A DNA stretch of 64,000 nt. Origin: a bacterium (GTDB taxonomy: Bacteria > RBG-13-61-14 > DATKZS01). Position numbers and translations under genes: made by a program. The notes under the pieces are model-generated. The model was not told the DNA's origin and ran no database searches. It saw only the letters and a program-made list of their open reading frames with translations. The DNA lies in contig CAXXFL010000001.1 in NCBI GenBank assembly GCA_963674965.2, positions 960,001 to 1,024,000 of the forward strand, read 5' to 3'. Shown one piece after another: positions 1 to 64,000 of this stretch (positions are counted from its first letter, which is position 1; each line of letters opens with the position of its first letter).

Positions 1-128
1 TCCCGAACGTTTCGAGCGGCCCGGCCGGGAAAGCCCAAGAATATCAAATTGACGCCATGATACGATCGCCTCGTTCTCGCGCGCAAAGCCTATTCCGATT
101 ATTCCGCCTGATGGATAATGCATCATCA

Positions 129-314
129 GAGCCTCTTGCAAAAGTCCCGCTTTGGAGTGCGGCGGCTCGACGCCGCTTTTCTTCCGAGCGGCTTGACGCG
201 AGGCTAGCCGTTTTCTTTTTAGGCCTTGTCAAGCCAAGGCCATCGAAAGCGGTCTCAAGCGAGAGCACTCTAAAGCGGCTATGCCGCCAAGAAAAGGACT
301 TTTACATGAAGCTC
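129..314. mobile_element. MITE/REPIN-like non-coding element, copy 1 (~186 bp)
   Basis: Imperfect 18-bp terminal inverted repeats GAGCCTCTTGCAAAAGTC (129-146) / GACTTTTACATGAAGCTC (297-314), nested internal inverted repeats, and a second diverged copy at 34768-34951. Confidence 0.75.
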
Positions 315-386
315 CGCGGTTAAAATATTTTGTTTTAAACCTATCATGCGCTTGTTTGCAGAGTAGATTACAGAAGGGAGAAGGAT

Positions 387-2501
387 ATGGACAGGAGAGG
401 TTTTATTAGGACCGGCGCGGCGGCGGCGGCCGTCTTGGCCGTTCCCGAGTGGGTGGCCGCTGCCATATCGGGACTCACCGAGTCGGAGATCGAAAGAAAG
501 GTCGTCCAGATAGTCGCGCAAATGACGCTGGATGAAAAGATTAAACAGATGGCCGGCCACGTGCCTTTAACCAACCTGGCCCAAAGAGTGCTTAATCCCA
601 AGTATCCCGACACCTGGAACACCCCGGAAAACGACCGGCTGGGCGTGCCGTCCATTAGAAGCATCGACGGGCCAAGAGGATGCGGGACCGGCAAGTCCAC
701 CGCCTTTCCCGCCGGCATGTGCCGAGGCGCCACCTGGGACGAAAAACTCGAGCAAAGGGTGGGAGAAGCCGCCGGGTACGAGTGCCGGGCCCAGACGGCC
801 AACCTGCTCCTTTCCCCCTGCGTCAACGTCCTGTGGCATCCCTCCTGGGGAAGGGCCCAGGAGACCTACGGCGAGGACCCCCACCACCTCGGCATAATGG
901 GCGCCGCCCACGTGACGGGAGCGCAAAAACACGTGATGGCCTGCCCCAAGCACTTCGCGGCCAACAACATCGAGGAATCGCGCTTCTCCGTGAACGCGGT
1001 AATGGACGAGCGAACGCTTCGCGAGATATATCTTCCTCATTTCAGGAAGTGCGTCGAGGCCGGAGCGGCTTCGGTCATGAGCGCCTATAACGATTTGAAC
1101 GGAGAGCTTTGCGGCCACAATGAGCATCTTTTACGGGACGTCCTAAAGGGCGACTGGGAGTTCGAGGGCTTCGTGGTAAGCGACTGGATCATGGCCGTGG
1201 AGGATGAGGTCGAGGCGGCCCTGGCCGGACTGGACCTCGAGATGCCCAGGGGAACTCATTTCGGAAGGAAACTCAAAAAGGCCGTCCTAAACGGAGAGGT
1301 ACCCGAGCAAGTCATCGACGAGGCGGTCAGCCGTATTCTCCGGATGAAGTTTCGGTTTATCAAGCCCGACTTCACCGAGGGCTACGACATGGGGATGGTG
1401 GGAGGCGAAAAGCACGCGGCCCTTGCCCGGGAGACCGCCGAAAAGGGCATAGTGCTTCTGAAAAACGACAATAAAGCTTTGCCTCTTCTGGGTGACGTAA
1501 AGACCCTGGCCGTCGGCGGCGGCCACGCCGCGAGGGTTGTCATGGGCGACAAGGGCAGCAGCGCCGTGAATCCGCCTTACGCGGTTTCCCCTCTCGAGGG
1601 TATCGAGTCCAAAGCCGGCGGCCGGGTGAAAATAATCAAGGCCGGCTCTTCTCCTTCCTCGGCGGCCTCGGCGGCCGGCAAAGCCGACGCCGCGGTGCTG
1701 TTCGTGGGCCTGGACTGGAAAGACGAGGGTGAGCATTTTCCCATAGTCGAGGTGGGGGGCGACCGGAAAGACCTCGGTCTTTCCAAGAAGGACGTGAAGC
1801 TTATAAAGTCCGTCGCGGCCTCGAGCGAGCGCTGCATAGTGGTGGTATACGGCGGCTCGGCCATTACCATGGAGGATTGGAAGGACGACGTTGACGCCAT
1901 CGTCATGGCCTGGTATCCGGGCATGGAGGGCGGCTCGGCCCTGGCCAACGTTCTCTTCGGGGACGTAAACCCCTCGGGCAAGCTGCCCATCGTGTTTCCC
2001 AAGTCCATGGACCAGCTTTATAAATTCGACAATAAGGCCAAAGAGGTTCATTACGACTATTATCACGGCTATCGGTACTTCGATAAAAATGGTCTCGAGC
2101 CCGCCTGGCCCTTCGGGTTCGGGAAGTCCTATACGACATACGAGTACTCGAACCTCAGGCTCTCCGAGGACGAGATCGGCTCGAGCGGCTCTATCAAGGC
2201 CAAGGTGGACGTGAAGAACGCGGGCGATATGGCCGGCGAGGAGATAGTCGAGCTTTACGTGGGATATCAAGGCTCCGAGGTCCATCGCCCGGTAAAAGAC
2301 CTGAAGGCCTTTGCCCGGGTTCGCCTCGAGCCGGGCCGCAAAGAGACGGTCGCGCTCGAGATACGGGCCCAGGACCTGGCCTATTACAGCGAGGAAGTAA
2401 ACGACTGGGTGGTCGAGGAAATCGAGTACGAAGTCATGGTCGGCCCGTCCTCAAAAGAAGAGGACCTTATTAAGGCCGGCTTTAAAATATTCGGGCCGTG
2501 A
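387..2501 (+). CDS. Glycoside hydrolase family 3 beta-glucosidase, Tat-exported, with C-terminal Fn3-like domain
   Basis: Twin-arginine signal MDRRGFIR; GH3 motifs DGPRG, GRAQETYGEDP, KHFAAN, VVSDW (nucleophile), FGFGKSYT; SD-like GAAGGA upstream. Confidence 0.93.
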   Translation: MDRRGFIRTGAAAAAVLAVPEWVAAAISGLTESEIERKVVQIVAQMTLDEKIKQMAGHVPLTNLAQRVLNPKYPDTWNTPENDRLGVPSIRSIDGPRGCGTGKSTAFPAGMCRGATWDEKLEQRVGEAAGYECRAQTANLLLSPCVNVLWHPSWGRAQETYGEDPHHLGIMGAAHVTGAQKHVMACPKHFAANNIEESRFSVNAVMDERTLREIYLPHFRKCVEAGAASVMSAYNDLNGELCGHNEHLLRDVLKGDWEFEGFVVSDWIMAVEDEVEAALAGLDLEMPRGTHFGRKLKKAVLNGEVPEQVIDEAVSRILRMKFRFIKPDFTEGYDMGMVGGEKHAALARETAEKGIVLLKNDNKALPLLGDVKTLAVGGGHAARVVMGDKGSSAVNPPYAVSPLEGIESKAGGRVKIIKAGSSPSSAASAAGKADAAVLFVGLDWKDEGEHFPIVEVGGDRKDLGLSKKDVKLIKSVAASSERCIVVVYGGSAITMEDWKDDVDAIVMAWYPGMEGGSALANVLFGDVNPSGKLPIVFPKSMDQLYKFDNKAKEVHYDYYHGYRYFDKNGLEPAWPFGFGKSYTTYEYSNLRLSEDEIGSSGSIKAKVDVKNAGDMAGEEIVELYVGYQGSEVHRPVKDLKAFARVRLEPGRKETVALEIRAQDLAYYSEEVNDWVVEEIEYEVMVGPSSKEEDLIKAGFKIFGP

Positions 2502-2598
2502 CGCCGACCTTATTCGGCCGTCGTCTTCACGGCTCGTCCGGATTTAATATCAGAGCAAACGACATAATAAGACGCCCGACGTCCGCGGGGAGAAAAAA

Positions 2599-4389
2599 AT
2601 GAAATACATCTTTAACGAGAAAAAAGCCGCGGCGTTCTTTTTATCCTGTTTCGCCGTCCTTTCCTTTGTGCTGCTTTTCGCGACCTGCGTTCGCGACAAA
2701 GCTCCCGAGGTTACGACCAGGGCCGAGTCGGTCCCACCCACCGAGTACCTCGAGGCTCACTGCGATGAAGTAGTCGGACCGCCCCGCGTCGAGAGGATAT
2801 CCGAGCACGTCTACGCCGCCATCGGCTACGACCTTGCCAACGTGGTGCTCATCCAAACCGACGACGGAAACGTCATCGTCGACGCGGCCATGAGCCCGGC
2901 CCGGGCCCGGCTGATTAAAAAAGCCCTCTACGCCGAGGTCCCCCAGGCCCCGGTCCGGGCCCTAATCTTTACCCACAGTCATATCGACCACGTGGGCGGG
3001 GCTTCCGAGTTCGTCGAGGAGGGAACCCAGATATGGGCCACGGCGCCCTTTACCGAGCACTTCCTCAAACAGTACGGCACTTTCGGCAAGGCCGAGACCA
3101 CGCGGGCCATGAGACAGTTCGGCCATCATATCGATAGTCAGTCCCTGCCCTGCAGCGCCCTCGGGGCCAGGATGGACATTGACGCGGCCCTCGAGGCCGG
3201 CGTCCGTCTTCCGACCAACGTCTTCTCCGGCGAAAAGGACCTCGAAATAGGAGGTCTGCGTATCGAGCTTCACGAGGGACACGGCGAGACCCACGACCAG
3301 TTGTTCGTGTGGATTCCCGAGGACCAGACGGTCATACCCGGCGATAACTTCTATTGGGCTTTCCCCAATTTGTACACGGTCCGGGGCTCGAGCCCGCGTC
3401 CGGTCAACGAATGGATCAAGGCGCTTGACAATATGCGCTCGAAGGACCCCGCCCATTTGATCGGCATGCATACCCGGCCCATCCACGGCAAGGAGGAGAT
3501 AGCCGAGGCGCTTCGCGATTACAGGGACGCCATCCAATGGGTGCGGGACGAGGTTATCAGAGCGGCCAACCGCGGCGAGGACATGAATTACATGCGTCAC
3601 CAGATCAAGCTTCCTCCCCACCTGGCCGATAAGCGATATCTGCACGAGCTTTACGGACAGGTCGACTGGTCGGCCGAGGCGATTTACACCAACAACCTGG
3701 GCTGGTTCGACGGCCGGGCCGACAAGCTGTACCAACTGGACGGCCGGGAAACGGCCCGCCGCGAGGTCGAGCTGATGGGCGGCGCGAGCGAGGTTTACGA
3801 CGTGGGCGCCAAGGCCCTGGCCGATGGAGACGCCAAGTGGGCCATCCATCTGTTTTCCAAGCTTATGGACTCGCGGCTGGCGGGAGAAGCGCTCGAGGAG
3901 AAAATCAAAGCCGATTTAAGCGAGGCCTACGAGCGGTTGGCCTCGGGCATCGACAACACCAATGGCAGGGCATACCTCCTCGAGTCGGCCCTCGAGCTTA
4001 GGCGGGGAAAGCTCGATCCCCAGTCGCCCCAGGCCAATGAGGCCATTATCGGGGCCATTCCCCTCGAGATGATCTTCGATATCATGCCCACCCGCCTGCG
4101 GGCCGAGGATGCCATGGACGTCCATGAAAGCGTCAGGTTTATCTTTCCCGACGAGGGCCGCCAGTTTACCGTGACCGTGCGGCGCGGCGTGGCCGAGGTT
4201 ATCGAGGGCGAGCCTTTGCCGGGAACGCCCGAGCCGGTCGCGGTCGTCACGGCCGACTCGAGAGCTTACCGCGAGGTGGCGCTGGGCAAGGTCAACTCGG
4301 CCTCCGTCTTTTTAAAGGGAGACATGAAGGTGAAGGGAAGCATCCCCAAGCTCCTTAAATTCCTGGACCTGTTCGAGACGGGCGCGTAG
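2599..4389 (+). CDS. Alkyl/aryl sulfatase (SdsA/BDS1 type: MBL fold, dimerisation domain, SCP2-like C-terminus)
   Basis: THSHIDHVGG metallo-beta-lactamase motif, GETHDQ, FPNLYTVRG, ELYGQV, GWFDG; C-terminal SCP2-like domain; hydrophobic N-terminus. Confidence 0.88.
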   Translation: MKYIFNEKKAAAFFLSCFAVLSFVLLFATCVRDKAPEVTTRAESVPPTEYLEAHCDEVVGPPRVERISEHVYAAIGYDLANVVLIQTDDGNVIVDAAMSPARARLIKKALYAEVPQAPVRALIFTHSHIDHVGGASEFVEEGTQIWATAPFTEHFLKQYGTFGKAETTRAMRQFGHHIDSQSLPCSALGARMDIDAALEAGVRLPTNVFSGEKDLEIGGLRIELHEGHGETHDQLFVWIPEDQTVIPGDNFYWAFPNLYTVRGSSPRPVNEWIKALDNMRSKDPAHLIGMHTRPIHGKEEIAEALRDYRDAIQWVRDEVIRAANRGEDMNYMRHQIKLPPHLADKRYLHELYGQVDWSAEAIYTNNLGWFDGRADKLYQLDGRETARREVELMGGASEVYDVGAKALADGDAKWAIHLFSKLMDSRLAGEALEEKIKADLSEAYERLASGIDNTNGRAYLLESALELRRGKLDPQSPQANEAIIGAIPLEMIFDIMPTRLRAEDAMDVHESVRFIFPDEGRQFTVTVRRGVAEVIEGEPLPGTPEPVAVVTADSRAYREVALGKVNSASVFLKGDMKVKGSIPKLLKFLDLFETGA

Positions 4390-4432
4390 GCTCCTTTTGC
4401 GAAAATCATGTTCCGACAAAAGGGAGAAGAAA

Positions 4433-5461
4433 ATGAAAGACCGGGATAAAATAGGCCTTGACGGGTGGTTCGAACTCGACAGAAGGACTTGCGTGAAAGC
4501 CGCGGCGGCCGGCGCGGGGGCGGCGGTCCTTTTCGCGAGGACAGGCCGCGCCAAGGCGGGCCCTTCCAGGCTGGGGGCCGTCGGCTCCGCCCGGGAGCTG
4601 GACCCGAACGGCGGTCTCCTGGTGGTCCTGCTCGGGACCGGTACCCCCATTCCCAATCCCGAGCGCGCCTGCGCCTCCACCCTGGTCGTGGCGGGCGACA
4701 AGGCTTTCCTGGTGGACGCCGGCCGGGGGTCTCTTACCAACTTCGCCGCCGCCGGCTTTCAGGACCACTTCATGACCCTCTTCACCCATTACCACTCCGA
4801 TCATTTCAGCGAGTTCGGTGAGTATATGGTGACGCGAACGATTTACGGCGCCGACTCGGTCATGCCCGTGATCGGGCCGGAGGGGGCCGGGCGCGTGATC
4901 GGCGGCCTGCTCAAGGCATACGAGCTTGACGACGGCTACCGCAAGGCCCACCACGGCGACAAGTGGAGCGACAAGGGCATGAAGGCGGATATCCAGGAAC
5001 GTGGCCCGGGCGTCGTTTACGACGACGGCGTCAAGGTGACCATGTTCGAGGTGGACCATACTCCAGTGGACCCGGCCGCGGGCTACAGGTTCGACTATAA
5101 TGGAAAGTCCGCGGTGGTGTCGGGCGACACCAGGTACGTTCCTCAAATGGCCGAGATGGCAAAGGGCGCCGATATCCTGGTCCATGAGGCCATCAATACG
5201 AAGATGATCGGGATGGGACAGAAAGCCGGCATGGCCGGCGACGAGCGCATGCTCGAGATGAGCCGCGAGATGACCGAGTACCACACGCCCACCGAGGAGG
5301 TCGCCGCCATCGCCAGGGACGCGGGAGTGGGCAAGCTGGTATTGACTCACATGGTCCCGGGACCGCCCCGGCCCATGGAGAAGCTCTTCACCGCCGGCAT
5401 GGGCAAAATCTACAAGGGCCCCATAATCGTGGGACGGGACGGGATGGAGATCAAAGCGTAA
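4433..5461 (+). CDS. RNase Z/AtsA-like MBL-fold hydrolase with Tat-like signal peptide
   Basis: LLGTGTP, LVDAGRG, THYHSDH, VSGDT, VHEA, HTP, LTHMVP; DRRTCVK plus Ala-rich signal; ATG at 4433 follows GGGAG. Confidence 0.85.
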   Translation: MKDRDKIGLDGWFELDRRTCVKAAAAGAGAAVLFARTGRAKAGPSRLGAVGSARELDPNGGLLVVLLGTGTPIPNPERACASTLVVAGDKAFLVDAGRGSLTNFAAAGFQDHFMTLFTHYHSDHFSEFGEYMVTRTIYGADSVMPVIGPEGAGRVIGGLLKAYELDDGYRKAHHGDKWSDKGMKADIQERGPGVVYDDGVKVTMFEVDHTPVDPAAGYRFDYNGKSAVVSGDTRYVPQMAEMAKGADILVHEAINTKMIGMGQKAGMAGDERMLEMSREMTEYHTPTEEVAAIARDAGVGKLVLTHMVPGPPRPMEKLFTAGMGKIYKGPIIVGRDGMEIKA

Positions 5462-5481
5462 GCTTCGTTAGTTCCGACCAC

Positions 5482-7083
5482 CTAAAATGGATTCACCTTG
5501 CTGATGGCCTTGCCCATGGGGGCCGTCATCCTGGCCCTGGCTTCCCGGACGCCCTCCAGCTTCGCGTAGCGGTTGTATCCGCCCGGTACCATCGACACGC
5601 CGTCTGAGCCGACCGCAAAGGATACAAAGCCGGGAAACTTCTTCTCCGTTGCGTCCTCCACCCGGAAGAAATAGGGGTCGTCGGCAAAAACCTGCACCAG
5701 GCGCTTGGCCTTTTTGGGGCCCGACCAGGTACCGTAAAGGTTAAGCTCTCCGTCTATTACCTCGACCTTGTACCGGCCCACGTTATACATGTAAAGGCGG
5801 GTGTTGGTCTTGAAGTCCGGCTGCTCCGGGCCATACAAACCCTCGAGCTCGGGCCAGACGGATTTGTCCGGCGTGACCTCGGGAGGCGGCGTATCGTCGA
5901 TATCGAGGGTCATCTTGAGAATTCCATACCCGATGTCCCTGGGCGCGTAAGCCTCGCTGTTGGAAAAGACATACACGCCGACCCGCTCGTCCGGCTCGAA
6001 GAGCATGATCGAGGTAAAGCCGAAGGGAATGCTGCCCGAGTGTCCGAAAATCTTGTGGCCCCAGAGGTCGTTGCCGAAGACGCGGAACCCGAAGCCGTAG
6101 CCCGACTGCCTCTCGTCCATGGTCCACTGCATGGAGGTCATCATCTCGAGGGTCTCGGGCTTTATCACGCGGCCGTGTTTGTTGGCGCCTTTGCCGAGGA
6201 TGGCCGATACGTAAAGGGAGAACTCCTCGATGGTGGTGTAGATATTGCCCGCCGGCGTGATCCCCGTCACCTTGTGCTTGTCGACCTTATACTCGTTCTT
6301 CCTGAATTTGTAGCCCGTGGCCAGGTCCTCCATGATACGATCATTATGATGGAAAGACGCCCGGCCCATGCCCAGGGGAAGGAAAACGTGCTTCTCCATG
6401 TACTGGTGGAAAGGCTCGCCCGAGGCCCCCTCGATGGCAAGGCCCAGAAAGCCGTAGCCATAGTTGCAGTAGGCCCAGTTCACGCCCGGGTCGATCTTGG
6501 TTTTCATGCCCAGCCTGAGCCAGTACTCGAGGTCCCGATAGTCGTCTCCTTTTATAAAGGCCCCCTGCCGGGGCATGAAAATCTGCCTGTAAGAGAGGAA
6601 CTCGCCGCCGCCCGAGGTATGGGTTAGAAGGTGACGGATGGTAACGGGTTTCGATTCCGGATGTGGCGGAAATATGAGCGGCCGCGGAAAGTAGTCGTTG
6701 GCGTCGCGGTCGAGGTCTATCTTGCCCCTCTCCCAAAGCTGCATTATGCCGATGGCCGTAAAGGACTTGGACATGGACCCTATCCGGAAGATGGTCTTCT
6801 CATCCACCGGTTTCTCGCTCTCGATGTCCGCCCAGCCCACGTAACCCTCGTATATTAAGGTGTCGCCTTTTACAACTCCCACCCCGAGGCCCGGGCTGTG
6901 AAGCTCGGCCGATTTTTGGACCGCGAACTCGGTGATCCGGGCCGCCAGGTCCTCGTCCATGCCCTGGACAACGTGCCTGGACGGGACCTTTGCATCCGCG
7001 AAAACGGACGCCGGCGCCAAAACGAGGGCCATGGCCAAAATAAAAAGAGTGGCCGGTAATAGACTGAACTTCCCGTTTTTCAT
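5482..7083 (-). CDS. Serine hydrolase, beta-lactamase class C/AmpC-like family, with signal peptide
   Basis: FRIGSMSK (SxxK), LLTHTSG, YCN (YxN), HSG triad; ATG at 7083 follows GGAGG. Confidence 0.88.
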   Translation of the reverse strand: MKNGKFSLLPATLFILAMALVLAPASVFADAKVPSRHVVQGMDEDLAARITEFAVQKSAELHSPGLGVGVVKGDTLIYEGYVGWADIESEKPVDEKTIFRIGSMSKSFTAIGIMQLWERGKIDLDRDANDYFPRPLIFPPHPESKPVTIRHLLTHTSGGGEFLSYRQIFMPRQGAFIKGDDYRDLEYWLRLGMKTKIDPGVNWAYCNYGYGFLGLAIEGASGEPFHQYMEKHVFLPLGMGRASFHHNDRIMEDLATGYKFRKNEYKVDKHKVTGITPAGNIYTTIEEFSLYVSAILGKGANKHGRVIKPETLEMMTSMQWTMDERQSGYGFGFRVFGNDLWGHKIFGHSGSIPFGFTSIMLFEPDERVGVYVFSNSEAYAPRDIGYGILKMTLDIDDTPPPEVTPDKSVWPELEGLYGPEQPDFKTNTRLYMYNVGRYKVEVIDGELNLYGTWSGPKKAKRLVQVFADDPYFFRVEDATEKKFPGFVSFAVGSDGVSMVPGGYNRYAKLEGVREARARMTAPMGKAISKVNPF

Positions 7084-7211
7084 GTTTTCCTCCACGCCGG
7101 GCCATAGGCCGGATGAAAATAACTTATTCCCCGCCTCCGCCTCTGTCAAACCTTCCCGCCTTCAAGGTATAATGGATGCATGACTAATCGTGAACATGGA
7201 GGGGGCGCCCG

Positions 7212-8426
7212 TTGAAGCTTCTGCTTATAGCCTGCGGCGTGATGTGGCGGGAGCTAAGCTACTTCGCGTCCATCTCTCCCCACTCGATCGACTATTGCTT
7301 CCTTCCCCAGGGACTCCACGTCGATCCCCGGGACCTCCGCCAAAAGGTACGGGCCGCCATATCCGAGGCCTCGGTAAAAGACTACGACGCGGTCCTGCTC
7401 GGCTACGGACTTTGCTCGGGCGGACTTTCAGGCGTCGAGGCGGGGAACATGAAGCTGGTCATACCCAAGGCCCATGACTGCATAACGCTTCTTCTCGGCG
7501 ACCGGGAAAAACACGCCCGGTTTACGTCGGAACGTCCCGAGGTTTACTGGTACAGTCCCGGCTGGATCGAGACCGGGACCCAGCCCGGTCTTGAGCGCCT
7601 CGAGAAGGCCCGCGCCTTTTACGAGGAAAAGTACGGCAAGGAAAACGGCCAGTACCTGATGGAGACCATGGAGAGCTGGATCGTCAACTACAAGACCGCC
7701 GCCTACGTCGATCTGGGCGTGGGCGAGCGGGAATCCGATATCGAGTTCACCAAAAAATGCGCCCTCGAGCTGGGCTGGTCTTTCCTGCGGGTACAGGGCG
7801 ATCCATCCCTCGTCCGGGACCTGGTCAACGGCGACTGGGATGAGCAAAGGTTTCTTGTCGTCGAGCCGGGCCGAGCCATCTTCGAGTCCTATGACTCGTC
7901 GATACTCAAGTCCCGTTCTTACTCTCCACCGGGGAACAAAAAAGAGGGTACGCTGAAGAGTGACCCGATCACACCCGACGACGAGCGTTTCATGAGGGAG
8001 GCGATCGCCGAGGCGAAAAAGGCGGGAGACAAGGGCGAGGTACCGATCGGCGCGGTGATCGTAAGCGGCCCGGATATTGTCGGGAGAGGACATAACCTGC
8101 GCGAGACCGAAAACGATCCCACGGCCCACGCCGAGATAGTGGCCCTTAAAAAAGCGGCGGAAAGGCTGCAAAGCTGGCGCGTATCTCCCGCCGCCTGCTA
8201 CGTCACGGCCGAGCCCTGTCCCATGTGCGCCGGGGCCCTGGTCAACGCCCGGGTGGACCGCCTGGTCTACGGATGCCCGGACCCCAAGGCCGGCGCCTGC
8301 GAGACCTTGTACCGCATACCACATGACCCCCGGCTGAACCATAAAATGGAAGTGGTCTCGGGAGCGCTGGGGGAGGAATGCGCCTTGCTGCTTCGAGATT
8401 TCTTTAAAAAACTTCGCCAAGACTGA
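7212..8426 (+). CDS. tadA: DUF1638-like domain fused to tRNA adenosine(34) deaminase
   Basis: C-terminal part has GEVPIGAV, HAE, EPCPMC and DPKAG TadA motifs. N-terminal part has IACGV, LH..P, GYGLC, HDCI and YSPGW, typical of DUF1638. Synteny with tRNA-Ser/ffs/dnaX. Confidence 0.85.
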   Translation: MKLLLIACGVMWRELSYFASISPHSIDYCFLPQGLHVDPRDLRQKVRAAISEASVKDYDAVLLGYGLCSGGLSGVEAGNMKLVIPKAHDCITLLLGDREKHARFTSERPEVYWYSPGWIETGTQPGLERLEKARAFYEEKYGKENGQYLMETMESWIVNYKTAAYVDLGVGERESDIEFTKKCALELGWSFLRVQGDPSLVRDLVNGDWDEQRFLVVEPGRAIFESYDSSILKSRSYSPPGNKKEGTLKSDPITPDDERFMREAIAEAKKAGDKGEVPIGAVIVSGPDIVGRGHNLRETENDPTAHAEIVALKKAAERLQSWRVSPAACYVTAEPCPMCAGALVNARVDRLVYGCPDPKAGACETLYRIPHDPRLNHKMEVVSGALGEECALLLRDFFKKLRQD

Positions 8427-8531
8427 ACGTACATAAAGAAGCGCCGCCGCCCGGGTCCAAAGACTTGCGCCTTCCGGTAAAACCTGTAAAATCAATCATG
8501 AGCAAGGCGCTCGCGAGAGCGTCTTTTGTTT

Positions 8532-8623
8532 GGAGAGGTGGCCGAGTCCGGTTTAAGGCGGCAGACTCGAAATCTGTTGTACCGCTTGCGGTACCGGGGG
8601 TTCGAATCCCTCCCTCTCCGCCA
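8532..8623 (+). tRNA. tRNA-Ser(CGA)
   Basis: GGAGAGG/CCTCTCC acceptor stem, anticodon arm GCAGA-CTCGAAA-TCTGT, long variable arm, GTTCGAATC T-loop, encoded CCA. Confidence 0.96.
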
Positions 8624-8752
8624 GATACCAGCGCCGGCAAAAGACCGGCTTTTCATCACGCGGCCCGCCTTGAATTGAACCGGTCCTCGTGTTTTAATAT
8701 TTTTTAGGGGGCGGTTTAATGCCGCCCTCTTTGATCCACCGCGGATCAGAGC

Positions 8753-8851
<99 letters not shown>

Positions 8852-8897
8852 TTTTGACGGCAATATAAAGAGTATGTCGTCCGGTTGAAACCGTGAC

Positions 8898-9029
8898 GAC
8901 GCGCGTCCCGGCGATAGTCGGGTCCCGCACAACCGCGACCCGCGAACTCCGCCAGGCCCGAGAGGGAGCAACGGTAGTGGGACTCGAGGTGTGATGCGGG
9001 TTAGCCCGGCTATCACCGGGGAGCGCGTC
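8898..9029 (+). ncRNA. ffs: Signal recognition particle RNA (4.5S-type)
   Basis: Conserved helix-8 core CCAGGCCC-GAGA-GGGAGCAAC; long closing stem GACGCGCGTCCCGGCGATAGTCGGG / CCCGGCTATCACCGGGGAGCGCGTC; located just upstream of dnaX. Ends are approximate. Confidence 0.9.
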
Positions 9030-9078
9030 TTCCAAGGAAGGCCGCGTCCCGCCATGTTCACGCTCCACTTGCTTCTTG

Positions 9079-9087
9079 TGATATAAT
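9079..9087 (+). promoter_or_regulatory. Extended -10 promoter (TGnTATAAT) upstream of dnaX
   Basis: TGATATAAT about 45 nt before the dnaX start. Confidence 0.55.
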
Positions 9088-9132
9088 CCGCACCGGCGCT
9101 GGGCGCCCGATTTCGATCGGCGAGGAGAATCA

Positions 9133-10809
9133 TTGTCCTATCTGGTACTGGCAAGGAAATGTCGCCCCCAGACTTTTGACGAGATACTGGGACAGGAAGC
9201 GGTCGTCAAGACCATCAAGAACGCCATCGGCCAGGACAGGCTGGCCCACGCCTTCTTATTCAGCGGACCCAGAGGGGTGGGCAAGACCAGCCTGGCCCGG
9301 GTCCTGGCCAAGGCCCTTAACTGCATGTCCTTTGACGGGCCCACCACCACGCCCTGCGGGACTTGCTCGGCCTGCCGGGACATAGCCGCCGGAAGCTCGG
9401 TCGACGTCCTCGAGATAGACGGGGCCTCGAACCGGGGCATCGACAATATTCGCGAGCTTCGCGAGACCGTGCGCTACCTGCCCGCCTCCTACCGGACCAA
9501 GGTGTACATCATAGACGAGGTCCACATGCTCACCACCGAGTCCTTTAACGCGCTGCTCAAGACCCTCGAGGAGCCGCCGTCCCACGTGGTGTTCATGTTC
9601 GCCACCACCGAGCCGCACAAGGTGCCGGCCACAATCCTCTCCCGCTGTCAGAGGTATGACTTCCACCGGGTGGGCATGTCCGTGCTGGTGGACAACCTCC
9701 GCTCCATTTGCGAGCGCGAGGGCATCGAGCTTCCGGAGGGGGCCCTTCGCGTCATCGCCCGCGAGGCGGAGGGCGGAGTGCGCGATTCCCTTTCTCTTCT
9801 GGACCAGGTGGCCGGGTTCGGGGCCAAGGGCCTCACCGAGGAGGACGTGCTCAAGATACTGGGCGTGGTCGACCGGACCCTTGTAGCGGGGCTGGCCCGC
9901 GCCACGCTCGGCCGGGACCCCGCGTCCGTCATCGAGCTTCTGGCCTCGTCGGGCGACTCCGGACGCGACGCCAAGCGCCTGGCCCGGGAGATGCTGCGGT
10001 TCTTCAGGAACCTGGTGGTGGTCAAGCTGACCCGTGACCCGGAGCGGCTGATAGACGCCTCGGACCAGGAACTCGAGGACATGAGGTCCCTGGCCGAGGA
10101 ACACTCGATCGAGACGGTCGAGCGCCTCTTCGACCGGCTGGCCAGGTTTGAGGACGAGGTATCGAGCGCGGGATCGCCGGGCCTCTTGCTCGAGATGACC
10201 CTGGTGAAGATGGCGACCCTTCCTCCCCTGGCGCCGCTGGCCGATCTCATCGCAAGGCTCGAGGAAATCGAGACGGAAATAAAAAGCGGCTCCTTTTCCG
10301 GCGGAGGCGGGACGGGCGGAGGAACGTCCGGACAAAGAGAACCGGAGTGCGCGGGAAACGACGCCAAGGAACCACTCTTCGAGGGCGGCCGTCTTTGTGA
10401 AGACCATCCGGAGAAAGAGGAGGCCAGGGAGGACGACGCCGAGAGATGGGCCGACTTCCTCGACCACGTCCGCAAGCGGGAGCCCAAGCTTTACGCCTTC
10501 CTCCAGGCGGGGTCCTTCTCGGGCCGCTCGGGAAGGGAGTGGCGGCTGGTGTTTGCTCCCGGCAGCCCGGCCATGGAGAGACTAAAAGGAGAGAGGAACT
10601 CCAAGCGGCTGATGGAACTCGTGGTCGAGAGCCTGGGAAACTCGAACCGCCTCATAGTCAACGAGGACCAGGGACTTGCGTCGCCCTCCTCCAGCCATTC
10701 GAAAAGATGGGACGAGGACGAGCGGAGAAAAGAGGCCATCGACGACCCCGTGGTCAAGGCCTTGATGGAAAAACTCTCCGGCGACCTCGAGGAAGTGAAA
10801 CTTAAATAA
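9133..10809 (+). CDS. dnaX: DNA polymerase III subunit gamma/tau
   Basis: YLVLARKCRPQTF, GPRGVGKT Walker A, zinc cysteines, EIDGASN, IIDEVHML, KTLEEPP, SRCQ; TTG start after GAGGAG. Confidence 0.97.
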   Translation: MSYLVLARKCRPQTFDEILGQEAVVKTIKNAIGQDRLAHAFLFSGPRGVGKTSLARVLAKALNCMSFDGPTTTPCGTCSACRDIAAGSSVDVLEIDGASNRGIDNIRELRETVRYLPASYRTKVYIIDEVHMLTTESFNALLKTLEEPPSHVVFMFATTEPHKVPATILSRCQRYDFHRVGMSVLVDNLRSICEREGIELPEGALRVIAREAEGGVRDSLSLLDQVAGFGAKGLTEEDVLKILGVVDRTLVAGLARATLGRDPASVIELLASSGDSGRDAKRLAREMLRFFRNLVVVKLTRDPERLIDASDQELEDMRSLAEEHSIETVERLFDRLARFEDEVSSAGSPGLLLEMTLVKMATLPPLAPLADLIARLEEIETEIKSGSFSGGGGTGGGTSGQREPECAGNDAKEPLFEGGRLCEDHPEKEEAREDDAERWADFLDHVRKREPKLYAFLQAGSFSGRSGREWRLVFAPGSPAMERLKGERNSKRLMELVVESLGNSNRLIVNEDQGLASPSSSHSKRWDEDERRKEAIDDPVVKALMEKLSGDLEEVKLK

Positions 10810-10841
10810 CGCCTTTTAAAGGCCTGGCCCAGGGAGACGTC

Positions 10842-11183
10842 ATGCCCGATTTTCCTTTCGACCTAAGTAAGCTCAACCTTTCATCCATCATGGATATGGC
10901 CAACGACCTCAAAGATAAAATGGCCCAGATGGAGAACTCCCTTGCCGGCGTTGTGGTCGAGTCGGTGGTGGGAGGGGGCATGGTCAAGGTGTCGGCCAAC
11001 GGAAAGGGCGAGATAGTAAGGGTGTCCATCGAGGACGAACTGGTGGCCATGCACGACAGGGAAATGCTCGAGAGCCTCGTTCTTTCCTGCGCGAACAAGG
11101 CCCTGGCCGAGGCCAAAAAGCGGCGGGAAGAGGAGATGAAAAAACTGACCGGCGGTTTGGGGGTCCCTGGATGGCTGGCCTGA
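10842..11183 (+). CDS. ybaB: YbaB/EbfC nucleoid-associated protein
   Basis: GGGMVKVSANGKGE, MLESLV..A.N.AL; lies between dnaX and recR. Confidence 0.92.
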   Translation: MPDFPFDLSKLNLSSIMDMANDLKDKMAQMENSLAGVVVESVVGGGMVKVSANGKGEIVRVSIEDELVAMHDREMLESLVLSCANKALAEAKKRREEEMKKLTGGLGVPGWLA

Positions 11184-11785
11184 CCGACGACCCGGTCCAG
11201 GAACTGGTCCGGCTTTTGGCGCGCCTTCCGGGTATTGGCGAGAAATCGGGCGCTCGTCTGGCCTATTTTATCGTCAACCATCGCTCGAGGTATCCCGAGG
11301 ACCTGGCCCGAGCCATCCTCGAGGTCCGGGACAGGGTCAAGCCCTGTTTGGTCTGCGGGTATCCGGACTCACGCGAGCCTTGCCGCTACTGCGCGGATGA
11401 CGAAAGGGACCGCTCGATCATTATGGTGGTCGAGGAGCCCACCGACCTTGACGCGATGGAAAAAGCCATGGTTTACCGGGGTCTTTATCACGTCCTGGGC
11501 GGGACCATCTCTCCCCTCGCGGGCAAGGGCCCCGAGCAGATTAACGCGGCTTCCCTGTTGTCTCGCCTTGCTAAAGAAGACATTAAAGAGGTCATCATCG
11601 CCACCAACCCCTCGGTGGAAGGCGACGCCACGGCGGCGTGGCTCGAGGAGGGCCTGGCCAGGATTAATAATCCACCCATGGTAACCCGGCCGGCAAGGGG
11701 CGTACCCGTGGGGTCCGAGCTAAAATACATGGACCCTCAATCCCTGGGCCACGCGCTTCGAGGAAGACGAAAAGAAGAGTCCTGA
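11171..11785 (+). CDS. recR: Recombination mediator RecR
   Basis: LPGIGEKSGARLA HhH, C4 zinc finger, YHVLGG, TOPRIM ATNPSVEGDAT. Confidence 0.96.
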   Translation: MAGLTDDPVQELVRLLARLPGIGEKSGARLAYFIVNHRSRYPEDLARAILEVRDRVKPCLVCGYPDSREPCRYCADDERDRSIIMVVEEPTDLDAMEKAMVYRGLYHVLGGTISPLAGKGPEQINAASLLSRLAKEDIKEVIIATNPSVEGDATAAWLEEGLARINNPPMVTRPARGVPVGSELKYMDPQSLGHALRGRRKEES

Positions 11786-11843
11786 TATCTACGGTCCCTA
11801 ATAACCATCAGTAAAACCCGAGGGACGCGGAAGACTCGTCAAC

Positions 11844-12305
11844 ATGAAAGAAAAAATCAAAATCCTTTTCCTTTGCACGGGCAACTCCTGCAGGTCGCAG
11901 ATGGCCGAGGGCTGGTCCAAGGCGCTACGGTCTGACGATATCCTGGCCTGGTCCGCCGGCGTGAAGACCAAGCCGGTCGATCCTCGAGCGGTAAAGGCCA
12001 TGGCCGAGGCGGGAGTGGATATCTCGGGCCAAGCATCCAAGGACGTTAAGGAATTGATGTACATTGACTTCGACTATGTCATCACCCTCTGCGGCCATGC
12101 CCACGAGACCTGCCCGATCTTTCCCGGCAAGGCCCGGGTCGTCCACAACGGTTTCGACGATCCCCCGCTCCTGGCCAGAAACGCCGAATCCGAGGATGAA
12201 GCCATGGATCATTACCGAAGGGTTCGAGATGAAATCCGCAAATTTGTGCTCGGGCTGACGGAAAATCTTAATGACGAGGGCATGGAATTCAAGCTCGATT
12301 TATAG
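11844..12305 (+). CDS. arsC: Thioredoxin-coupled arsenate reductase (LMW-PTP fold)
   Basis: LFLCTGNSCRSQMAEG P-loop, ITLC...CP, FDDP. Confidence 0.88.
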   Translation: MKEKIKILFLCTGNSCRSQMAEGWSKALRSDDILAWSAGVKTKPVDPRAVKAMAEAGVDISGQASKDVKELMYIDFDYVITLCGHAHETCPIFPGKARVVHNGFDDPPLLARNAESEDEAMDHYRRVRDEIRKFVLGLTENLNDEGMEFKLDL

Positions 12306-12418
12306 TCGCGACCAGTAAAGCTTTATATTTTAGTTCCTTAGCCTTCGTCCTCTTTATATGTGCCGCCGCCGGGATCGGTCTTATAAAAAAGAGAGGGTTT
12401 TTCGCGGGGTAAAATGGA

Positions 12419-12447
12419 TTGACAAAAGGGGAAGCTTGGGTTATCAT
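12419..12447 (+). promoter_or_regulatory. Sigma70 promoter for rplU-rpmA
   Basis: TTGACA (12419-12424), 17-nt spacer, TATCAT (12442-12447). Confidence 0.75.
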
Positions 12448-12529
12448 TCATAAATCATTGGAACCCGTCTTTAGGCTCCGAGGATTGCCCCGGAGCTTGA
12501 TTTCGTGGTCAAGGGTCTAAGGGGAAAAA

Positions 12530-12958
12530 ATGTTTGCTGTAATAAAAACCGGCGGAAAGCAGTACCGGGTATGTCCCGGTGACAAGATAAAGGTCGAGAA
12601 ACTTGGCGTCAGGGCCGGCGGCAAGGTGGTTTTTGACGAGGTCCTTATGGTCGGAGGCGGCGACGTTGCGGTCGGCTGTCCCACCGTGGAGGGCGCGGCG
12701 GTCAAGGCCACGGCGATCAAGCACGGTCTGGGCAACAAGATAATCGTCTACAAGTTCAAGCGTCGCAAAGGTTATCACAAGAAGCAGGGTCACCGGCAGG
12801 ACTACACGCTGGTCGAGATTCTTGACGTTCTGACCGACGCCAATGAAGTGAAGAAAGCGATCGAGGAACGCGACGCCGACGCGGCCTCGGCCCCCGCGGA
12901 AGAGGCCGTGGCCGACTCCCAGGCCGAGGACTCGGCTTCCGGCTCCGAGGAGGAATAA
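12530..12958 (+). CDS. rplU: 50S ribosomal protein L21 with acidic C-terminal extension
   Basis: [30 protein letters not shown]. Confidence 0.97.
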
Positions 12959-12959
12959 A

Positions 12960-13223
12960 ATGGCGCATAAAAAATCCGGTGGAAGCTCGAGGAACGGCAG
13001 GGACAGCGCCGGCCAGAGGCGGGGCATCAAGAAGTTCGGCGGCCAGAGGGTCATTGCCGGCAATATATTGATCCGCCAGTTGGGCACGAAGATACTGCCC
13101 GGCAGGAACGTGGGCCTGGGCAGGGACTACACCATCTTCGCCAAGATCGACGGAACGGTCAGCTACGAGAGAGTCGGGAAAAACCGCACCCGCGTAAGCG
13201 TGGTCCCGGAGAACCCGGCCTGA
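12960..13223 (+). CDS. rpmA: 50S ribosomal protein L27
   Basis: [27 protein letters not shown]. Confidence 0.98.
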
Positions 13224-13245
13224 ATACATAATAAGACCGCGCCTA

Positions 13246-13273
13246 AGGCCCCGCTCCTAGGCGGGGCTTTTTT
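13246..13273 (+). terminator. Rho-independent terminator after rpmA
   Basis: GCCCCGC-tcctag-GCGGGGC followed by TTTTTT. Confidence 0.8.
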
Positions 13274-13311
13274 AGTATTATGGCCCCCCCCTCTCGGGGC
13301 CGGCGCGTTAA

Positions 13312-15551
<2,240 letters not shown>

Positions 15552-15649
15552 GGGCCCGCTTTCTTTACTCGATTATGGCGATCGGGTATCCTATACCGGC
15601 CTCGGGCGGGAAGCGGCTCGAGGGCAAGCGCCCAAAACGGAGGAATGTG

Positions 15650-16909
15650 ATGGAACTGAGAGAGGAAATCGTACAAATCGCGGCCAAGGCCAAAAAGGCC
15701 TCGCGCGATTTGTCCAGCCTGGGCTCGAGCGCCAAGGACGGGGCCCTCGAGTCGATCGCCGGGGCCCTGGTGGACGAGGCCGACAGGATCAAGACCGCGA
15801 ACGACAAGGACCTCGAGGCGGCCGAGAAGAACGGACTCTCCGCCGCCATGATCGACCGGCTTCGGCTCACGCCCGAGCGCGTAAAGGCCATGGCCGACGG
15901 CCTTCTCGAGATCGTGGCCCTGCCCGACCCGGTGGGCGAGGTCACCCGCATGTGGACCCGGCCCAACGGGCTCAGGATAGGAAGGATGAGGATACCACTC
16001 GGGGTGATCGGCATTATCTTCGAGAGCAGGCCCAACGTGACGGTCGACGCCGCCGGGCTCTGTCTCAAGTCGGGCAACGCGGTCATTTTGCGGGGAGGGT
16101 CGGAGGCCATCAACTCGAACAAGGTCCTGGGCGACATTATGATCGAGAAGGCCACCGCCGCCGGCGTGCCGGAGGGCGCCGTCCAGGTCATTCCCACCAC
16201 CGACCGGGCCGCCGTGGACTTCCTGCTCGAGCAGGAGGACTATATCGACGTGATCATACCCAGGGGCGGAGAAGCCCTGATAAGAAAAGTGGTCGAGCGG
16301 TCCCGCATACCCGTGCTCAAGCATTACAAGGGCGTTTGCCACGTTTACGTGGACGCCGACGCCAATCCGAAGAAGGCCCGCGAGATATGCATGAACGCCA
16401 AGCTGCAGCGGACCGGCGTTTGCAACGCCATGGAGACCATGCTGGTCCACGTGGGCATAGCCGAGGATTTTCTGGCCATGATCGTGCCGGCCATGCTCGA
16501 GCAAGGGGTCGAGCTTCGGGGATGCGAGATAACGCGCGACTTCCAGCCCCAGGTCAAGCCGGCGGTGGAGGATGACTGGAGCGCCGAGTATCTGGACAAG
16601 ATTCTCGCGGTGCGGGTGGTCGAGGACCTGGACATGGCCATCGATCACATCAGGAGGTACGGCTCGGACCACACCGACGCGATAGTGACGGAGAACTACA
16701 CGATCGCCCAGCGCTTCATCCGGGAGGTCGACTCGAGCTCGGTCATGGTCAACGCCAGCACCAGGTTCTCCGACGGCTTTCAGTATGGGCTGGGGGCCGA
16801 GATAGGGATCAGCACCACCAGGCTGCACGCCTACGGTCCCATGGGTCTCGAGGAATTGACCACCACCAAGTTCATCGTCCACGGCGACGGCCAGATACGA
16901 GAGTCCTGA
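15650..16909 (+). CDS. proA: Gamma-glutamyl phosphate reductase
   Basis: [50 protein letters not shown] 15650 after GGAGG. Confidence 0.97.
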
Positions 16910-16919
16910 CGGAGGCCTC

Positions 16920-17561
16920 GTGTACGTGGGCATATACGGGGGAACGTTCAATCCCATTCACCTTGGCCATTTAAGGGCCGCCGAGGAGATTCGGGAAAAG
17001 TTCAAGATGAAGAAGGTGGTCTTCGTTCCGTCCTTCATTCCCCCGCACAAGGACAACGCCGAGGTGGTCGATCCCATGCACCGATTGAAAATGGCCGGCC
17101 TGGCGGTTACGGGTAACCCCTTTTTCTCGATCTCCGAGGTCGAGCTTCAAAGAAGGGGAAAGTCCTATTCCATCGACACCATAAGGCAGTTAAAGGACCA
17201 ACTGGGGGACGACGAGTTGGCTTTCATCATGGGGATGGACGCCTTCCTCGAGATCGAGACCTGGTATAAGTACAAGGAAATTTTCGCGGAGTGCGACTTT
17301 ATCGTAACCTCCCGCCCCGACTCGCCCGCCGCGTCCCCGGCCAAGGCCATTCCCGAGGCCGTCAAGGGCGACTTTAAAAAGAAGACGGGGGCGAATGAGT
17401 TCACTCACGTTTCGGGCAGGAGACTGGTTTTCACGGAGGTATCGAGGCTCCAGATATCGGCCACCGCCATCAGGCGGGCCGTCCGCTCCGGCGAGTCGAT
17501 AAGATATCTGTTGCCCATCCGGGTGATGGAGTACATAGGAGAACATGGGCTTTATAAATGA
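16920..17561 (+). CDS. nadD: Nicotinate-nucleotide adenylyltransferase
   Basis: GGTFNPIHLGH, PPHK, SYSIDT, IMGMD, ISATAIR. Confidence 0.96.
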   Translation: MYVGIYGGTFNPIHLGHLRAAEEIREKFKMKKVVFVPSFIPPHKDNAEVVDPMHRLKMAGLAVTGNPFFSISEVELQRRGKSYSIDTIRQLKDQLGDDELAFIMGMDAFLEIETWYKYKEIFAECDFIVTSRPDSPAASPAKAIPEAVKGDFKKKTGANEFTHVSGRRLVFTEVSRLQISATAIRRAVRSGESIRYLLPIRVMEYIGEHGLYK

Positions 17562-17576
17562 AGCCCGGCAAAGAGC

Positions 17577-17984
17577 ATGAAAAGAAAAGCGGGATCGAGA
17601 AAAGCCAAGGCAAAGGGACCGTCGGCCAGGAAGCTGGCCGAGGCCGTCGCGAACGCGGCCGCGGACATGAAGGGGGAGGACATAGTCCTGATGGAGGTGG
17701 CCGAGCTGGTCGGCTACGCGGACTACTTCATCCTGGCCTCGGGAAGAAGCACCAGGCACGCCCAGTCCATCGCCGAGAACGTGCAGCGGGAGGTCATGAA
17801 CGCCGGATCGGCCATCTTGGGCGTCGAGGGAGACAGGGAAGGAAACTGGATTCTGATCGACGCCGGCGACGTGGTCGCCCACGTCTTCTATCATCCCGTC
17901 CGTCTCTTCTACGAGATTGAAAAAATCTGGAGCGACGCTCGAATCGAGCCGTGGCCGGCGGAAGATGAGGGCCGTCCCAAGTGA
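17577..17984 (+). CDS. rsfS: Ribosome silencing factor
   Basis: KGEDI, DYFILASG, WILIDAGDVVAHVF, RLFYEIEKIW; follows nadD. Confidence 0.94.
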   Translation: MKRKAGSRKAKAKGPSARKLAEAVANAAADMKGEDIVLMEVAELVGYADYFILASGRSTRHAQSIAENVQREVMNAGSAILGVEGDREGNWILIDAGDVVAHVFYHPVRLFYEIEKIWSDARIEPWPAEDEGRPK

Positions 17985-18070
17985 ACAAAATAAAAAGGTA
18001 GCGGTCTTAGTAATAGTCCAGTTAAGTCCGGTCGGCCAATAGGGCCGGCCTTTTTAAGGAGGAGAGGAAA

Positions 18071-19539
18071 ATGCGGCGTCTCGGACTCATAATCGGGATT
18101 TTCATCGCCCTGGCGGCGGCCGCGCCCCTCGCGGGCGCTCGGGCGAAAATGGGCGTTCCCATGGAAAGGGCCGTGGTCAAGGTGATAACCGTGGCCTCGA
18201 CCCCCAGCTACGTCCAGCCCTGGCAAAGCGGAATGCAAAGCCAGCAGACCGGCTCGGGAGCGGTCATAGAAGGAGGCCGGATACTTACCAACGCCCACGT
18301 GGTGGCCAACCAGACCTACGTTCAGGTGCAAAGACAGGGAGACCCCACCAAGTACACGGCCAAGGTCGTGGCAACGGGACACGAGTGCGACCTGGCCATC
18401 CTCGAGGTCGAGGACGAGAAGTTCTACAAGGGCGTACAGCCGCTCGATATCGGGAAGATGCCCAAGATCAGGGACAAGGTCGCCGCCTACGGGTTTCCCA
18501 TTGGGGGCGACAAGCTGTCCATTACGGAGGGCGTGGTCAGCCGGGTCGAGCTGGGCAGGTACAGCCACTGCTGGAAAAACCTTCTCCTGGTCCAGATCGA
18601 CGCGGCCATCAACCCGGGCAACTCGGGCGGTCCCGTCATCAAGGACGGTAAAATAGCCGGCGTGGCCTTCCAGGGCATGGGCGGAGCGGACAACGTGGGA
18701 TTCATGATCCCGCCTCCCGTGATCCTGCATTTCCTGAAGGACGTCGAGGACGGCCAGTACGACGGCTTTCCCACCTTGGGCATCGGCTTCCAGGAACTCG
18801 AGAACGAGTACCACCGGGCCTCCCTCGGCATGGGCAAGGACCAGACGGGCATCCTCTTGACCGAGGTGGCCTATCAGGACTCATCGTGGGAGCTGCTGAA
18901 GGCGGGCGACGTTATCCTGTCCGTCGAGGGCCAGGACATAGCCAACGACGGCACCGTGCCCTTCGAGGGGGAGGAAAGGATACTGTTTCCCTACTTCCTT
19001 ACTTTTAAATATCCCGGCGACAAGGCCAACCTCAAGATACTAAGAGAAGGAAAAGAGATGAACGTCCAGGTCCCGCTGAAAACGGGCCAGGCCATCATCA
19101 GCGTCTGCGAATACGACGTCATGCCCACCTACTATGTTTTCGGGGGCATGGTGTTCTCTCCTCTTTCTTTAAACTACCTCCAGTCCTTTGGCGGCGGCAT
19201 GTGGTGGAACGCCTCCCCCGTGGATTTAAAATACCACCTCATCATGGACAGCGCCTCCCCCGAAAGGGAGCAGGTCGTCATCATGCAGTACGTCTTGGCC
19301 GACGAGGTCAACGTGGGCTATCACGCCATGGAGGACATGATTGTCGAGACCGTGAACGGCGAAAGCGTGACCGACCTTAAGGACATGATCCAAAAGATCG
19401 AGTCCTCCACCGCCCAGTACGTCGAGATCGGCGCCGAGGGCGGGAATAAAATCGTGCTTGACGCTCAGGCCGCCAGGGAGGCCCTGCCGCGTATACTTAC
19501 GCGATATCGAATCCCCGCCGACCGATCCGACGACCTTAA

Positions 19540-19543
<4 letters not shown>
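18071..19543 (+). CDS. HtrA/Deg-family trypsin-like serine protease with two PDZ domains
   Basis: Signal peptide; LTNAHVV, ECDLA, AAINPGNSGGP catalytic triad; two PDZ-like regions. Confidence 0.92.
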
Positions 19544-21696
<2,153 letters not shown>

Positions 21697-21709
21697 TATT
21701 TTCCCCGGA

Positions 21710-24700
21710 TCAACCGTCCTTGTCGGATTGAAAGGACAATATCGCTTCCATCGCTCGGGAAAGCTCACGTTCCCGATCGTTAATATCGGACCGGGCCTTG
21801 GACGCGATTTTTTCGATGGCGCCGCGAGCGGCAACGCGAAGTTCCTCATCTTCATCTCCCGCTCGGGCCAATAAAAAGCCAAGGCTCTCGAGACCGCAAA
21901 TCTCTCCAGTTGCCCAGATAACCGTTCTCCGTCCGCGGGCGTCGTCCGTTTTCAGAAACCACTTCACCAGGGCGTCGCCGATGGCCTTGGGGCTGAAAAT
22001 TGAAAAGCGCCCGAGGACTTCACTAGCCCGCTCATGATCCGCGGCCGATAATTCGTCGATCAGACGTTCCAGCGCGCCGGCCGCTTCTCGCTCGGGGGCA
22101 CGGGCCGTCTCCAACGCCTCTTGATATTCATCTTGAGATTCCCTTTCCGGAAAGGATGACGAGTATTCGCCCCATAAGTCGATCTCGTCTCCCGAAAAGT
22201 CAACGTCCTCGACGGCCCGCTCAGGATAGGATTCACGATCGTCCGCCGCCGAGTCGGATGGCGCCGAGACCGCCCGGGCCTCTTGAGATTTATCCTCGGC
22301 GGCCGTCTCCTCGAAGTCGGCCCCCGCGTCGCACAATCTTTTCAACTCGCCGCGACCCTTCTCGGTGAGCGCGAGTACCGGGTACTTCGGACTTCCCGAT
22401 TTTTTGAAAAGGCCCTCGATCAGCATGACCTGGACCTTGTCGCGAAGGTTTTCCTGCGAGTCATGGATCGAGCCGTATACCTCGAGGCGGTCGGCTTTAA
22501 GAGGTCCAACCCAACTGGCCCTGGACCCGGCCAGGATGGCCGCTACCCGACCCACCCCGACGGGTGAAGAGACCTGGGCCACGCACTTTAGCGCGGCCAG
22601 CCTTGTGGCGTCGTTGCCGGAGACGCCCGCTTTTCGGCGCTTGGCCGGCTTCGTCTCCTCGGGGGGGGCCGAAAGAGAAGCGGGCTTGATTTTCAAGGCG
22701 GCCTTGTGGCCCTTCGAGGTGAGTCCGACCACGGGACGTCCAGCCTCGCCCCTGTTCTCGAGGTAGCCTTCCCGAAAAAGCGCGCTTATCGTTTTCTTTA
22801 CCTCGTCCTGGTTGGCGGACACTTTGCCGTAGGCCGGGTTCCGGTCGAGCTTCCATTTGATGAGGTTCTTGTCGCGAGAGCCGGTCACCACCTGGGCTAT
22901 CTTTCCCCTGCCAAGAGGGAAACGAAGGCGGCTCACGCAAAGCAGGATGGGCGCGGCTACGTGGGGCGACTCGGCCAGGATTCCCGACGCGGATTCCGGC
23001 TCATCCTCTTCCCGGCAGCGGTCGCATGATCCGCAAGTCCCCGCGCTTTTCTCGCCGAAGTAATTCAGGATGTACTCGTGTCGGCAAGACGGATGCGCGA
23101 TTAGCTTTTCCATGGCCTCGAGCTTCTCGTACTCGGCCTTTCTCAGTTTCTCGTGTTTGTCCCAGTCGATAGGGGCCTTTTTGAATGGGGGCGGCGTGTC
23201 GATGAGCTTCTCGATCCCCCTTCCCCGAAAGGGCGGCTCGTATTCGATGACGCCCGCGTTATCGAGAGACGCCAGCGCCCTCTTGACCTGTTCCTCGTCA
23301 AGACCGGCTGACAGGCAAAGCCGGGTGAGACTGATCTCGTGTCTTCCCGGCTCCTCGAGGTCCGCCACGCTCGAGATGGCCTCGAGCACCCTCCGCTGAA
23401 CGGGTCCCTTTACCGAGGAGATGGTCCTCGAGCCGGGGCGGTCGAAGGTTACGGCCACCCGCTGCTCGCCCGAGAAGGCCCGAGTCAGGCCGGCGTTATC
23501 CAGCAATCTCACGGCGGCCCCCACTTGCATGTCTTTCACGTTGCCGTCGCATAAGGCCGCGATGCCCCGGTAGGTCATCATGATAGGGTTGGCCTTGATC
23601 TTCCAAAGGGCCCGGTAGACGTCCTCGACCTGCTCGGGCTTGGGATAGCTCATGTCGATGAAAAACTCCCGGAGGCGGCGGTCGGAGGGAGAGTAAAGGA
23701 GCACGCACTTTGAAATAAGCCCGTCCCGGCCGGCCCTGCCAATTTCCTGGTAATACTGCTCGACCGATCCGGGGTAGGAGTAGTGGACCACGAAGCGGAC
23801 GTCGGGCTTGTCGATGCCCATGCCAAAGGCCGAGGTCGCCGCCACCACCCGGTCCTTGCCGCTGATGAAGCGGTCCTGGGCCCGCTCGCGCTGGTCCGGC
23901 TCCATGCCCGCGTGGTACACGCCCACTCGTTGGCCCGCGGCGGACAAAGAGTCGGCCGCTTCCTCCGCCGCCCTCCTCGTTCCCGCGTAAATGATGCCCG
24001 AGCCGGGGTTTTCCCGTAAGAATTCCTCGAGGAAGATTATTTTTTCGGTCTCCGTATAGGCCGGCTCGACTTCTATCTCGAGGTTGGGCCGCGAGAACCC
24101 GTGGACGTGAACGTCAACCTCGCCGGCCGTGAGCCCAAGGGACTCGATCACGTCCTTTCTAACTCGAGGCGTGGCCGTGGCGGTAAGGGCCGTAACTTTC
24201 GGGTTTCCCAGCCGGCGTCGAAACTCTCGAAGGCGAAGGTAGTCGGGCCGGAAGTCGTGGCCCCATTCCGAGATGCAATGGGCCTCGTCCACGGCCATCC
24301 TCTCGACTTTCACCCTCGAGACCATGCCGGCGAAGGTCGCGTTCCGAAAGCGCTCTGGCGCCACGTAAAGCAGCTTGTACTTGCCATCGGCGCAGGCGGC
24401 CATGCGGCCCCTTTGTTCGTCCAGGCCAAGACTCGAGTTGATGAAGGTGGCGGATACGCCCTTTCTCGCGAGTTCGTCCACCTGGTCCTTCATGAGCGCG
24501 ATAAGGGGGGACACCACCAGGGTAAGTCCTTTTCCCATCAAGGCGGGAAGCTGGTACAAGAGGGATTTGCCGCTGCCAGTGGGCATGACCACCAGCAGGT
24601 TGCCGCCGGATAAAACCGACCTTAAAGACTCCTCCTGGCCGGCGAGAAATTCCCGGTGCCCGAAGCGCTCGGATAAAAGCCTGGCCGCCTCTTCCATATT

Positions 24701-24736
24701 AGGGGCGAGGCGGTCGTTCGTTCCCGATCGGTCCAT
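21710..24736 (-). CDS. RecQ-family ATP-dependent DNA helicase with extended C-terminus
   Basis: MPTGSGKS, VDEAHCISEWGHDFRPDY, TATAT, AFGMGIDK, QEIGRAGRDG, zinc motif CRH...CGSCDRC, two RQC-like segments, HEAT-like tail. Confidence 0.93.
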   Translation of the reverse strand: MDRSGTNDRLAPNMEEAARLLSERFGHREFLAGQEESLRSVLSGGNLLVVMPTGSGKSLLYQLPALMGKGLTLVVSPLIALMKDQVDELARKGVSATFINSSLGLDEQRGRMAACADGKYKLLYVAPERFRNATFAGMVSRVKVERMAVDEAHCISEWGHDFRPDYLRLREFRRRLGNPKVTALTATATPRVRKDVIESLGLTAGEVDVHVHGFSRPNLEIEVEPAYTETEKIIFLEEFLRENPGSGIIYAGTRRAAEEAADSLSAAGQRVGVYHAGMEPDQRERAQDRFISGKDRVVAATSAFGMGIDKPDVRFVVHYSYPGSVEQYYQEIGRAGRDGLISKCVLLYSPSDRRLREFFIDMSYPKPEQVEDVYRALWKIKANPIMMTYRGIAALCDGNVKDMQVGAAVRLLDNAGLTRAFSGEQRVAVTFDRPGSRTISSVKGPVQRRVLEAISSVADLEEPGRHEISLTRLCLSAGLDEEQVKRALASLDNAGVIEYEPPFRGRGIEKLIDTPPPFKKAPIDWDKHEKLRKAEYEKLEAMEKLIAHPSCRHEYILNYFGEKSAGTCGSCDRCREEDEPESASGILAESPHVAAPILLCVSRLRFPLGRGKIAQVVTGSRDKNLIKWKLDRNPAYGKVSANQDEVKKTISALFREGYLENRGEAGRPVVGLTSKGHKAALKIKPASLSAPPEETKPAKRRKAGVSGNDATRLAALKCVAQVSSPVGVGRVAAILAGSRASWVGPLKADRLEVYGSIHDSQENLRDKVQVMLIEGLFKKSGSPKYPVLALTEKGRGELKRLCDAGADFEETAAEDKSQEARAVSAPSDSAADDRESYPERAVEDVDFSGDEIDLWGEYSSSFPERESQDEYQEALETARAPEREAAGALERLIDELSAADHERASEVLGRFSIFSPKAIGDALVKWFLKTDDARGRRTVIWATGEICGLESLGFLLARAGDEDEELRVAARGAIEKIASKARSDINDRERELSRAMEAILSFQSDKDG

Positions 24737-24787
24737 GAAGGAATTATAACGCGGAAGTCCCGCCCGCGTCGAAGACGGCGCCCGAGA

Positions 24788-26194
24788 TCAGGCCAGCTTT
24801 TGGCACTCGGCAATGGCGGCCTTTAGCCGAGCCTCGGTCTTTTCCTTGCCCAGGACGGCGATGACCTCGAATATGCCGGGGCTGACCGTGCCTCCGGTGA
24901 GGGCGACCCTCACGGGCTGGGCGATCTTGCCCAGCTTAAGGTCAAGCTCGTTCATGAGGTCCTCGAAGGCCTTTTCAAGGCCGGCCTCATTCATCTCGGG
25001 CATCTGGACGATCTTGTCCAGGGTCTTGCGCAGGATATCGGCGTTCTCGAGTTTAAGGAACTTGTTTCCGGCCTTTTCCTCATACTCGACGCCGTCGGAA
25101 AAGTAGTAACCCGTGCTCTCGGGGTACTCGGCCAGCGTCTTGACGCGCTCGCGGTGAAGCTCGATGATCCTCACGAACTGCTCGTCCGGCTCGGCGTCAA
25201 TTCCTTTTTGCTTATAAAAGGGAAGCGCGAGCGCGGCCAGCTTTTCAGCGGAGCATTCCCTGAGGTAATGGCCGTTGTACCAAAGGAGCTTGTCGGGGTC
25301 CCACATGCCGGGGGACTTGGAAAGGTCCTTGACGTCGAAGAGCTCGATAAGCTCGTCCCGGTTGAAAAGGTCCCGGTCGCCGTGGGCCCATCCTATCTTG
25401 GCCAGGAAGTTCATCATGGCCTCGGGCAGGTATCCCATTTCACGATAGGATATTAGAGACGTGGCCCCGTGACGCTTGCTGAGCTTGGACTTGTCCTGTC
25501 CAAGGATGAGGGGATGGTGGCCGAAGAGGGGAGGCTCGTAGCCCAGCGCCCGGTAAATGAGGATTTGCCTGGGCGTGTTGTTGAGGTGATCGGCCCCTCT
25601 TATAACGTGGGTGATGGCAAGGTCGTGGTCGTCGACCACGGCGCAGAAGTTGTAGGTGGGCGAGCCGTCGCTTCTCACGATGACCAGGTCGTCAAGCTCG
25701 GAGTTATCGAACTCGACCCTGCCCTGGATCAGGTCGTCCACCGCGGTGGTCCCATGGTCGGGACCTCGGAAGCGGACGACCTTGGGCCTGTCCGCCGGGT
25801 GGTCTTGCTTGTCCCGGCACCGGCCGTCGTACTTGGGCTTTCTTCCCTCCTTCATGGCCAGCTCGCGCATTTGTTCGATTTCCTCGGGCAGGCAGGAGCA
25901 GTAATAGGCCTTGCCCTCGGCTAAAAGTTTTTCGGCGGCCGCCTTGTACCGGTCCATGCGGGAGGTCTGAAAGATGGGATCGCCGTCCCAGTCCAGGCCC
26001 AGCCAGGAAAGCCCGGCCAGGATGGCCTCGGTATATTCCTTCTTGCTGCGCTCGAGGTCGGTGTCCTCGACGCGGAGCAGGAACTCACCGCCCTCGTGCC
26101 GCGCGAAAAGCCAGTTGATAAGCGCCGTTCTGGCTCCACCGATGTGCAGGTGTCCAGTGGGGGACGGCGCGAAACGCAATCTGATTTTAGTCAT
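24788..26194 (-). CDS. gltX: Glutamate--tRNA ligase
   Basis: RFAPSPTGHLHIGG (HIGH), KLSKR (KMSKS), anticodon-binding domain. Confidence 0.97.
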   Translation of the reverse strand: MTKIRLRFAPSPTGHLHIGGARTALINWLFARHEGGEFLLRVEDTDLERSKKEYTEAILAGLSWLGLDWDGDPIFQTSRMDRYKAAAEKLLAEGKAYYCSCLPEEIEQMRELAMKEGRKPKYDGRCRDKQDHPADRPKVVRFRGPDHGTTAVDDLIQGRVEFDNSELDDLVIVRSDGSPTYNFCAVVDDHDLAITHVIRGADHLNNTPRQILIYRALGYEPPLFGHHPLILGQDKSKLSKRHGATSLISYREMGYLPEAMMNFLAKIGWAHGDRDLFNRDELIELFDVKDLSKSPGMWDPDKLLWYNGHYLRECSAEKLAALALPFYKQKGIDAEPDEQFVRIIELHRERVKTLAEYPESTGYYFSDGVEYEEKAGNKFLKLENADILRKTLDKIVQMPEMNEAGLEKAFEDLMNELDLKLGKIAQPVRVALTGGTVSPGIFEVIAVLGKEKTEARLKAAIAECQKLA

Positions 26195-26351
26195 ATCGAA
26201 TTCCTCCGGGAGTTTATCGAGGCCGGTTCAGGATAAAGAGTGTACAACCGGGGCGCCTATAAAACAAACCTCGCCGAGCAGGCCTTTCGATTGGGCCGGC
26301 GCCCCGGGAGCGGGTTGACGTAAATTGACTTGACCGATTATGAAAGAGTTG

Positions 26352-26381
26352 TTGCCGCCCGATATGCGCGTATGGTATTAT
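26352..26381 (+). promoter_or_regulatory. Putative sigma70 promoter with extended -10, for the REC-PilZ pair
   Basis: TTGCCG (26352-26357), 18 nt, TATTAT (26376-26381), preceded by TGn. Confidence 0.5.
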
Positions 26382-26407
26382 TGAACCAGAACGCGGGTGG
26401 GGGATGA

Positions 26408-27007
26408 ATGGCTAAGTCGGTCACGGTTGGAAAGTATTGTCCTAGTTGCGGCAGGGATGTCGAGGTATACACCATGTTCACTCCCGAGGGCGAGATCGAC
26501 CGCTGCCAGATATGCAGCTCGATTATTCCCCGCGAGAGCGCCCCGGCGGCCGCCGTGCCTCTCGAGTTGGGCCTTATATACGTGGTCGAGGACACGGCCC
26601 TTCTCCGGGAAATGATCAAGGACATCCTGCTTATTCGCGAGATGGGCAAGGAAGTAAGGACTTGTAAAAACGGCGCGGAGTTCCTGAGCCTTTATACCGG
26701 CGACCTTATAAAAAGGCAAAGGCCGACCCTGGTGATGCTGGACGTGGTGATGCCCATATTGAACGGCGTCAACGCCGCCGTGGCCATGCGGTCGGTCGAG
26801 TCGGCCTTCGGCGCCGAGCGGACCCCGGTGCTTTTTTTCACCGTGCGCGAGTGCGACGAGAACTTCAAGAAAATACTCAAGTATTGTTCTCCCGCCATGT
26901 ACATTAACAAGGGAACCGACGGTTCTCCTTCCAAGATGCAGACGCGGGTCGAGATGGTGGTGAGCCAGCTTTGGAAGGAGGTCCAGGAGGGAGGCTTGGG
27001 ACAATGA
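26408..27007 (+). CDS. Response regulator receiver protein with N-terminal zinc ribbon
   Basis: CPSC...CQIC; REC residues VEDT, LDVVMP, FFT, INK. Confidence 0.82.
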   Translation: MAKSVTVGKYCPSCGRDVEVYTMFTPEGEIDRCQICSSIIPRESAPAAAVPLELGLIYVVEDTALLREMIKDILLIREMGKEVRTCKNGAEFLSLYTGDLIKRQRPTLVMLDVVMPILNGVNAAVAMRSVESAFGAERTPVLFFTVRECDENFKKILKYCSPAMYINKGTDGSPSKMQTRVEMVVSQLWKEVQEGGLGQ

Positions 27008-27525
27008 GCGCCAAGGAAAAGACCCCCGGCCAGATCGAAAGGAAATATCAGCGGGCCACGAGCGACTTCCCCGCCAAGTTTACATGGGGCGCCGCGCGCA
27101 ACGTGGGGGTGGCCGCCGTTTTAAGCATGGGAGGTTGTTTCATCGCGTCCGACGCGATCATCCCCCAGGGAGAGGAACTGGACGTCGAGATCGACATGAG
27201 TCCGGAATTTACTCCCCTCCATTGCCGAGCGGCGGTGGTATGGACCGAGAAGCGCGGCGTCAAGATACGCGGCGGGGAGAGGAGCAGGGGCTTCGCCATC
27301 GAGTTCCTGCGCATATTTCCCGAGGACAGGGAAAAGATCGAGGAGTACGTCAGGAGCCAGACGAGGGTCTTCAAGGCCATAGATCACGAGCTTAAGAAGA
27401 AGCGTCCCGACCTGGCCATCGTAAAGGAGTTATTCGCGGCGGAGCGTCCCGGCGAATCGACGCATTTAAACCACATCCGCAAGGTCGTATCCGAGGAGCT
27501 TAAATATTTCAAGCTCAGAAAGTGA
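27004..27525 (+). CDS. PilZ-domain protein
   Basis: RKYQR (RxxxR), LSMGGCFI, VVW, GFAIEF; ATGA overlap with the upstream gene. Confidence 0.8.
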   Translation: MSAKEKTPGQIERKYQRATSDFPAKFTWGAARNVGVAAVLSMGGCFIASDAIIPQGEELDVEIDMSPEFTPLHCRAAVVWTEKRGVKIRGGERSRGFAIEFLRIFPEDREKIEEYVRSQTRVFKAIDHELKKKRPDLAIVKELFAAERPGESTHLNHIRKVVSEELKYFKLRK

Positions 27526-27553
27526 AGCCCGGCGGCTTTTACGTTCCGAAGCT

Positions 27554-30313
27554 TCATCCGTTATGATTTCGTTCCCCGTTCATGGAAAAGTTTTCCACCG
27601 TGGCCTTCAGGTCCTCGGCCAGGGTCTGGAGGTTTGAAACGGCCTCGGAGACCTTCTCGACGGCGAGGACGTTTCTGGTGGCCACGTCGGCGATGCTTTC
27701 CATGGAGACGAGGGCCTGCTGGGCCGCCTTCCTCTGCTCGGACTGGGAGTTGTTGATGTAGCTCGCTATGTGGGAAGTGTGCTCGATGGCCTGGCTGATC
27801 TGGCGGCTTCCCTGGGCCTGCTCCTTGGTGGCCTTCCTCACCTGGGTGGCGATGTCCCTCATTTTCTCGGCGGCCATGATGATCTGCTCGGATCCCCGGT
27901 TCTGCTCCTGGGTGGCCTTGCCTATCTGCTCGATCATGCCGGCGATGCTCTCGAAGAAGGATAGCACGCGCTCGGCTTTACGATTTTGCTCCCTGGTGGA
28001 GTCGGATATCTTGCGGGCCATCTCGAGGGACTCGACGGCGCTCTCCTGAATTTTCCTCAGCCCCTCCCCGGCCTCCTCCGCCAATAGGACGCCCTTGCCC
28101 GCGCTGTCCTCGCCCCTCTCGACGGCGGTCACGGCCTCGGTGGCGTCCTTTTGCACGGACTGTATCTGCTCCGCTATCTCGGCCGTCGAGGCCTGCGTGC
28201 GCTCGGCCAGGTCCTTGATCTCGTCGGCCACCACGGCGAAACCGCGGCCGTGCTCGCCGGCCTGGGCCGCGATGATGGCGGCGTTGAGGGCCAAAAGGTT
28301 GGTTTCCTCGGTGACGTCCTCGATGACGTTGAGGATGCGGCCGATTTCCTTGGCCCGTTTCGAGAGTCTCTCGATGACCTCGACGGCGTTCCTGCTGTTC
28401 TCCCAGATTTTCTCGATGCCCTTGATGGTCTTCGAGACGGCGGCGGCCCCGCTCTCGGCGTTCCTGGTGACCTGCTCGGAGATTCCGGCGCTCTCGGTGG
28501 CGATGCGGTCGACTTTTTTCACGGACTCGTTCATCTCGCGCATGGAGGACGCGGCCTCACTGGCCCGGTCCGAGGTGTTCTGGACGTTGTCCGCCACCTG
28601 CTTGATGGTGGCCGACATTTCCTCGATGCTGGCGGTCGTGTCCACCACGGCCTCGGAAAGTTGCTCCGAGCTGGTGGCGACCTGGTCGTTGGTGGCGCTC
28701 ATCTCGAGGATGGAGGCCGAGCTTTGCTCAGCGCTCGAGGCCAGGGTGTCCACCGAGTCGGCGATGGAGCCGATGGTCTGGTTCATTTGAGTAAGGGAAG
28801 CCGAGGTTTCCTCGACCCCGACGGACTGCTCCTGGGAGCCGCGAGCCATCTCGACCGTTCGCTCGGCGATGAGGTTGGTGGCCTCGTCCACTCTCGAGGA
28901 AGTATCGGCTATCTTGCCGACCATGGAGCGGAGGCTGGCCACCATCTTGAAATGATGGACCGCCAGCTCGCCGACCTCGTCGTCGGCCATGATGACGTCG
29001 GATGAGCCGAGGTCGCCCGCGGCCACGCGCTTCGAGGAATCGATCAAGGCGTTGAGGGAGTTCATAAGCTCCCGCTGCATGAAGAAGGAGAAGAAGAGGG
29101 CCAGGGCCAGGGCGATGCCGAACATGATGGCCGAGCTCCAGAAGGCCATGCCGGAAGAGGTCTTGAACGACTGGATGGTGACAAGCCGGGCCGCGTCGCC
29201 GACGTAGTCCACCGACACGATATACTGGTCGCCGCGGTTGTAGACGTGGCTTATCCTGTCGGTCACGCCGATGGCCAGGGTCTTTTTGCGTTTTAAAAGT
29301 CCCTTCCAGAATTTGCCGTCTCCCAGCGCCGCTATCGAGGGCGCGATCGAGTCTTTATAGGAAAAGATGCTTTTTTTGCCGCCGGGGTTCCAGGGGAACT
29401 GGGCGATTATTTCCCGGCTCCGGTCCGAGACGGTGTTTCCCCGCAGTTCATTTCCGTCCTTGCCCAGCAGAAAGACCATCTCGTGGTCGTCGCCCAGGAT
29501 AATGCCCAGGTTGGAGGAAAGGACGTCCTGTCCGTCTCCTCTTTCGATGAGGTCCTTAAGGTAATCGAGGGGCTTGCCGTCGCCCAGTCTCTGGGCTAAA
29601 AGCTGGTCTCTTTCCACGTCCACGGCCCGGGTTTGCCCGACTATGGCCAGGTGCGTGGTTATCCAGACGATGCTGGCGACCAGGACCATAATATAAAGGA
29701 GGACCTTGCGGCTGTAGCTTACGCGCTTGGAGGAAAGCTCGGGATGGAGATAGAAATCCGGGAATTTCTCGAGGGCCTCGGAAAGCGGCTTGGCATAGGT
29801 CTCCTTGATCACGAAGTAATGAAAGGTGGACATAAGGAAAACGATCGACAGTATGCCCAGAATCAAAAAGCCAGCGTCGATAATGGGAAAGCCGTAAAGT
29901 ATCCACAGGGCCAGCACCATCACCGAGCAGGTGATAATCCACTGTATAATAAACATGACGATGAACTGGTGAGGAAAGTCGATCAGCTCGGCCAGGCTTT
30001 CCACCAGTTCATCCTTGGAAAGGCGGTCCTCCTTGCCGTCCCAGGCGAGTATTTTCGACGCCACGCGAAGTTTTTTGCCCACCCATTTCTCGAAGAGGAA
30101 GATGGCAGGTCCCGCGACTATGCCGAAGCAAAAAATCCCCATGAACAGGACGCTGAAATGAGGAACGCCGCTGGGGTCCGTTAGCCCCTGAAAAACGGAG
30201 ATGAGATAGGCCAGTATGGCCAGAACGCCGGTCATCGTGATGGGCAACATTTTGTTCGAGTTGCCCCAGTGCAGCTTTCCGGCTATTTCGTCGATTTTTT
30301 TTTCGAGGCTCAT
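27554..30313 (-). CDS. Methyl-accepting chemotaxis protein (multi-TM N-terminus, HAMP, long signalling domain)
   Basis: [46 protein letters not shown]; several hydrophobic helices. Confidence 0.93.
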
Positions 30314-30517
30314 GACCCGAGGGCCTCCGATATGATTTGTTCAGATTTAACGGACGTTTATCGGCCGCCGCCTCCGCGCCGATCAAAATATGCTTCCTTT
30401 ATCGCCACGAGCTATTTTAGCACGGATGAGAAGATGATGTGAAATCGTTATCCCGGAAATATACCGGCCGCCCGTTAAGACCACTTTTGCCGGAGCACCG
30501 AAAAGCCAAAAGGGGCG

Positions 30518-31915
30518 TCAATAGTTTACTTCCTCGCTGGTGGAAAGCCGGATCACGGCCAGGGCGGAGGCCAAAAGCCGCGCGTTCTTGGGCACGTCGC
30601 GAAGGATTCTAGCGATCCTGGCGGGCGAGAAATAAAAATTCCTGTAAGCTTGTCTTCTCAGTTTTTCCATGGACTCCGCCGGGGCCGACGAGAGGTTGAT
30701 CACCACTCCCGAGGCGTCCCGGAACCTGGTCGAGCGGGCGGCCCGAGCCACCTCCGGGCTAGACTCGGCAATCTCCGTGCCCGGGAAAGGCATGAGGTAG
30801 AAAAAGCTGGAGACGTGGTTTTGCAAGGAGAGAGCGTACTCGACCGTGGTCTCCATTTCCTCGATGGTTTCCTCGGGAAAGCCGAGCATGTAATAGGCGC
30901 CGGTGACGAAGCCCATGCCCGCCGTCTGGTTCACCACCTCGCGGGCTCGATCGAGGTCGAGGTTTTTATGGACCATCTTCTGCACGCGGGGGCTGGCGCT
31001 TTCGATGGCGTAGTCGATACGGTAGACGCCGGCTTTTTTCATGAGGGTTAGCAGCTCGAGGTCCATCTTGTCGGCGCGGAGTCCGTTGGTGAAGGTGAGG
31101 GAGGCTCCCAACCGCCGGCCGATTATCTCCGACATGACCGCCTTGGCGTGGTCCAGCTTAAGGTTGAAGTTGTCGTCGATAATCTCGAACTCGCGGACGC
31201 CGCGGCGGTCTCGAAGCTCGAGCATGGAGGCCACGGTCTTCTCGATGGAAAAGACGCGGTACTTCCTTCCAAAAATGCGGTGGCAATAGGAGCAGCCGAT
31301 GGGGCAGCCGCGGCTGAAAAAAACGGGAAGCCTCCGGTTGGACCTGGCCACGGTGTTCATGGCGTTACGGGTCCACCACCCGAAGTAGCGTTCGGGGGCA
31401 AGGGCGTCCCAGTCCGGCTCGAGGCCGTCCATGTCGTCGATGGGGCCTCGCGTCTCATTGAAGGCGGCCTGGCCGTCGGCGCGGAAGGCAAGGCCCTTGA
31501 TCGAGGAAAGGTCACGCTTTCCCTCCAGGGCGTCAAGCAGCTCGACGGCGGTCCTTTCACCCTCCCCCATGACCAGGTAGTCGGCGTCGCATTTATCGAG
31601 AAGGGAAGGCCCGTATCCCGTGGCGTGGGGCCCGCCCAGGGCGATGGGTACCTGGGGAAGCTTCTTTTTAAGGAGCCCGATCAGCTCGAGGGCCTCGGGC
31701 GCCTCGAAGGTCATCGAGGTCACGCCGATAAAGTCCGGTCCATAGTCGTCGGCGGCGCGGACGACTTTCTCGCTCGAGGCCCGGAGCAGCCTCGCGTCCA
31801 GTATCCGAGTCGCGTCTCCCCTTTCGGTCTTCAAGGTATGCGACAGATATCCGAGTCCCATGGGCACGGGGACAACGGCCAGGGAGGAGTTCGGTCTAAT
31901 AAGCAATACCTTCAT
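30518..31915 (-). CDS. Cobalamin-binding radical SAM protein
   Basis: N-terminal B12-binding-like domain (PMGLGYL, GGPHAT, GEGE); SRGCPIGCSYC; IDDNF; YMLGFPEET. Confidence 0.9.
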   Translation of the reverse strand: MKVLLIRPNSSLAVVPVPMGLGYLSHTLKTERGDATRILDARLLRASSEKVVRAADDYGPDFIGVTSMTFEAPEALELIGLLKKKLPQVPIALGGPHATGYGPSLLDKCDADYLVMGEGERTAVELLDALEGKRDLSSIKGLAFRADGQAAFNETRGPIDDMDGLEPDWDALAPERYFGWWTRNAMNTVARSNRRLPVFFSRGCPIGCSYCHRIFGRKYRVFSIEKTVASMLELRDRRGVREFEIIDDNFNLKLDHAKAVMSEIIGRRLGASLTFTNGLRADKMDLELLTLMKKAGVYRIDYAIESASPRVQKMVHKNLDLDRAREVVNQTAGMGFVTGAYYMLGFPEETIEEMETTVEYALSLQNHVSSFFYLMPFPGTEIAESSPEVARAARSTRFRDASGVVINLSSAPAESMEKLRRQAYRNFYFSPARIARILRDVPKNARLLASALAVIRLSTSEEVNY

Positions 31916-31965
31916 GATTGACGGGCGCCTCCGGGCGCCTTGTTAAAGCCTAACATAAAAGGCCC

Positions 31966-34677
31966 CTACTTTTTAAGCTCCGCCTTCATCTCGTGCAAAA
32001 GGGTAAGGGCCTCGAGGGGCGTCAGGGCGTCGAGGTCCATGTCCCTGATCTGGCCGGCCACCTTTTCCGCAACCGGGTCGGCCGGCGGCTCGGAGGGCGG
32101 GAAAAAGGAAAGCTGGACCGGTCCGTCCTTTTTCCGTGGCTCGCCCGCCTTCTTGCTGATGGCCGGTTTGCCCGCGGGGTCGTGCTCGACCGACTCGAGG
32201 TTCTCGAGTATTTCCTTGGCCCGCTCGATTACCTCGGCGGGAAGTCCCGCCAGCCGGGCGACCTGGATGCCGTAGGAGCGGCTGGTCGAGCCGGGGACCA
32301 TGCGGCGGAGGAAGATGACCTCCCCCTCCCACTCCTTGACCAGGACGTGGTAGTTCTTGACCCGGTCCCGGGTCTCGGCCAGGTCAACCAACTCGTGGTA
32401 ATGGGTGGCGAACATGGTTTTGGCCCGGCGGCCCGGCGCGTCGTGCAGAAACTCGGCCACGGCCCAGGCGATGGACAGCCCGTCAAAGGTGGAGGTGCCC
32501 CGCCCGATCTCGTCGAGCAGTACCAGGCTCTTGTCCGTGGCGTTGTGGAGTATATTGGCGGCCTCGGTCATCTCGACCATGAAGGTGCTCATGCCCCGCA
32601 CCAGCACGTCGGAGGCGCCCACGCGGGTGAATATCCGGTCGACCACTCCTATCCGGGCCTCGCGGGCGGGCACGAAGGAACCCATTTGGGCCATGATGGT
32701 TATTAAGCCGGTCTGTCTCAGGATGGTGGACTTGCCGGCCATGTTGGGTCCGGTGATGATGAGTATCTGGTACTCTTGTCCGTCCAGCAAAACGTCGTTG
32801 GGCACGAAGCGCTCGGTCTTGACCAGCTCGGGTATGACCGGGTGCCATCCGCCCTTGATATCTATTTCGCCCGATTCATCCACCTCGGGCCGGGTAAGCC
32901 TTTTGGCGGCGGCCATCTCGGCCAGGCCGGCGATGGCGTCGAGCTCACCCAGCCGGCGGGCGTTTTCCTGAAGCTGGACCGCTCGGGAGGCGACCTTTTC
33001 CCTAAGCTCGACGAACAGCTCGTAGTGAAGCTCGATGAGCCGGTCCTCCGCTCCGAGGACCTTGGCCTCGAGTTCCTTGAGCTCGGGCGTGATGAAGCGC
33101 TCGGCGTTGACCAGGGTCTGCTTCCGAATGTAATCCGAGGGAGCCGAGGCCGCCTGGGCCTTACTGATCTCGATGTAATAGCCGAAGACCTTGTTGTACT
33201 TGACCTTCAATTTAGGTATGCCCGAGCGCTGTCTTTCCGCCGCCTCGAGGCCGGCGATGACCGACTTGGCGTCCCGTTGGACGCTCGTCAGCTCGTCGAT
33301 CTCGGCCGAGTAGCCGGGCCGGATCAGCCCGCCGTCGCGAAGGGAAGAGGGCGGCTCGTCAACCAGCGCCATCGAGAGCAGCCCGACTACTTCCTCGAGG
33401 GGGTCCAGGCCCTCGAGGACTTCCTGGATTTTAGAGGACTCCGCTTTGCCGGCGAGGGCCTTGATGGCGGGAATAAGCTCGAGCGTCTCCCTCGCGGCGC
33501 GAAGGTCCCGGGCGTGGGCGCTGCCGGTGGCGATGCGGGCGGAAATCCTTTCCAGGTCCGAAAGCCTTTGGAAAAGACTCCTAAGATCGAGCCGATAGGC
33601 GTGGTCCTGGGCCATCCACTCCACCGCGTCGAGGCGGGCGTTGATCCGGTCCACGTCCATGAGGGGGGAATGGAGCCACTGGCGGAGGACCCTGCCGCCC
33701 ATGCTGGTGACGGTCCGGTCGAGGAACCAGAAGAGGGAACCCGCGGGTTTCGAGTCTCTGAGTGTCCTTGTCAGCTCGAGGTTTCGCTTGGTGCTTTCGT
33801 CTAAAACCATGTAGTCGGAGGAGGAATAATAGGACAGGCCGGTCACGTGCGACAAGGGGTTGGGTATGGTGATGGGCTCGTCTCCGCCCACGGCGAAGGG
33901 AGGGACGTCCTCCGGCTCCTGCGTCTCCCGGAGATAATAAAGCAGGGCCCCAGCCGCCCGGACGGCCTGGGGAAATCCCTCGACCCCGAACCCCTCGAGG
34001 GTGTCGGCCCGGAAATGCTCGAGCAGGGTCCGGCGCGCCTTGTCCGGATCGTAGGCCTCTTCCTCCGGGTGGTCCATGAAGACGGGAGGCTCGGTGGAGA
34101 GGGACACCTCACGTACGGCCTCCCCCACGCCGGGAATGTCCAGAAGGCTTTTGGGAACGAGTATCTCGGCGGGCTCGAGCCGGAACAGCTCGTCGGCCAG
34201 CTCCTCGGCGCGGCGAAGGGTCGTGGCCTTGAATTCCCCCGTCGAGAAATCCAGGAAGGCCAGGCCGCTTTCCTCTCCGTCCGAGGCGACCGAGACCACG
34301 TAGCGGGAGGACTTGGCCGGGAGCCTTTCCGGGCTGACGGCCGTGCCGGGCGTGATCACGCGGGTAACGGCCCGCTTCACGATGCCCTTGGCCTTTCTCG
34401 GGTCTTCCACCTGCTCGCACACGGCGACCTTATAGCCGGCCTCGACCAGCCTGGCCAGGTAGACGTCGGCCGAGTGGTAAGGGACCCCCGCCAGCGGCAC
34501 GGACTCGGGCATGCCCTTGTCCCGAGCGGTAAGGGTGATGCCGAGCGCCCTCGAGGCCTTCTCGGCGTCCTCGAAGAACATCTCGTAAAAGTCGCCCATC
34601 CGAAAGAAAAGGATGCAGTCGGGATACCTCTCTTTAAAGGAAAGGTACTGCTGAATCATGGGAGTAAGCTTCGTCAT
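31966..34677 (-). CDS. mutS: DNA mismatch repair protein MutS
   Basis: TPMIQQY, FRMGDFYEMF, TGPNMAGKST, STFMVEM, DEIGRGTSTFDG, SYGIQVA. Confidence 0.98.
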   Translation of the reverse strand: MTKLTPMIQQYLSFKERYPDCILFFRMGDFYEMFFEDAEKASRALGITLTARDKGMPESVPLAGVPYHSADVYLARLVEAGYKVAVCEQVEDPRKAKGIVKRAVTRVITPGTAVSPERLPAKSSRYVVSVASDGEESGLAFLDFSTGEFKATTLRRAEELADELFRLEPAEILVPKSLLDIPGVGEAVREVSLSTEPPVFMDHPEEEAYDPDKARRTLLEHFRADTLEGFGVEGFPQAVRAAGALLYYLRETQEPEDVPPFAVGGDEPITIPNPLSHVTGLSYYSSSDYMVLDESTKRNLELTRTLRDSKPAGSLFWFLDRTVTSMGGRVLRQWLHSPLMDVDRINARLDAVEWMAQDHAYRLDLRSLFQRLSDLERISARIATGSAHARDLRAARETLELIPAIKALAGKAESSKIQEVLEGLDPLEEVVGLLSMALVDEPPSSLRDGGLIRPGYSAEIDELTSVQRDAKSVIAGLEAAERQRSGIPKLKVKYNKVFGYYIEISKAQAASAPSDYIRKQTLVNAERFITPELKELEAKVLGAEDRLIELHYELFVELREKVASRAVQLQENARRLGELDAIAGLAEMAAAKRLTRPEVDESGEIDIKGGWHPVIPELVKTERFVPNDVLLDGQEYQILIITGPNMAGKSTILRQTGLITIMAQMGSFVPAREARIGVVDRIFTRVGASDVLVRGMSTFMVEMTEAANILHNATDKSLVLLDEIGRGTSTFDGLSIAWAVAEFLHDAPGRRAKTMFATHYHELVDLAETRDRVKNYHVLVKEWEGEVIFLRRMVPGSTSRSYGIQVARLAGLPAEVIERAKEILENLESVEHDPAGKPAISKKAGEPRKKDGPVQLSFFPPSEPPADPVAEKVAGQIRDMDLDALTPLEALTLLHEMKAELKK

Positions 34678-34767
34678 GGAAAACCAGAGTCTAAAAATAC
34701 CAGATCATTCGCCGGCGCGCCAGATGGAAGGGGCTAATCTCGCGAAGCTCGGGTATGGGAATGTATA

Positions 34768-34951
34768 GAACCTCTGTATAAGAAACGCTTTGGAGTGCGG
34801 CGGCTTGACGCCGCTTTTCTTCCGAGCGGCTTGACGCGAGGCAGCCGCTGTATTTTCAGGTCTTGTCAAGCCAAGGCCATCGAAAGCGGTCTCAAGCGAG
34901 AGGACTCCAAATCGGCTATGCCGCCAAGAAAATGACTTTTGCAAGCGGCTC
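34768..34951. mobile_element. MITE/REPIN-like non-coding element, copy 2 (~184 bp)
   Basis: Collinear with 129-314. Right TIR GACTTTTGCAAGCGGCTC (34934-34951) is a 17/18 reverse-complement match to the left TIR of copy 1; its own left TIR is degenerate. Confidence 0.75.
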
Positions 34952-34987
34952 AATAGATAAACCCGCTTGGCTCAGAAAGAAATGAAG

Positions 34988-35032
34988 CGCCGGGGGGGAT
35001 GCGTCGGCAAACGTCCCGACCGACGCCCGGCG
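34988..35032 (-). terminator. Possible terminator hairpin downstream of the aminotransferase
   Basis: GCGTCGG/CCGACGC stem flanked by CGCCGG/CCGGCG, followed on the minus strand by a T-rich stretch. Confidence 0.35.
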
Positions 35033-35083
35033 GGTCGAATCTGGGCTCGGCGATGTATCGTCCGCCCGATCCGCCGTTTAATT

Positions 35084-36319
35084 TTAGCCTTTTTGTTCGG
35101 CCACGATCTTAAAGCACTGGTCGGTAACCTCGAGGGTCTTATCCATGTCCTCCTCGGTAAGGGACGAGGAGATGAACCAGTTGTGGTGCGGATGCAGGAA
35201 AATACCGCGCTTGGCCGCCTCGCCGCAGAAAAAGCGCATCTTCTCGAGGCTGGGGTCCTCGCCGAAAAGCATGTAGGGCATGGCCGGATGTCCGGACACG
35301 GTGACTTCTACCTCGTGGAGCTTGGCCTGCTCGCGGAGTCCCGCCTGAAGCTTCTCCCCAAAGAGCCTGATTTTCTCGATGGCGCCCGAGGCCTTGATCT
35401 CGGTCATGCAGGCCCGGGCAGCGGCCATGGGGGCGGCCGAGTAAAAATGCGTTCCCGACCAGTAGACCTTTTTCGCCGACTCCATTATGGCCTTGGTCCC
35501 CATGGCCACGGACAGGGGGTAGCCGTTGGCGATGGTTTTTCCGAAGCAGATAATGTCGGGGTTGGCCTTGCCGTAGTGGCAATGGGTCCCCTCGTAGTGG
35601 ACCCTGAAGCCGGCCCGCACGTCGTCGATAAGCATAAGGGCCCCGGCCTTGTCGCATATTTCCCTGACCGTCTCGAAGTATCCGGGCTGGGGCTCGGTCT
35701 GGTTCATCATGGCCCAGTGGCCGAGGGGCAGGAGGAAGACGGCCGCTATCTCGTCTTTTTTCTCCTCCATCAGTTTCCCGAGGCCCTCGAGGTCGTGGTA
35801 GTCGTAATGGTAGACGTGAGACTTGTACTCGGCCGGTATGCCCACGTCGGAGTGTATGCACCAGTTATGAAGGCCGTGGTAGGAGTTGTTGGCCATGACG
35901 ATGCCGTTCTTGCCCGTATGGGCCCTTGCGGCCATGGCGGCGAAGGTGGTGGCGTCGGAGCCGTTCTTGCCGTAGACGGTCCAGTCCATGTAGGGGATTT
36001 CGCCGACGAGGAACTTGGCGAACTCGAGCCACTGGAAAGAGGGAAGCGTCGAGCTGTTGCTGAGCGCGAGCTGCTTGTTATACGCCTCGTCCACCGCGGG
36101 ATGGTTGTAGCCGATGCCCACGGCGCCAAAGGAGCACATGTAATCGATGTACTCGTTCCCGTCCACGTCCCAGAACCTCGCGCCCTTGGTGCGCTGGATA
36201 AAGGCGGGATGGACCCCATAGGTCAGGAACAGGGGCGTGCGGGGGAAATTGACGCCACCCGGAACGTAGTCCTGGACCTCCTTGAACATCTCGTAAGACT
36301 TGGATACGTCGTGACTCAT
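35084..36319 (-). CDS. Class III PLP-dependent aminotransferase (GSA-aminomutase-like)
   Basis: WDVDGNEYID, KNGSDAT, YHG, IDDVRAGFR, FGKTIANGYP (PLP lysine), SGTH. Confidence 0.9.
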   Translation of the reverse strand: MSHDVSKSYEMFKEVQDYVPGGVNFPRTPLFLTYGVHPAFIQRTKGARFWDVDGNEYIDYMCSFGAVGIGYNHPAVDEAYNKQLALSNSSTLPSFQWLEFAKFLVGEIPYMDWTVYGKNGSDATTFAAMAARAHTGKNGIVMANNSYHGLHNWCIHSDVGIPAEYKSHVYHYDYHDLEGLGKLMEEKKDEIAAVFLLPLGHWAMMNQTEPQPGYFETVREICDKAGALMLIDDVRAGFRVHYEGTHCHYGKANPDIICFGKTIANGYPLSVAMGTKAIMESAKKVYWSGTHFYSAAPMAAARACMTEIKASGAIEKIRLFGEKLQAGLREQAKLHEVEVTVSGHPAMPYMLFGEDPSLEKMRFFCGEAAKRGIFLHPHHNWFISSSLTEEDMDKTLEVTDQCFKIVAEQKG

Positions 36320-36358
36320 CTATAGTCCTCCTTTCAAGTAACCGTACATTATTTATCC

Positions 36359-39007
36359 TTACGGCGACAACACCAGATGGTAAGCCGCTTCTTCTTTCAC
36401 TTTTTCCGGGTCCATGGTCATGGTCAGATGATCGCCCGCCAGCCACACCATGTGCAGGTCCGAGTAATGGGGCGAGAGCCACTGCCCCGAGATCGAGCCG
36501 TCTATAACGCCCTTGGCGTTCTCCACGTCGCCCATGTCGATAAGGTGGCGCCAGGCCGGGCCGTACATGGCCTTGAAATGCCACTTGCCCCCGTCGGCGG
36601 GGCTGGCGTTTCTTACCGTGTGACGCGAGCCCACGTGGGGGTAAGGCCCGACGGACAACTCGCCAAGCGGTCCGAACCCGAGGGGATGGAACCACTTGAT
36701 CACGTGAACGTCGCCCCATTCCCAGTTCTCCGGGTCCTCGCCGTAGCGCTTCTCGATAAAGACCATGGCGTCCTTGACGGCCTTGATCATGATATCGTCC
36801 ATGTCCTCGACCACGTCGGGCGTGGTCTTGTCGTCAAAGAGAGGCGACTCTCCCTTTTTAATCATGACCTCGATGGCGATCTCGATATGAGATTCCGAAA
36901 GAAACTTCTCGAAGTCCTCCTTGGAGACCTCGTCCGCGAAGACGGCCACCCGCATCGAGTGGGCGTACTTGAAGAAGATGGTCGAGGCCGGGCTGTCAAG
37001 GTCCGTCTCGTAGTCCCACTCCTTAAGAATATCATAGGCCTTCAGGACCTGGGGATCGGTCACGCCCTTCTTCTCGATGGCCGACAGGATCATGGGTACC
37101 TCGACCTGGGCCTTGAGCGCCTTGATGTCGTTCTGAATCCTGACCATGTCGTCCATGTCGATGGGCGCCAGTTCCTCGAGCAGCTCCTCCACCCGCCAGG
37201 CGCGGTAGCCGTTGTCGTAGTTGAGGTCGAAAATATAAGGATATATCTCCGCGTCCACCACCTCGTTGTTGGCCGAGACCATCCAGCCCCGCTCCGGGTT
37301 GATCGAGTGAGGAAGCTCCATCAGCGGTATGAAACCGGTCCAGTCGAAATCACCCGGCTCGCCGGGAACGGGGACCGCGCCCACTCCCTTGCCCCTTATC
37401 GGGACCAGGCCGCCGGGCAGGTAGGCGATGTTTCCCGCGGAGTCGGCCGCCATCCAGTTCTGGTTGGGCAGGTCAACGTAGTCCATCGCTCGAACGAAGT
37501 CGTCAACCGACTTTCCCCTCATAAGGATATCCATGGACATGGCTATGTTGTTGAGGCTGACGCCTTCCAGTTCGCTCGCCCGAGCCATGAAGTCGTCCAC
37601 GTCGGTGGAATTAACCAGCTCCTGGAAAAGCCGCTGGTCTCTCGAGAAGTCCCAGGCCGTCCATCGAAGCGACACCGGCGGCGCGCCCTCCGGCAGGGGA
37701 AGGTAATCCGTGAGGACGGGACCGTGTACGGTCTGCCTGATTTCCACCTCCTCCCACTTGCACTTGTTCGAGGGTATCTGGCGGACGCAGTATTTTTCCG
37801 TCCGGGTGGTAAAGGGGACCCACTCCCCCTTGTGTTGGTACATTCCGGGATGATCGTCGTCCACCGTCTCCACGTAAAGGTCCTGCACGTCCGCTATCGA
37901 GGTGGTGGCGGCCCAGGCCAGGTCTCGCGTATGGCCGAGCGGGATGTAGGGTATGCCGGGAAACATGACGCCATAGACGTCCACGCCGGGGCAACGCAGA
38001 TGGGCCATGTACCAGATCGAGGGCTCCATGTGGGGAAGGTGGGTGTCGTTGCCCAGCATGGCGTTGCCCGTGGCCGAGAGTCTGGGCGAGACGATCCAGT
38101 TGTTCGAGGCGAAGGGCAGGTCCGTTCCCACCGTCTTCCTGATCACGTCCGATGAGGCCAGAAGCGCCCGGGCCGCGTCTCCCGCCAGGACCGGGGCGTC
38201 GCCCAGTTCCTCGAGGGAGGGCCTTCCTCCCGGCGGCAGTCCCTCCCGGGGACGAGCGAGCTTGTTCTCGAGCAGCTCGGGCGGCACGATGGTGGGGCCG
38301 TAGCCGTCGTGGATGGGCGCCACCGACCAAGCCAGGTCCTCGCCGTACTTGTCCATCAGCGCCGTCCGCAGAAGCTCGACCATCATGTTGTAGCCCAGGA
38401 TGAACCCCATCAGCCGGCTGAAGCTGATAACGTCCGCCGGCCGCCAGGGCTTGGGCTTGGTCTTCAATACCTGGAACTCGACGGGCAGGTCCTTGAAATC
38501 GGGATGGGTCTCGATAAAGTAGTTGACCCCGTCGCTGTAGGCCGCGAGCTGGCCGTAAATCCGGGGCTGCTTTTCCTTTAAAAGGGCCTCGCCCGCCTCG
38601 CCCACGAACTTCATGCCGATCGAGCGCTGCTGGCGGTCGATCATTACCGTGTCGATGGGAAAGCCTTTAAAAGAAGCGCCGGGTATTTTCACCTTTCCGA
38701 AGAGCTCGGCCGTTCTTCCCTCCGCCACCGCCCGAAGGAGGACCATCTCCCACAGCCTGTCCTGGGCCTGAATGAACCCGACCGCCCAGAAAAGGTCATG
38801 CTCGTTCTCGGCGAACACGTGGGGCACGGCGTAGGCGTCGCGGTATACGTGGACCTCGCCCGACAGGCCGGGCGCGGTTATTTGGCCCTCGTAAACGGCC
38901 AGCGACCGGTCGAGGTTTCTTTTATAGACGTACTTCTCATGCACGCAGGAGAGAAGCCCGCTAAAAACGAGCGACGCCGTTAACAATATGCTGAGTACCT
39001 TTTTCAT
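36359..39007 (-). CDS. Penicillin acylase family Ntn-hydrolase, probable lipoprotein
   Basis: RDAYAVPHV, AQDRLWEM, SNNW (beta-chain nucleophile), NDTHL, HGP, SANN, SGQWLSPHYSD; lipobox-like LLSC. Confidence 0.92.
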   Translation of the reverse strand: MKKVLSILLTASLVFSGLLSCVHEKYVYKRNLDRSLAVYEGQITAPGLSGEVHVYRDAYAVPHVFAENEHDLFWAVGFIQAQDRLWEMVLLRAVAEGRTAELFGKVKIPGASFKGFPIDTVMIDRQQRSIGMKFVGEAGEALLKEKQPRIYGQLAAYSDGVNYFIETHPDFKDLPVEFQVLKTKPKPWRPADVISFSRLMGFILGYNMMVELLRTALMDKYGEDLAWSVAPIHDGYGPTIVPPELLENKLARPREGLPPGGRPSLEELGDAPVLAGDAARALLASSDVIRKTVGTDLPFASNNWIVSPRLSATGNAMLGNDTHLPHMEPSIWYMAHLRCPGVDVYGVMFPGIPYIPLGHTRDLAWAATTSIADVQDLYVETVDDDHPGMYQHKGEWVPFTTRTEKYCVRQIPSNKCKWEEVEIRQTVHGPVLTDYLPLPEGAPPVSLRWTAWDFSRDQRLFQELVNSTDVDDFMARASELEGVSLNNIAMSMDILMRGKSVDDFVRAMDYVDLPNQNWMAADSAGNIAYLPGGLVPIRGKGVGAVPVPGEPGDFDWTGFIPLMELPHSINPERGWMVSANNEVVDAEIYPYIFDLNYDNGYRAWRVEELLEELAPIDMDDMVRIQNDIKALKAQVEVPMILSAIEKKGVTDPQVLKAYDILKEWDYETDLDSPASTIFFKYAHSMRVAVFADEVSKEDFEKFLSESHIEIAIEVMIKKGESPLFDDKTTPDVVEDMDDIMIKAVKDAMVFIEKRYGEDPENWEWGDVHVIKWFHPLGFGPLGELSVGPYPHVGSRHTVRNASPADGGKWHFKAMYGPAWRHLIDMGDVENAKGVIDGSISGQWLSPHYSDLHMVWLAGDHLTMTMDPEKVKEEAAYHLVLSP

Positions 39008-39076
39008 CCAATGTTTCCCCCTGAATATATCTTGTTTTTCTCGCGACGGCCCTGGGCCTCGCCGGCATAATCGTTA

Positions 39077-40540
39077 TTAAACTCCCGCCTCGACTTTTTT
39101 ATTTCGCGCCCAGTCGGAACGCTCCGAGCCCGGGTCGGTAATCGAGACAATCCTGTTCAGGGCTGCCCTGGCCCCGGTCTTATCGCCCATCCTCAGCCGG
39201 GCCTCGGCCAGAAACCCGTTTGCCGAGGCCTCGGCCGAAGGATACACGTGATACCTTAATGCCTCATCCGCCCAGGATGGAACGCCCTTAAGGCCCGGCT
39301 CTCCCGAGGATAATATCTTTACGAGTCGAGATAGAAGCTCCTCCCCCGTCCTGACGGTCTCGAAGAAATCGGGAAGCGTGACGTAAACCGCCCCGCAAGC
39401 GTACATGGTCAGCCAGCCCTCGAGACCGTCTCCAACCGGGACCGCCAGGGCCCGGGCCAGAAAAGAAAGCATCCGGTTGACAAGGTAAATCGGGGCGGAC
39501 AAGCCCTTGGCCTCGGCCAGGGAAAACAAGCAGTCCAGGGCCGCCGCGACGTTGTCCATCGGCTTGGCCGAAGGCTCGGGCCAGGACCTGGCCGCCAGGG
39601 CCGAGGCGGACTCGAGGTCCCCATCCAGCAGATAAAGAAGAGCTGAAAAAGCATCGGCGCCCGGTCCGAAATCGGGACCCCGCGCGGCCATAAGAGAGGC
39701 GGCTTCGCCAAAGTTGCCCCGCAGGGTCTCGAGGATTATCCCCTCCGGCCCTTCCATTTTTCCCGCGGGAAGCAGGTCATCGAGCTTGCCCAGGCCCCGG
39801 AAGAAATTCAGGTTGTCCTTTAAAACGGAAATCCTGTTCAGCGCCCCCAGCGCGTCGGCCGCCAGTTCCCGAGTAAGCAGCCTCCGGTATATGACGATGA
39901 AACGGTCAAGGGACTCGTCGGCCTCGGTCATCATGCGGGCGGCCTCCCTGGCGGTGACGTCGCCCAGGATGCTGGTGGTAAATATCTTGAGGTCGCGGGT
40001 AACCGAGTGATGGACCCCGTCGCGATAAGCCTTGGCTATCTCGAGGCAGTGGTCGAAGGGAACGCCGAGTTCCTCCCGCTGCTTCATGATGGCTATTATC
40101 TCGAGACTGAGAGGGCCGTAAAGGTCGCCTTTTTCTCCGCGGCTGGGGCGGATGATGTTCTCCCGGGCAAGGGCCCTTATCTTCTCGAGAGGATACCCCG
40201 TTACGCTCGCCGCCCTGGCCTCGGAAAGGGGCTCGGCCTCGGCCATGGCCGCGTTGATCTTGAACATGGCGCCGCCCAGTTCCAGGTCTTCCTCCCTTGT
40301 CTCCCCCGAGTCGAGAATCCTTTTTATCACCTCGAGAGGAAGAAAACGCTCGCGCTGAAGTTTCTTGATTTGTTTGATCCGGTCCACGCATGACTCGTCG
40401 TAATAGGCCATGGTCTTGCCGGTCTTGATGGGCTTGTCGATAAGGCCCTCGTTAAGGTAGTGCCTTATGGTGGAAACGTTGACCTCGGCCTTTTTAGCCA
40501 ACTCCCCTATCCGAAGTTTATTTTTTCTTTTTATCGGCAT
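39077..40540 (-). CDS. MerR-family transcriptional regulator with second HTH and long helical C-terminus
   Basis: LRIGELAKKAEVNVSTIRHYLNEGLI...YY; second HTH-like segment around ASVTGYPLEKIRAL. Confidence 0.82.
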   Translation of the reverse strand: MPIKRKNKLRIGELAKKAEVNVSTIRHYLNEGLIDKPIKTGKTMAYYDESCVDRIKQIKKLQRERFLPLEVIKRILDSGETREEDLELGGAMFKINAAMAEAEPLSEARAASVTGYPLEKIRALARENIIRPSRGEKGDLYGPLSLEIIAIMKQREELGVPFDHCLEIAKAYRDGVHHSVTRDLKIFTTSILGDVTAREAARMMTEADESLDRFIVIYRRLLTRELAADALGALNRISVLKDNLNFFRGLGKLDDLLPAGKMEGPEGIILETLRGNFGEAASLMAARGPDFGPGADAFSALLYLLDGDLESASALAARSWPEPSAKPMDNVAAALDCLFSLAEAKGLSAPIYLVNRMLSFLARALAVPVGDGLEGWLTMYACGAVYVTLPDFFETVRTGEELLSRLVKILSSGEPGLKGVPSWADEALRYHVYPSAEASANGFLAEARLRMGDKTGARAALNRIVSITDPGSERSDWARNKKVEAGV

Positions 40541-40575
40541 AGCTTAAAGATCAACTAAACATTACAACGTTATAC

Positions 40576-40606
40576 ATTATATACTCCGTTTCACACCGGA
40601 TTGCAA
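40576..40606 (-). promoter_or_regulatory. Putative promoter of the merR-acylase-aminotransferase unit, 19-nt spacer
   Basis: Minus strand TTGCAA (40606-40601), 19 nt, TATAAT (40581-40576). Confidence 0.5.
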
Positions 40607-40712
40607 CTGGGAATTAAAAAATTCAAACAAGGGAAATATGGCCTCGCGACGAATAAAAGCCGGGAACCAAACCAGGCTGGATATGGGCGCTTCAAAATGC
40701 TAATCTTCTTAC

Positions 40713-41342
40713 ATGATCGAAATTTACTACGGCGGGAACTCGAGGCGATCGGGAGTAAATATCCTTCTTGCTATCTTGGCCTTTATGGCGGTCCTGGTTT
40801 CACCGGCGTCTCTTCTGTCCGCGGAAAAGCATCTGACCTTGTCCGAGCTTGCGGTGCAGTCGGACCTGATTGCCCGGGTCAGGGTAATATCCATGGAAAC
40901 TCGGCTCATGCGCGCCTCGGCCGGAGAATTCCCCTTTATTATCTATAAGGCCGAGGTCATCGAGATGATCCACGGCCAAAAATCTTCCGAGCTTTTTTTC
41001 CGGGTACCGGGAGTAATCACGGGCAATACCGTCGCCATCGGCTCGGACCAGCCTCTTTTCAAGGATGGCTCCGACCTGGTGGTTTTTCTCCGGCGAGCGG
41101 ACGCCTCCGAAGGGGAAGGACCCATGTACGATCTTGTCTCACCGGGACAGGGCGCCATCCCGGTGCTGGCCGTTCCTTCATCTAAGAAAGCGGACGCGGC
41201 CGTCAGGGAGATGGTCCCCATCAAACTCGGCGTTCCCTCCGGTCCGGACAACGCGTCGCGCGTCATGATCGGCCTCGAGGATCTGGCCGCCCACGTCACG
41301 GCCGCCAAGGCCAACCAGGCCGCGCGGGAGGCCGGCCAATGA
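40713..41342 (+). CDS. Secreted hypothetical protein, possible TIMP/NTR-like OB fold
   Basis: Signal-peptide-like N-terminus; LSELAVQSDLIARVRV...YKAEVIEMIHG...RVPG...LVVFL; ATGA overlap with the matrixin gene. Confidence 0.7.
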   Translation: MIEIYYGGNSRRSGVNILLAILAFMAVLVSPASLLSAEKHLTLSELAVQSDLIARVRVISMETRLMRASAGEFPFIIYKAEVIEMIHGQKSSELFFRVPGVITGNTVAIGSDQPLFKDGSDLVVFLRRADASEGEGPMYDLVSPGQGAIPVLAVPSSKKADAAVREMVPIKLGVPSGPDNASRVMIGLEDLAAHVTAAKANQAAREAGQ

Positions 41343-42904
41343 AAAGGACTTCGGCCGCCATGCTCGCGGCGGGGCTTATTTTGCTTTTCGGCCTTAGCGC
41401 CCGGGCCTATTGGATTCAGCACCGTCTGGTTAACGACCTTTCCACTCCCGAGCAGTTCCTTCCCGCCCCGGACGGCTCGAGGCCGGGACCGGCAAATCCT
41501 CCCGCTCCCGTCACCCTCGAGATACTCCCCCTCCCGCCGGGCGGCAACGACGACCTGATTGAAGCCGCGGCCAGGGCCGTTTCAAACTGGGACCTGGTAG
41601 CCGGCTCCGCCCTCAACCTTTCGATATCGACGCCTGGTCCAGGGGACTTATACGACCCCGGCTGGGCGGACCGGTACTATAATGAAGACGGCAGGAACAC
41701 CATCGAGTTTATCATGGAGGGCTGGCCCGATTTCCTCGGCCCGAACGTCATCGCCATGACGGTTCCTCACGCACGGGCGGACGGCGCCATTGCCGAGGTG
41801 GACATATTCTGCAACGTCGAGAACTTCAGATGGGAGGCATTCGAAAAGGACGGCTATTTCCCGGGCCTGGCGGCCGAGCGCTGGGTGGACGCGGAGTCCA
41901 TATTAACCCACGAGCTGGGACACGTGGCGGGTCTTGGCCATTCCCAGAAGTTCTGGGCGAGCATGTATTATCTTCCGGGCCTGGCCGACACTCGGGCCCG
42001 GCTTCTCACCTCGGACGACGAGCGGGCCCTCAGGTTTCAGTACCCGGCTAGGGAGGAGGACGTTCCTCCGCCCAGCCCCTGGGCCGCGGCGGCCGATACC
42101 TTCGCGGACGGCCAATGCGGCGCTTCTTTTATCTCGCTTCTTTCCTATCCGGTATATTTCGATGAAAGGATAATTATAACCTCACCCGAAGACCCGTCCA
42201 TTCCGCTTTGCGTATTCGGCTCGGGTTTCTACTCCGACCGCTCTATCGACATGGACCTTTCCCGCGCCCGGGACTCGCTCGGACAAATCGACGGCGAGGA
42301 GACGATCGCTCCCAACTTCGCTCGCGGTATAATCCGGAACGAGGAGGGCGGATACGATATATTGGAGGAAGGGTCGTACAACGTGGACATGTACTATGGC
42401 CCGGGTGAGGCGGGATCGCTTCTCGACGGCTTCATCAAAAACCCCGCGGGAAACGACCCGCCGACCGCGATAATAGAAGCGGACCGGGACGTGGTGGGCG
42501 TGGGCCGGGTAGTGAGACTTTCCGGTGAGGGGTCCTTCGACCCGGACGGCGCCGACCTTTCCTATTCATGGTCCGTGGTCGAGAGCCCGGGAGAAGCGAC
42601 CGCCATTCTCGATTCATCCGAATCGGCCACCGTAAAGTTCAAAGCCATAAGGCAGGGCCTCTTCGTGATAAGGCTTTCGGTTAACGACGGAAGCGTCTCG
42701 GGAATTGCCGATCAGGTCCTTATACGCGTAACCAACGCCGACGTGGTTTCCGGCGGAGAGGAAGACTTCAATCCCTGGGGTTGCTGGATAGGGGAGGCCC
42801 CTGGCCGCTCATGGCTTATATGCCTGGTCCCGTTTGTCCTGGTAACGTTGGCCAGGGTTTTGTCGCTTTTTCAGTGGGATAGGAAGCGCCCGCGGTCAGG
42901 GTGA
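41339..42904 (+). CDS. Matrixin (M10-like metzincin) metalloprotease with PKD-like domain and C-terminal membrane anchor
   Basis: HELGHVAGLGHS, Met-turn ASMY, LTSDD; PKD-like PTA...SFDPDGADLSYSW...LSVNDG; GC plus TM plus basic tail. Confidence 0.88.
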   Translation: MKRTSAAMLAAGLILLFGLSARAYWIQHRLVNDLSTPEQFLPAPDGSRPGPANPPAPVTLEILPLPPGGNDDLIEAAARAVSNWDLVAGSALNLSISTPGPGDLYDPGWADRYYNEDGRNTIEFIMEGWPDFLGPNVIAMTVPHARADGAIAEVDIFCNVENFRWEAFEKDGYFPGLAAERWVDAESILTHELGHVAGLGHSQKFWASMYYLPGLADTRARLLTSDDERALRFQYPAREEDVPPPSPWAAAADTFADGQCGASFISLLSYPVYFDERIIITSPEDPSIPLCVFGSGFYSDRSIDMDLSRARDSLGQIDGEETIAPNFARGIIRNEEGGYDILEEGSYNVDMYYGPGEAGSLLDGFIKNPAGNDPPTAIIEADRDVVGVGRVVRLSGEGSFDPDGADLSYSWSVVESPGEATAILDSSESATVKFKAIRQGLFVIRLSVNDGSVSGIADQVLIRVTNADVVSGGEEDFNPWGCWIGEAPGRSWLICLVPFVLVTLARVLSLFQWDRKRPRSG

Positions 42905-44668
42905 GGGGATCGCCTCCTCGTCGATAAGCTCCCAGATTTCCACAGCGTGCTTGTCCACCTCATGGACGAATAATCCCTCCCTTTGGCTTTGCGCCAGTTT
43001 GTCGGCCGAGTCCTCGTCCATGACCTTTATCTGGCCCTCGTCATCTTTTCCCGACAGGATGGCCTTGACGGCGTAGGCCCTGGTGAACCATTCGGCGTTC
43101 TTGATCGGCCCCTCCACGGCCTCCCACCACTCGGCCGAGTGGTGAAGGACTAAAAGCTCGGGTTTATATTCCCTTATCCACCAGGTCATGTCGCCCATGG
43201 CCAGCATGCCCGCCGCGCCGGGCGTGGGTATGCCGCATTGATCGATGATTAGCATATCGGGCAGGTAATAGCCCAGAACTCCAATCTCGTGGGCGCCCAC
43301 GGACGAGACCTCGGGCGCGTTACCGCTGATCCACTTGGCGGTGGCGCGATAATACTCGTACTGAGTGCCGGGAATCTGGGTCAGATTCAGATAGGAATTC
43401 CAATGCCTGGGCAGATAGGCCGAGGCCACGACGGCGATGGTCACCATCGTCACCGCAACCGCGTGGTTGCGAAGGCGGGGCAAGCACATGGCCGCGCCTC
43501 CCATGATAATCGCCGCGTATCCCAGGGCGTGGCCAAGATGGATGGGGTTAAAGAGCTTGCCGATTATGGGAATAAAGCCGGTGGTGGCGGAAAATAGCCA
43601 GACCGTCAGGCAAGCGGCCCCCGCGATAACGAAGGAACCGCAGGGCTCGAGGGAGACGGAAAGACGGTTCACTGCCCGGCCCGCCCCTATGCCCAATACC
43701 ACCGCTCCCATCACGTGCAGGGGAGCGAAATACCAGGTATAAGGCGGGACCTTAAGCACGACGCCGTAGGCCAGAAGATGGAGAAGCGCCCATAAAAAAA
43801 TAAGGATAGGCCAGGGCTTTCGGTTTCTAATCGACCAGTAAAAGCCCGTTCCCACGCAGACGGCTATTATGAGTCCCGTTAGGTCGGGCGGCCATAAAAA
43901 GTTCTTTATGGTTTTATACAGAGCGAAAAGGAACATCCACTCGTTGCCCCAGTGTCCGCCGGCCGAACTCTGGGAAATTTTGACGGATAGGGTATGGGGA
44001 AGAAGCTGTCCGAAGTACAGATATGAGAAAATAAACCAGGGCGTGACCACTAAAACGGGGGCCAGAATGGAGGCGAGGGGCGGTGGCTTTCTCTCCTTGA
44101 TCAGATAATGGCCGAGCGCGAGAAAGCCCAGAATGGCCGCGTCCATCCTGACCATGACCGCCAAGCCGAACAAGGCGCCCCCCAGCGTCATCTTGCCCCG
44201 AGAATAAAAATAAAGGCCGGCCGAGCATGCCGCCACAAGAAGGCCAGTTTCCAGGCCCATGCTCTGGAGGAGCTTGGGGTGGACCATGACCAGCATGCCC
44301 GCCAGGTAACCGCCAGGATAAATCTCGTCGTCGTTTAAAAGTTTCCCCAAAAAGATGGCGCCGAGAAATAGCCCGAACATGGTCAAGGACGCGCCTATCT
44401 GGCGGAAACCGGCCCCCGTAATCCGGTGGATGGCGGCCAGGGTCGCCGTGGAGAAGGGAGAGGTAACGGCGTTGATCTTCTCGCCCGGATTGTAGACCCA
44501 GCCCTTGGCGTCGGCAATGTTCCGGGCCACGCGGTAGGTAATAAAAGGATCGTCAATGGCGTACCTGTTGAATCGGTAGCCGATGGCGATTCCAAACACG
44601 ACGGCCACGGCGAGCCAGATAAGGTCACGACGATTGATGCGAGTATAAAAACCGGATAACGTTGGCAT
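42896..44668 (-). CDS. GT-C superfamily multi-pass membrane glycosyltransferase
   Basis: IDDPFITYRVARN...GWVYNPGE...TSP after the first TM helix; GLET, RMD, PHT..K, IG..GYY; many TM helices. Confidence 0.75.
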   Translation of the reverse strand: MPTLSGFYTRINRRDLIWLAVAVVFGIAIGYRFNRYAIDDPFITYRVARNIADAKGWVYNPGEKINAVTSPFSTATLAAIHRITGAGFRQIGASLTMFGLFLGAIFLGKLLNDDEIYPGGYLAGMLVMVHPKLLQSMGLETGLLVAACSAGLYFYSRGKMTLGGALFGLAVMVRMDAAILGFLALGHYLIKERKPPPLASILAPVLVVTPWFIFSYLYFGQLLPHTLSVKISQSSAGGHWGNEWMFLFALYKTIKNFLWPPDLTGLIIAVCVGTGFYWSIRNRKPWPILIFLWALLHLLAYGVVLKVPPYTWYFAPLHVMGAVVLGIGAGRAVNRLSVSLEPCGSFVIAGAACLTVWLFSATTGFIPIIGKLFNPIHLGHALGYAAIIMGGAAMCLPRLRNHAVAVTMVTIAVVASAYLPRHWNSYLNLTQIPGTQYEYYRATAKWISGNAPEVSSVGAHEIGVLGYYLPDMLIIDQCGIPTPGAAGMLAMGDMTWWIREYKPELLVLHHSAEWWEAVEGPIKNAEWFTRAYAVKAILSGKDDEGQIKVMDEDSADKLAQSQREGLFVHEVDKHAVEIWELIDEEAIPSP

Positions 44669-44890
44669 GATTTTCTTAAAATATAATAGCTCACGCCATC
44701 TTCTTTGGCAACGTAAAAATAGGTCCCTTTTTTCCTTGATCAGATGAAGGGGCCTTGGCCGAGGTAAGCCCGGGAGGCATTCCTTACTTTCATTACCAAG
44801 GCGGAGTCATTCTTGTATTTTCTTCGATGCCCGTTTTTGATTCGAGACTTAAAATCTGATAACTTCGATATCGCCCGCCGTCTTGACGGC

Positions 44891-44903
44891 CCTGAATTTC
44901 AGG
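44891..44903. promoter_or_regulatory. Candidate operator palindrome upstream of acd-etfBA
   Basis: CCTGAA-T-TTCAGG perfect dyad just after a TTGACG hexamer (44883-44888) and 17 nt before the acd ATG. Confidence 0.45.
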
Positions 44904-44920
44904 TCATTAAAGGATATCGA

Positions 44921-46060
44921 ATGGATTCCTTTTTATCGGAAAAACAACGCCTGGTCCGGAGGTCCGCACGCGCTTTTTGCGATCGCGAGTTGGCCCCCAT
45001 CGCCAAGGACGTCGATCAGGAAGCCCGCTTTCCCTGGGAAGTGGTGGAAAAAATGGGCAAGCTGGGCTATTTCGGCCTTCAGGTCCCGGCCGAGCTTGGC
45101 GGCTCGGGCCTTGACTCGATAAGCTCGGCGATCGTGGTGGAGGAGGTATCGCGGGCCAGCGCCGGCGTGGGTCTTTGCGTTTCCGTCCACAACGCCGTGG
45201 CGGTATATCCTATTTTGGCCTTTGGGACCGATGAACAAAAGAAAAGGTTCATACCTGCCCTGGCCCGGGGCGAGAAGATCGGGGCCTTTTGCCTTACCGA
45301 GCCCAACGCCGGCTCCGACGCCTCGGGCATCGAGGCCTCGGCCATACGGGACGGCGGCCATTTCGTGGTCAACGCCAACAAGGTCTACGTGACCAACGGC
45401 GGGGCGGCCGACGTTTTCCTCATCTTCGCCCGCACCGATCCCAAGGCGGGCCGCAAGGGCATCAGCGTGATAATAGTCGAGCGCGGCGCCCCGGGCCTGG
45501 TGGTGGGAGACCTGGAGGACCTGTGCGGGATGCGGGCCAACCCCGTCAGCTCGGTTCGACTTTACGACTGCCGGGTCCCGGTGGGGAACCTGCTCGGCAA
45601 GGAGGGGCAGGGGCTGAACATAGGACTGGCCGGCCTGGACGTGGGCAGGATCGGAATAGCGGCCCAGGCCCTGGGGATCTCCCAGGCGGCCCTCGAGGCG
45701 GGCATAAGATACGCCAAGCAGCGGAGGCAGTTCGGGGCGCCTATCGCCAAACACCAGGGCATCCAGATGATGATCGCCGACATGGCCACCCAGGTCGAGT
45801 CGGCCCGGCTCATGATTTACAACGCGGCCGCTCTCAAGGACAGTGGGGCGCCCTTTGGACGTCAGGCGGCCATGGCCAAGCTTTACGCCTCCGAAGTATC
45901 GAGCAAGGTCACGGACGCGGCCATCCAGATACACGGGGGCTATGGTTACTCGAAATCCTACCACGTCGAGAGATACTATCGCGACGCCAGGGTAACCAGG
46001 ATTTACGAGGGCTCGGCCGAGGTCCACAGGATGGTCATCGCCAGGGGAGTGCTGACGTGA
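44921..46060 (+). CDS. Acyl-CoA dehydrogenase (short-chain/Bcd-like)
   Basis: FCLTEPNAGSDA, GRIGIAAQALG, RRQFGAPI, QIHGGYGY, ERYYRDA, IYEG; ATG 44921 after AAGGA. Confidence 0.95.
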   Translation: MDSFLSEKQRLVRRSARAFCDRELAPIAKDVDQEARFPWEVVEKMGKLGYFGLQVPAELGGSGLDSISSAIVVEEVSRASAGVGLCVSVHNAVAVYPILAFGTDEQKKRFIPALARGEKIGAFCLTEPNAGSDASGIEASAIRDGGHFVVNANKVYVTNGGAADVFLIFARTDPKAGRKGISVIIVERGAPGLVVGDLEDLCGMRANPVSSVRLYDCRVPVGNLLGKEGQGLNIGLAGLDVGRIGIAAQALGISQAALEAGIRYAKQRRQFGAPIAKHQGIQMMIADMATQVESARLMIYNAAALKDSGAPFGRQAAMAKLYASEVSSKVTDAAIQIHGGYGYSKSYHVERYYRDARVTRIYEGSAEVHRMVIARGVLT

Positions 46061-46100
46061 AACCGTTATATGCAGAGCCCGCCTTTTGCGGGAAAAGACC

Positions 46101-46886
46101 ATGAACGTAATCGCGTGCGTCAAGTCAGTCGTCAAGGTCGGCTCGGTAAAGGGGCTCAAGTCCCGCGCTCCCATTGAAAGGGGGCCGGAGGGTACCGAGC
46201 TTAACCCGTTCGACCGGGTCGCCATCGAGGCCGCGCTCCGGCTGAGGGAGGCCGGCGGCAAGGTCACCGCCTTGTCCATGGGACCCGAGGCCGCCTCCGG
46301 CGCCTTGATGGAAACCATGGCCATGGGGGCGGACGGCGGCGTTCTGATTTGCGATCCGGCCATCGCCGGCTCCGATACTCTAGCCACATCCCGCATCCTG
46401 GCGGCGGCGATCAATAAGATCGGGGATTTCGACCTTGTGCTCTTCGGCGTACGGACCTCTGACAGCGACACGGGACAGGTGGGGCCGCAGGTGGCCGCGG
46501 CGCTGGGACTACCCTTTATCGGGGCCGCCATGAAAATTGAGACCGACAAGGAAGGGCTGAGGGTCGACCGGTCGGCCGACGGTTTCCTCGAGACCTACCG
46601 GCTCCGTACGCCGGCCGCCATAAGTCTACATCCGGCCTCGTCCGCGCCTCGCGACGTTCCCTTTGGCGGCATAGAAACAACGTACGCCTCGGGGAAAATC
46701 ACCAGGTGGGACCTGGCCGACCTGGGACTTGGTCCCGCCCAGGTGGGATGGAACGGGTCCCCCACCCGGGTCCTCAACATGGTCGGAGTGGAACGGGACA
46801 GGAAGTGCGAGTTCCTCGAGGGTTCTCCCGACGAGAAGGCCGAGGCCCTGGTGAAAAAACTTATCGGCTCCGGACTGATCGGATAA
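46101..46886 (+). CDS. etfB: Electron transfer flavoprotein beta subunit
   Basis: ACVKSV, NPFD..AIEAAL, SMGP, AMGAD, GSDTLATS, DSDTGQVG, GSPTRV. Confidence 0.93.
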   Translation: MNVIACVKSVVKVGSVKGLKSRAPIERGPEGTELNPFDRVAIEAALRLREAGGKVTALSMGPEAASGALMETMAMGADGGVLICDPAIAGSDTLATSRILAAAINKIGDFDLVLFGVRTSDSDTGQVGPQVAAALGLPFIGAAMKIETDKEGLRVDRSADGFLETYRLRTPAAISLHPASSAPRDVPFGGIETTYASGKITRWDLADLGLGPAQVGWNGSPTRVLNMVGVERDRKCEFLEGSPDEKAEALVKKLIGSGLIG

Positions 46887-46928
46887 TAGGCGAGCGACTC
46901 AAGATTATATTGGAGCCTGGAGACATGG

Positions 46929-48551
46929 ATGAAGGACGGCGGCGAAGTTTGGGTATACTGCGATCTTAGAAGCGAGCGGCTTTTCGGGCTGAGCCTGAAG
47001 ACCCTGGCCAAGAGCAGGGGACTGGCAGGAGAGCTGGGCGTCAAGTGCGTGGCCCTCCTGGCGGGATCGTCCCAAGGCATGCCCGGCGGATGCGAGGGCC
47101 TGGCCATGTCCCGCCTGGACCTGGAAGACGCGGCGCAAAAGCTGATCGGCCACGGCGCTGACGAGGTCTACGTGATGGACGACCCGGCCCTGGCCACGCC
47201 CAGGACCGACGTTTACGCCGGCATGATGAGCTCGCTTATCAAGTTTTACAAGCCCCGCCTGGTGATCTTCGCTTTGACCGACTTCGGCCGGGAGGTCGCC
47301 GCCATGGCCGCCTGGACGCTGCAAGTCGGCCTCATCTCCCACTGCGTCGACCTTCGGGTGGACGAGGGAGGAATAGTCGCGAGCTGCCCGGCCTGGGGCG
47401 GCGAGGTCATGGCCGAGATTTATTTCGCCAAGGGCCAGAAGACCGGCCTCGCCACCCTTGCCCCCCACGCCTTCACCGCCGTCGAGGCGGCGGGCGACCC
47501 GGGACTGGTCCGCATGATCGACTCGATCGATATCGCGTGCTCCGGCGGGGCCGAGCTGGTTTCCTGCGCTCCCCTTTCCCGGCGGGAGGGAAGCATCGAG
47601 GACGCCGAGGTAATAGTGTGCGGAGGCGCCGGTCTCGGCGGCGTCGAGGGCTTCAGCCTGGTACACGACCTGGCCCGGGCCATCGGCGGCGAGGTCGGGG
47701 CCACCCGGCCGCCGGTCCTCCAGCACTGGGTCGAGGAATCGAGACTGATCGGGCAGACGGGCAAGACGGTCCGTCCCCGCCTCCTCGTTTCAGTGGGAAC
47801 CTCCGGCGCCGTGCAGTACACCGCCGGCATAGCCGAGTCGGGCTACGTGGTGGCCATCAACCGCGACCCCGAGGCGCCCATCTTCGAGGTGGCCGACCTG
47901 GGAGTGGTGGCCGAGGCCAAGTCGTTCCTGCCCATGGTGACCGACCGGGCCAGGAAAGCCCTGATGAGGAAACTGGCCGACCTGCTCGGCGAGGGACGCG
48001 GGCCCGCCGAGGAAGGCGATAAAAGCTTCGGCGCCAAGGTCCGGGCCATGCGGGAGGCCCACGGCATGAGCGTTATCGACATGTCCAAGGCCACGGGCAA
48101 GTCTCCCGAGTTCATCGGCCAGGTCGAGAGCGGGGAGGTCACCCCCTCGGTCAGCTTCCTGCTCAGTCTCGCCCGCGCCCTGGGCGTGGACCCCAGCGCC
48201 TTTTTGACCGACGAGGAAAAGACGAAGCTGAAGGACGCCCGCTCCCAGGCCTTCCAGACCCGGACGCAAAACTACAGCTACCAGACCCTGACGCCCGGGG
48301 CGTCCAACGAGCATCTGCGCGCCTTCATGATAACCATCGAGCCCAAAAGCGCGCACAAACCCGTGGCCTACAAGCACGAGGGCGAGGAGTTCATCTTTAT
48401 TCTGGAGGGCGAGCTGGAACTAAGGCTCGGGGAAAAGGTCCATCACTTAAAGCCCGGCGAGAACATCCACTTCGACTCCGAGATACCCCACAAGCTCAAA
48501 AGCCTGTCGGACGATCCCACCAAGTGCCTGGTGATTCTCTATACGCCATGA
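46929..48551 (+). CDS. etfA: Electron transfer flavoprotein alpha subunit fused to XRE-HTH and cupin domains
   Basis: EtfA FAD motifs GGAG, GATRP, IGQTGKTV.P, GTSGAVQY, AINRDPEAPIF; then an HTH (FGAKVRAMRE...QVESGEVTPS...LARALGV) and a cupin (HEGEEF...PGE.IHFDSEIPH). Confidence 0.92.
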   Translation: MKDGGEVWVYCDLRSERLFGLSLKTLAKSRGLAGELGVKCVALLAGSSQGMPGGCEGLAMSRLDLEDAAQKLIGHGADEVYVMDDPALATPRTDVYAGMMSSLIKFYKPRLVIFALTDFGREVAAMAAWTLQVGLISHCVDLRVDEGGIVASCPAWGGEVMAEIYFAKGQKTGLATLAPHAFTAVEAAGDPGLVRMIDSIDIACSGGAELVSCAPLSRREGSIEDAEVIVCGGAGLGGVEGFSLVHDLARAIGGEVGATRPPVLQHWVEESRLIGQTGKTVRPRLLVSVGTSGAVQYTAGIAESGYVVAINRDPEAPIFEVADLGVVAEAKSFLPMVTDRARKALMRKLADLLGEGRGPAEEGDKSFGAKVRAMREAHGMSVIDMSKATGKSPEFIGQVESGEVTPSVSFLLSLARALGVDPSAFLTDEEKTKLKDARSQAFQTRTQNYSYQTLTPGASNEHLRAFMITIEPKSAHKPVAYKHEGEEFIFILEGELELRLGEKVHHLKPGENIHFDSEIPHKLKSLSDDPTKCLVILYTP

Positions 48552-48659
48552 GGAAGGCCCAAAGGTTACCTTCACCGCGGCATGTCCCAGAAGGGATCGG
48601 ATTCGAATAGCCGCGTTCCTTGCCTGCGAAACGCGTCAAATCTGAAAAGAGAGAATTTC

Positions 48660-49808
48660 ATGCGAAGCATCTACCTTGACCATAACGCCACGACCCGGCC
48701 CGATCCTCTGGTGGTCGAGGCCTGTCGGGAGGCCTTGGAGGAGAGCTGGGGCAACCCCTCGAGCGGGCACTGGCACGGGAAGAAGGCCCGGGCCGTCCTG
48801 GAGGGGGCCAGGGAGGAGGTGGCGTCCCTGCTCGGGGCCAGGGCCTCGGAAATCCTTTTCACCAGCGGAGGGACGGAGGCCAACCACCTGGCCCTGGTGG
48901 GCGCTTTCCTTCACCCATCGAGAAAGATCGAGCGCGTGGTGGTCTCGGCCATCGAGCATCCCTCCGTGCTCGAGTCCGTCTCGAGCCTCAACTCTCACGG
49001 CGTCGAGGTAGTCGAGATAGGAGTGGACCGGAAAGGCCGGGTCGATCCCGAGGAGGTGGGCGCGGCCATAATCGGCGCCAACGCTTTAGTCACGGTCATG
49101 GCGGCCAACAACGAGACGGGCGTGATCCAGCCGATCGGGGAAATCGCGTCAATCTCGAGGGCCAAGGGCGCCCTGTTCCACGTTGACGCCGTGCAGTGCG
49201 TGGGCAAGATAAAGGTGGACGTGAACGATTGGGACGTGGACCTATTAAGCCTGGCGGGCCACAAGTTTTACGGTCCCAAGGGCGTGGGTTGTCTTTTCAT
49301 CCGTGAGGGAACGGCCATAAGTGGCGTCAACGTTGGCGGCGGCCAGGAGCGGGGACTGCGAGGAGGCACGGAGAACGTTCCCGCCATAGCCGGGCTGGGG
49401 GCCGCGGCGCGCCTTTCGCGGGAGGGGCAAAAGGATTGGGAGCCGCGCATGGCAAGCCTTAGGGATGAATTCGAGAGGACGCTTCTCGACAATATCTCTG
49501 ACGCCAAGGTCCACGGCGACCGGGACCACCGGCTTCCCAACACCTCGAACATGTCCTTTATGGGGGCCAATGGCGAGGCGGTCATGCTCGAGCTGGACCT
49601 GGCCGGCGTCCGCGTCAGCACCGGCTCCGCCTGCCACGCCGGGTCATCGGGGCTGAGCCGCGTCCACCGGGCCATGGGGCTGTCGCCTGAGGAGGGCGAG
49701 GCGACGCTCAGGTTCTCGCTGGGAAAAGACACGACCGCCGAGGAGCTGGAGACGGCGGCGGGCCTGGTTATCAAGTCGGTCGAAAGGATTCGAGCCATCG
49801 CCGGCTGA
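48660..49808 (+). CDS. iscS: Cysteine desulfurase, group I (IscS/NifS type)
   Basis: IYLDHNATT, GNPSS, FTSGGTEAN, ANNETG, HKFYGPKG, STGSAC; ATG 48660. Confidence 0.92.
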   Translation: MRSIYLDHNATTRPDPLVVEACREALEESWGNPSSGHWHGKKARAVLEGAREEVASLLGARASEILFTSGGTEANHLALVGAFLHPSRKIERVVVSAIEHPSVLESVSSLNSHGVEVVEIGVDRKGRVDPEEVGAAIIGANALVTVMAANNETGVIQPIGEIASISRAKGALFHVDAVQCVGKIKVDVNDWDVDLLSLAGHKFYGPKGVGCLFIREGTAISGVNVGGGQERGLRGGTENVPAIAGLGAAARLSREGQKDWEPRMASLRDEFERTLLDNISDAKVHGDRDHRLPNTSNMSFMGANGEAVMLELDLAGVRVSTGSACHAGSSGLSRVHRAMGLSPEEGEATLRFSLGKDTTAEELETAAGLVIKSVERIRAIAG

Positions 49809-49813
49809 AGAGA

Positions 49814-51703
49814 TTATTCGTTCCAGCCGTAATCGAGGCTGATGACGGTCTCGCGCCGAGGGTCCTCGATTCCGATGAAGCCGACGGGGTCGTCCCCCAT
49901 CATGACCCTGACCAGGCGGCTGGGAGGAGCGGCCCGTAGCCTCGGGTGCCAGTGATAGGAAATCACCACCCTCCCCTTCGCGGGAACCACGTTTTTTAGA
50001 ACGATCCGGTTGAAGTCGGTATAAGCCTCGCCGGAGCCGACAAGGAAAAAGGAAGTCTCCCGCTTGACCTTGTAGAAGGCCACGCCTCCGGCCTCTCCGC
50101 TTCGCTCGAACAGCCCGGGAAAATCTTCAAGCAGCTTCTTCGCGCCTTTTGTCGAGGCCCCGGCCCAGGCCACGTTGTAAAGGTCCATGGCCTCGGACAA
50201 TGAGCGCTCGTCCCATTCCCCGAACCTCTTGCCGAAAAGCGTCGCGCCCGAGAAATCTGCGTGATGGTGCAGAAGGTGAGTCATCCAGTGGGGTCCCCCA
50301 ATAATTTCCCTGCCCGAATAATAAGCGATAGGCGCGGCCGGGAAAGTGTCGCCGTGCAATTTATTGAAAGGCCCCCTGTCCTCGAGCAGAAGCCGTCCAC
50401 TCCGGTCGGTGTTGTTTTCGGCCCACCGGATAACCTTGGCGAGAGATTCGGGCATTCCCACCAGTTTAGGGCCGCCCAGAATAATCAGCTTAAGGGGAGA
50501 CGCTAAAAAGACGATCAGCGAAAAACCGGCAATCAATAGCCCGGCGCCTCTGGCCTTGAAAGAAAATCCGCCCGCGGAAGACCTCCATTGTGAAATCCAC
50601 GCCATGAATCCCTCGGCCGCCGCCGGACAAAGAAAGAACAAAAGCGGCAGGCCGTACCTTGACGGCTGGGTCTTGTCGATTACGGGTAAAAGGGAGCCGA
50701 AGAAGCAGATGATAAATAGACCCAGGAAAGTCCACAAGGTCATATGGAAGAGGTCGCTCTTTTGTGCGATTTTAAAGCGCCTTGCGCCGGAGTAAGCGGC
50801 GAAAGGCAGGACCCAGACGATGAACTGAAGCCCCGAGAGGCCGTCCGCGAAAATGGCCGCGATCAAGGGCGCGGGATTCTGAAGGTGTGAGGTCGATGGA
50901 AAGGCGAACCGAAGATTCATCCATTGCGGAAGAATCCATAGCAGGTTGGCCATGACCGCCAATAAAGCCGAGAGCGCGATGGCGGCGTGACTTGACGGCT
51001 TGAGTGACCTGAAGCGGAATATATAAAGCGTCCCGCAGGGAATGACGATAATCGGCGCCACGCCGGGATGTATAAAAAGGGCCAGGGCCGCGGCCGCGGT
51101 AAGGGCGATGAAATTCAAAGCCGATATCCTTAGCAGAAAGCGGTTGAAGAGCCCGGCGAAAAAGACCGCGTAAGCGCCGGCCAGCCCGAAGCCGACCAGT
51201 CCCACCTGGAAGGTCGCCGCTCCCCCGCCGGCCCACCATGCCCATGTCCCGATCAGGGCCGAGGCGGCCGAGGATTCTTTTCTCATGCCCAAAAAGACCG
51301 CGCCCAGGTAAAACAGGGGCGCCGCAGCGAAAGCCATGGCGAAGACTATCAGCTTGTACGCGGTCTCGGGCCGGGCCGATCCGGCCAGGGCCATGCAAAG
51401 CTTTATCGTCCGGTCGCTGGTGTCGAAGACGTCGGTCGGGTAGCCGGCCATCATGTACGGGTCGTAGCCCCAGGTCTCGAGGTGGTCGCGCAGTAAATTT
51501 CCTCCCACCACGCCGTAGTAAAAGTGCCAGGAGTGATCGTCATAAAGCATGGGCTCGGAAGAAAGAATCTTGCCGGGTCCGCCGAAAAAAGCGATCAGAT
51601 ATATAAAGTGAAAGGCGAAGGTAAAGATAACCGCCGCTCTCGCCGGCCATGCGCCTCGGCTTTCGGAAGTTTCTTTTGAATTGTCGATACCCCGGTCGTT
51701 CAT
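49814..51703 (-). CDS. Multi-pass membrane protein, probable GT-C glycosyltransferase
   Basis: YDDHSWH acidic pair after TM1, WGYDPYMMAGYP, many TM helices, soluble C-terminal domain. Confidence 0.6.
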   Translation of the reverse strand: MNDRGIDNSKETSESRGAWPARAAVIFTFAFHFIYLIAFFGGPGKILSSEPMLYDDHSWHFYYGVVGGNLLRDHLETWGYDPYMMAGYPTDVFDTSDRTIKLCMALAGSARPETAYKLIVFAMAFAAAPLFYLGAVFLGMRKESSAASALIGTWAWWAGGGAATFQVGLVGFGLAGAYAVFFAGLFNRFLLRISALNFIALTAAAALALFIHPGVAPIIVIPCGTLYIFRFRSLKPSSHAAIALSALLAVMANLLWILPQWMNLRFAFPSTSHLQNPAPLIAAIFADGLSGLQFIVWVLPFAAYSGARRFKIAQKSDLFHMTLWTFLGLFIICFFGSLLPVIDKTQPSRYGLPLLFFLCPAAAEGFMAWISQWRSSAGGFSFKARGAGLLIAGFSLIVFLASPLKLIILGGPKLVGMPESLAKVIRWAENNTDRSGRLLLEDRGPFNKLHGDTFPAAPIAYYSGREIIGGPHWMTHLLHHHADFSGATLFGKRFGEWDERSLSEAMDLYNVAWAGASTKGAKKLLEDFPGLFERSGEAGGVAFYKVKRETSFFLVGSGEAYTDFNRIVLKNVVPAKGRVVISYHWHPRLRAAPPSRLVRVMMGDDPVGFIGIEDPRRETVISLDYGWNE

Positions 51704-51800
51704 ATTTATCTTTCCAGCCCGAGCCGGAGGAGCTTTAGCCCGGCCCAGCGAAGATTCTATCTAAAACGCTCGCCTTAATAAAGTTTTGACGCTTTCCTTG

Positions 51801-51830
51801 TTGACTGTCTTCCAGGTTGGGGCATAAAAT
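51801..51830 (+). promoter_or_regulatory. Sigma70 promoter, probably producing a leaderless GT2 transcript
   Basis: TTGACT (51801-51806), 18 nt, TAAAAT (51825-51830); ATG at 51838 with no SD. Confidence 0.6.
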
Positions 51831-51837
51831 GCTCGGC

Positions 51838-52578
51838 ATGGAACCGGCGAGTCATAACCCCGAGGTCTCCGTCGTCGCTCCGGCCTATAACGAGGCGGAA
51901 AGCATCGCCGGCGTCGTGAGGGACTGGATTCAAGTCCTCGAGGGCGCGGGCGTTTCCTGGGAGATTGTCATATCCAACGACGGCAGCTCGGACAACACGG
52001 GAGAGGTACTCAAGGGCATGGGCGAGCCGAGGCTCAGGGTCCTCGAGTTCGAGAACAACGGCGGATACGGCCACGCCCTTTCCCAGGCCATGCGGGCCGC
52101 GAGGGGCGACTACGTGGTAACCATAGACTCGGACGGACAGTTCGATCTGGCCGACTTCCCGCCCCTTCTCGGTCAATTGAAAGAGGGCGGACTCGATCTG
52201 GTTACCGGGTACCGGCGCAAGAAAAAAGATTCCCTGATCAAGGTGGCGGCCGACAGGGTCTTGAACCTTATTGTAAGGATGACCTTCGGCCTGTCCCTGC
52301 GCGACACCAACTGCGCCCTTAAGGTGATGACCAAAAAAGCCGCCCACGAGATCGAGATCGAGGCTCGAGGCTTTCCCACTCCCACCGAGATAGTGGCCAA
52401 GGCCTCGATGTGCGGCATGAAACTGGGGGAGGGACCGGTCGAGCACCGGGAAAGGGCGGCGGGCCAAAGCAAGCTGAAAGCCTTTCAAAGCGCCCTGGAT
52501 TTCCTCCAGTTCCTTTTTTATCTTCGCCTTCAGTTCTTTCTGGCGAAAAGGGGCGTTCTTCAGCGGAGGCATAAATGA
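51838..52578 (+). CDS. GT2 glycosyltransferase, polyprenol-phosphate sugar synthase (DPM1/GtrB-like)
   Basis: SVVAPAYNE, NDGSSD, NGGYG.A, DSDGQF, G.R, DTNC, R.AGQSK. Confidence 0.9.
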   Translation: MEPASHNPEVSVVAPAYNEAESIAGVVRDWIQVLEGAGVSWEIVISNDGSSDNTGEVLKGMGEPRLRVLEFENNGGYGHALSQAMRAARGDYVVTIDSDGQFDLADFPPLLGQLKEGGLDLVTGYRRKKKDSLIKVAADRVLNLIVRMTFGLSLRDTNCALKVMTKKAAHEIEIEARGFPTPTEIVAKASMCGMKLGEGPVEHRERAAGQSKLKAFQSALDFLQFLFYLRLQFFLAKRGVLQRRHK

Positions 52579-53531
52579 ATCCAGGCCATGATTTGATGGG
52601 CATTATTCTAGCCGCGGGCAAGGGCGCCCGGATGTACCCTTTCAGCGAGAGGATGCCCAAGTCCCTTCTTCCCATCCTCAACCGACCCCTTCTCGCTCAC
52701 CAACTCGACAGGATGTCCGAGTTGGGAATAAAAAAGGTCCTTATAGTAATCGGGCACTATGGTTTCGAGATCGTCTCTCGGATAGGGGACGGCTCTGATT
52801 GGGGCGTCGAGATCGAGTACATGGACCAGCAGGAAACCCTGGGCATAGCCCACGCCCTGGGCAAGCTAGAGCCTAGGGTGGACCGGCCCTTTTTGCTATT
52901 CCTGGGCGACATCTTTTTTCACTCGACCGACGGGCTCCAAAGCATGATAAGCCCGGTGCTGGAGGGCAAGGCCAACGGGGTCCTGGCGGCCAAGCGCGAG
53001 GAAGACGTGGAGGCGGTCAAGCGCAACTTCGCGATTATCGCGGACGATGACGGCCTTGTCTCGCGGGTGGTGGAAAAGCCGCGTCATTCGAAGACCAACC
53101 TCAAGGGCTGCGGCCTTTACGCCTTTGACCTCCACGTTTTCGACGCGGTAAGAAGGACCCCCCGCACGGCGGCGCGCGACGAGTACGAGATCACCGACTC
53201 GATCGACCTTTTCATCAAGGACGGCTACCGGGTCGAGGTCCGCGAGACCATCGAGTACGACGTGAACCTGACCTTCCCGGAGGACGTATTGAAGGTCAAC
53301 CAGCGCGAGCTTTCGAGGCTTGGAAAAAAGTCGATCGTGGGCCAGGGTTTTTCGGGCCCTCCACTCGAGTCTATCGAGAGGTCCGTTATCGGCTCCAACG
53401 TCAGCCTGCCGGAGACGATCAAGGTGAAAGACGCGGTTATTTTCGACAAGGTTAAGATCGGGGCCGGAAGAGATATATCTTCCATGATAGTGACGCCAGG
53501 CGGACGCGTGTCGCTTTCGGTTGACTCCTGA
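52575..53531 (+). CDS. Sugar-1-phosphate nucleotidyltransferase (RmlA/GraD-like)
   Basis: ILAAGKGARM.P....PKSLLP, Q..LGIAHA, LGD, VEKP, EYEITD. Confidence 0.88.
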   Translation: MNPGHDLMGIILAAGKGARMYPFSERMPKSLLPILNRPLLAHQLDRMSELGIKKVLIVIGHYGFEIVSRIGDGSDWGVEIEYMDQQETLGIAHALGKLEPRVDRPFLLFLGDIFFHSTDGLQSMISPVLEGKANGVLAAKREEDVEAVKRNFAIIADDDGLVSRVVEKPRHSKTNLKGCGLYAFDLHVFDAVRRTPRTAARDEYEITDSIDLFIKDGYRVEVRETIEYDVNLTFPEDVLKVNQRELSRLGKKSIVGQGFSGPPLESIERSVIGSNVSLPETIKVKDAVIFDKVKIGAGRDISSMIVTPGGRVSLSVDS

Positions 53532-53675
53532 GGGGGGGGGCGTAGGTCCACGCCGTGTCCCACCGACCGCGTCATTTTTCCCGGGCGCGGGTCAAACCGT
53601 GCTAACATAATAGACTGGTTCAAGTTTGTCTCGCGGCGGCCGGATACCCGTTCAGCGGCGAGTAAGGATTTTTCC

Positions 53676-56600
53676 ATGGCCAGTGGCCCACGCGAAAAGA
53701 ACGGTCCGGATAACCTCGAGGGACCGGGTAAATCGGCGGCCGATCTCGAAAGAGAAATCGAGAGGCTCGCGGCCGAGAACGAGCGTCTGCAAAATTCCCT
53801 GAATAAATACAAAAGGATTTTCGAGTCTTCTCCCGACGCCATAGCCCTGGTAGGGCTGGACGGGACCATAATCGAGTATAACTCGAGCGTTACCAAAGTG
53901 TCCGGGTTGCCAAAAGATGAAGTGATCGGAAAGAAGTTTCATGAACTGAGCTTCATGCGGGGAAGAGACCTTTCGGAATTCGCCGGTTTTTTCCAGACCC
54001 TGGCCGCGGGCGGCGAGTTGTCCCCAATGGTCCTGGAATTCGAGTCCTATGATGGCAGGACAAGATACCTCGATATTTACGCCTCGCTACTGAAAAGGGA
54101 CGGCGCGCCCGAGGCCATACTGGTATCGACAAGGGACGTTACCGAGCGCGTCGAGGCTGAAAACGCCCTTAAGGAAAGCGAGTCCAAATACCGGTTCCTG
54201 GCCGACAACGTGCTTGACGTTATCTGGACGGCGAACAATGACATGCGCTTCACCTACGTTAGTCCATCCTTCCAGCGCGTTCTCGGTTATTCCCCCCAGG
54301 AGGCCTTGGGAAAGCCGGTGATGGCTTTCTTCTCGCCCGAGTCCATGGAGCGCATGGCGGGTCAGTGCTCGAGGATGGGCGATTATTTAAAGGGCGAGGA
54401 CCCCGAGGCTCCCCGCTTCCACGTCCAGGAGGTCGAGCAGATAAGAAAGGACGGCGGCCAGGTCTGGACCGAGATTCATTGCCGTCTTCTCGACGGGGAG
54501 GACGGGCTCCCCCTTGGCGTGATAGGCGTAACTCGGGATTTGACGGATCGGAAAAGGACCCTCGAGGAAATACGGGAGCTCAACGAGCATTTTTCCAAGG
54601 CCTTCGAGGTCAACCCCGTTCCCATGATGCTGTGCACTCTGAGCGGAGGGCATCTCTTCGAGGTCAACACCTCCTTTCTTCAGACGCTCGAGCTTACCAG
54701 AGATGAGACCCTGGGCAGAACGGGACCGGAACTTGGACTTTTCTCTGGCGAACAATGGGATTGGTTCGTCTCTCTTATCAAGCGGGACCGACTGATTGAC
54801 AATCTGAGGATGAACCTTCGCTCCTCGCGGGGGCGTGAGATCGAGGGCCTTTGCACCGCGACCCTGGTCACCATCGGGGGACACGAGTGCGTCCTGGCCG
54901 CCTTCGTGAACATCACCGACCAGAAAAAAGCGGAAAAGGAACTAAGGGAAAACCAGATGAGGTCCGAGATGGCCCTCGAGGGCGCCGAACTTGGGGCCTG
55001 GGACTACGATATAGCGGCCGAGGAAATAATCTTGAACGAGCGCTTCGCCGCCAGTCTTGGTTATACGTCCTCGGAAATAGCCGGCCATCCCAGCAAGTGG
55101 GCGGCCCGCGTCTATCTGGACGACATTCCCGTTGTCGCCGAGGCGCTCAGGAAGCACATCGAGGGAGAGGCCCCCTTTTACGAGTCCGAGTTCAGGTTCC
55201 GGCTTCCAAGCGGCGAATATACGTGGCTGGCGAGCCGGGGAAAAATCTTCAAGCGCGACTCGATGGGAAGGCCGCTCAGACTGACGGGCACCCACCAGGA
55301 CGTCTCGAAAAGAAAAACCGCCGAGGAGGCCCTTTCCTGGGAGGCTTCCACCAACGCGGCGCTGGCCGAGCTGTCCGAGGCCCTCCTTTCCTCGGCCTCC
55401 ATCGAGGAGGTGTCTGAGCTGATTTTGGCCAAGGCGAAATCACTGACCAAAAGCGCCCTGGGTTTCGTGGGCTACGTTTCTCCCGCCACCGGATGGCTCG
55501 TTTGCCCCGCCATAGATATCAACGCCGGGCCCGAGGCCGCTCGGCGCGAGGGCGGCCTGATATTGAAAGACCGGAAGGGCCTGTGGGGCTGGGTATTGAG
55601 TAACCGCAAACCCATCCTTACCAACGACGCTCAAAGCGACCCCAGGGCCGCTGGCCTGCCGGCCGGACACGTTCCGGTCGAAAGGTTCCTTTCCGCGCCG
55701 GCGGTGATCGGCGGGGCTCTGGTGGGGCAGATAGCGCTGGGAAACTCCACGCGCGCCTATGCCGAGCGCGACCTCACTTTCGTGCAGCGGCTGGCCTCGA
55801 CTTACGCGCTGGCGGTACAGCGCATGAGAAGCGACCAGGCCCTTCGCGAGAGTGAGGGCAAACTGCGCCGCGCCCAGTCCGTGGCCAATATCGGGAACTG
55901 GGAACTCGATCTTCACACCCGCCAGATATGGGGGTCGGAGGAAGCCTTCAAGATTTACGGCTTTCCCCGTCTTTCTCCAAGCAGGTCCTACGTGGAGGTA
56001 ATGGACCGGATTGTTCCCGAGGACAGGGAAAGGGTCGAGCGGTCGCTGGCTGAGATAATCGCCAACGGTCAAATGAGGAGCGATACGTTCAAGATCGCGC
56101 GGGAAACCGACGGCGAGGAGAGGACGGTCAACTCCATCGGGGCCATGATACGGGACGAGCGCGGTGAGCCGATCAAAATAGCCGGCACCATTCAGGACAT
56201 CACCGAGCGGACCCGCCTCGAGGCCCAGCTCCGGCAGGCGCTGAAAATGGAGTCCATCGGCCAGCTCGCGGGCGGCGTGGCGCACGACTTCAACAACCTG
56301 CTCTCGCCCATCCTGGGCTTCGCCGAGATGGGCCTTATGCTGGCGGGAAAGAACAACCAGGTCTACGAGTATCTGACCCAGATAAGAGACGCGGCCGAGC
56401 GGGCGGCGGGTCTCACCCGGCAGCTTCTCGCTTTTTCCCGCAAGCAGGAGCTCGACTTCAAGGTGCTGGACCTTCGGCTGCTGGTCAGGGACATGGAAAA
56501 GATGCTCCGCCGCCTGATCGGTGAGGACATCGAGCTCGAGGTCAAGGTCGCCAAGGACCTCAGTCCGGTCAAGGCGGACCCGGTCCAGATAGACCAGATT

Positions 56601-57371
56601 CTTATCAACCTGGCCGCCAACGCCCGCGACTCGATCAAGAGCGTGGGCAAGCTGACCGTCGAGCTCGGCAATTATGAGGCGGGAGAATCGGGACCCTCCT
56701 CCGACCCCGACCTGCCGGCGGGGGACTTTATATTGTTGACGGTCAGCGACTCGGGCGCGGGGATGAGCGCCGATACCAAGGCCCGCATCTTCGATCCATT
56801 TTTCACCACCAAGGAGGACGGCAAAGGCACGGGCCTGGGGTTGGCCACCGTCTATGGCATAGTCAAGCAGCACGGCGGCGCCATATCCGTGGATAGCGAG
56901 CCGGGAAGAGGCGCGACCTTCAAAATTTTTCTTCCCGCGGCTTCTCCCGAGCGGCCCGAGTCAGGCAAGGGCCGCGTCGCCTTCTTCGAGATGGCGGCGG
57001 GCGCCGCGGTCCTGATCGCGGAGGACGACCATATGGTAAGGCACATGGTGTCGGACGTTCTCGGGCTTCACGGGTTCAACGTCCTGGTCTCGGACGACGT
57101 GGACCACGCCATCAGGCTGGCCCGGGAATGGAAAGGCGAAATCGACCTTCTAATAACCGACGTGATCATGCCCAAGATGAACGGAAAGGAACTGTGCGAG
57201 CGAGTGATGAAGCTCCGGCCCGGGATCAAGACCCTTTACATGTCCGGATACACCGACGACATTATCGAGCAGCAGGGCGTAATAAGGAGCGGCCATTTCT
57301 TCCTGCAAAAGCCCTTCACCGTTACCGACCTCCTGGACAAGGTCAAGTCCGTTCTCGACTCCGATAAATAA
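53676..57371 (+). CDS. Hybrid sensor histidine kinase/response regulator with multiple PAS domains and a GAF domain
   Basis: Repeated PAS/PAC ends (RDVTER, RDLTDR, NITDQK, QDVSKR, QDITER); [12 protein letters not shown]-box; PFFTTK, GTGLGL; C-terminal REC (EDD, TDVIMP, KPF). Confidence 0.95.
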
Positions 57372-57376
57372 TCGGC

Positions 57377-58333
57377 TTATTTTTCCCGGTCCCAGACCCT
57401 GCCCGCGGCCAGAAACAAGACCCCGAAAATCCATCTCAGCGCGGTCGAGGCGGCGGCCCATAATAAGGAATAAGCCAACAGGTTGGCGTCCGCGGCGCGT
57501 CCGTGAAAAAGCACCAGATAGGCGCCCTGGGCGGGTCCAATCCTTCCCGGCGTGGGAACGGCCGTCACCAGGCCCACGATGGGACCGAGCAAGGCCAGCT
57601 CCGACGCCTTGATATGAACGTCGGCCGAGGCCATGGCCAGTCCGGCGAAAAAAAGCCAAAGCACGATCTGTAATATTCGAAGACCCACGAAAAGAGCGTA
57701 ATCCGCCGGGCGGGCGCGGTCGAAGGCGACGTAGATTCCTCCCTTCAGCTTTTTGCGCAAGGAAAAATTCCAATCGGGAATCCAGAAAATAAGGGCCAGG
57801 GCAATAATCGGCCACGAGGCGATGATCCAGGTCACCGCTATTCTCCATTCAGGGCCCGCCACCAGCTCGGGGGTTACCAGTTCCTCGCGGAAAAACAAAA
57901 GAGCGATGGTGGGGAATACCAAGAGGGAGCATAGAGTACAGAACATCAGGAAAAGGATCGAGCCGCTTATTTCGATCAGGGGTTTGCCAAGGCGGCGGGA
58001 GGCCAGGTAAGCCATTCCGCCCTGCCCGTATAAAAAGCCCAGGGCCAAAAGAAGATATGACTCGCCCCTGGCCATTATTACCTGGCGGGCGTCGGCGGGA
58101 CCGTTGAACCTTTTGAATAAAGCGTGGTGCGTAAAAGAATCGAGGGCAAAGGTGCATAGGAGAAAGCCCAGGGCGGCTGACGCGAACCCGAGGGGCTCGA
58201 CCATCTTCACGGCCCGGATCACCTCCGGGAGAGGAACGCGGAGGAAAATCCATCCAAGCGAAAAGATCGCCAAGGCCCACATCGCGGCCCTGACGATCCT
58301 GTTTTTCTTTTTTTCCCCGGCCGGCTCGGTCAT
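57377..58333 (-). CDS. Lysylphosphatidylglycerol-synthase-TM (flippase-like) membrane protein
   Basis: About 8 hydrophobic helices; VPTPGRIG..QG motif resembling the P.TPGG.G..E motif of this family. Confidence 0.62.
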   Translation of the reverse strand: MTEPAGEKKKNRIVRAAMWALAIFSLGWIFLRVPLPEVIRAVKMVEPLGFASAALGFLLCTFALDSFTHHALFKRFNGPADARQVIMARGESYLLLALGFLYGQGGMAYLASRRLGKPLIEISGSILFLMFCTLCSLLVFPTIALLFFREELVTPELVAGPEWRIAVTWIIASWPIIALALIFWIPDWNFSLRKKLKGGIYVAFDRARPADYALFVGLRILQIVLWLFFAGLAMASADVHIKASELALLGPIVGLVTAVPTPGRIGPAQGAYLVLFHGRAADANLLAYSLLWAAASTALRWIFGVLFLAAGRVWDREK

Positions 58334-58358
58334 ATATATTCCTGAAAGGAGCGCGGCC

Positions 58359-60035
58359 CTAGGCAGGGTTCGAGAACCACTCGGGGACCGCGTCCTGCAC
58401 CGCCAGCACGATGTCCATGTCGTGCTCGCCCATGGCGCCGCGCGCGATAAGCGACTCGACCGTCTTCATCAGCACCACCATCTTGGCCTCCGTGTGAATG
58501 ATGGCCGGATAATACTCGTTGACGAAAAACTGCTTGAGCCGGAACCGGCCGCGCTCGTCCTGGGCCATTTCCTTTATCTTGGCTTCGGTTTCCTTTTTGG
58601 AGAGGCCCTGGAGGTCTCTCTTGGGGGAGGCCATGCGGGAGGAAACGTCGCCTACTCCTTTTTTGCATTTAAAGGTCAATTGCCAGTGCTCGGTGACGCC
58701 CAGAGAATTTATGGCCAGGGTATTGGTGGTGATAATACCCTTCTCTCGGTCGACCTTGACCCCCTCGAGCTGCGGCAGGTAGACGTTGTCGGAGATGGCC
58801 GAGAAAGCGCTCAACCCCCCGGCAAATGGACGCTCGAGAATGTCCTCGATGGTGAAGAAGGGCTTCTGCTCGAAACGGGCGTCCTGGATGAGCATGAGCT
58901 CGTCCTCCGTGTAATGGAAGCGCTCGGCCCAAAGCTCCTCCGCGCTGAGGTCCTTGCGCGTAAGAGAGCTCTGGCTCGTCAGCATGCCCAGGGCCTTGCC
59001 GCCGCGCCAAACCAGGGGCAACACGCCGATGGCCCACTCGGCGGACCCGCCTATCTCGCCGATGAGACTGTTCAAGGGACGGCCGTCGGGGAACTTGAGC
59101 CCCTCCACGCCGAGAAGGAGGGAGGGAAAGAGGTCCCCGTCCTTGTCGTAAGGAGTGGCCACTCCCATCTCGTTGAGCTGGGCCATGGGAGGCTCGTGAC
59201 GCTTTCTGTCAATGAAGAAGGCCGTCAATTCCTTGAAGTCCTTCATACCGTAGGCCCCGGCGATGATCTCGACTTCCTCTTTAAGGTCGGTGGCGCGGGG
59301 GTTGAAGTCGGGAAAGGGGGCCCCCGCCATCCAGCGCTCGACGTAAATGTCCGGCAAGTGGCGCTTGACGCCCGACTCGGTCACGAACAGGGTAGTAAGA
59401 GAGCTGTGCAGCCCTTTAACCGACTTGGTCGTGCCCTCGACCACGTCCGAGCCCATGCTGAGCATGTTGATCTCCTTGCTCAGGCCGCGGCCGTAGGTGC
59501 GGCAATGCTCCTCTTTGCCGTACAGCGCGCCCACCGGGATGGTGGGATTGCCGCCGGGCTCGACGCCGGGCTTGACCCTCACCCCCTCCGTGATGGCGCT
59601 CTCGATGATGACCTCCTCCCCCACGTCGAAGGTCTCGGTCGATATCTGAAGGACCTCGGCCATCACCTGGGCCGATATGCGGTCGTTCATGCGCTTTAGA
59701 GAGTTGATCTTCTCCTTGGTCTGGAGTTCCTCCGGCACCTTGTTAAGAGAGCCGAAGCCGTGAAGCACCACGGCGGCCGCGGGCAGGGCCGCCGCCAGAA
59801 TAACCGACTGGCGGAGCTGCTTGCTCCTGAAGGCCCCAAGGTTGGATTTGCCGTTTACCCGATCGTCGATGATGAAGACCGTCCCGGACTCCAGCTCGAG
59901 ACCGTAAAATTCCATGACCTCCTTATGACGCAGATTGAAAGTGGAAACCTTGCCCTTCCCCATTACCACCGGGTCGTGACGACCCGAGTAAGAGGGCCGC
60001 TGGTCGGCAACGTTGTACCTGAGTGGACTGCTCAT
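58359..60035 (-). CDS. glpX: Class II fructose-1,6-bisphosphatase (GlpX-like) with N- and C-terminal extensions
   Basis: TEG, DVVEGT, PDIY, DRKRH, DGDL and IGGSAE align in order with GlpX motifs GEG, DPxEGT, PDxY, RxRH, DGDV and GGxPE. Confidence 0.7.
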   Translation of the reverse strand: MSSPLRYNVADQRPSYSGRHDPVVMGKGKVSTFNLRHKEVMEFYGLELESGTVFIIDDRVNGKSNLGAFRSKQLRQSVILAAALPAAAVVLHGFGSLNKVPEELQTKEKINSLKRMNDRISAQVMAEVLQISTETFDVGEEVIIESAITEGVRVKPGVEPGGNPTIPVGALYGKEEHCRTYGRGLSKEINMLSMGSDVVEGTTKSVKGLHSSLTTLFVTESGVKRHLPDIYVERWMAGAPFPDFNPRATDLKEEVEIIAGAYGMKDFKELTAFFIDRKRHEPPMAQLNEMGVATPYDKDGDLFPSLLLGVEGLKFPDGRPLNSLIGEIGGSAEWAIGVLPLVWRGGKALGMLTSQSSLTRKDLSAEELWAERFHYTEDELMLIQDARFEQKPFFTIEDILERPFAGGLSAFSAISDNVYLPQLEGVKVDREKGIITTNTLAINSLGVTEHWQLTFKCKKGVGDVSSRMASPKRDLQGLSKKETEAKIKEMAQDERGRFRLKQFFVNEYYPAIIHTEAKMVVLMKTVESLIARGAMGEHDMDIVLAVQDAVPEWFSNPA

Positions 60036-60135
60036 CTTAACTCCTCCCCTATGAGTTTTTTGACCGATACTACTCCACGGTAAACATCATATCCTAACGG
60101 AGGCTTCCCGCAAACATTAAACAAAGGCCCGTCCT

Positions 60136-62424
60136 TCATCTCGGAAGCTCACGGAGCGACCGGGTGATGAAATCGTCGAGCACGTTTCTCGACCCCGACC
60201 GGATTCCGATAAGGGAATAGGTAATGTCCGCCCGCTCGTCGGCCACCAGCCAGGGAATGACCCGGGCCCGGGTCTGAAGCTCGATGATCTCCGTCCTTTT
60301 AGCGGCGCTGACCTCGGGAAGCGGGTTTTCAAGGACCTCGAGGCATAAAAGTCCCGCGCGACCGTAATAGGAAAGCTTTTGAGAGGCCGGTCTCAGTTCA
60401 TCGACCAGCCGCGGGTCGTCCACCTTGGACTCCAGTTCCTCGGGGTTTTTCGCGTAAAGATCGAGCAGGACCGCCAGTTTTTTCCTGGCCTCCTTGCCGT
60501 TCCCCCGGCGGCGTTCCTCCCAGTACGCCTGGACGGCCTGGTACACGGGAGTCTGCTCGACGCTCAGGGACTCGATGGCCGGATGGGAAATAAGACAATC
60601 CGAGATGGCCTTGAGAGGCGCGTAGCCGGTCTCTCCACCTAAAATTTTAAGCCCCTCCTCATAGGACGCCCACGGGTCGTAGGAAGCCGAGGTCATATAC
60701 TCTCCGGCCGTGTAAAGCGAGATTTTACTGGCGTTGGGAAGATACATGGGATTTAGAAAGATTCCCGAGACGTCCTTTTCCAGGTCCTCGGACCCGCCCA
60801 AATAGGGCCCGGTGAAAATATTGAAGCGAAGAACGCCGTCGTTCGCCGGGTAATTGTCCCAGATCATTATTTGCCGCCCCAGGGTCTCTTTAAGGTCACG
60901 AATCGCTTCCCTGTCGGCCTTGCTCGAGAACACCTCGCCCGGACCGGTCCACATGACCGTAACCTCGGGATGGACCGACTTGATGGCCTCGAGGTAGGCC
61001 GCCCTGGAGGAGTCCCTGGTGAGGAACATGCTGAATGAGCGAGAAAAAACCGTGGGAACGAAAATAAACCTTACCTTTTCCTCCTTGATCGAGAACCAGC
61101 GCAAAACGTCGTTGACAAGGCGGGCCTGCCCCTCAGCCAGGTTTTGAATGCCGGTCCCGGCCGCGGGAACGTCGTCGAACAAAAGAGCGAAGTTCCTTAC
61201 GCCCACGCCGTAGAGAGTATCGAGCTTTTGCTCGACGGCCGCGGCCTCGGCCGGGTCGCGGGGGTTCAGGTCAATGCCCGGCGACAGGCCGTAGATAAAG
61301 GTTATTTGGCGGGCCTTGCAGGCGTTCAATAGTTCCTTGAAGTTTTCAAGTTCCTTTTCCGGGTAGGGCCTTCTCCACCATTGGCGGAGGTAAGGGTCCA
61401 TTTTCGGGGCGTAAAGATAACGGTTGAAGCCCGCGTCCTCCATAAAGGAGATCATCCTCAGCCTCTCCTGATGAGGCCAGGGATCGTTATAGAACCCCTC
61501 GATTACTCCCCTTGCCTCGAAGCGGGCCTCGGCCTCGCCGGGAAGCGTGCTCGTCATGGCCGGGACCGGCTCCGACCGAGCCCCACCAAAGCTCTCGGCC
61601 ACCAGGAGGTAATGATATTCCTGGCCGGGCTCGAGGCCCCGGTCCAAGATGGAAAAGCGGTCTACCTCCGCCACCAGAAACTCGGGAGATATCCTGGGAG
61701 GCCCTCCCTCGTTTCGGTATAATAGGTACAGGTAAGGGGCTTCCCCTTCAGGGGCGGACCATTTCAGGGATATGGCCCCATCGCCGGCCGGAGCGGCCTC
61801 GAGGCCCTCCGGCGCCGCGGGAGCCTCTGACCCGGAATCGCCCAGGACCGCCAGGTCCACGATGGAAATGGAGGCGGGCTTATCGAGGGCGGCCTCGACG
61901 CGGATGGAGTTGACGGCCAAGGGCGGGTTGAAATCGATAGTCTCGGGTTTGCCCGTGACCGCGTCCGATGAATGCAGGGGTCTCCAGTAGTCTCCGTCGC
62001 AGGTGACCATGATTTTATAGGAGGATGGAAAGTCCTTGCCCCAGTCGATTTCCATGCCCGAGAGGTTTATCCTTTCCCTCATCCGGTTTCCGAGCTCGAG
62101 CCTGATCCAGTGCAGGTCCGATTCCTCGGAAGCCCAAAAGGTCAGCGGGCTTCCATCGATGGCGTAACGCTCATCCATTCTAGGCCGGGTTTGGGGTATG
62201 GTCTGGAAGACTCCTTCCGTGATGGAGGATCCCCTTGCCATTTCGTTCATCCTGGCCAGACGCCTGCTGGAGGCGAGGACCCTGGCCCATCGGGCCCTGT
62301 TCGGACTTTTCGCCGAGGAGTCCCCGGGGCTTTCATTCTGGCCGTGGGCCGTTGAAAAACAAATGATGGCCAAGGCCGCCGTAGCCGCGGCGGCTTTCAA
62401 TGAGCTTAAAGCTTTTTTATTCAT
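60136..62424 (-). CDS. GH84 beta-N-acetylglucosaminidase with F5/8 type C (CBM32-like) and Fn3 domains, secreted
   Basis: GVIEGFYNDPW, YAPKMDPY, LSPG, LFDD catalytic pair, WTG, WDNYPAND, NPM; AIDG...W discoidin motif; signal peptide. Confidence 0.9.
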   Translation of the reverse strand: MNKKALSSLKAAAATAALAIICFSTAHGQNESPGDSSAKSPNRARWARVLASSRRLARMNEMARGSSITEGVFQTIPQTRPRMDERYAIDGSPLTFWASEESDLHWIRLELGNRMRERINLSGMEIDWGKDFPSSYKIMVTCDGDYWRPLHSSDAVTGKPETIDFNPPLAVNSIRVEAALDKPASISIVDLAVLGDSGSEAPAAPEGLEAAPAGDGAISLKWSAPEGEAPYLYLLYRNEGGPPRISPEFLVAEVDRFSILDRGLEPGQEYHYLLVAESFGGARSEPVPAMTSTLPGEAEARFEARGVIEGFYNDPWPHQERLRMISFMEDAGFNRYLYAPKMDPYLRQWWRRPYPEKELENFKELLNACKARQITFIYGLSPGIDLNPRDPAEAAAVEQKLDTLYGVGVRNFALLFDDVPAAGTGIQNLAEGQARLVNDVLRWFSIKEEKVRFIFVPTVFSRSFSMFLTRDSSRAAYLEAIKSVHPEVTVMWTGPGEVFSSKADREAIRDLKETLGRQIMIWDNYPANDGVLRFNIFTGPYLGGSEDLEKDVSGIFLNPMYLPNASKISLYTAGEYMTSASYDPWASYEEGLKILGGETGYAPLKAISDCLISHPAIESLSVEQTPVYQAVQAYWEERRRGNGKEARKKLAVLLDLYAKNPEELESKVDDPRLVDELRPASQKLSYYGRAGLLCLEVLENPLPEVSAAKRTEIIELQTRARVIPWLVADERADITYSLIGIRSGSRNVLDDFITRSLRELPR

Positions 62425-62487
62425 TCTTTTCCAGATCCTTTTCTCGCTCGCCGCAAACGATCTTGTTGCTTGCGTGCCCCATTGGTC

Positions 62488-62516
62488 ATGATAAAAAAAC
62501 TGGCCGCCGTCGTCAA
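62488..62516 (-). promoter_or_regulatory. Sigma70 promoter of the GH84 gene
   Basis: Minus strand TTGACG (62516-62511), 17 nt, TATCAT (62493-62488). Confidence 0.7.
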
Positions 62517-62517
62517 C

Positions 62518-62577
62518 GGCGGGTTAACGTGGGGCGGGTTAACGTGGGGCGGGTTAACGTGGGGCGGGTTAACGTGG
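62518..62577. repeat. Perfect tandem repeat, 4 x GGCGGGTTAACGTGG (15 bp)
   Basis: Four exact copies starting at 62518, 62533, 62548 and 62563. Confidence 0.97.
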
Positions 62578-62580
62578 AGA

Positions 62581-63564
62581 TTACTTTCGTGAAGGATGGT
62601 CTTCCATGGCCTCGCGGAGGTCTGAAAGAAGGTTTTCGAAGCGCTCGTAGAAGAAGTAGGTTTCCTGGGAGAAGTTCATGAGCACGCGGTTCAATTTATC
62701 CGGTATGTAGGGGTAGAGCTTTTTCAAATTTGCTATCCTGTACTTGTAAAAGAGGAGCGCGTCGTCGGCCGTAAGGCTGCACGCCTCGTTGCACTTGGGG
62801 AAACGCTCAGGATACTTAACGACCTCGGAAAAGCTGATGATCTTTTTAGCCGTGACGTAAGTGATGACGTTCCCGCAGCTCCAGATGTCGTAATCCTCGT
62901 AGGAGACCTGGAAATCGAAGTCTATCCACCTGTACTTGCCCGTGTCCTTGTCAATTATTATATGGTCGTTTCTCACGTCGCCGTGATGTTCGCCATGGTC
63001 CTCCAGGAACTTGAGGGCCTCGACGCACTCGATGACCTCGTCCATTACCCCGGGGAAAACCTCGTGAAAGTATTCCTCGTGATCCATGTCCAGCATGGCC
63101 AGTTGGTTGAAAAGGGTCTTGCCGGGGAGAAAATCGATGACTCTCACCAGGTTGCCCGCCGCGTCCAAAACCGTGAAGCCCTGCATGAAGCGATCGTGTC
63201 CTTTCACGACCTCGAGGCAATGGGCCTCCTTTTCCGGGCTCCGGTGACACTTGATAAGAAAGATGCCCTCCCGCGAGGTGAAGTCCTCATAGAAGACCAT
63301 CTTGATGATCTTGCGGGACCCGTCGTCAAGGTCATAGCCGTACTTGACCCAGAACTTGGGCTGGTCGTCGATACCGAAGCGTCCCTCCTTGGCGTCGCCC
63401 GTGAGGAAATAGTCCTTACCCGCGATCCTGAGGACCATGCCGCCGGAAATGCGCATGTAGTCGGTGGTGTCCTCGATGATTTGGGGACGACCGTACACGG
63501 TCCGTCCCGTCAGTTCTTTGACCCTGTCCTTTAACTCCCGCTCGTCGTTAATAATCACCGGCAA
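62581..63564 (-). CDS. Protein kinase-like protein (atypical Ser/Thr kinase fold)
   Basis: EGRFG, KIIK, EKEA, HGDVRNDH, WIDFD and DIWSCG appear in kinase subdomain order. Confidence 0.75.
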   Translation of the reverse strand: MPVIINDERELKDRVKELTGRTVYGRPQIIEDTTDYMRISGGMVLRIAGKDYFLTGDAKEGRFGIDDQPKFWVKYGYDLDDGSRKIIKMVFYEDFTSREGIFLIKCHRSPEKEAHCLEVVKGHDRFMQGFTVLDAAGNLVRVIDFLPGKTLFNQLAMLDMDHEEYFHEVFPGVMDEVIECVEALKFLEDHGEHHGDVRNDHIIIDKDTGKYRWIDFDFQVSYEDYDIWSCGNVITYVTAKKIISFSEVVKYPERFPKCNEACSLTADDALLFYKYRIANLKKLYPYIPDKLNRVLMNFSQETYFFYERFENLLSDLREAMEDHPSRK

Positions 63565-63588
63565 TCATCCCTGGCCAGCCGCCGCTAT

Positions 63589-64000
63589 TTATAAGCCGTA
63601 AAACTCGAGAATCTTGTCAGCCACTTCCTTGACCATGTCGGAGGTCATCTCCGGGTAGACGGGAATGGCCAGACACTCGAGGCAGGCCCGCTCCGAGGCC
63701 GGGAAGGAATCGGCCTCATTTAGGTATGGCTTGAAACAGCCGAGCCGATGGAGGGGGACCGGATAATATACCGCGGACCCGATTCCCTTTCCGGCCAGAT
63801 ATTTCATGAGCTCATCTCTTTTCTCGACCCTGACAACGTAGTTGTTGAACACGTGATCGCCGCCCACCCGGGCGAGGGGCTTAACGCTCGTGCCCTGGAA
63901 GGCCCGGTCGTAATAGTCGGCGCGCTCTCTTCTCTTGCTCGCCCATTCCGAAAGCAGGGGAAGCTTGGCCAGGAGCACGGCCGCCTGGATCGAGTCCAGC
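63589..64000 (-). CDS. DegT/DnrJ/EryC1/StrS-family sugar aminotransferase, 3' part only (truncated by the window edge)
   Basis: LDSIQAAVLLAKL, HVFNNYVVR, GIGSAVYYPVPLH, LAIPVYPEM. Confidence 0.9.
   Translation of the reverse strand, partial: LDSIQAAVLLAKLPLLSEWASKRRERADYYDRAFQGTSVKPLARVGGDHVFNNYVVRVEKRDELMKYLAGKGIGSAVYYPVPLHRLGCFKPYLNEADSFPASERACLECLAIPVYPEMTSDMVKEVADKILEFYGL

Follow-up and report, generated by a model that had tools for sequence, protein, structure and literature searches.

CTCGAG as the commonest hexamer of a bacterial genome: probably an extreme genome signature beside an intact XhoI-type restriction-modification operon

Genome signatures, measured as Karlin-type relative abundances of oligonucleotides, and context-dependent codon bias are known forms of sequence bias. 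Among abundant palindromes, a close described counterpart of the CTCGAG excess reported here is cyanobacterial HIP1 (GCGATCGC) with the alternate HIPs (Elhai 2015, PMC4390886; Xu, Lawrence and Durand 2018, PMC5861425), which, like CTCGAG, occur about 1-2 times per kb in all frames and override codon choice. As described in PMC5861425, HIP1-rich genomes are defined by a more than 16-fold second-order Markov enrichment, and HIP densities range from 0.2 to 2.7 per kb. In orthodox Type II restriction-modification systems, an endonuclease and a separate methyltransferase can occur with a palindromic 6-bp site that is not avoided in the host, and most such cases are ascribed in that survey to recently acquired systems (Rusinov et al. 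2015, PMC4687349). For Nocardia, an orphan CTCGAG methyltransferase has been described, with motif clusters between dnaA and dnaN and a proposed housekeeping role (Blow et al. 2016, PMC4752239).

The window, that is, the whole stretch of 64,000 bases that was analysed (GC 0.601), contains 156 CTCGAG sites (2.4 per kb), against about 21 expected from base composition. The excess is confirmed, and the hand counts of the preliminary description, about 35 sites in the first 12 kb and 13 in mutS, are exact (35 at positions up to 12,000; 13 at 31966-34677). The sites and four genes used below, with gene assignments from Pfam, are:

1..64000, no strand: CTCGAG sites, 156 in number, present throughout, with 3 to 16 in each 4 kb (positions, histogram)
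387..2501, plus strand: GH3 glycoside hydrolase gene; 8 sites, 6 as CTC/GAG and 2 in frame 2; CTC-GAG in 6/6 Leu-Glu
2599..4389, plus strand: alkyl sulfatase gene; 8 sites, 6 in frame 0 and 2 in frame 2; CTC-GAG in 6/7 Leu-Glu
21710..24736, minus strand: RecQ-type helicase gene; 13 sites, with 8, 1 and 4 in the three frames; CTC-GAG in 8/10 Leu-Glu
31966..34677, minus strand: mutS; 13 sites, 12 in frame 0 and 1 in frame 2; CTC-GAG in 12/13 Leu-Glu

In the whole genome (6.5 Mb, GC 58%), CTCGAG occurs 10,762 times (1.66 per kb) and ranks first among hexamers by count, with an observed/expected ratio (O/E) of 5.27 on base composition. This density is above the lower end of the HIP range (0.2 per kb; PMC5861425). 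Counts per 5 kb are over-dispersed (variance 20.5, mean 8.3), and the 15 densest clusters all lie within genes. The origin-proximal clusters of Nocardia have no counterpart here, since the 5.7-kb stretch comprising dnaA and both flanking spacers contains 0 sites.

The earlier tallies of Leu-Glu spelled as CTC-GAG in the GH3 gene, the sulfatase gene and mutS agree exactly with the list above, and Leu overall uses CTG, CTC and CTT freely in the window genes. The statement that Leu-Glu is almost always CTC-GAG holds for the window, with 77 of 99 dipeptides over 16 Pfam-supported genes, but less so for the genome, where the share is 62% (7,843/12,682) against 21% expected. Occurrences out of frame had also been claimed and are real, with two frame-2 sites in the GH3 gene and four in the helicase gene. 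As a null model, 20 within-gene synonymous shuffles were applied to 4,191 ORF-derived genes (5.22 Mb), a home-made set that makes the intergenic classes used below imperfect. With the protein thus preserved, the excess persists at 2.8-fold, with 9,986 coding sites against 3,534 +/- 57 in the shuffles. By frame, 7,843, 181 and 1,962 sites were observed against 2,828, 52 and 654 (ratios of 2.8, 3.4 and 3.0), and none of 2,892 hexamers has a higher minimum observed/shuffled ratio over the frames than CTCGAG. Since the excess is found in all three frames, codon choice is overridden by a force at the DNA level, as the preliminary description had proposed.

Translational selection for the codon pair CTC-GAG would agree with its position as the second strongest codon pair (O/E 2.98), with the 79% of coding sites that lie in frame 0, and with the strong coding-strand-specific junction effects of this genome. 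It is nevertheless already disfavoured, and we regard it as highly improbable, since frames 1 and 2 show the same fold excess and short non-coding convergent gaps show an excess too. In addition, the region of rpoBC, EF-Tu, EF-G and ribosomal-protein genes is not more strongly affected (60 sites observed vs 24.3 expected, a ratio of 2.47 compared to 2.83 genome-wide).

The CTCGAG hexamer is not a unit in its own right. Its Markov O/E values for orders 0 to 4 are 5.27, 4.20, 3.14, 1.22 and 0.94 (whole genome, both strands), so that the 4th-order comparison proposed earlier gives no excess at that level, and its Karlin-type ratio (Kr) is 0.97. The flanks of TCGA are independent, as the NTCGAN table predicts 22,940 CTCGAG against 21,524 observed (both-strand counts). 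One-letter variants are also enriched (ATCGAG 1.78, GTCGAG 1.79, TTCGAG 1.50 and CTCGAT 2.03, vs 2.82 for CTCGAG), as are the coding-strand 5-mers TCGAG (2.00) and CTCGA (1.88), and CTCGAG does not stand far above these variants and sub-words. A general TCGA or codon bias had been named beforehand as a possible full explanation, and this holds in part: TCGA alone is insufficient, but 4- and 5-letter sub-words account for the excess. This separates CTCGAG from HIP1 in that it is no outlier against its sub-words or one-mismatch neighbours, and its order-2 enrichment, taken from whole-genome both-strand counts and not from the per-frame version of Xu et al., is 3.1-fold compared to 16- to 317-fold for HIP1 (PMC5861425).

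The explanation favoured here, with a probability of roughly 0.6, is a lineage-specific, TCGA-centred, neighbour-dependent substitution bias arising from mutation plus repair. The overlapping half-words CTCGA and TCGAG, themselves resting on a preference for TCGA, CTCG and CGAG, would each be favoured independently, and CTCGAG would be abundant because it is where both coincide. Such a preference would work on DNA and not on translation, extend throughout the native, GC-rich fraction of the genome, and act at freely variable, GC-favoured positions. It would set the synonymous codon according to its neighbour, so that Leu-Glu is written CTC-GAG and, following a codon that ends in C, Ser-Ser is written TCG-AGC. 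We take the excess to be an extreme form of the TCGA-rich genome signatures that are found in many GC-rich bacteria. In common with genome signatures, the bias is strand-symmetric, genome-wide, weaker in foreign DNA and accounted for by shorter words. It differs in being unusually strong for 58% GC, with the hexamer ranked first, and in being invisible in AT-rich spacers, so that an equal presence in non-coding DNA is missing. Read in this way, the genome is a worked example of how a palindrome that is not a functional unit can be the commonest word and govern codon choice. A HIP would have been suggested by the protein-preserving shuffles on their own, whereas the sub-word, neighbour and cross-genome controls say otherwise.

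The same statistics could also be a by-product of avoidance, in which the shunning of CTAG, the T/G codon junction, GAGCTC, CTTGAG, CTGGAG and others drives synonymous choice into CTC-GAG and TCG-AGx. Arg after xCT codons is spelled AGR in 3.6% of cases vs about 33%, with CTAG avoided and CGA use roughly doubled, and part of the frame-1 excess is therefore explained without a role for the final G. Furthermore, the T/G junction reaches 0.47 of its expected frequency, CTT-GAG and CTG-GAG reach 0.18 and 0.54 of theirs, and many palindromes are depleted 3- to 20-fold. However, frame 1 comprises only 181 of the 9,986 coding sites, and, unlike the CTCGAG excess, which is symmetric and does not depend on frame, the avoided neighbours are strand-asymmetric (CTTGAG 0.29 vs 1.52 for its complement CTCAAG). 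Avoidance alone also leaves the rise of TCGA unexplained, whose order-0 O/E is 2.36 here vs 1.25-1.33 in four same-family genomes that likewise avoid CTAG and CAGCTG; this 1.86-fold rise makes it the 4-mer most elevated relative to these genomes. We therefore give this alternative little probability.

The observed/shuffled ratio of CTCGAG is 2.4-3.0 on all seven contigs and 2.7-2.9 in each GC3 class above 0.69, and drops to 1.79 in the lowest 5% of genes by GC3. AT-rich gaps (224 kb, GC below 0.52) show no excess, with 45 sites vs 44.7 expected (O/E 1.0), and CTCGAG ranks 336 of 960 same-composition hexamers there; this absence would be a further difference from HIP1. A strict intergenic set (161 kb without any 90-codon open frame) gives an O/E of 1.0-1.5, GC-rich gaps, which may include unannotated genes, give 3.5, and the order-0 O/E climbs from about 1.9 to 7.5 as local GC increases. 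A pure mutational bias should mark AT-rich intergenic DNA too, where none is seen, and the rise with local GC is not predicted by a simple context bias; both observations are at odds with the substitution bias favoured above.

The excess could instead come from a process linked to DNA that is transcribed or GC-rich, and not from a genome-wide mutational context bias; candidates are repair or mutagenesis accompanying transcription, GC-biased conversion, and selection for CUCGAG as an RNA word. A process of this kind would accommodate the steady rise with local GC and the excess in coding DNA of all frames together with its lack in AT-rich spacers. It would also agree with the order of gap types by order-0 O/E, namely convergent (3' ends, transcribed; 3.0), co-directional (2.5) and divergent (promoters; 1.8), and with 12 sites vs 3.7 expected in strict short convergent gaps. 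However, gap type is confounded with unannotated coding sequence and with GC (0.556, 0.529 and 0.495 in the same order), other GC-rich palindromes are likewise 2.4- to 2.8-fold up in convergent gaps, and highly expressed genes show no greater excess. Such a process is considered unlikely. To our knowledge, no RNA-level role has been described for a word such as CUCGAG.

An endonuclease gene of the PaeR7I/XhoI family (PF04555, 299 bits) is present intact in the genome, and its product keeps all 79 of 79 columns that are invariant in a 26-sequence alignment, including D86, E100 and K102. The endonuclease gene shares a 4-base overlap with a gene for a beta-class methyltransferase (G000:C6:34917-36517). 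The methyltransferase is presumably CTCGAG-specific, and its methylated base is likewise predicted. The preliminary description had anticipated an orphan methyltransferase; the one here is not an orphan. CTCGAG methylation would be shared with the Nocardia chromosome, whose methyltransferase is an orphan (PMC4752239). A Vsr gene, also anticipated, is present; it is solitary and lies 43 kb from the sole C5-methyltransferase gene, and the methyltransferase adjoining the endonuclease is not of the C5 type.

With a GC3 of 0.54, the endonuclease gene lies below all 4,191 called genes, while the methyltransferase gene (0.74) is at the 25th percentile, and traces of the operon occur in three of 21 related genomes, two of them as remnants. 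Most probably, the operon was acquired horizontally, is not yet fully ameliorated and is not the cause of the excess, to which it would be unrelated. The foreign composition of the endonuclease gene fits the recent-acquisition account of non-avoided sites (PMC4687349). By a Karlin-type measure as used there, CTCGAG is normally represented (0.97; cut-off for under-representation 0.78) despite the resident PaeR7I/XhoI-type system, whereas CAGCTG, GGATCC and AGATCT have ratios of 0.27-0.30 in the same genome. Beyond mere non-avoidance, and in this respect different from orthodox Type II systems, the presumed site is the commonest hexamer of the host by raw count. The 10,762 chromosomal targets would be tolerated through methylation. 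A host with more than 10,000 presumed targets of an intact resident restriction enzyme would be an extreme of the non-avoided-site class and a natural test case for the cost of target-site load. An intact cognate-type operon in this of all genomes would hardly be expected by chance, which is a point against the favoured substitution bias.

A HIP-like process linked to methylation had been put forward in the preliminary description. In such a process, CTCGAG would be marked by the resident methyltransferase, alone or together with the endonuclease, Vsr or MutS/L. Sites would then be made or kept by a methyl-dependent repair bias or by protection of the methylated base from deamination, an idea already put forward for cyanobacterial HIP1. 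The intact gene pair, the DNA-level excess in all frames and a density inside the HIP range (PMC5861425) are consistent with this, and alternate HIPs are described as accompanied by a cognate methyltransferase (Elhai, PMC4390886). As with HIP1, the excess is lineage-specific among relatives and the gene for a presumably cognate methyltransferase is present; the excess is missing from same-family genomes that have no intact operon. Multiplicative half-site effects would also fit a dimeric reader with additive binding energy. Nevertheless, a methylation link is unlikely, and the process as outlined is quite doubtful. The order-2 O/E of 3.14 is far from the more than 16 of HIP1-rich genomes (PMC5861425), the order-4 value and Kr (0.94 and 0.97) indicate no excess, AT-rich spacers are spared, and the solitary Vsr gene and the non-C5 methyltransferase offer no support. 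Moreover, the excess is saturated across native genes while no gene of the genome has a lower GC3 than the endonuclease gene, and the excess therefore looks older than the operon.

Other genomes speak against this process as well, since the operon and CTCGAG richness dissociate in both directions. Among 64 loci with a homologous endonuclease (those of at least 8 kb among 80 found, 16 shorter ones being dropped), none exceeds an order-0 O/E of 4, and the median is 0.59. The R-then-M module is kept as a unit in 77 of the 80 loci, so that, unlike with HIP1, the methyltransferase belongs to a complete mobile module that lacks such an excess in other hosts. Conversely, six of 300 other genomes have at least 1.5 CTCGAG per kb (arithmetic on rounded genome sizes), and the five sampled CTCGAG-richest ones (GC 0.67-0.73, TCGA order-0 O/E 3.3-4.1) all lack PF04555 and a homologue of the methyltransferase. 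The fullest form of the proposal, a HIP-like system outside cyanobacteria, is very unlikely. In it, marking by the beta-class methyltransferase would maintain the abundance of CTCGAG in native DNA and, less strongly, that of sites perfect in one half. Methylation would steer MutS/MutL strand choice or shield the methylated base from deamination, and the XhoI-type module would have been drawn into housekeeping. If true, this role would explain why the module is intact here and remnant in same-family and same-order relatives, and methylation-linked palindrome accumulation would extend beyond cyanobacteria with a defined enzyme pair.

Once dinucleotides and trinucleotides are controlled for, no sampled case is stronger than this genome, an observation that speaks against the substitution bias: its order-2 O/E of 3.14 tops all 41 comparison samples, where values reach no higher than 2.54 among 36 background loci and 2.37 among the five other CTCGAG-richest genomes. 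The closest metagenomic relatives of its MutS are 36-48% identical over most of the length, with short partial matches of up to 55%.

The window, at C1:960001-1024000 of the source genome G000, contains 156 CTCGAG sites at a GC content of 0.601, while about 21 are predicted from base composition. The hand counts of the preliminary description were exact, both for the sites (35 in the first 12 kb, 13 in mutS) and for the Leu-Glu pairs spelled CTC-GAG (6/6 in the GH3 gene, 6/7 in the alkyl sulfatase gene and 12/13 in mutS; gene identities in the window are Pfam assignments). Over 16 Pfam-supported genes of the window, this spelling is used for 77 of 99 Leu-Glu pairs, and Leu in general makes free use of CTG, CTC and CTT. 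In the whole assembly of G000 (6.50 Mb, seven contigs, GC 0.57-0.60), no hexamer is more common than CTCGAG, which has 10,762 sites or 1.66/kb.

Coding sequences were represented by a home-made set of 4,191 genes (80.5 % of the genome), which limits all comparisons between coding and intergenic DNA. For this set, ORFs that begin with ATG and have 120 or more codons were filtered by a codon log-likelihood for which 656 long ORFs served as training set, and overlaps were resolved greedily. The genes contain 9,986 CTCGAG sites, compared to 3,534 ± 57 in 20 within-gene synonymous-codon shuffles and 3,065 after shuffling of the codon order. Per frame, 7,843, 181 and 1,962 sites were observed, whereas about 2,800, 53 and 650 were expected (2.8-, 3.4- and 3.0-fold). 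CTCGAG ranks first among 2,892 hexamers ordered by their lowest ratio across the three frames and is the sole palindromic hexamer with a strong and consistent excess over synonymous shuffles. Genome-wide, 62 % of the 12,682 Leu-Glu pairs are written CTC-GAG, compared to 21 % expected, and the dipeptide itself is hardly enriched (1.08). Since the excess survives synonymous shuffling and is the same in every frame, the earlier claim that the motif overrides codon choice is right, and the force acts at the DNA level. Codon usage in G000 is also odd for a GC content of 58 % (ATA 23 % of Ile, AGG 28 % of Arg, GCA 2 % of Ala), and coding-strand-specific codon context is very strong, with the T/G codon junction at 0.47 of expectation, T/T at 1.87 and A/A at 1.48.

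The CTCGAG hexamer is not the unit of this excess. With Markov models of orders 0 to 4, its observed/expected ratio (O/E; O/E0 for order 0) takes the values 5.27, 4.20, 3.14, 1.22 and 0.94, so that the order-4 test proposed in the preliminary description reveals no excess at that level. A Karlin-type ratio conditioned on all gapped sub-words is 0.97 for CTCGAG and 0.27-0.30 for CAGCTG, GGATCC and AGATCT. High-order models may mask a true hexamer signal, since sub-words inherit that signal. For this reason, neighbouring words were examined as well. In the table of NTCGAN words, the flanks are independent, with 22,940 CTCGAG predicted on both strands compared to 21,524 observed. Relative to synonymous shuffles, the ratios are 1.37 for TCGA, 2.00 for TCGAG and 1.88 for CTCGA, and 1.78 for ATCGAG, 1.79 for GTCGAG, 1.50 for TTCGAG, 2.03 for CTCGAT and 2.82 for CTCGAG. 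A single perfect half-site is raised about 1.7-fold and two half-sites by about the square of that, and therefore the favoured object is the pentamer TCGAG with its complement CTCGA, the palindrome being their overlap. By itself, the half-site pattern is compatible with a dimeric protein reader. A longer motif was considered and rejected, as CCTCGAGG occurs 1,775 times compared to 624 expected, which is about 2.8-fold as for CTCGAG and indicates no extension.

The excess distinguishes G000 from its relatives. The four same-family genomes have 0.35-0.64 CTCGAG/kb and a CTCGAG/GAGCTC ratio of 0.5-0.9, compared to 7.6 in G000. Samples of 57-100 kb from each of them have a similar GC content (0.57-0.61), a CTCGAG O/E0 of 0.9-2.7 and a TCGA O/E0 of 1.25-1.33, compared to 2.36 in G000. 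Of all 4-mers, TCGA shows the largest increase in G000 relative to these genomes (1.86-fold), and CA/TG-rich words are lowered. A metagenome scan with MutS revealed no close relatives: nearly full-length matches were 36-48 % identical, and 55 % was reached only in short partial matches. Among 300 other genomes, whose densities are arithmetic on rounded genome sizes, one alone (G171) is denser in CTCGAG than G000, and six reach at least 1.5/kb. The five CTCGAG-richest sampled genomes (38-80 kb each) have a GC content of 0.67-0.73, a TCGA O/E0 of 3.3-4.1 and an order-2 O/E of 1.35-2.37, and the hexamer ranks 9th to 131st in them. Of 80 metagenomic MutS loci found, the 36 of at least 12 kb have an order-2 O/E of at most 2.54, and the 48 of at least 8 kb have a median CTCGAG O/E0 of 2.5 and a maximum of 6.1. 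These figures indicate that over-representation of TCGA and CTCGAG is common in GC-rich bacteria. G000 is the strongest case sampled after short-word correction and is unusual at 58 % GC, yet of the same order of magnitude as the others. The most likely explanation, with a probability of roughly 0.6, is that the excess stems from a lineage-specific, TCGA-centred neighbour-dependent substitution bias.

Other words also differ among the relatives. CCGCGG is the top hexamer in the same-family genomes G001 and G002 and the second in G004 (samples L018-L027 and L033-L037; about 1.3-1.55/kb), and it is among the words most reduced in G000 relative to this family. In G006, which like G008 belongs to the same order, TCGA is nearly totally avoided (O/E0 0.03 in a 100-kb sample), and CTCGAG has just 23 and 45 sites in 2.6 Mb in G006 and G008, respectively. 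These values point to a TaqI-type restriction system in their genus.

The preliminary description had proposed a system like the cyanobacterial highly iterated palindromes (HIPs). In the relevant passages of Xu et al. (PMC5861425), a genome counts as HIP1-rich when its O/E under an order-2 Markov model exceeds 16, the sites occurring at 0.2-2.7/kb, and conservation and periodicity of HIP1 sites are reported. Compared with these passages, the CTCGAG frequency of 1.66/kb in G000 lies within the range, whereas the order-2 O/E of 3.14 lies below the limit. In excerpts from Elhai (PMC4390886), GGCGCC is given with an O/E of 15.5 in Calothrix D253 and with a somewhat higher value in PCC 7103, and a cognate methyltransferase is stated to accompany alternate HIPs. 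Unlike a HIP, CTCGAG in G000 does not stand out from its neighbour words, and its excess in non-coding DNA is not clear. Therefore, the abundance of the motif and its precedence over codon choice were borne out, but the proposed HIP-like system was not. The CTCGAG clusters near dnaA described in part of a Nocardia study (PMC4752239) have no counterpart in G000, where no origin-proximal cluster was found and a 5.7-kb stretch around dnaA is without any site.

Searching for a CTCGAG methyltransferase gene and a Vsr-like gene, as the preliminary description had suggested, yielded a beta-class candidate of presumed specificity beside a PaeR7I/XhoI-family endonuclease gene, and a solitary Vsr gene.

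Restriction-modification and repair genes in G000 (contig:positions)
C6:34917-35633 (outside the window), PaeR7I/XhoI-family endonuclease gene, 238 aa (PF04555, 299 bits)
C6:35630-36517 (outside the window), beta-class amino-methyltransferase gene, 295 aa (PF01555)
C3:248882-249976, the only C5 cytosine methyltransferase gene, 43 kb from the Vsr gene
C3:292793-293296, Vsr-type mismatch endonuclease gene, 167 aa, solitary

The relatives of the endonuclease are named 'PaeR7I family type II restriction endonuclease' in their sources, and in an alignment of 26 sequences it retains every invariant column, which indicates an intact gene; no solved structure was found for it by sequence. The methyltransferase gene overlaps the endonuclease gene by 4 bases, and for its product the best solved relative is TTHA0409 of Thermus thermophilus (2ZIE, E 9e-116). 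Its translation contains an SPPY motif, which is typical of N4-cytosine enzymes. In 77 of 80 loci from other genomes, the two genes of the endonuclease-then-methyltransferase module are direct neighbours in the same orientation. The operon is flanked by secA and menA. In G001-G004 and G007, SecA homologues were identified, with no menA, kinase or SDR homologue beside secA. Since this synteny is not conserved in relatives, it is uninformative on the insertion of the operon. Decayed remnants of XhoI-type modules were found in G002 of the same family (C41:13372-16812, L016; an endonuclease gene without its first 74 residues, preceded by methyltransferase fragments) and in G010 of the same order (C255:487-3588, L017; the N-terminal part of an endonuclease, containing a stop codon). 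The Vsr gene has a response-regulator gene on one side and an epimerase gene on the other.

G000 carries 10,762 presumed target sites of the operon alongside the intact endonuclease gene. The operon is probably not the cause of the excess because operon and CTCGAG richness dissociate in both directions. Around homologous endonucleases, 64 loci of at least 8 kb (80 found, 16 shorter ones dropped) have a median CTCGAG O/E0 of 0.59, with values below 0.3 in 19 and above 4 in none. Conversely, the five other CTCGAG-richest genomes contain neither PF04555 nor a close methyltransferase homologue, and the same queries match G000. Both observations also speak against a methylation-linked process as the source of the excess, which is given only a small chance. 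With 0.54, the GC3 of the endonuclease gene is below that of every one of the 4,191 called genes, and the gene is free of CTCGAG; the methyltransferase gene has a GC3 of 0.74 and two sites. In other hosts, the two genes are similar in GC3 (medians 0.58 and 0.58) over wide ranges. Therefore, dating the operon by GC3 was abandoned, and the low value may suggest an incompletely ameliorated arrival. According to a section of Rusinov et al. (PMC4687349), about half of orthodox systems are without site avoidance, and many such cases are ascribed to recent acquisition.

Along the genome, the excess is uniform (2.4-3.0 across the seven contigs and 2.7-2.9 in all GC3 classes above 0.69) and is reduced to 1.79 among the bottom 5 % of genes by GC3. 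The region C7:44-85 kb, with rpoB/C, two tuf genes, fusA and ribosomal-protein operons, contains 60 sites compared to 24.3 expected (2.47). This lack of a stronger excess in highly expressed genes argues against translational selection, and selection on codon pairs is considered highly improbable. The two tuf (EF-Tu) genes of 401 codons (C7:65032-66237 and C7:81840-83045) agree in GC3, in the number of CTCGAG sites and in the first 28 residues; one is located after fusA, the other ahead of the secE-nusG-rplK region.

A strict intergenic set (161 kb without any 90-codon open frame) gave a CTCGAG O/E of 1.0-1.5 from 33 sites, which suggested at first that the excess is restricted to coding DNA. 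This reading was softened by 207 short convergent gaps without a 50-codon open frame, which contain 12 sites compared to 3.7 expected, other GC-rich palindromes being also 2.4- to 2.8-fold up. AT-rich gaps between genes (224 kb, GC below 0.52) have no excess, with 45 sites compared to 44.7 expected and rank 336 of 960 words of the same composition. In GC-rich gaps, which may contain unannotated genes, CTCGAG ranks first. With increasing local GC, the O/E0 of CTCGAG grows from about 1.9 to 7.5. These figures could correspond to a process linked to DNA that is transcribed or rich in GC, but this is considered unlikely. For the preferred substitution bias, the missing excess in AT-rich spacers is the main fact that it does not predict. 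The most over-represented hexamers of the strict intergenic set are CTTGAC/GTCAAG (4.9-fold over order-1 expectation) and TTGACA/TGTCAA (4.3-fold), which look like a -35-type promoter element extended by C.

An avoidance of CTCGAG by mobile islands was rejected because the long site-free stretches had been chosen for that very feature. An unbiased 10-kb scan was too thin, as 9 of 646 windows have at most one site and six of these nine lie in one region of C6. This region (C6:280000-382600, about 100 kb, GC 0.46-0.55) is probably a foreign island. CTCGAG is almost absent from it, with one inter-site gap of 26 kb, and TCGA is not depleted. It includes Eco57I-family (type IIG-like) genes at C6:351206-355135 and C6:379718-380263.

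Finally, the excess could be a by-product of avoiding other words, which is judged quite improbable. Unlike the CTCGAG excess, the avoidance of GGATCC, CAGCTG, CTAG and GAGCTC extends equally to coding and non-coding sequence. For several palindromes, strong avoidance holds in each of the three frames as well as between genes, and it is also visible in the window counts. Relative to synonymous shuffles, the RGATCY words are at 0.05 (AGATCT), 0.09 (GGATCC), 0.07 (AGATCC) and 0.11 (GGATCT), and other avoided words are CAGCTG (0.10), CTAG (0.25), CGTACG (0.25), GTCGAC (0.37), CTGCAG (0.37), GTGCAC (0.40) and GAGCTC (0.48). Avoidance of CAGCTG and CTAG is common to all four same-family genomes, and that of RGATCY is found in three of the four.
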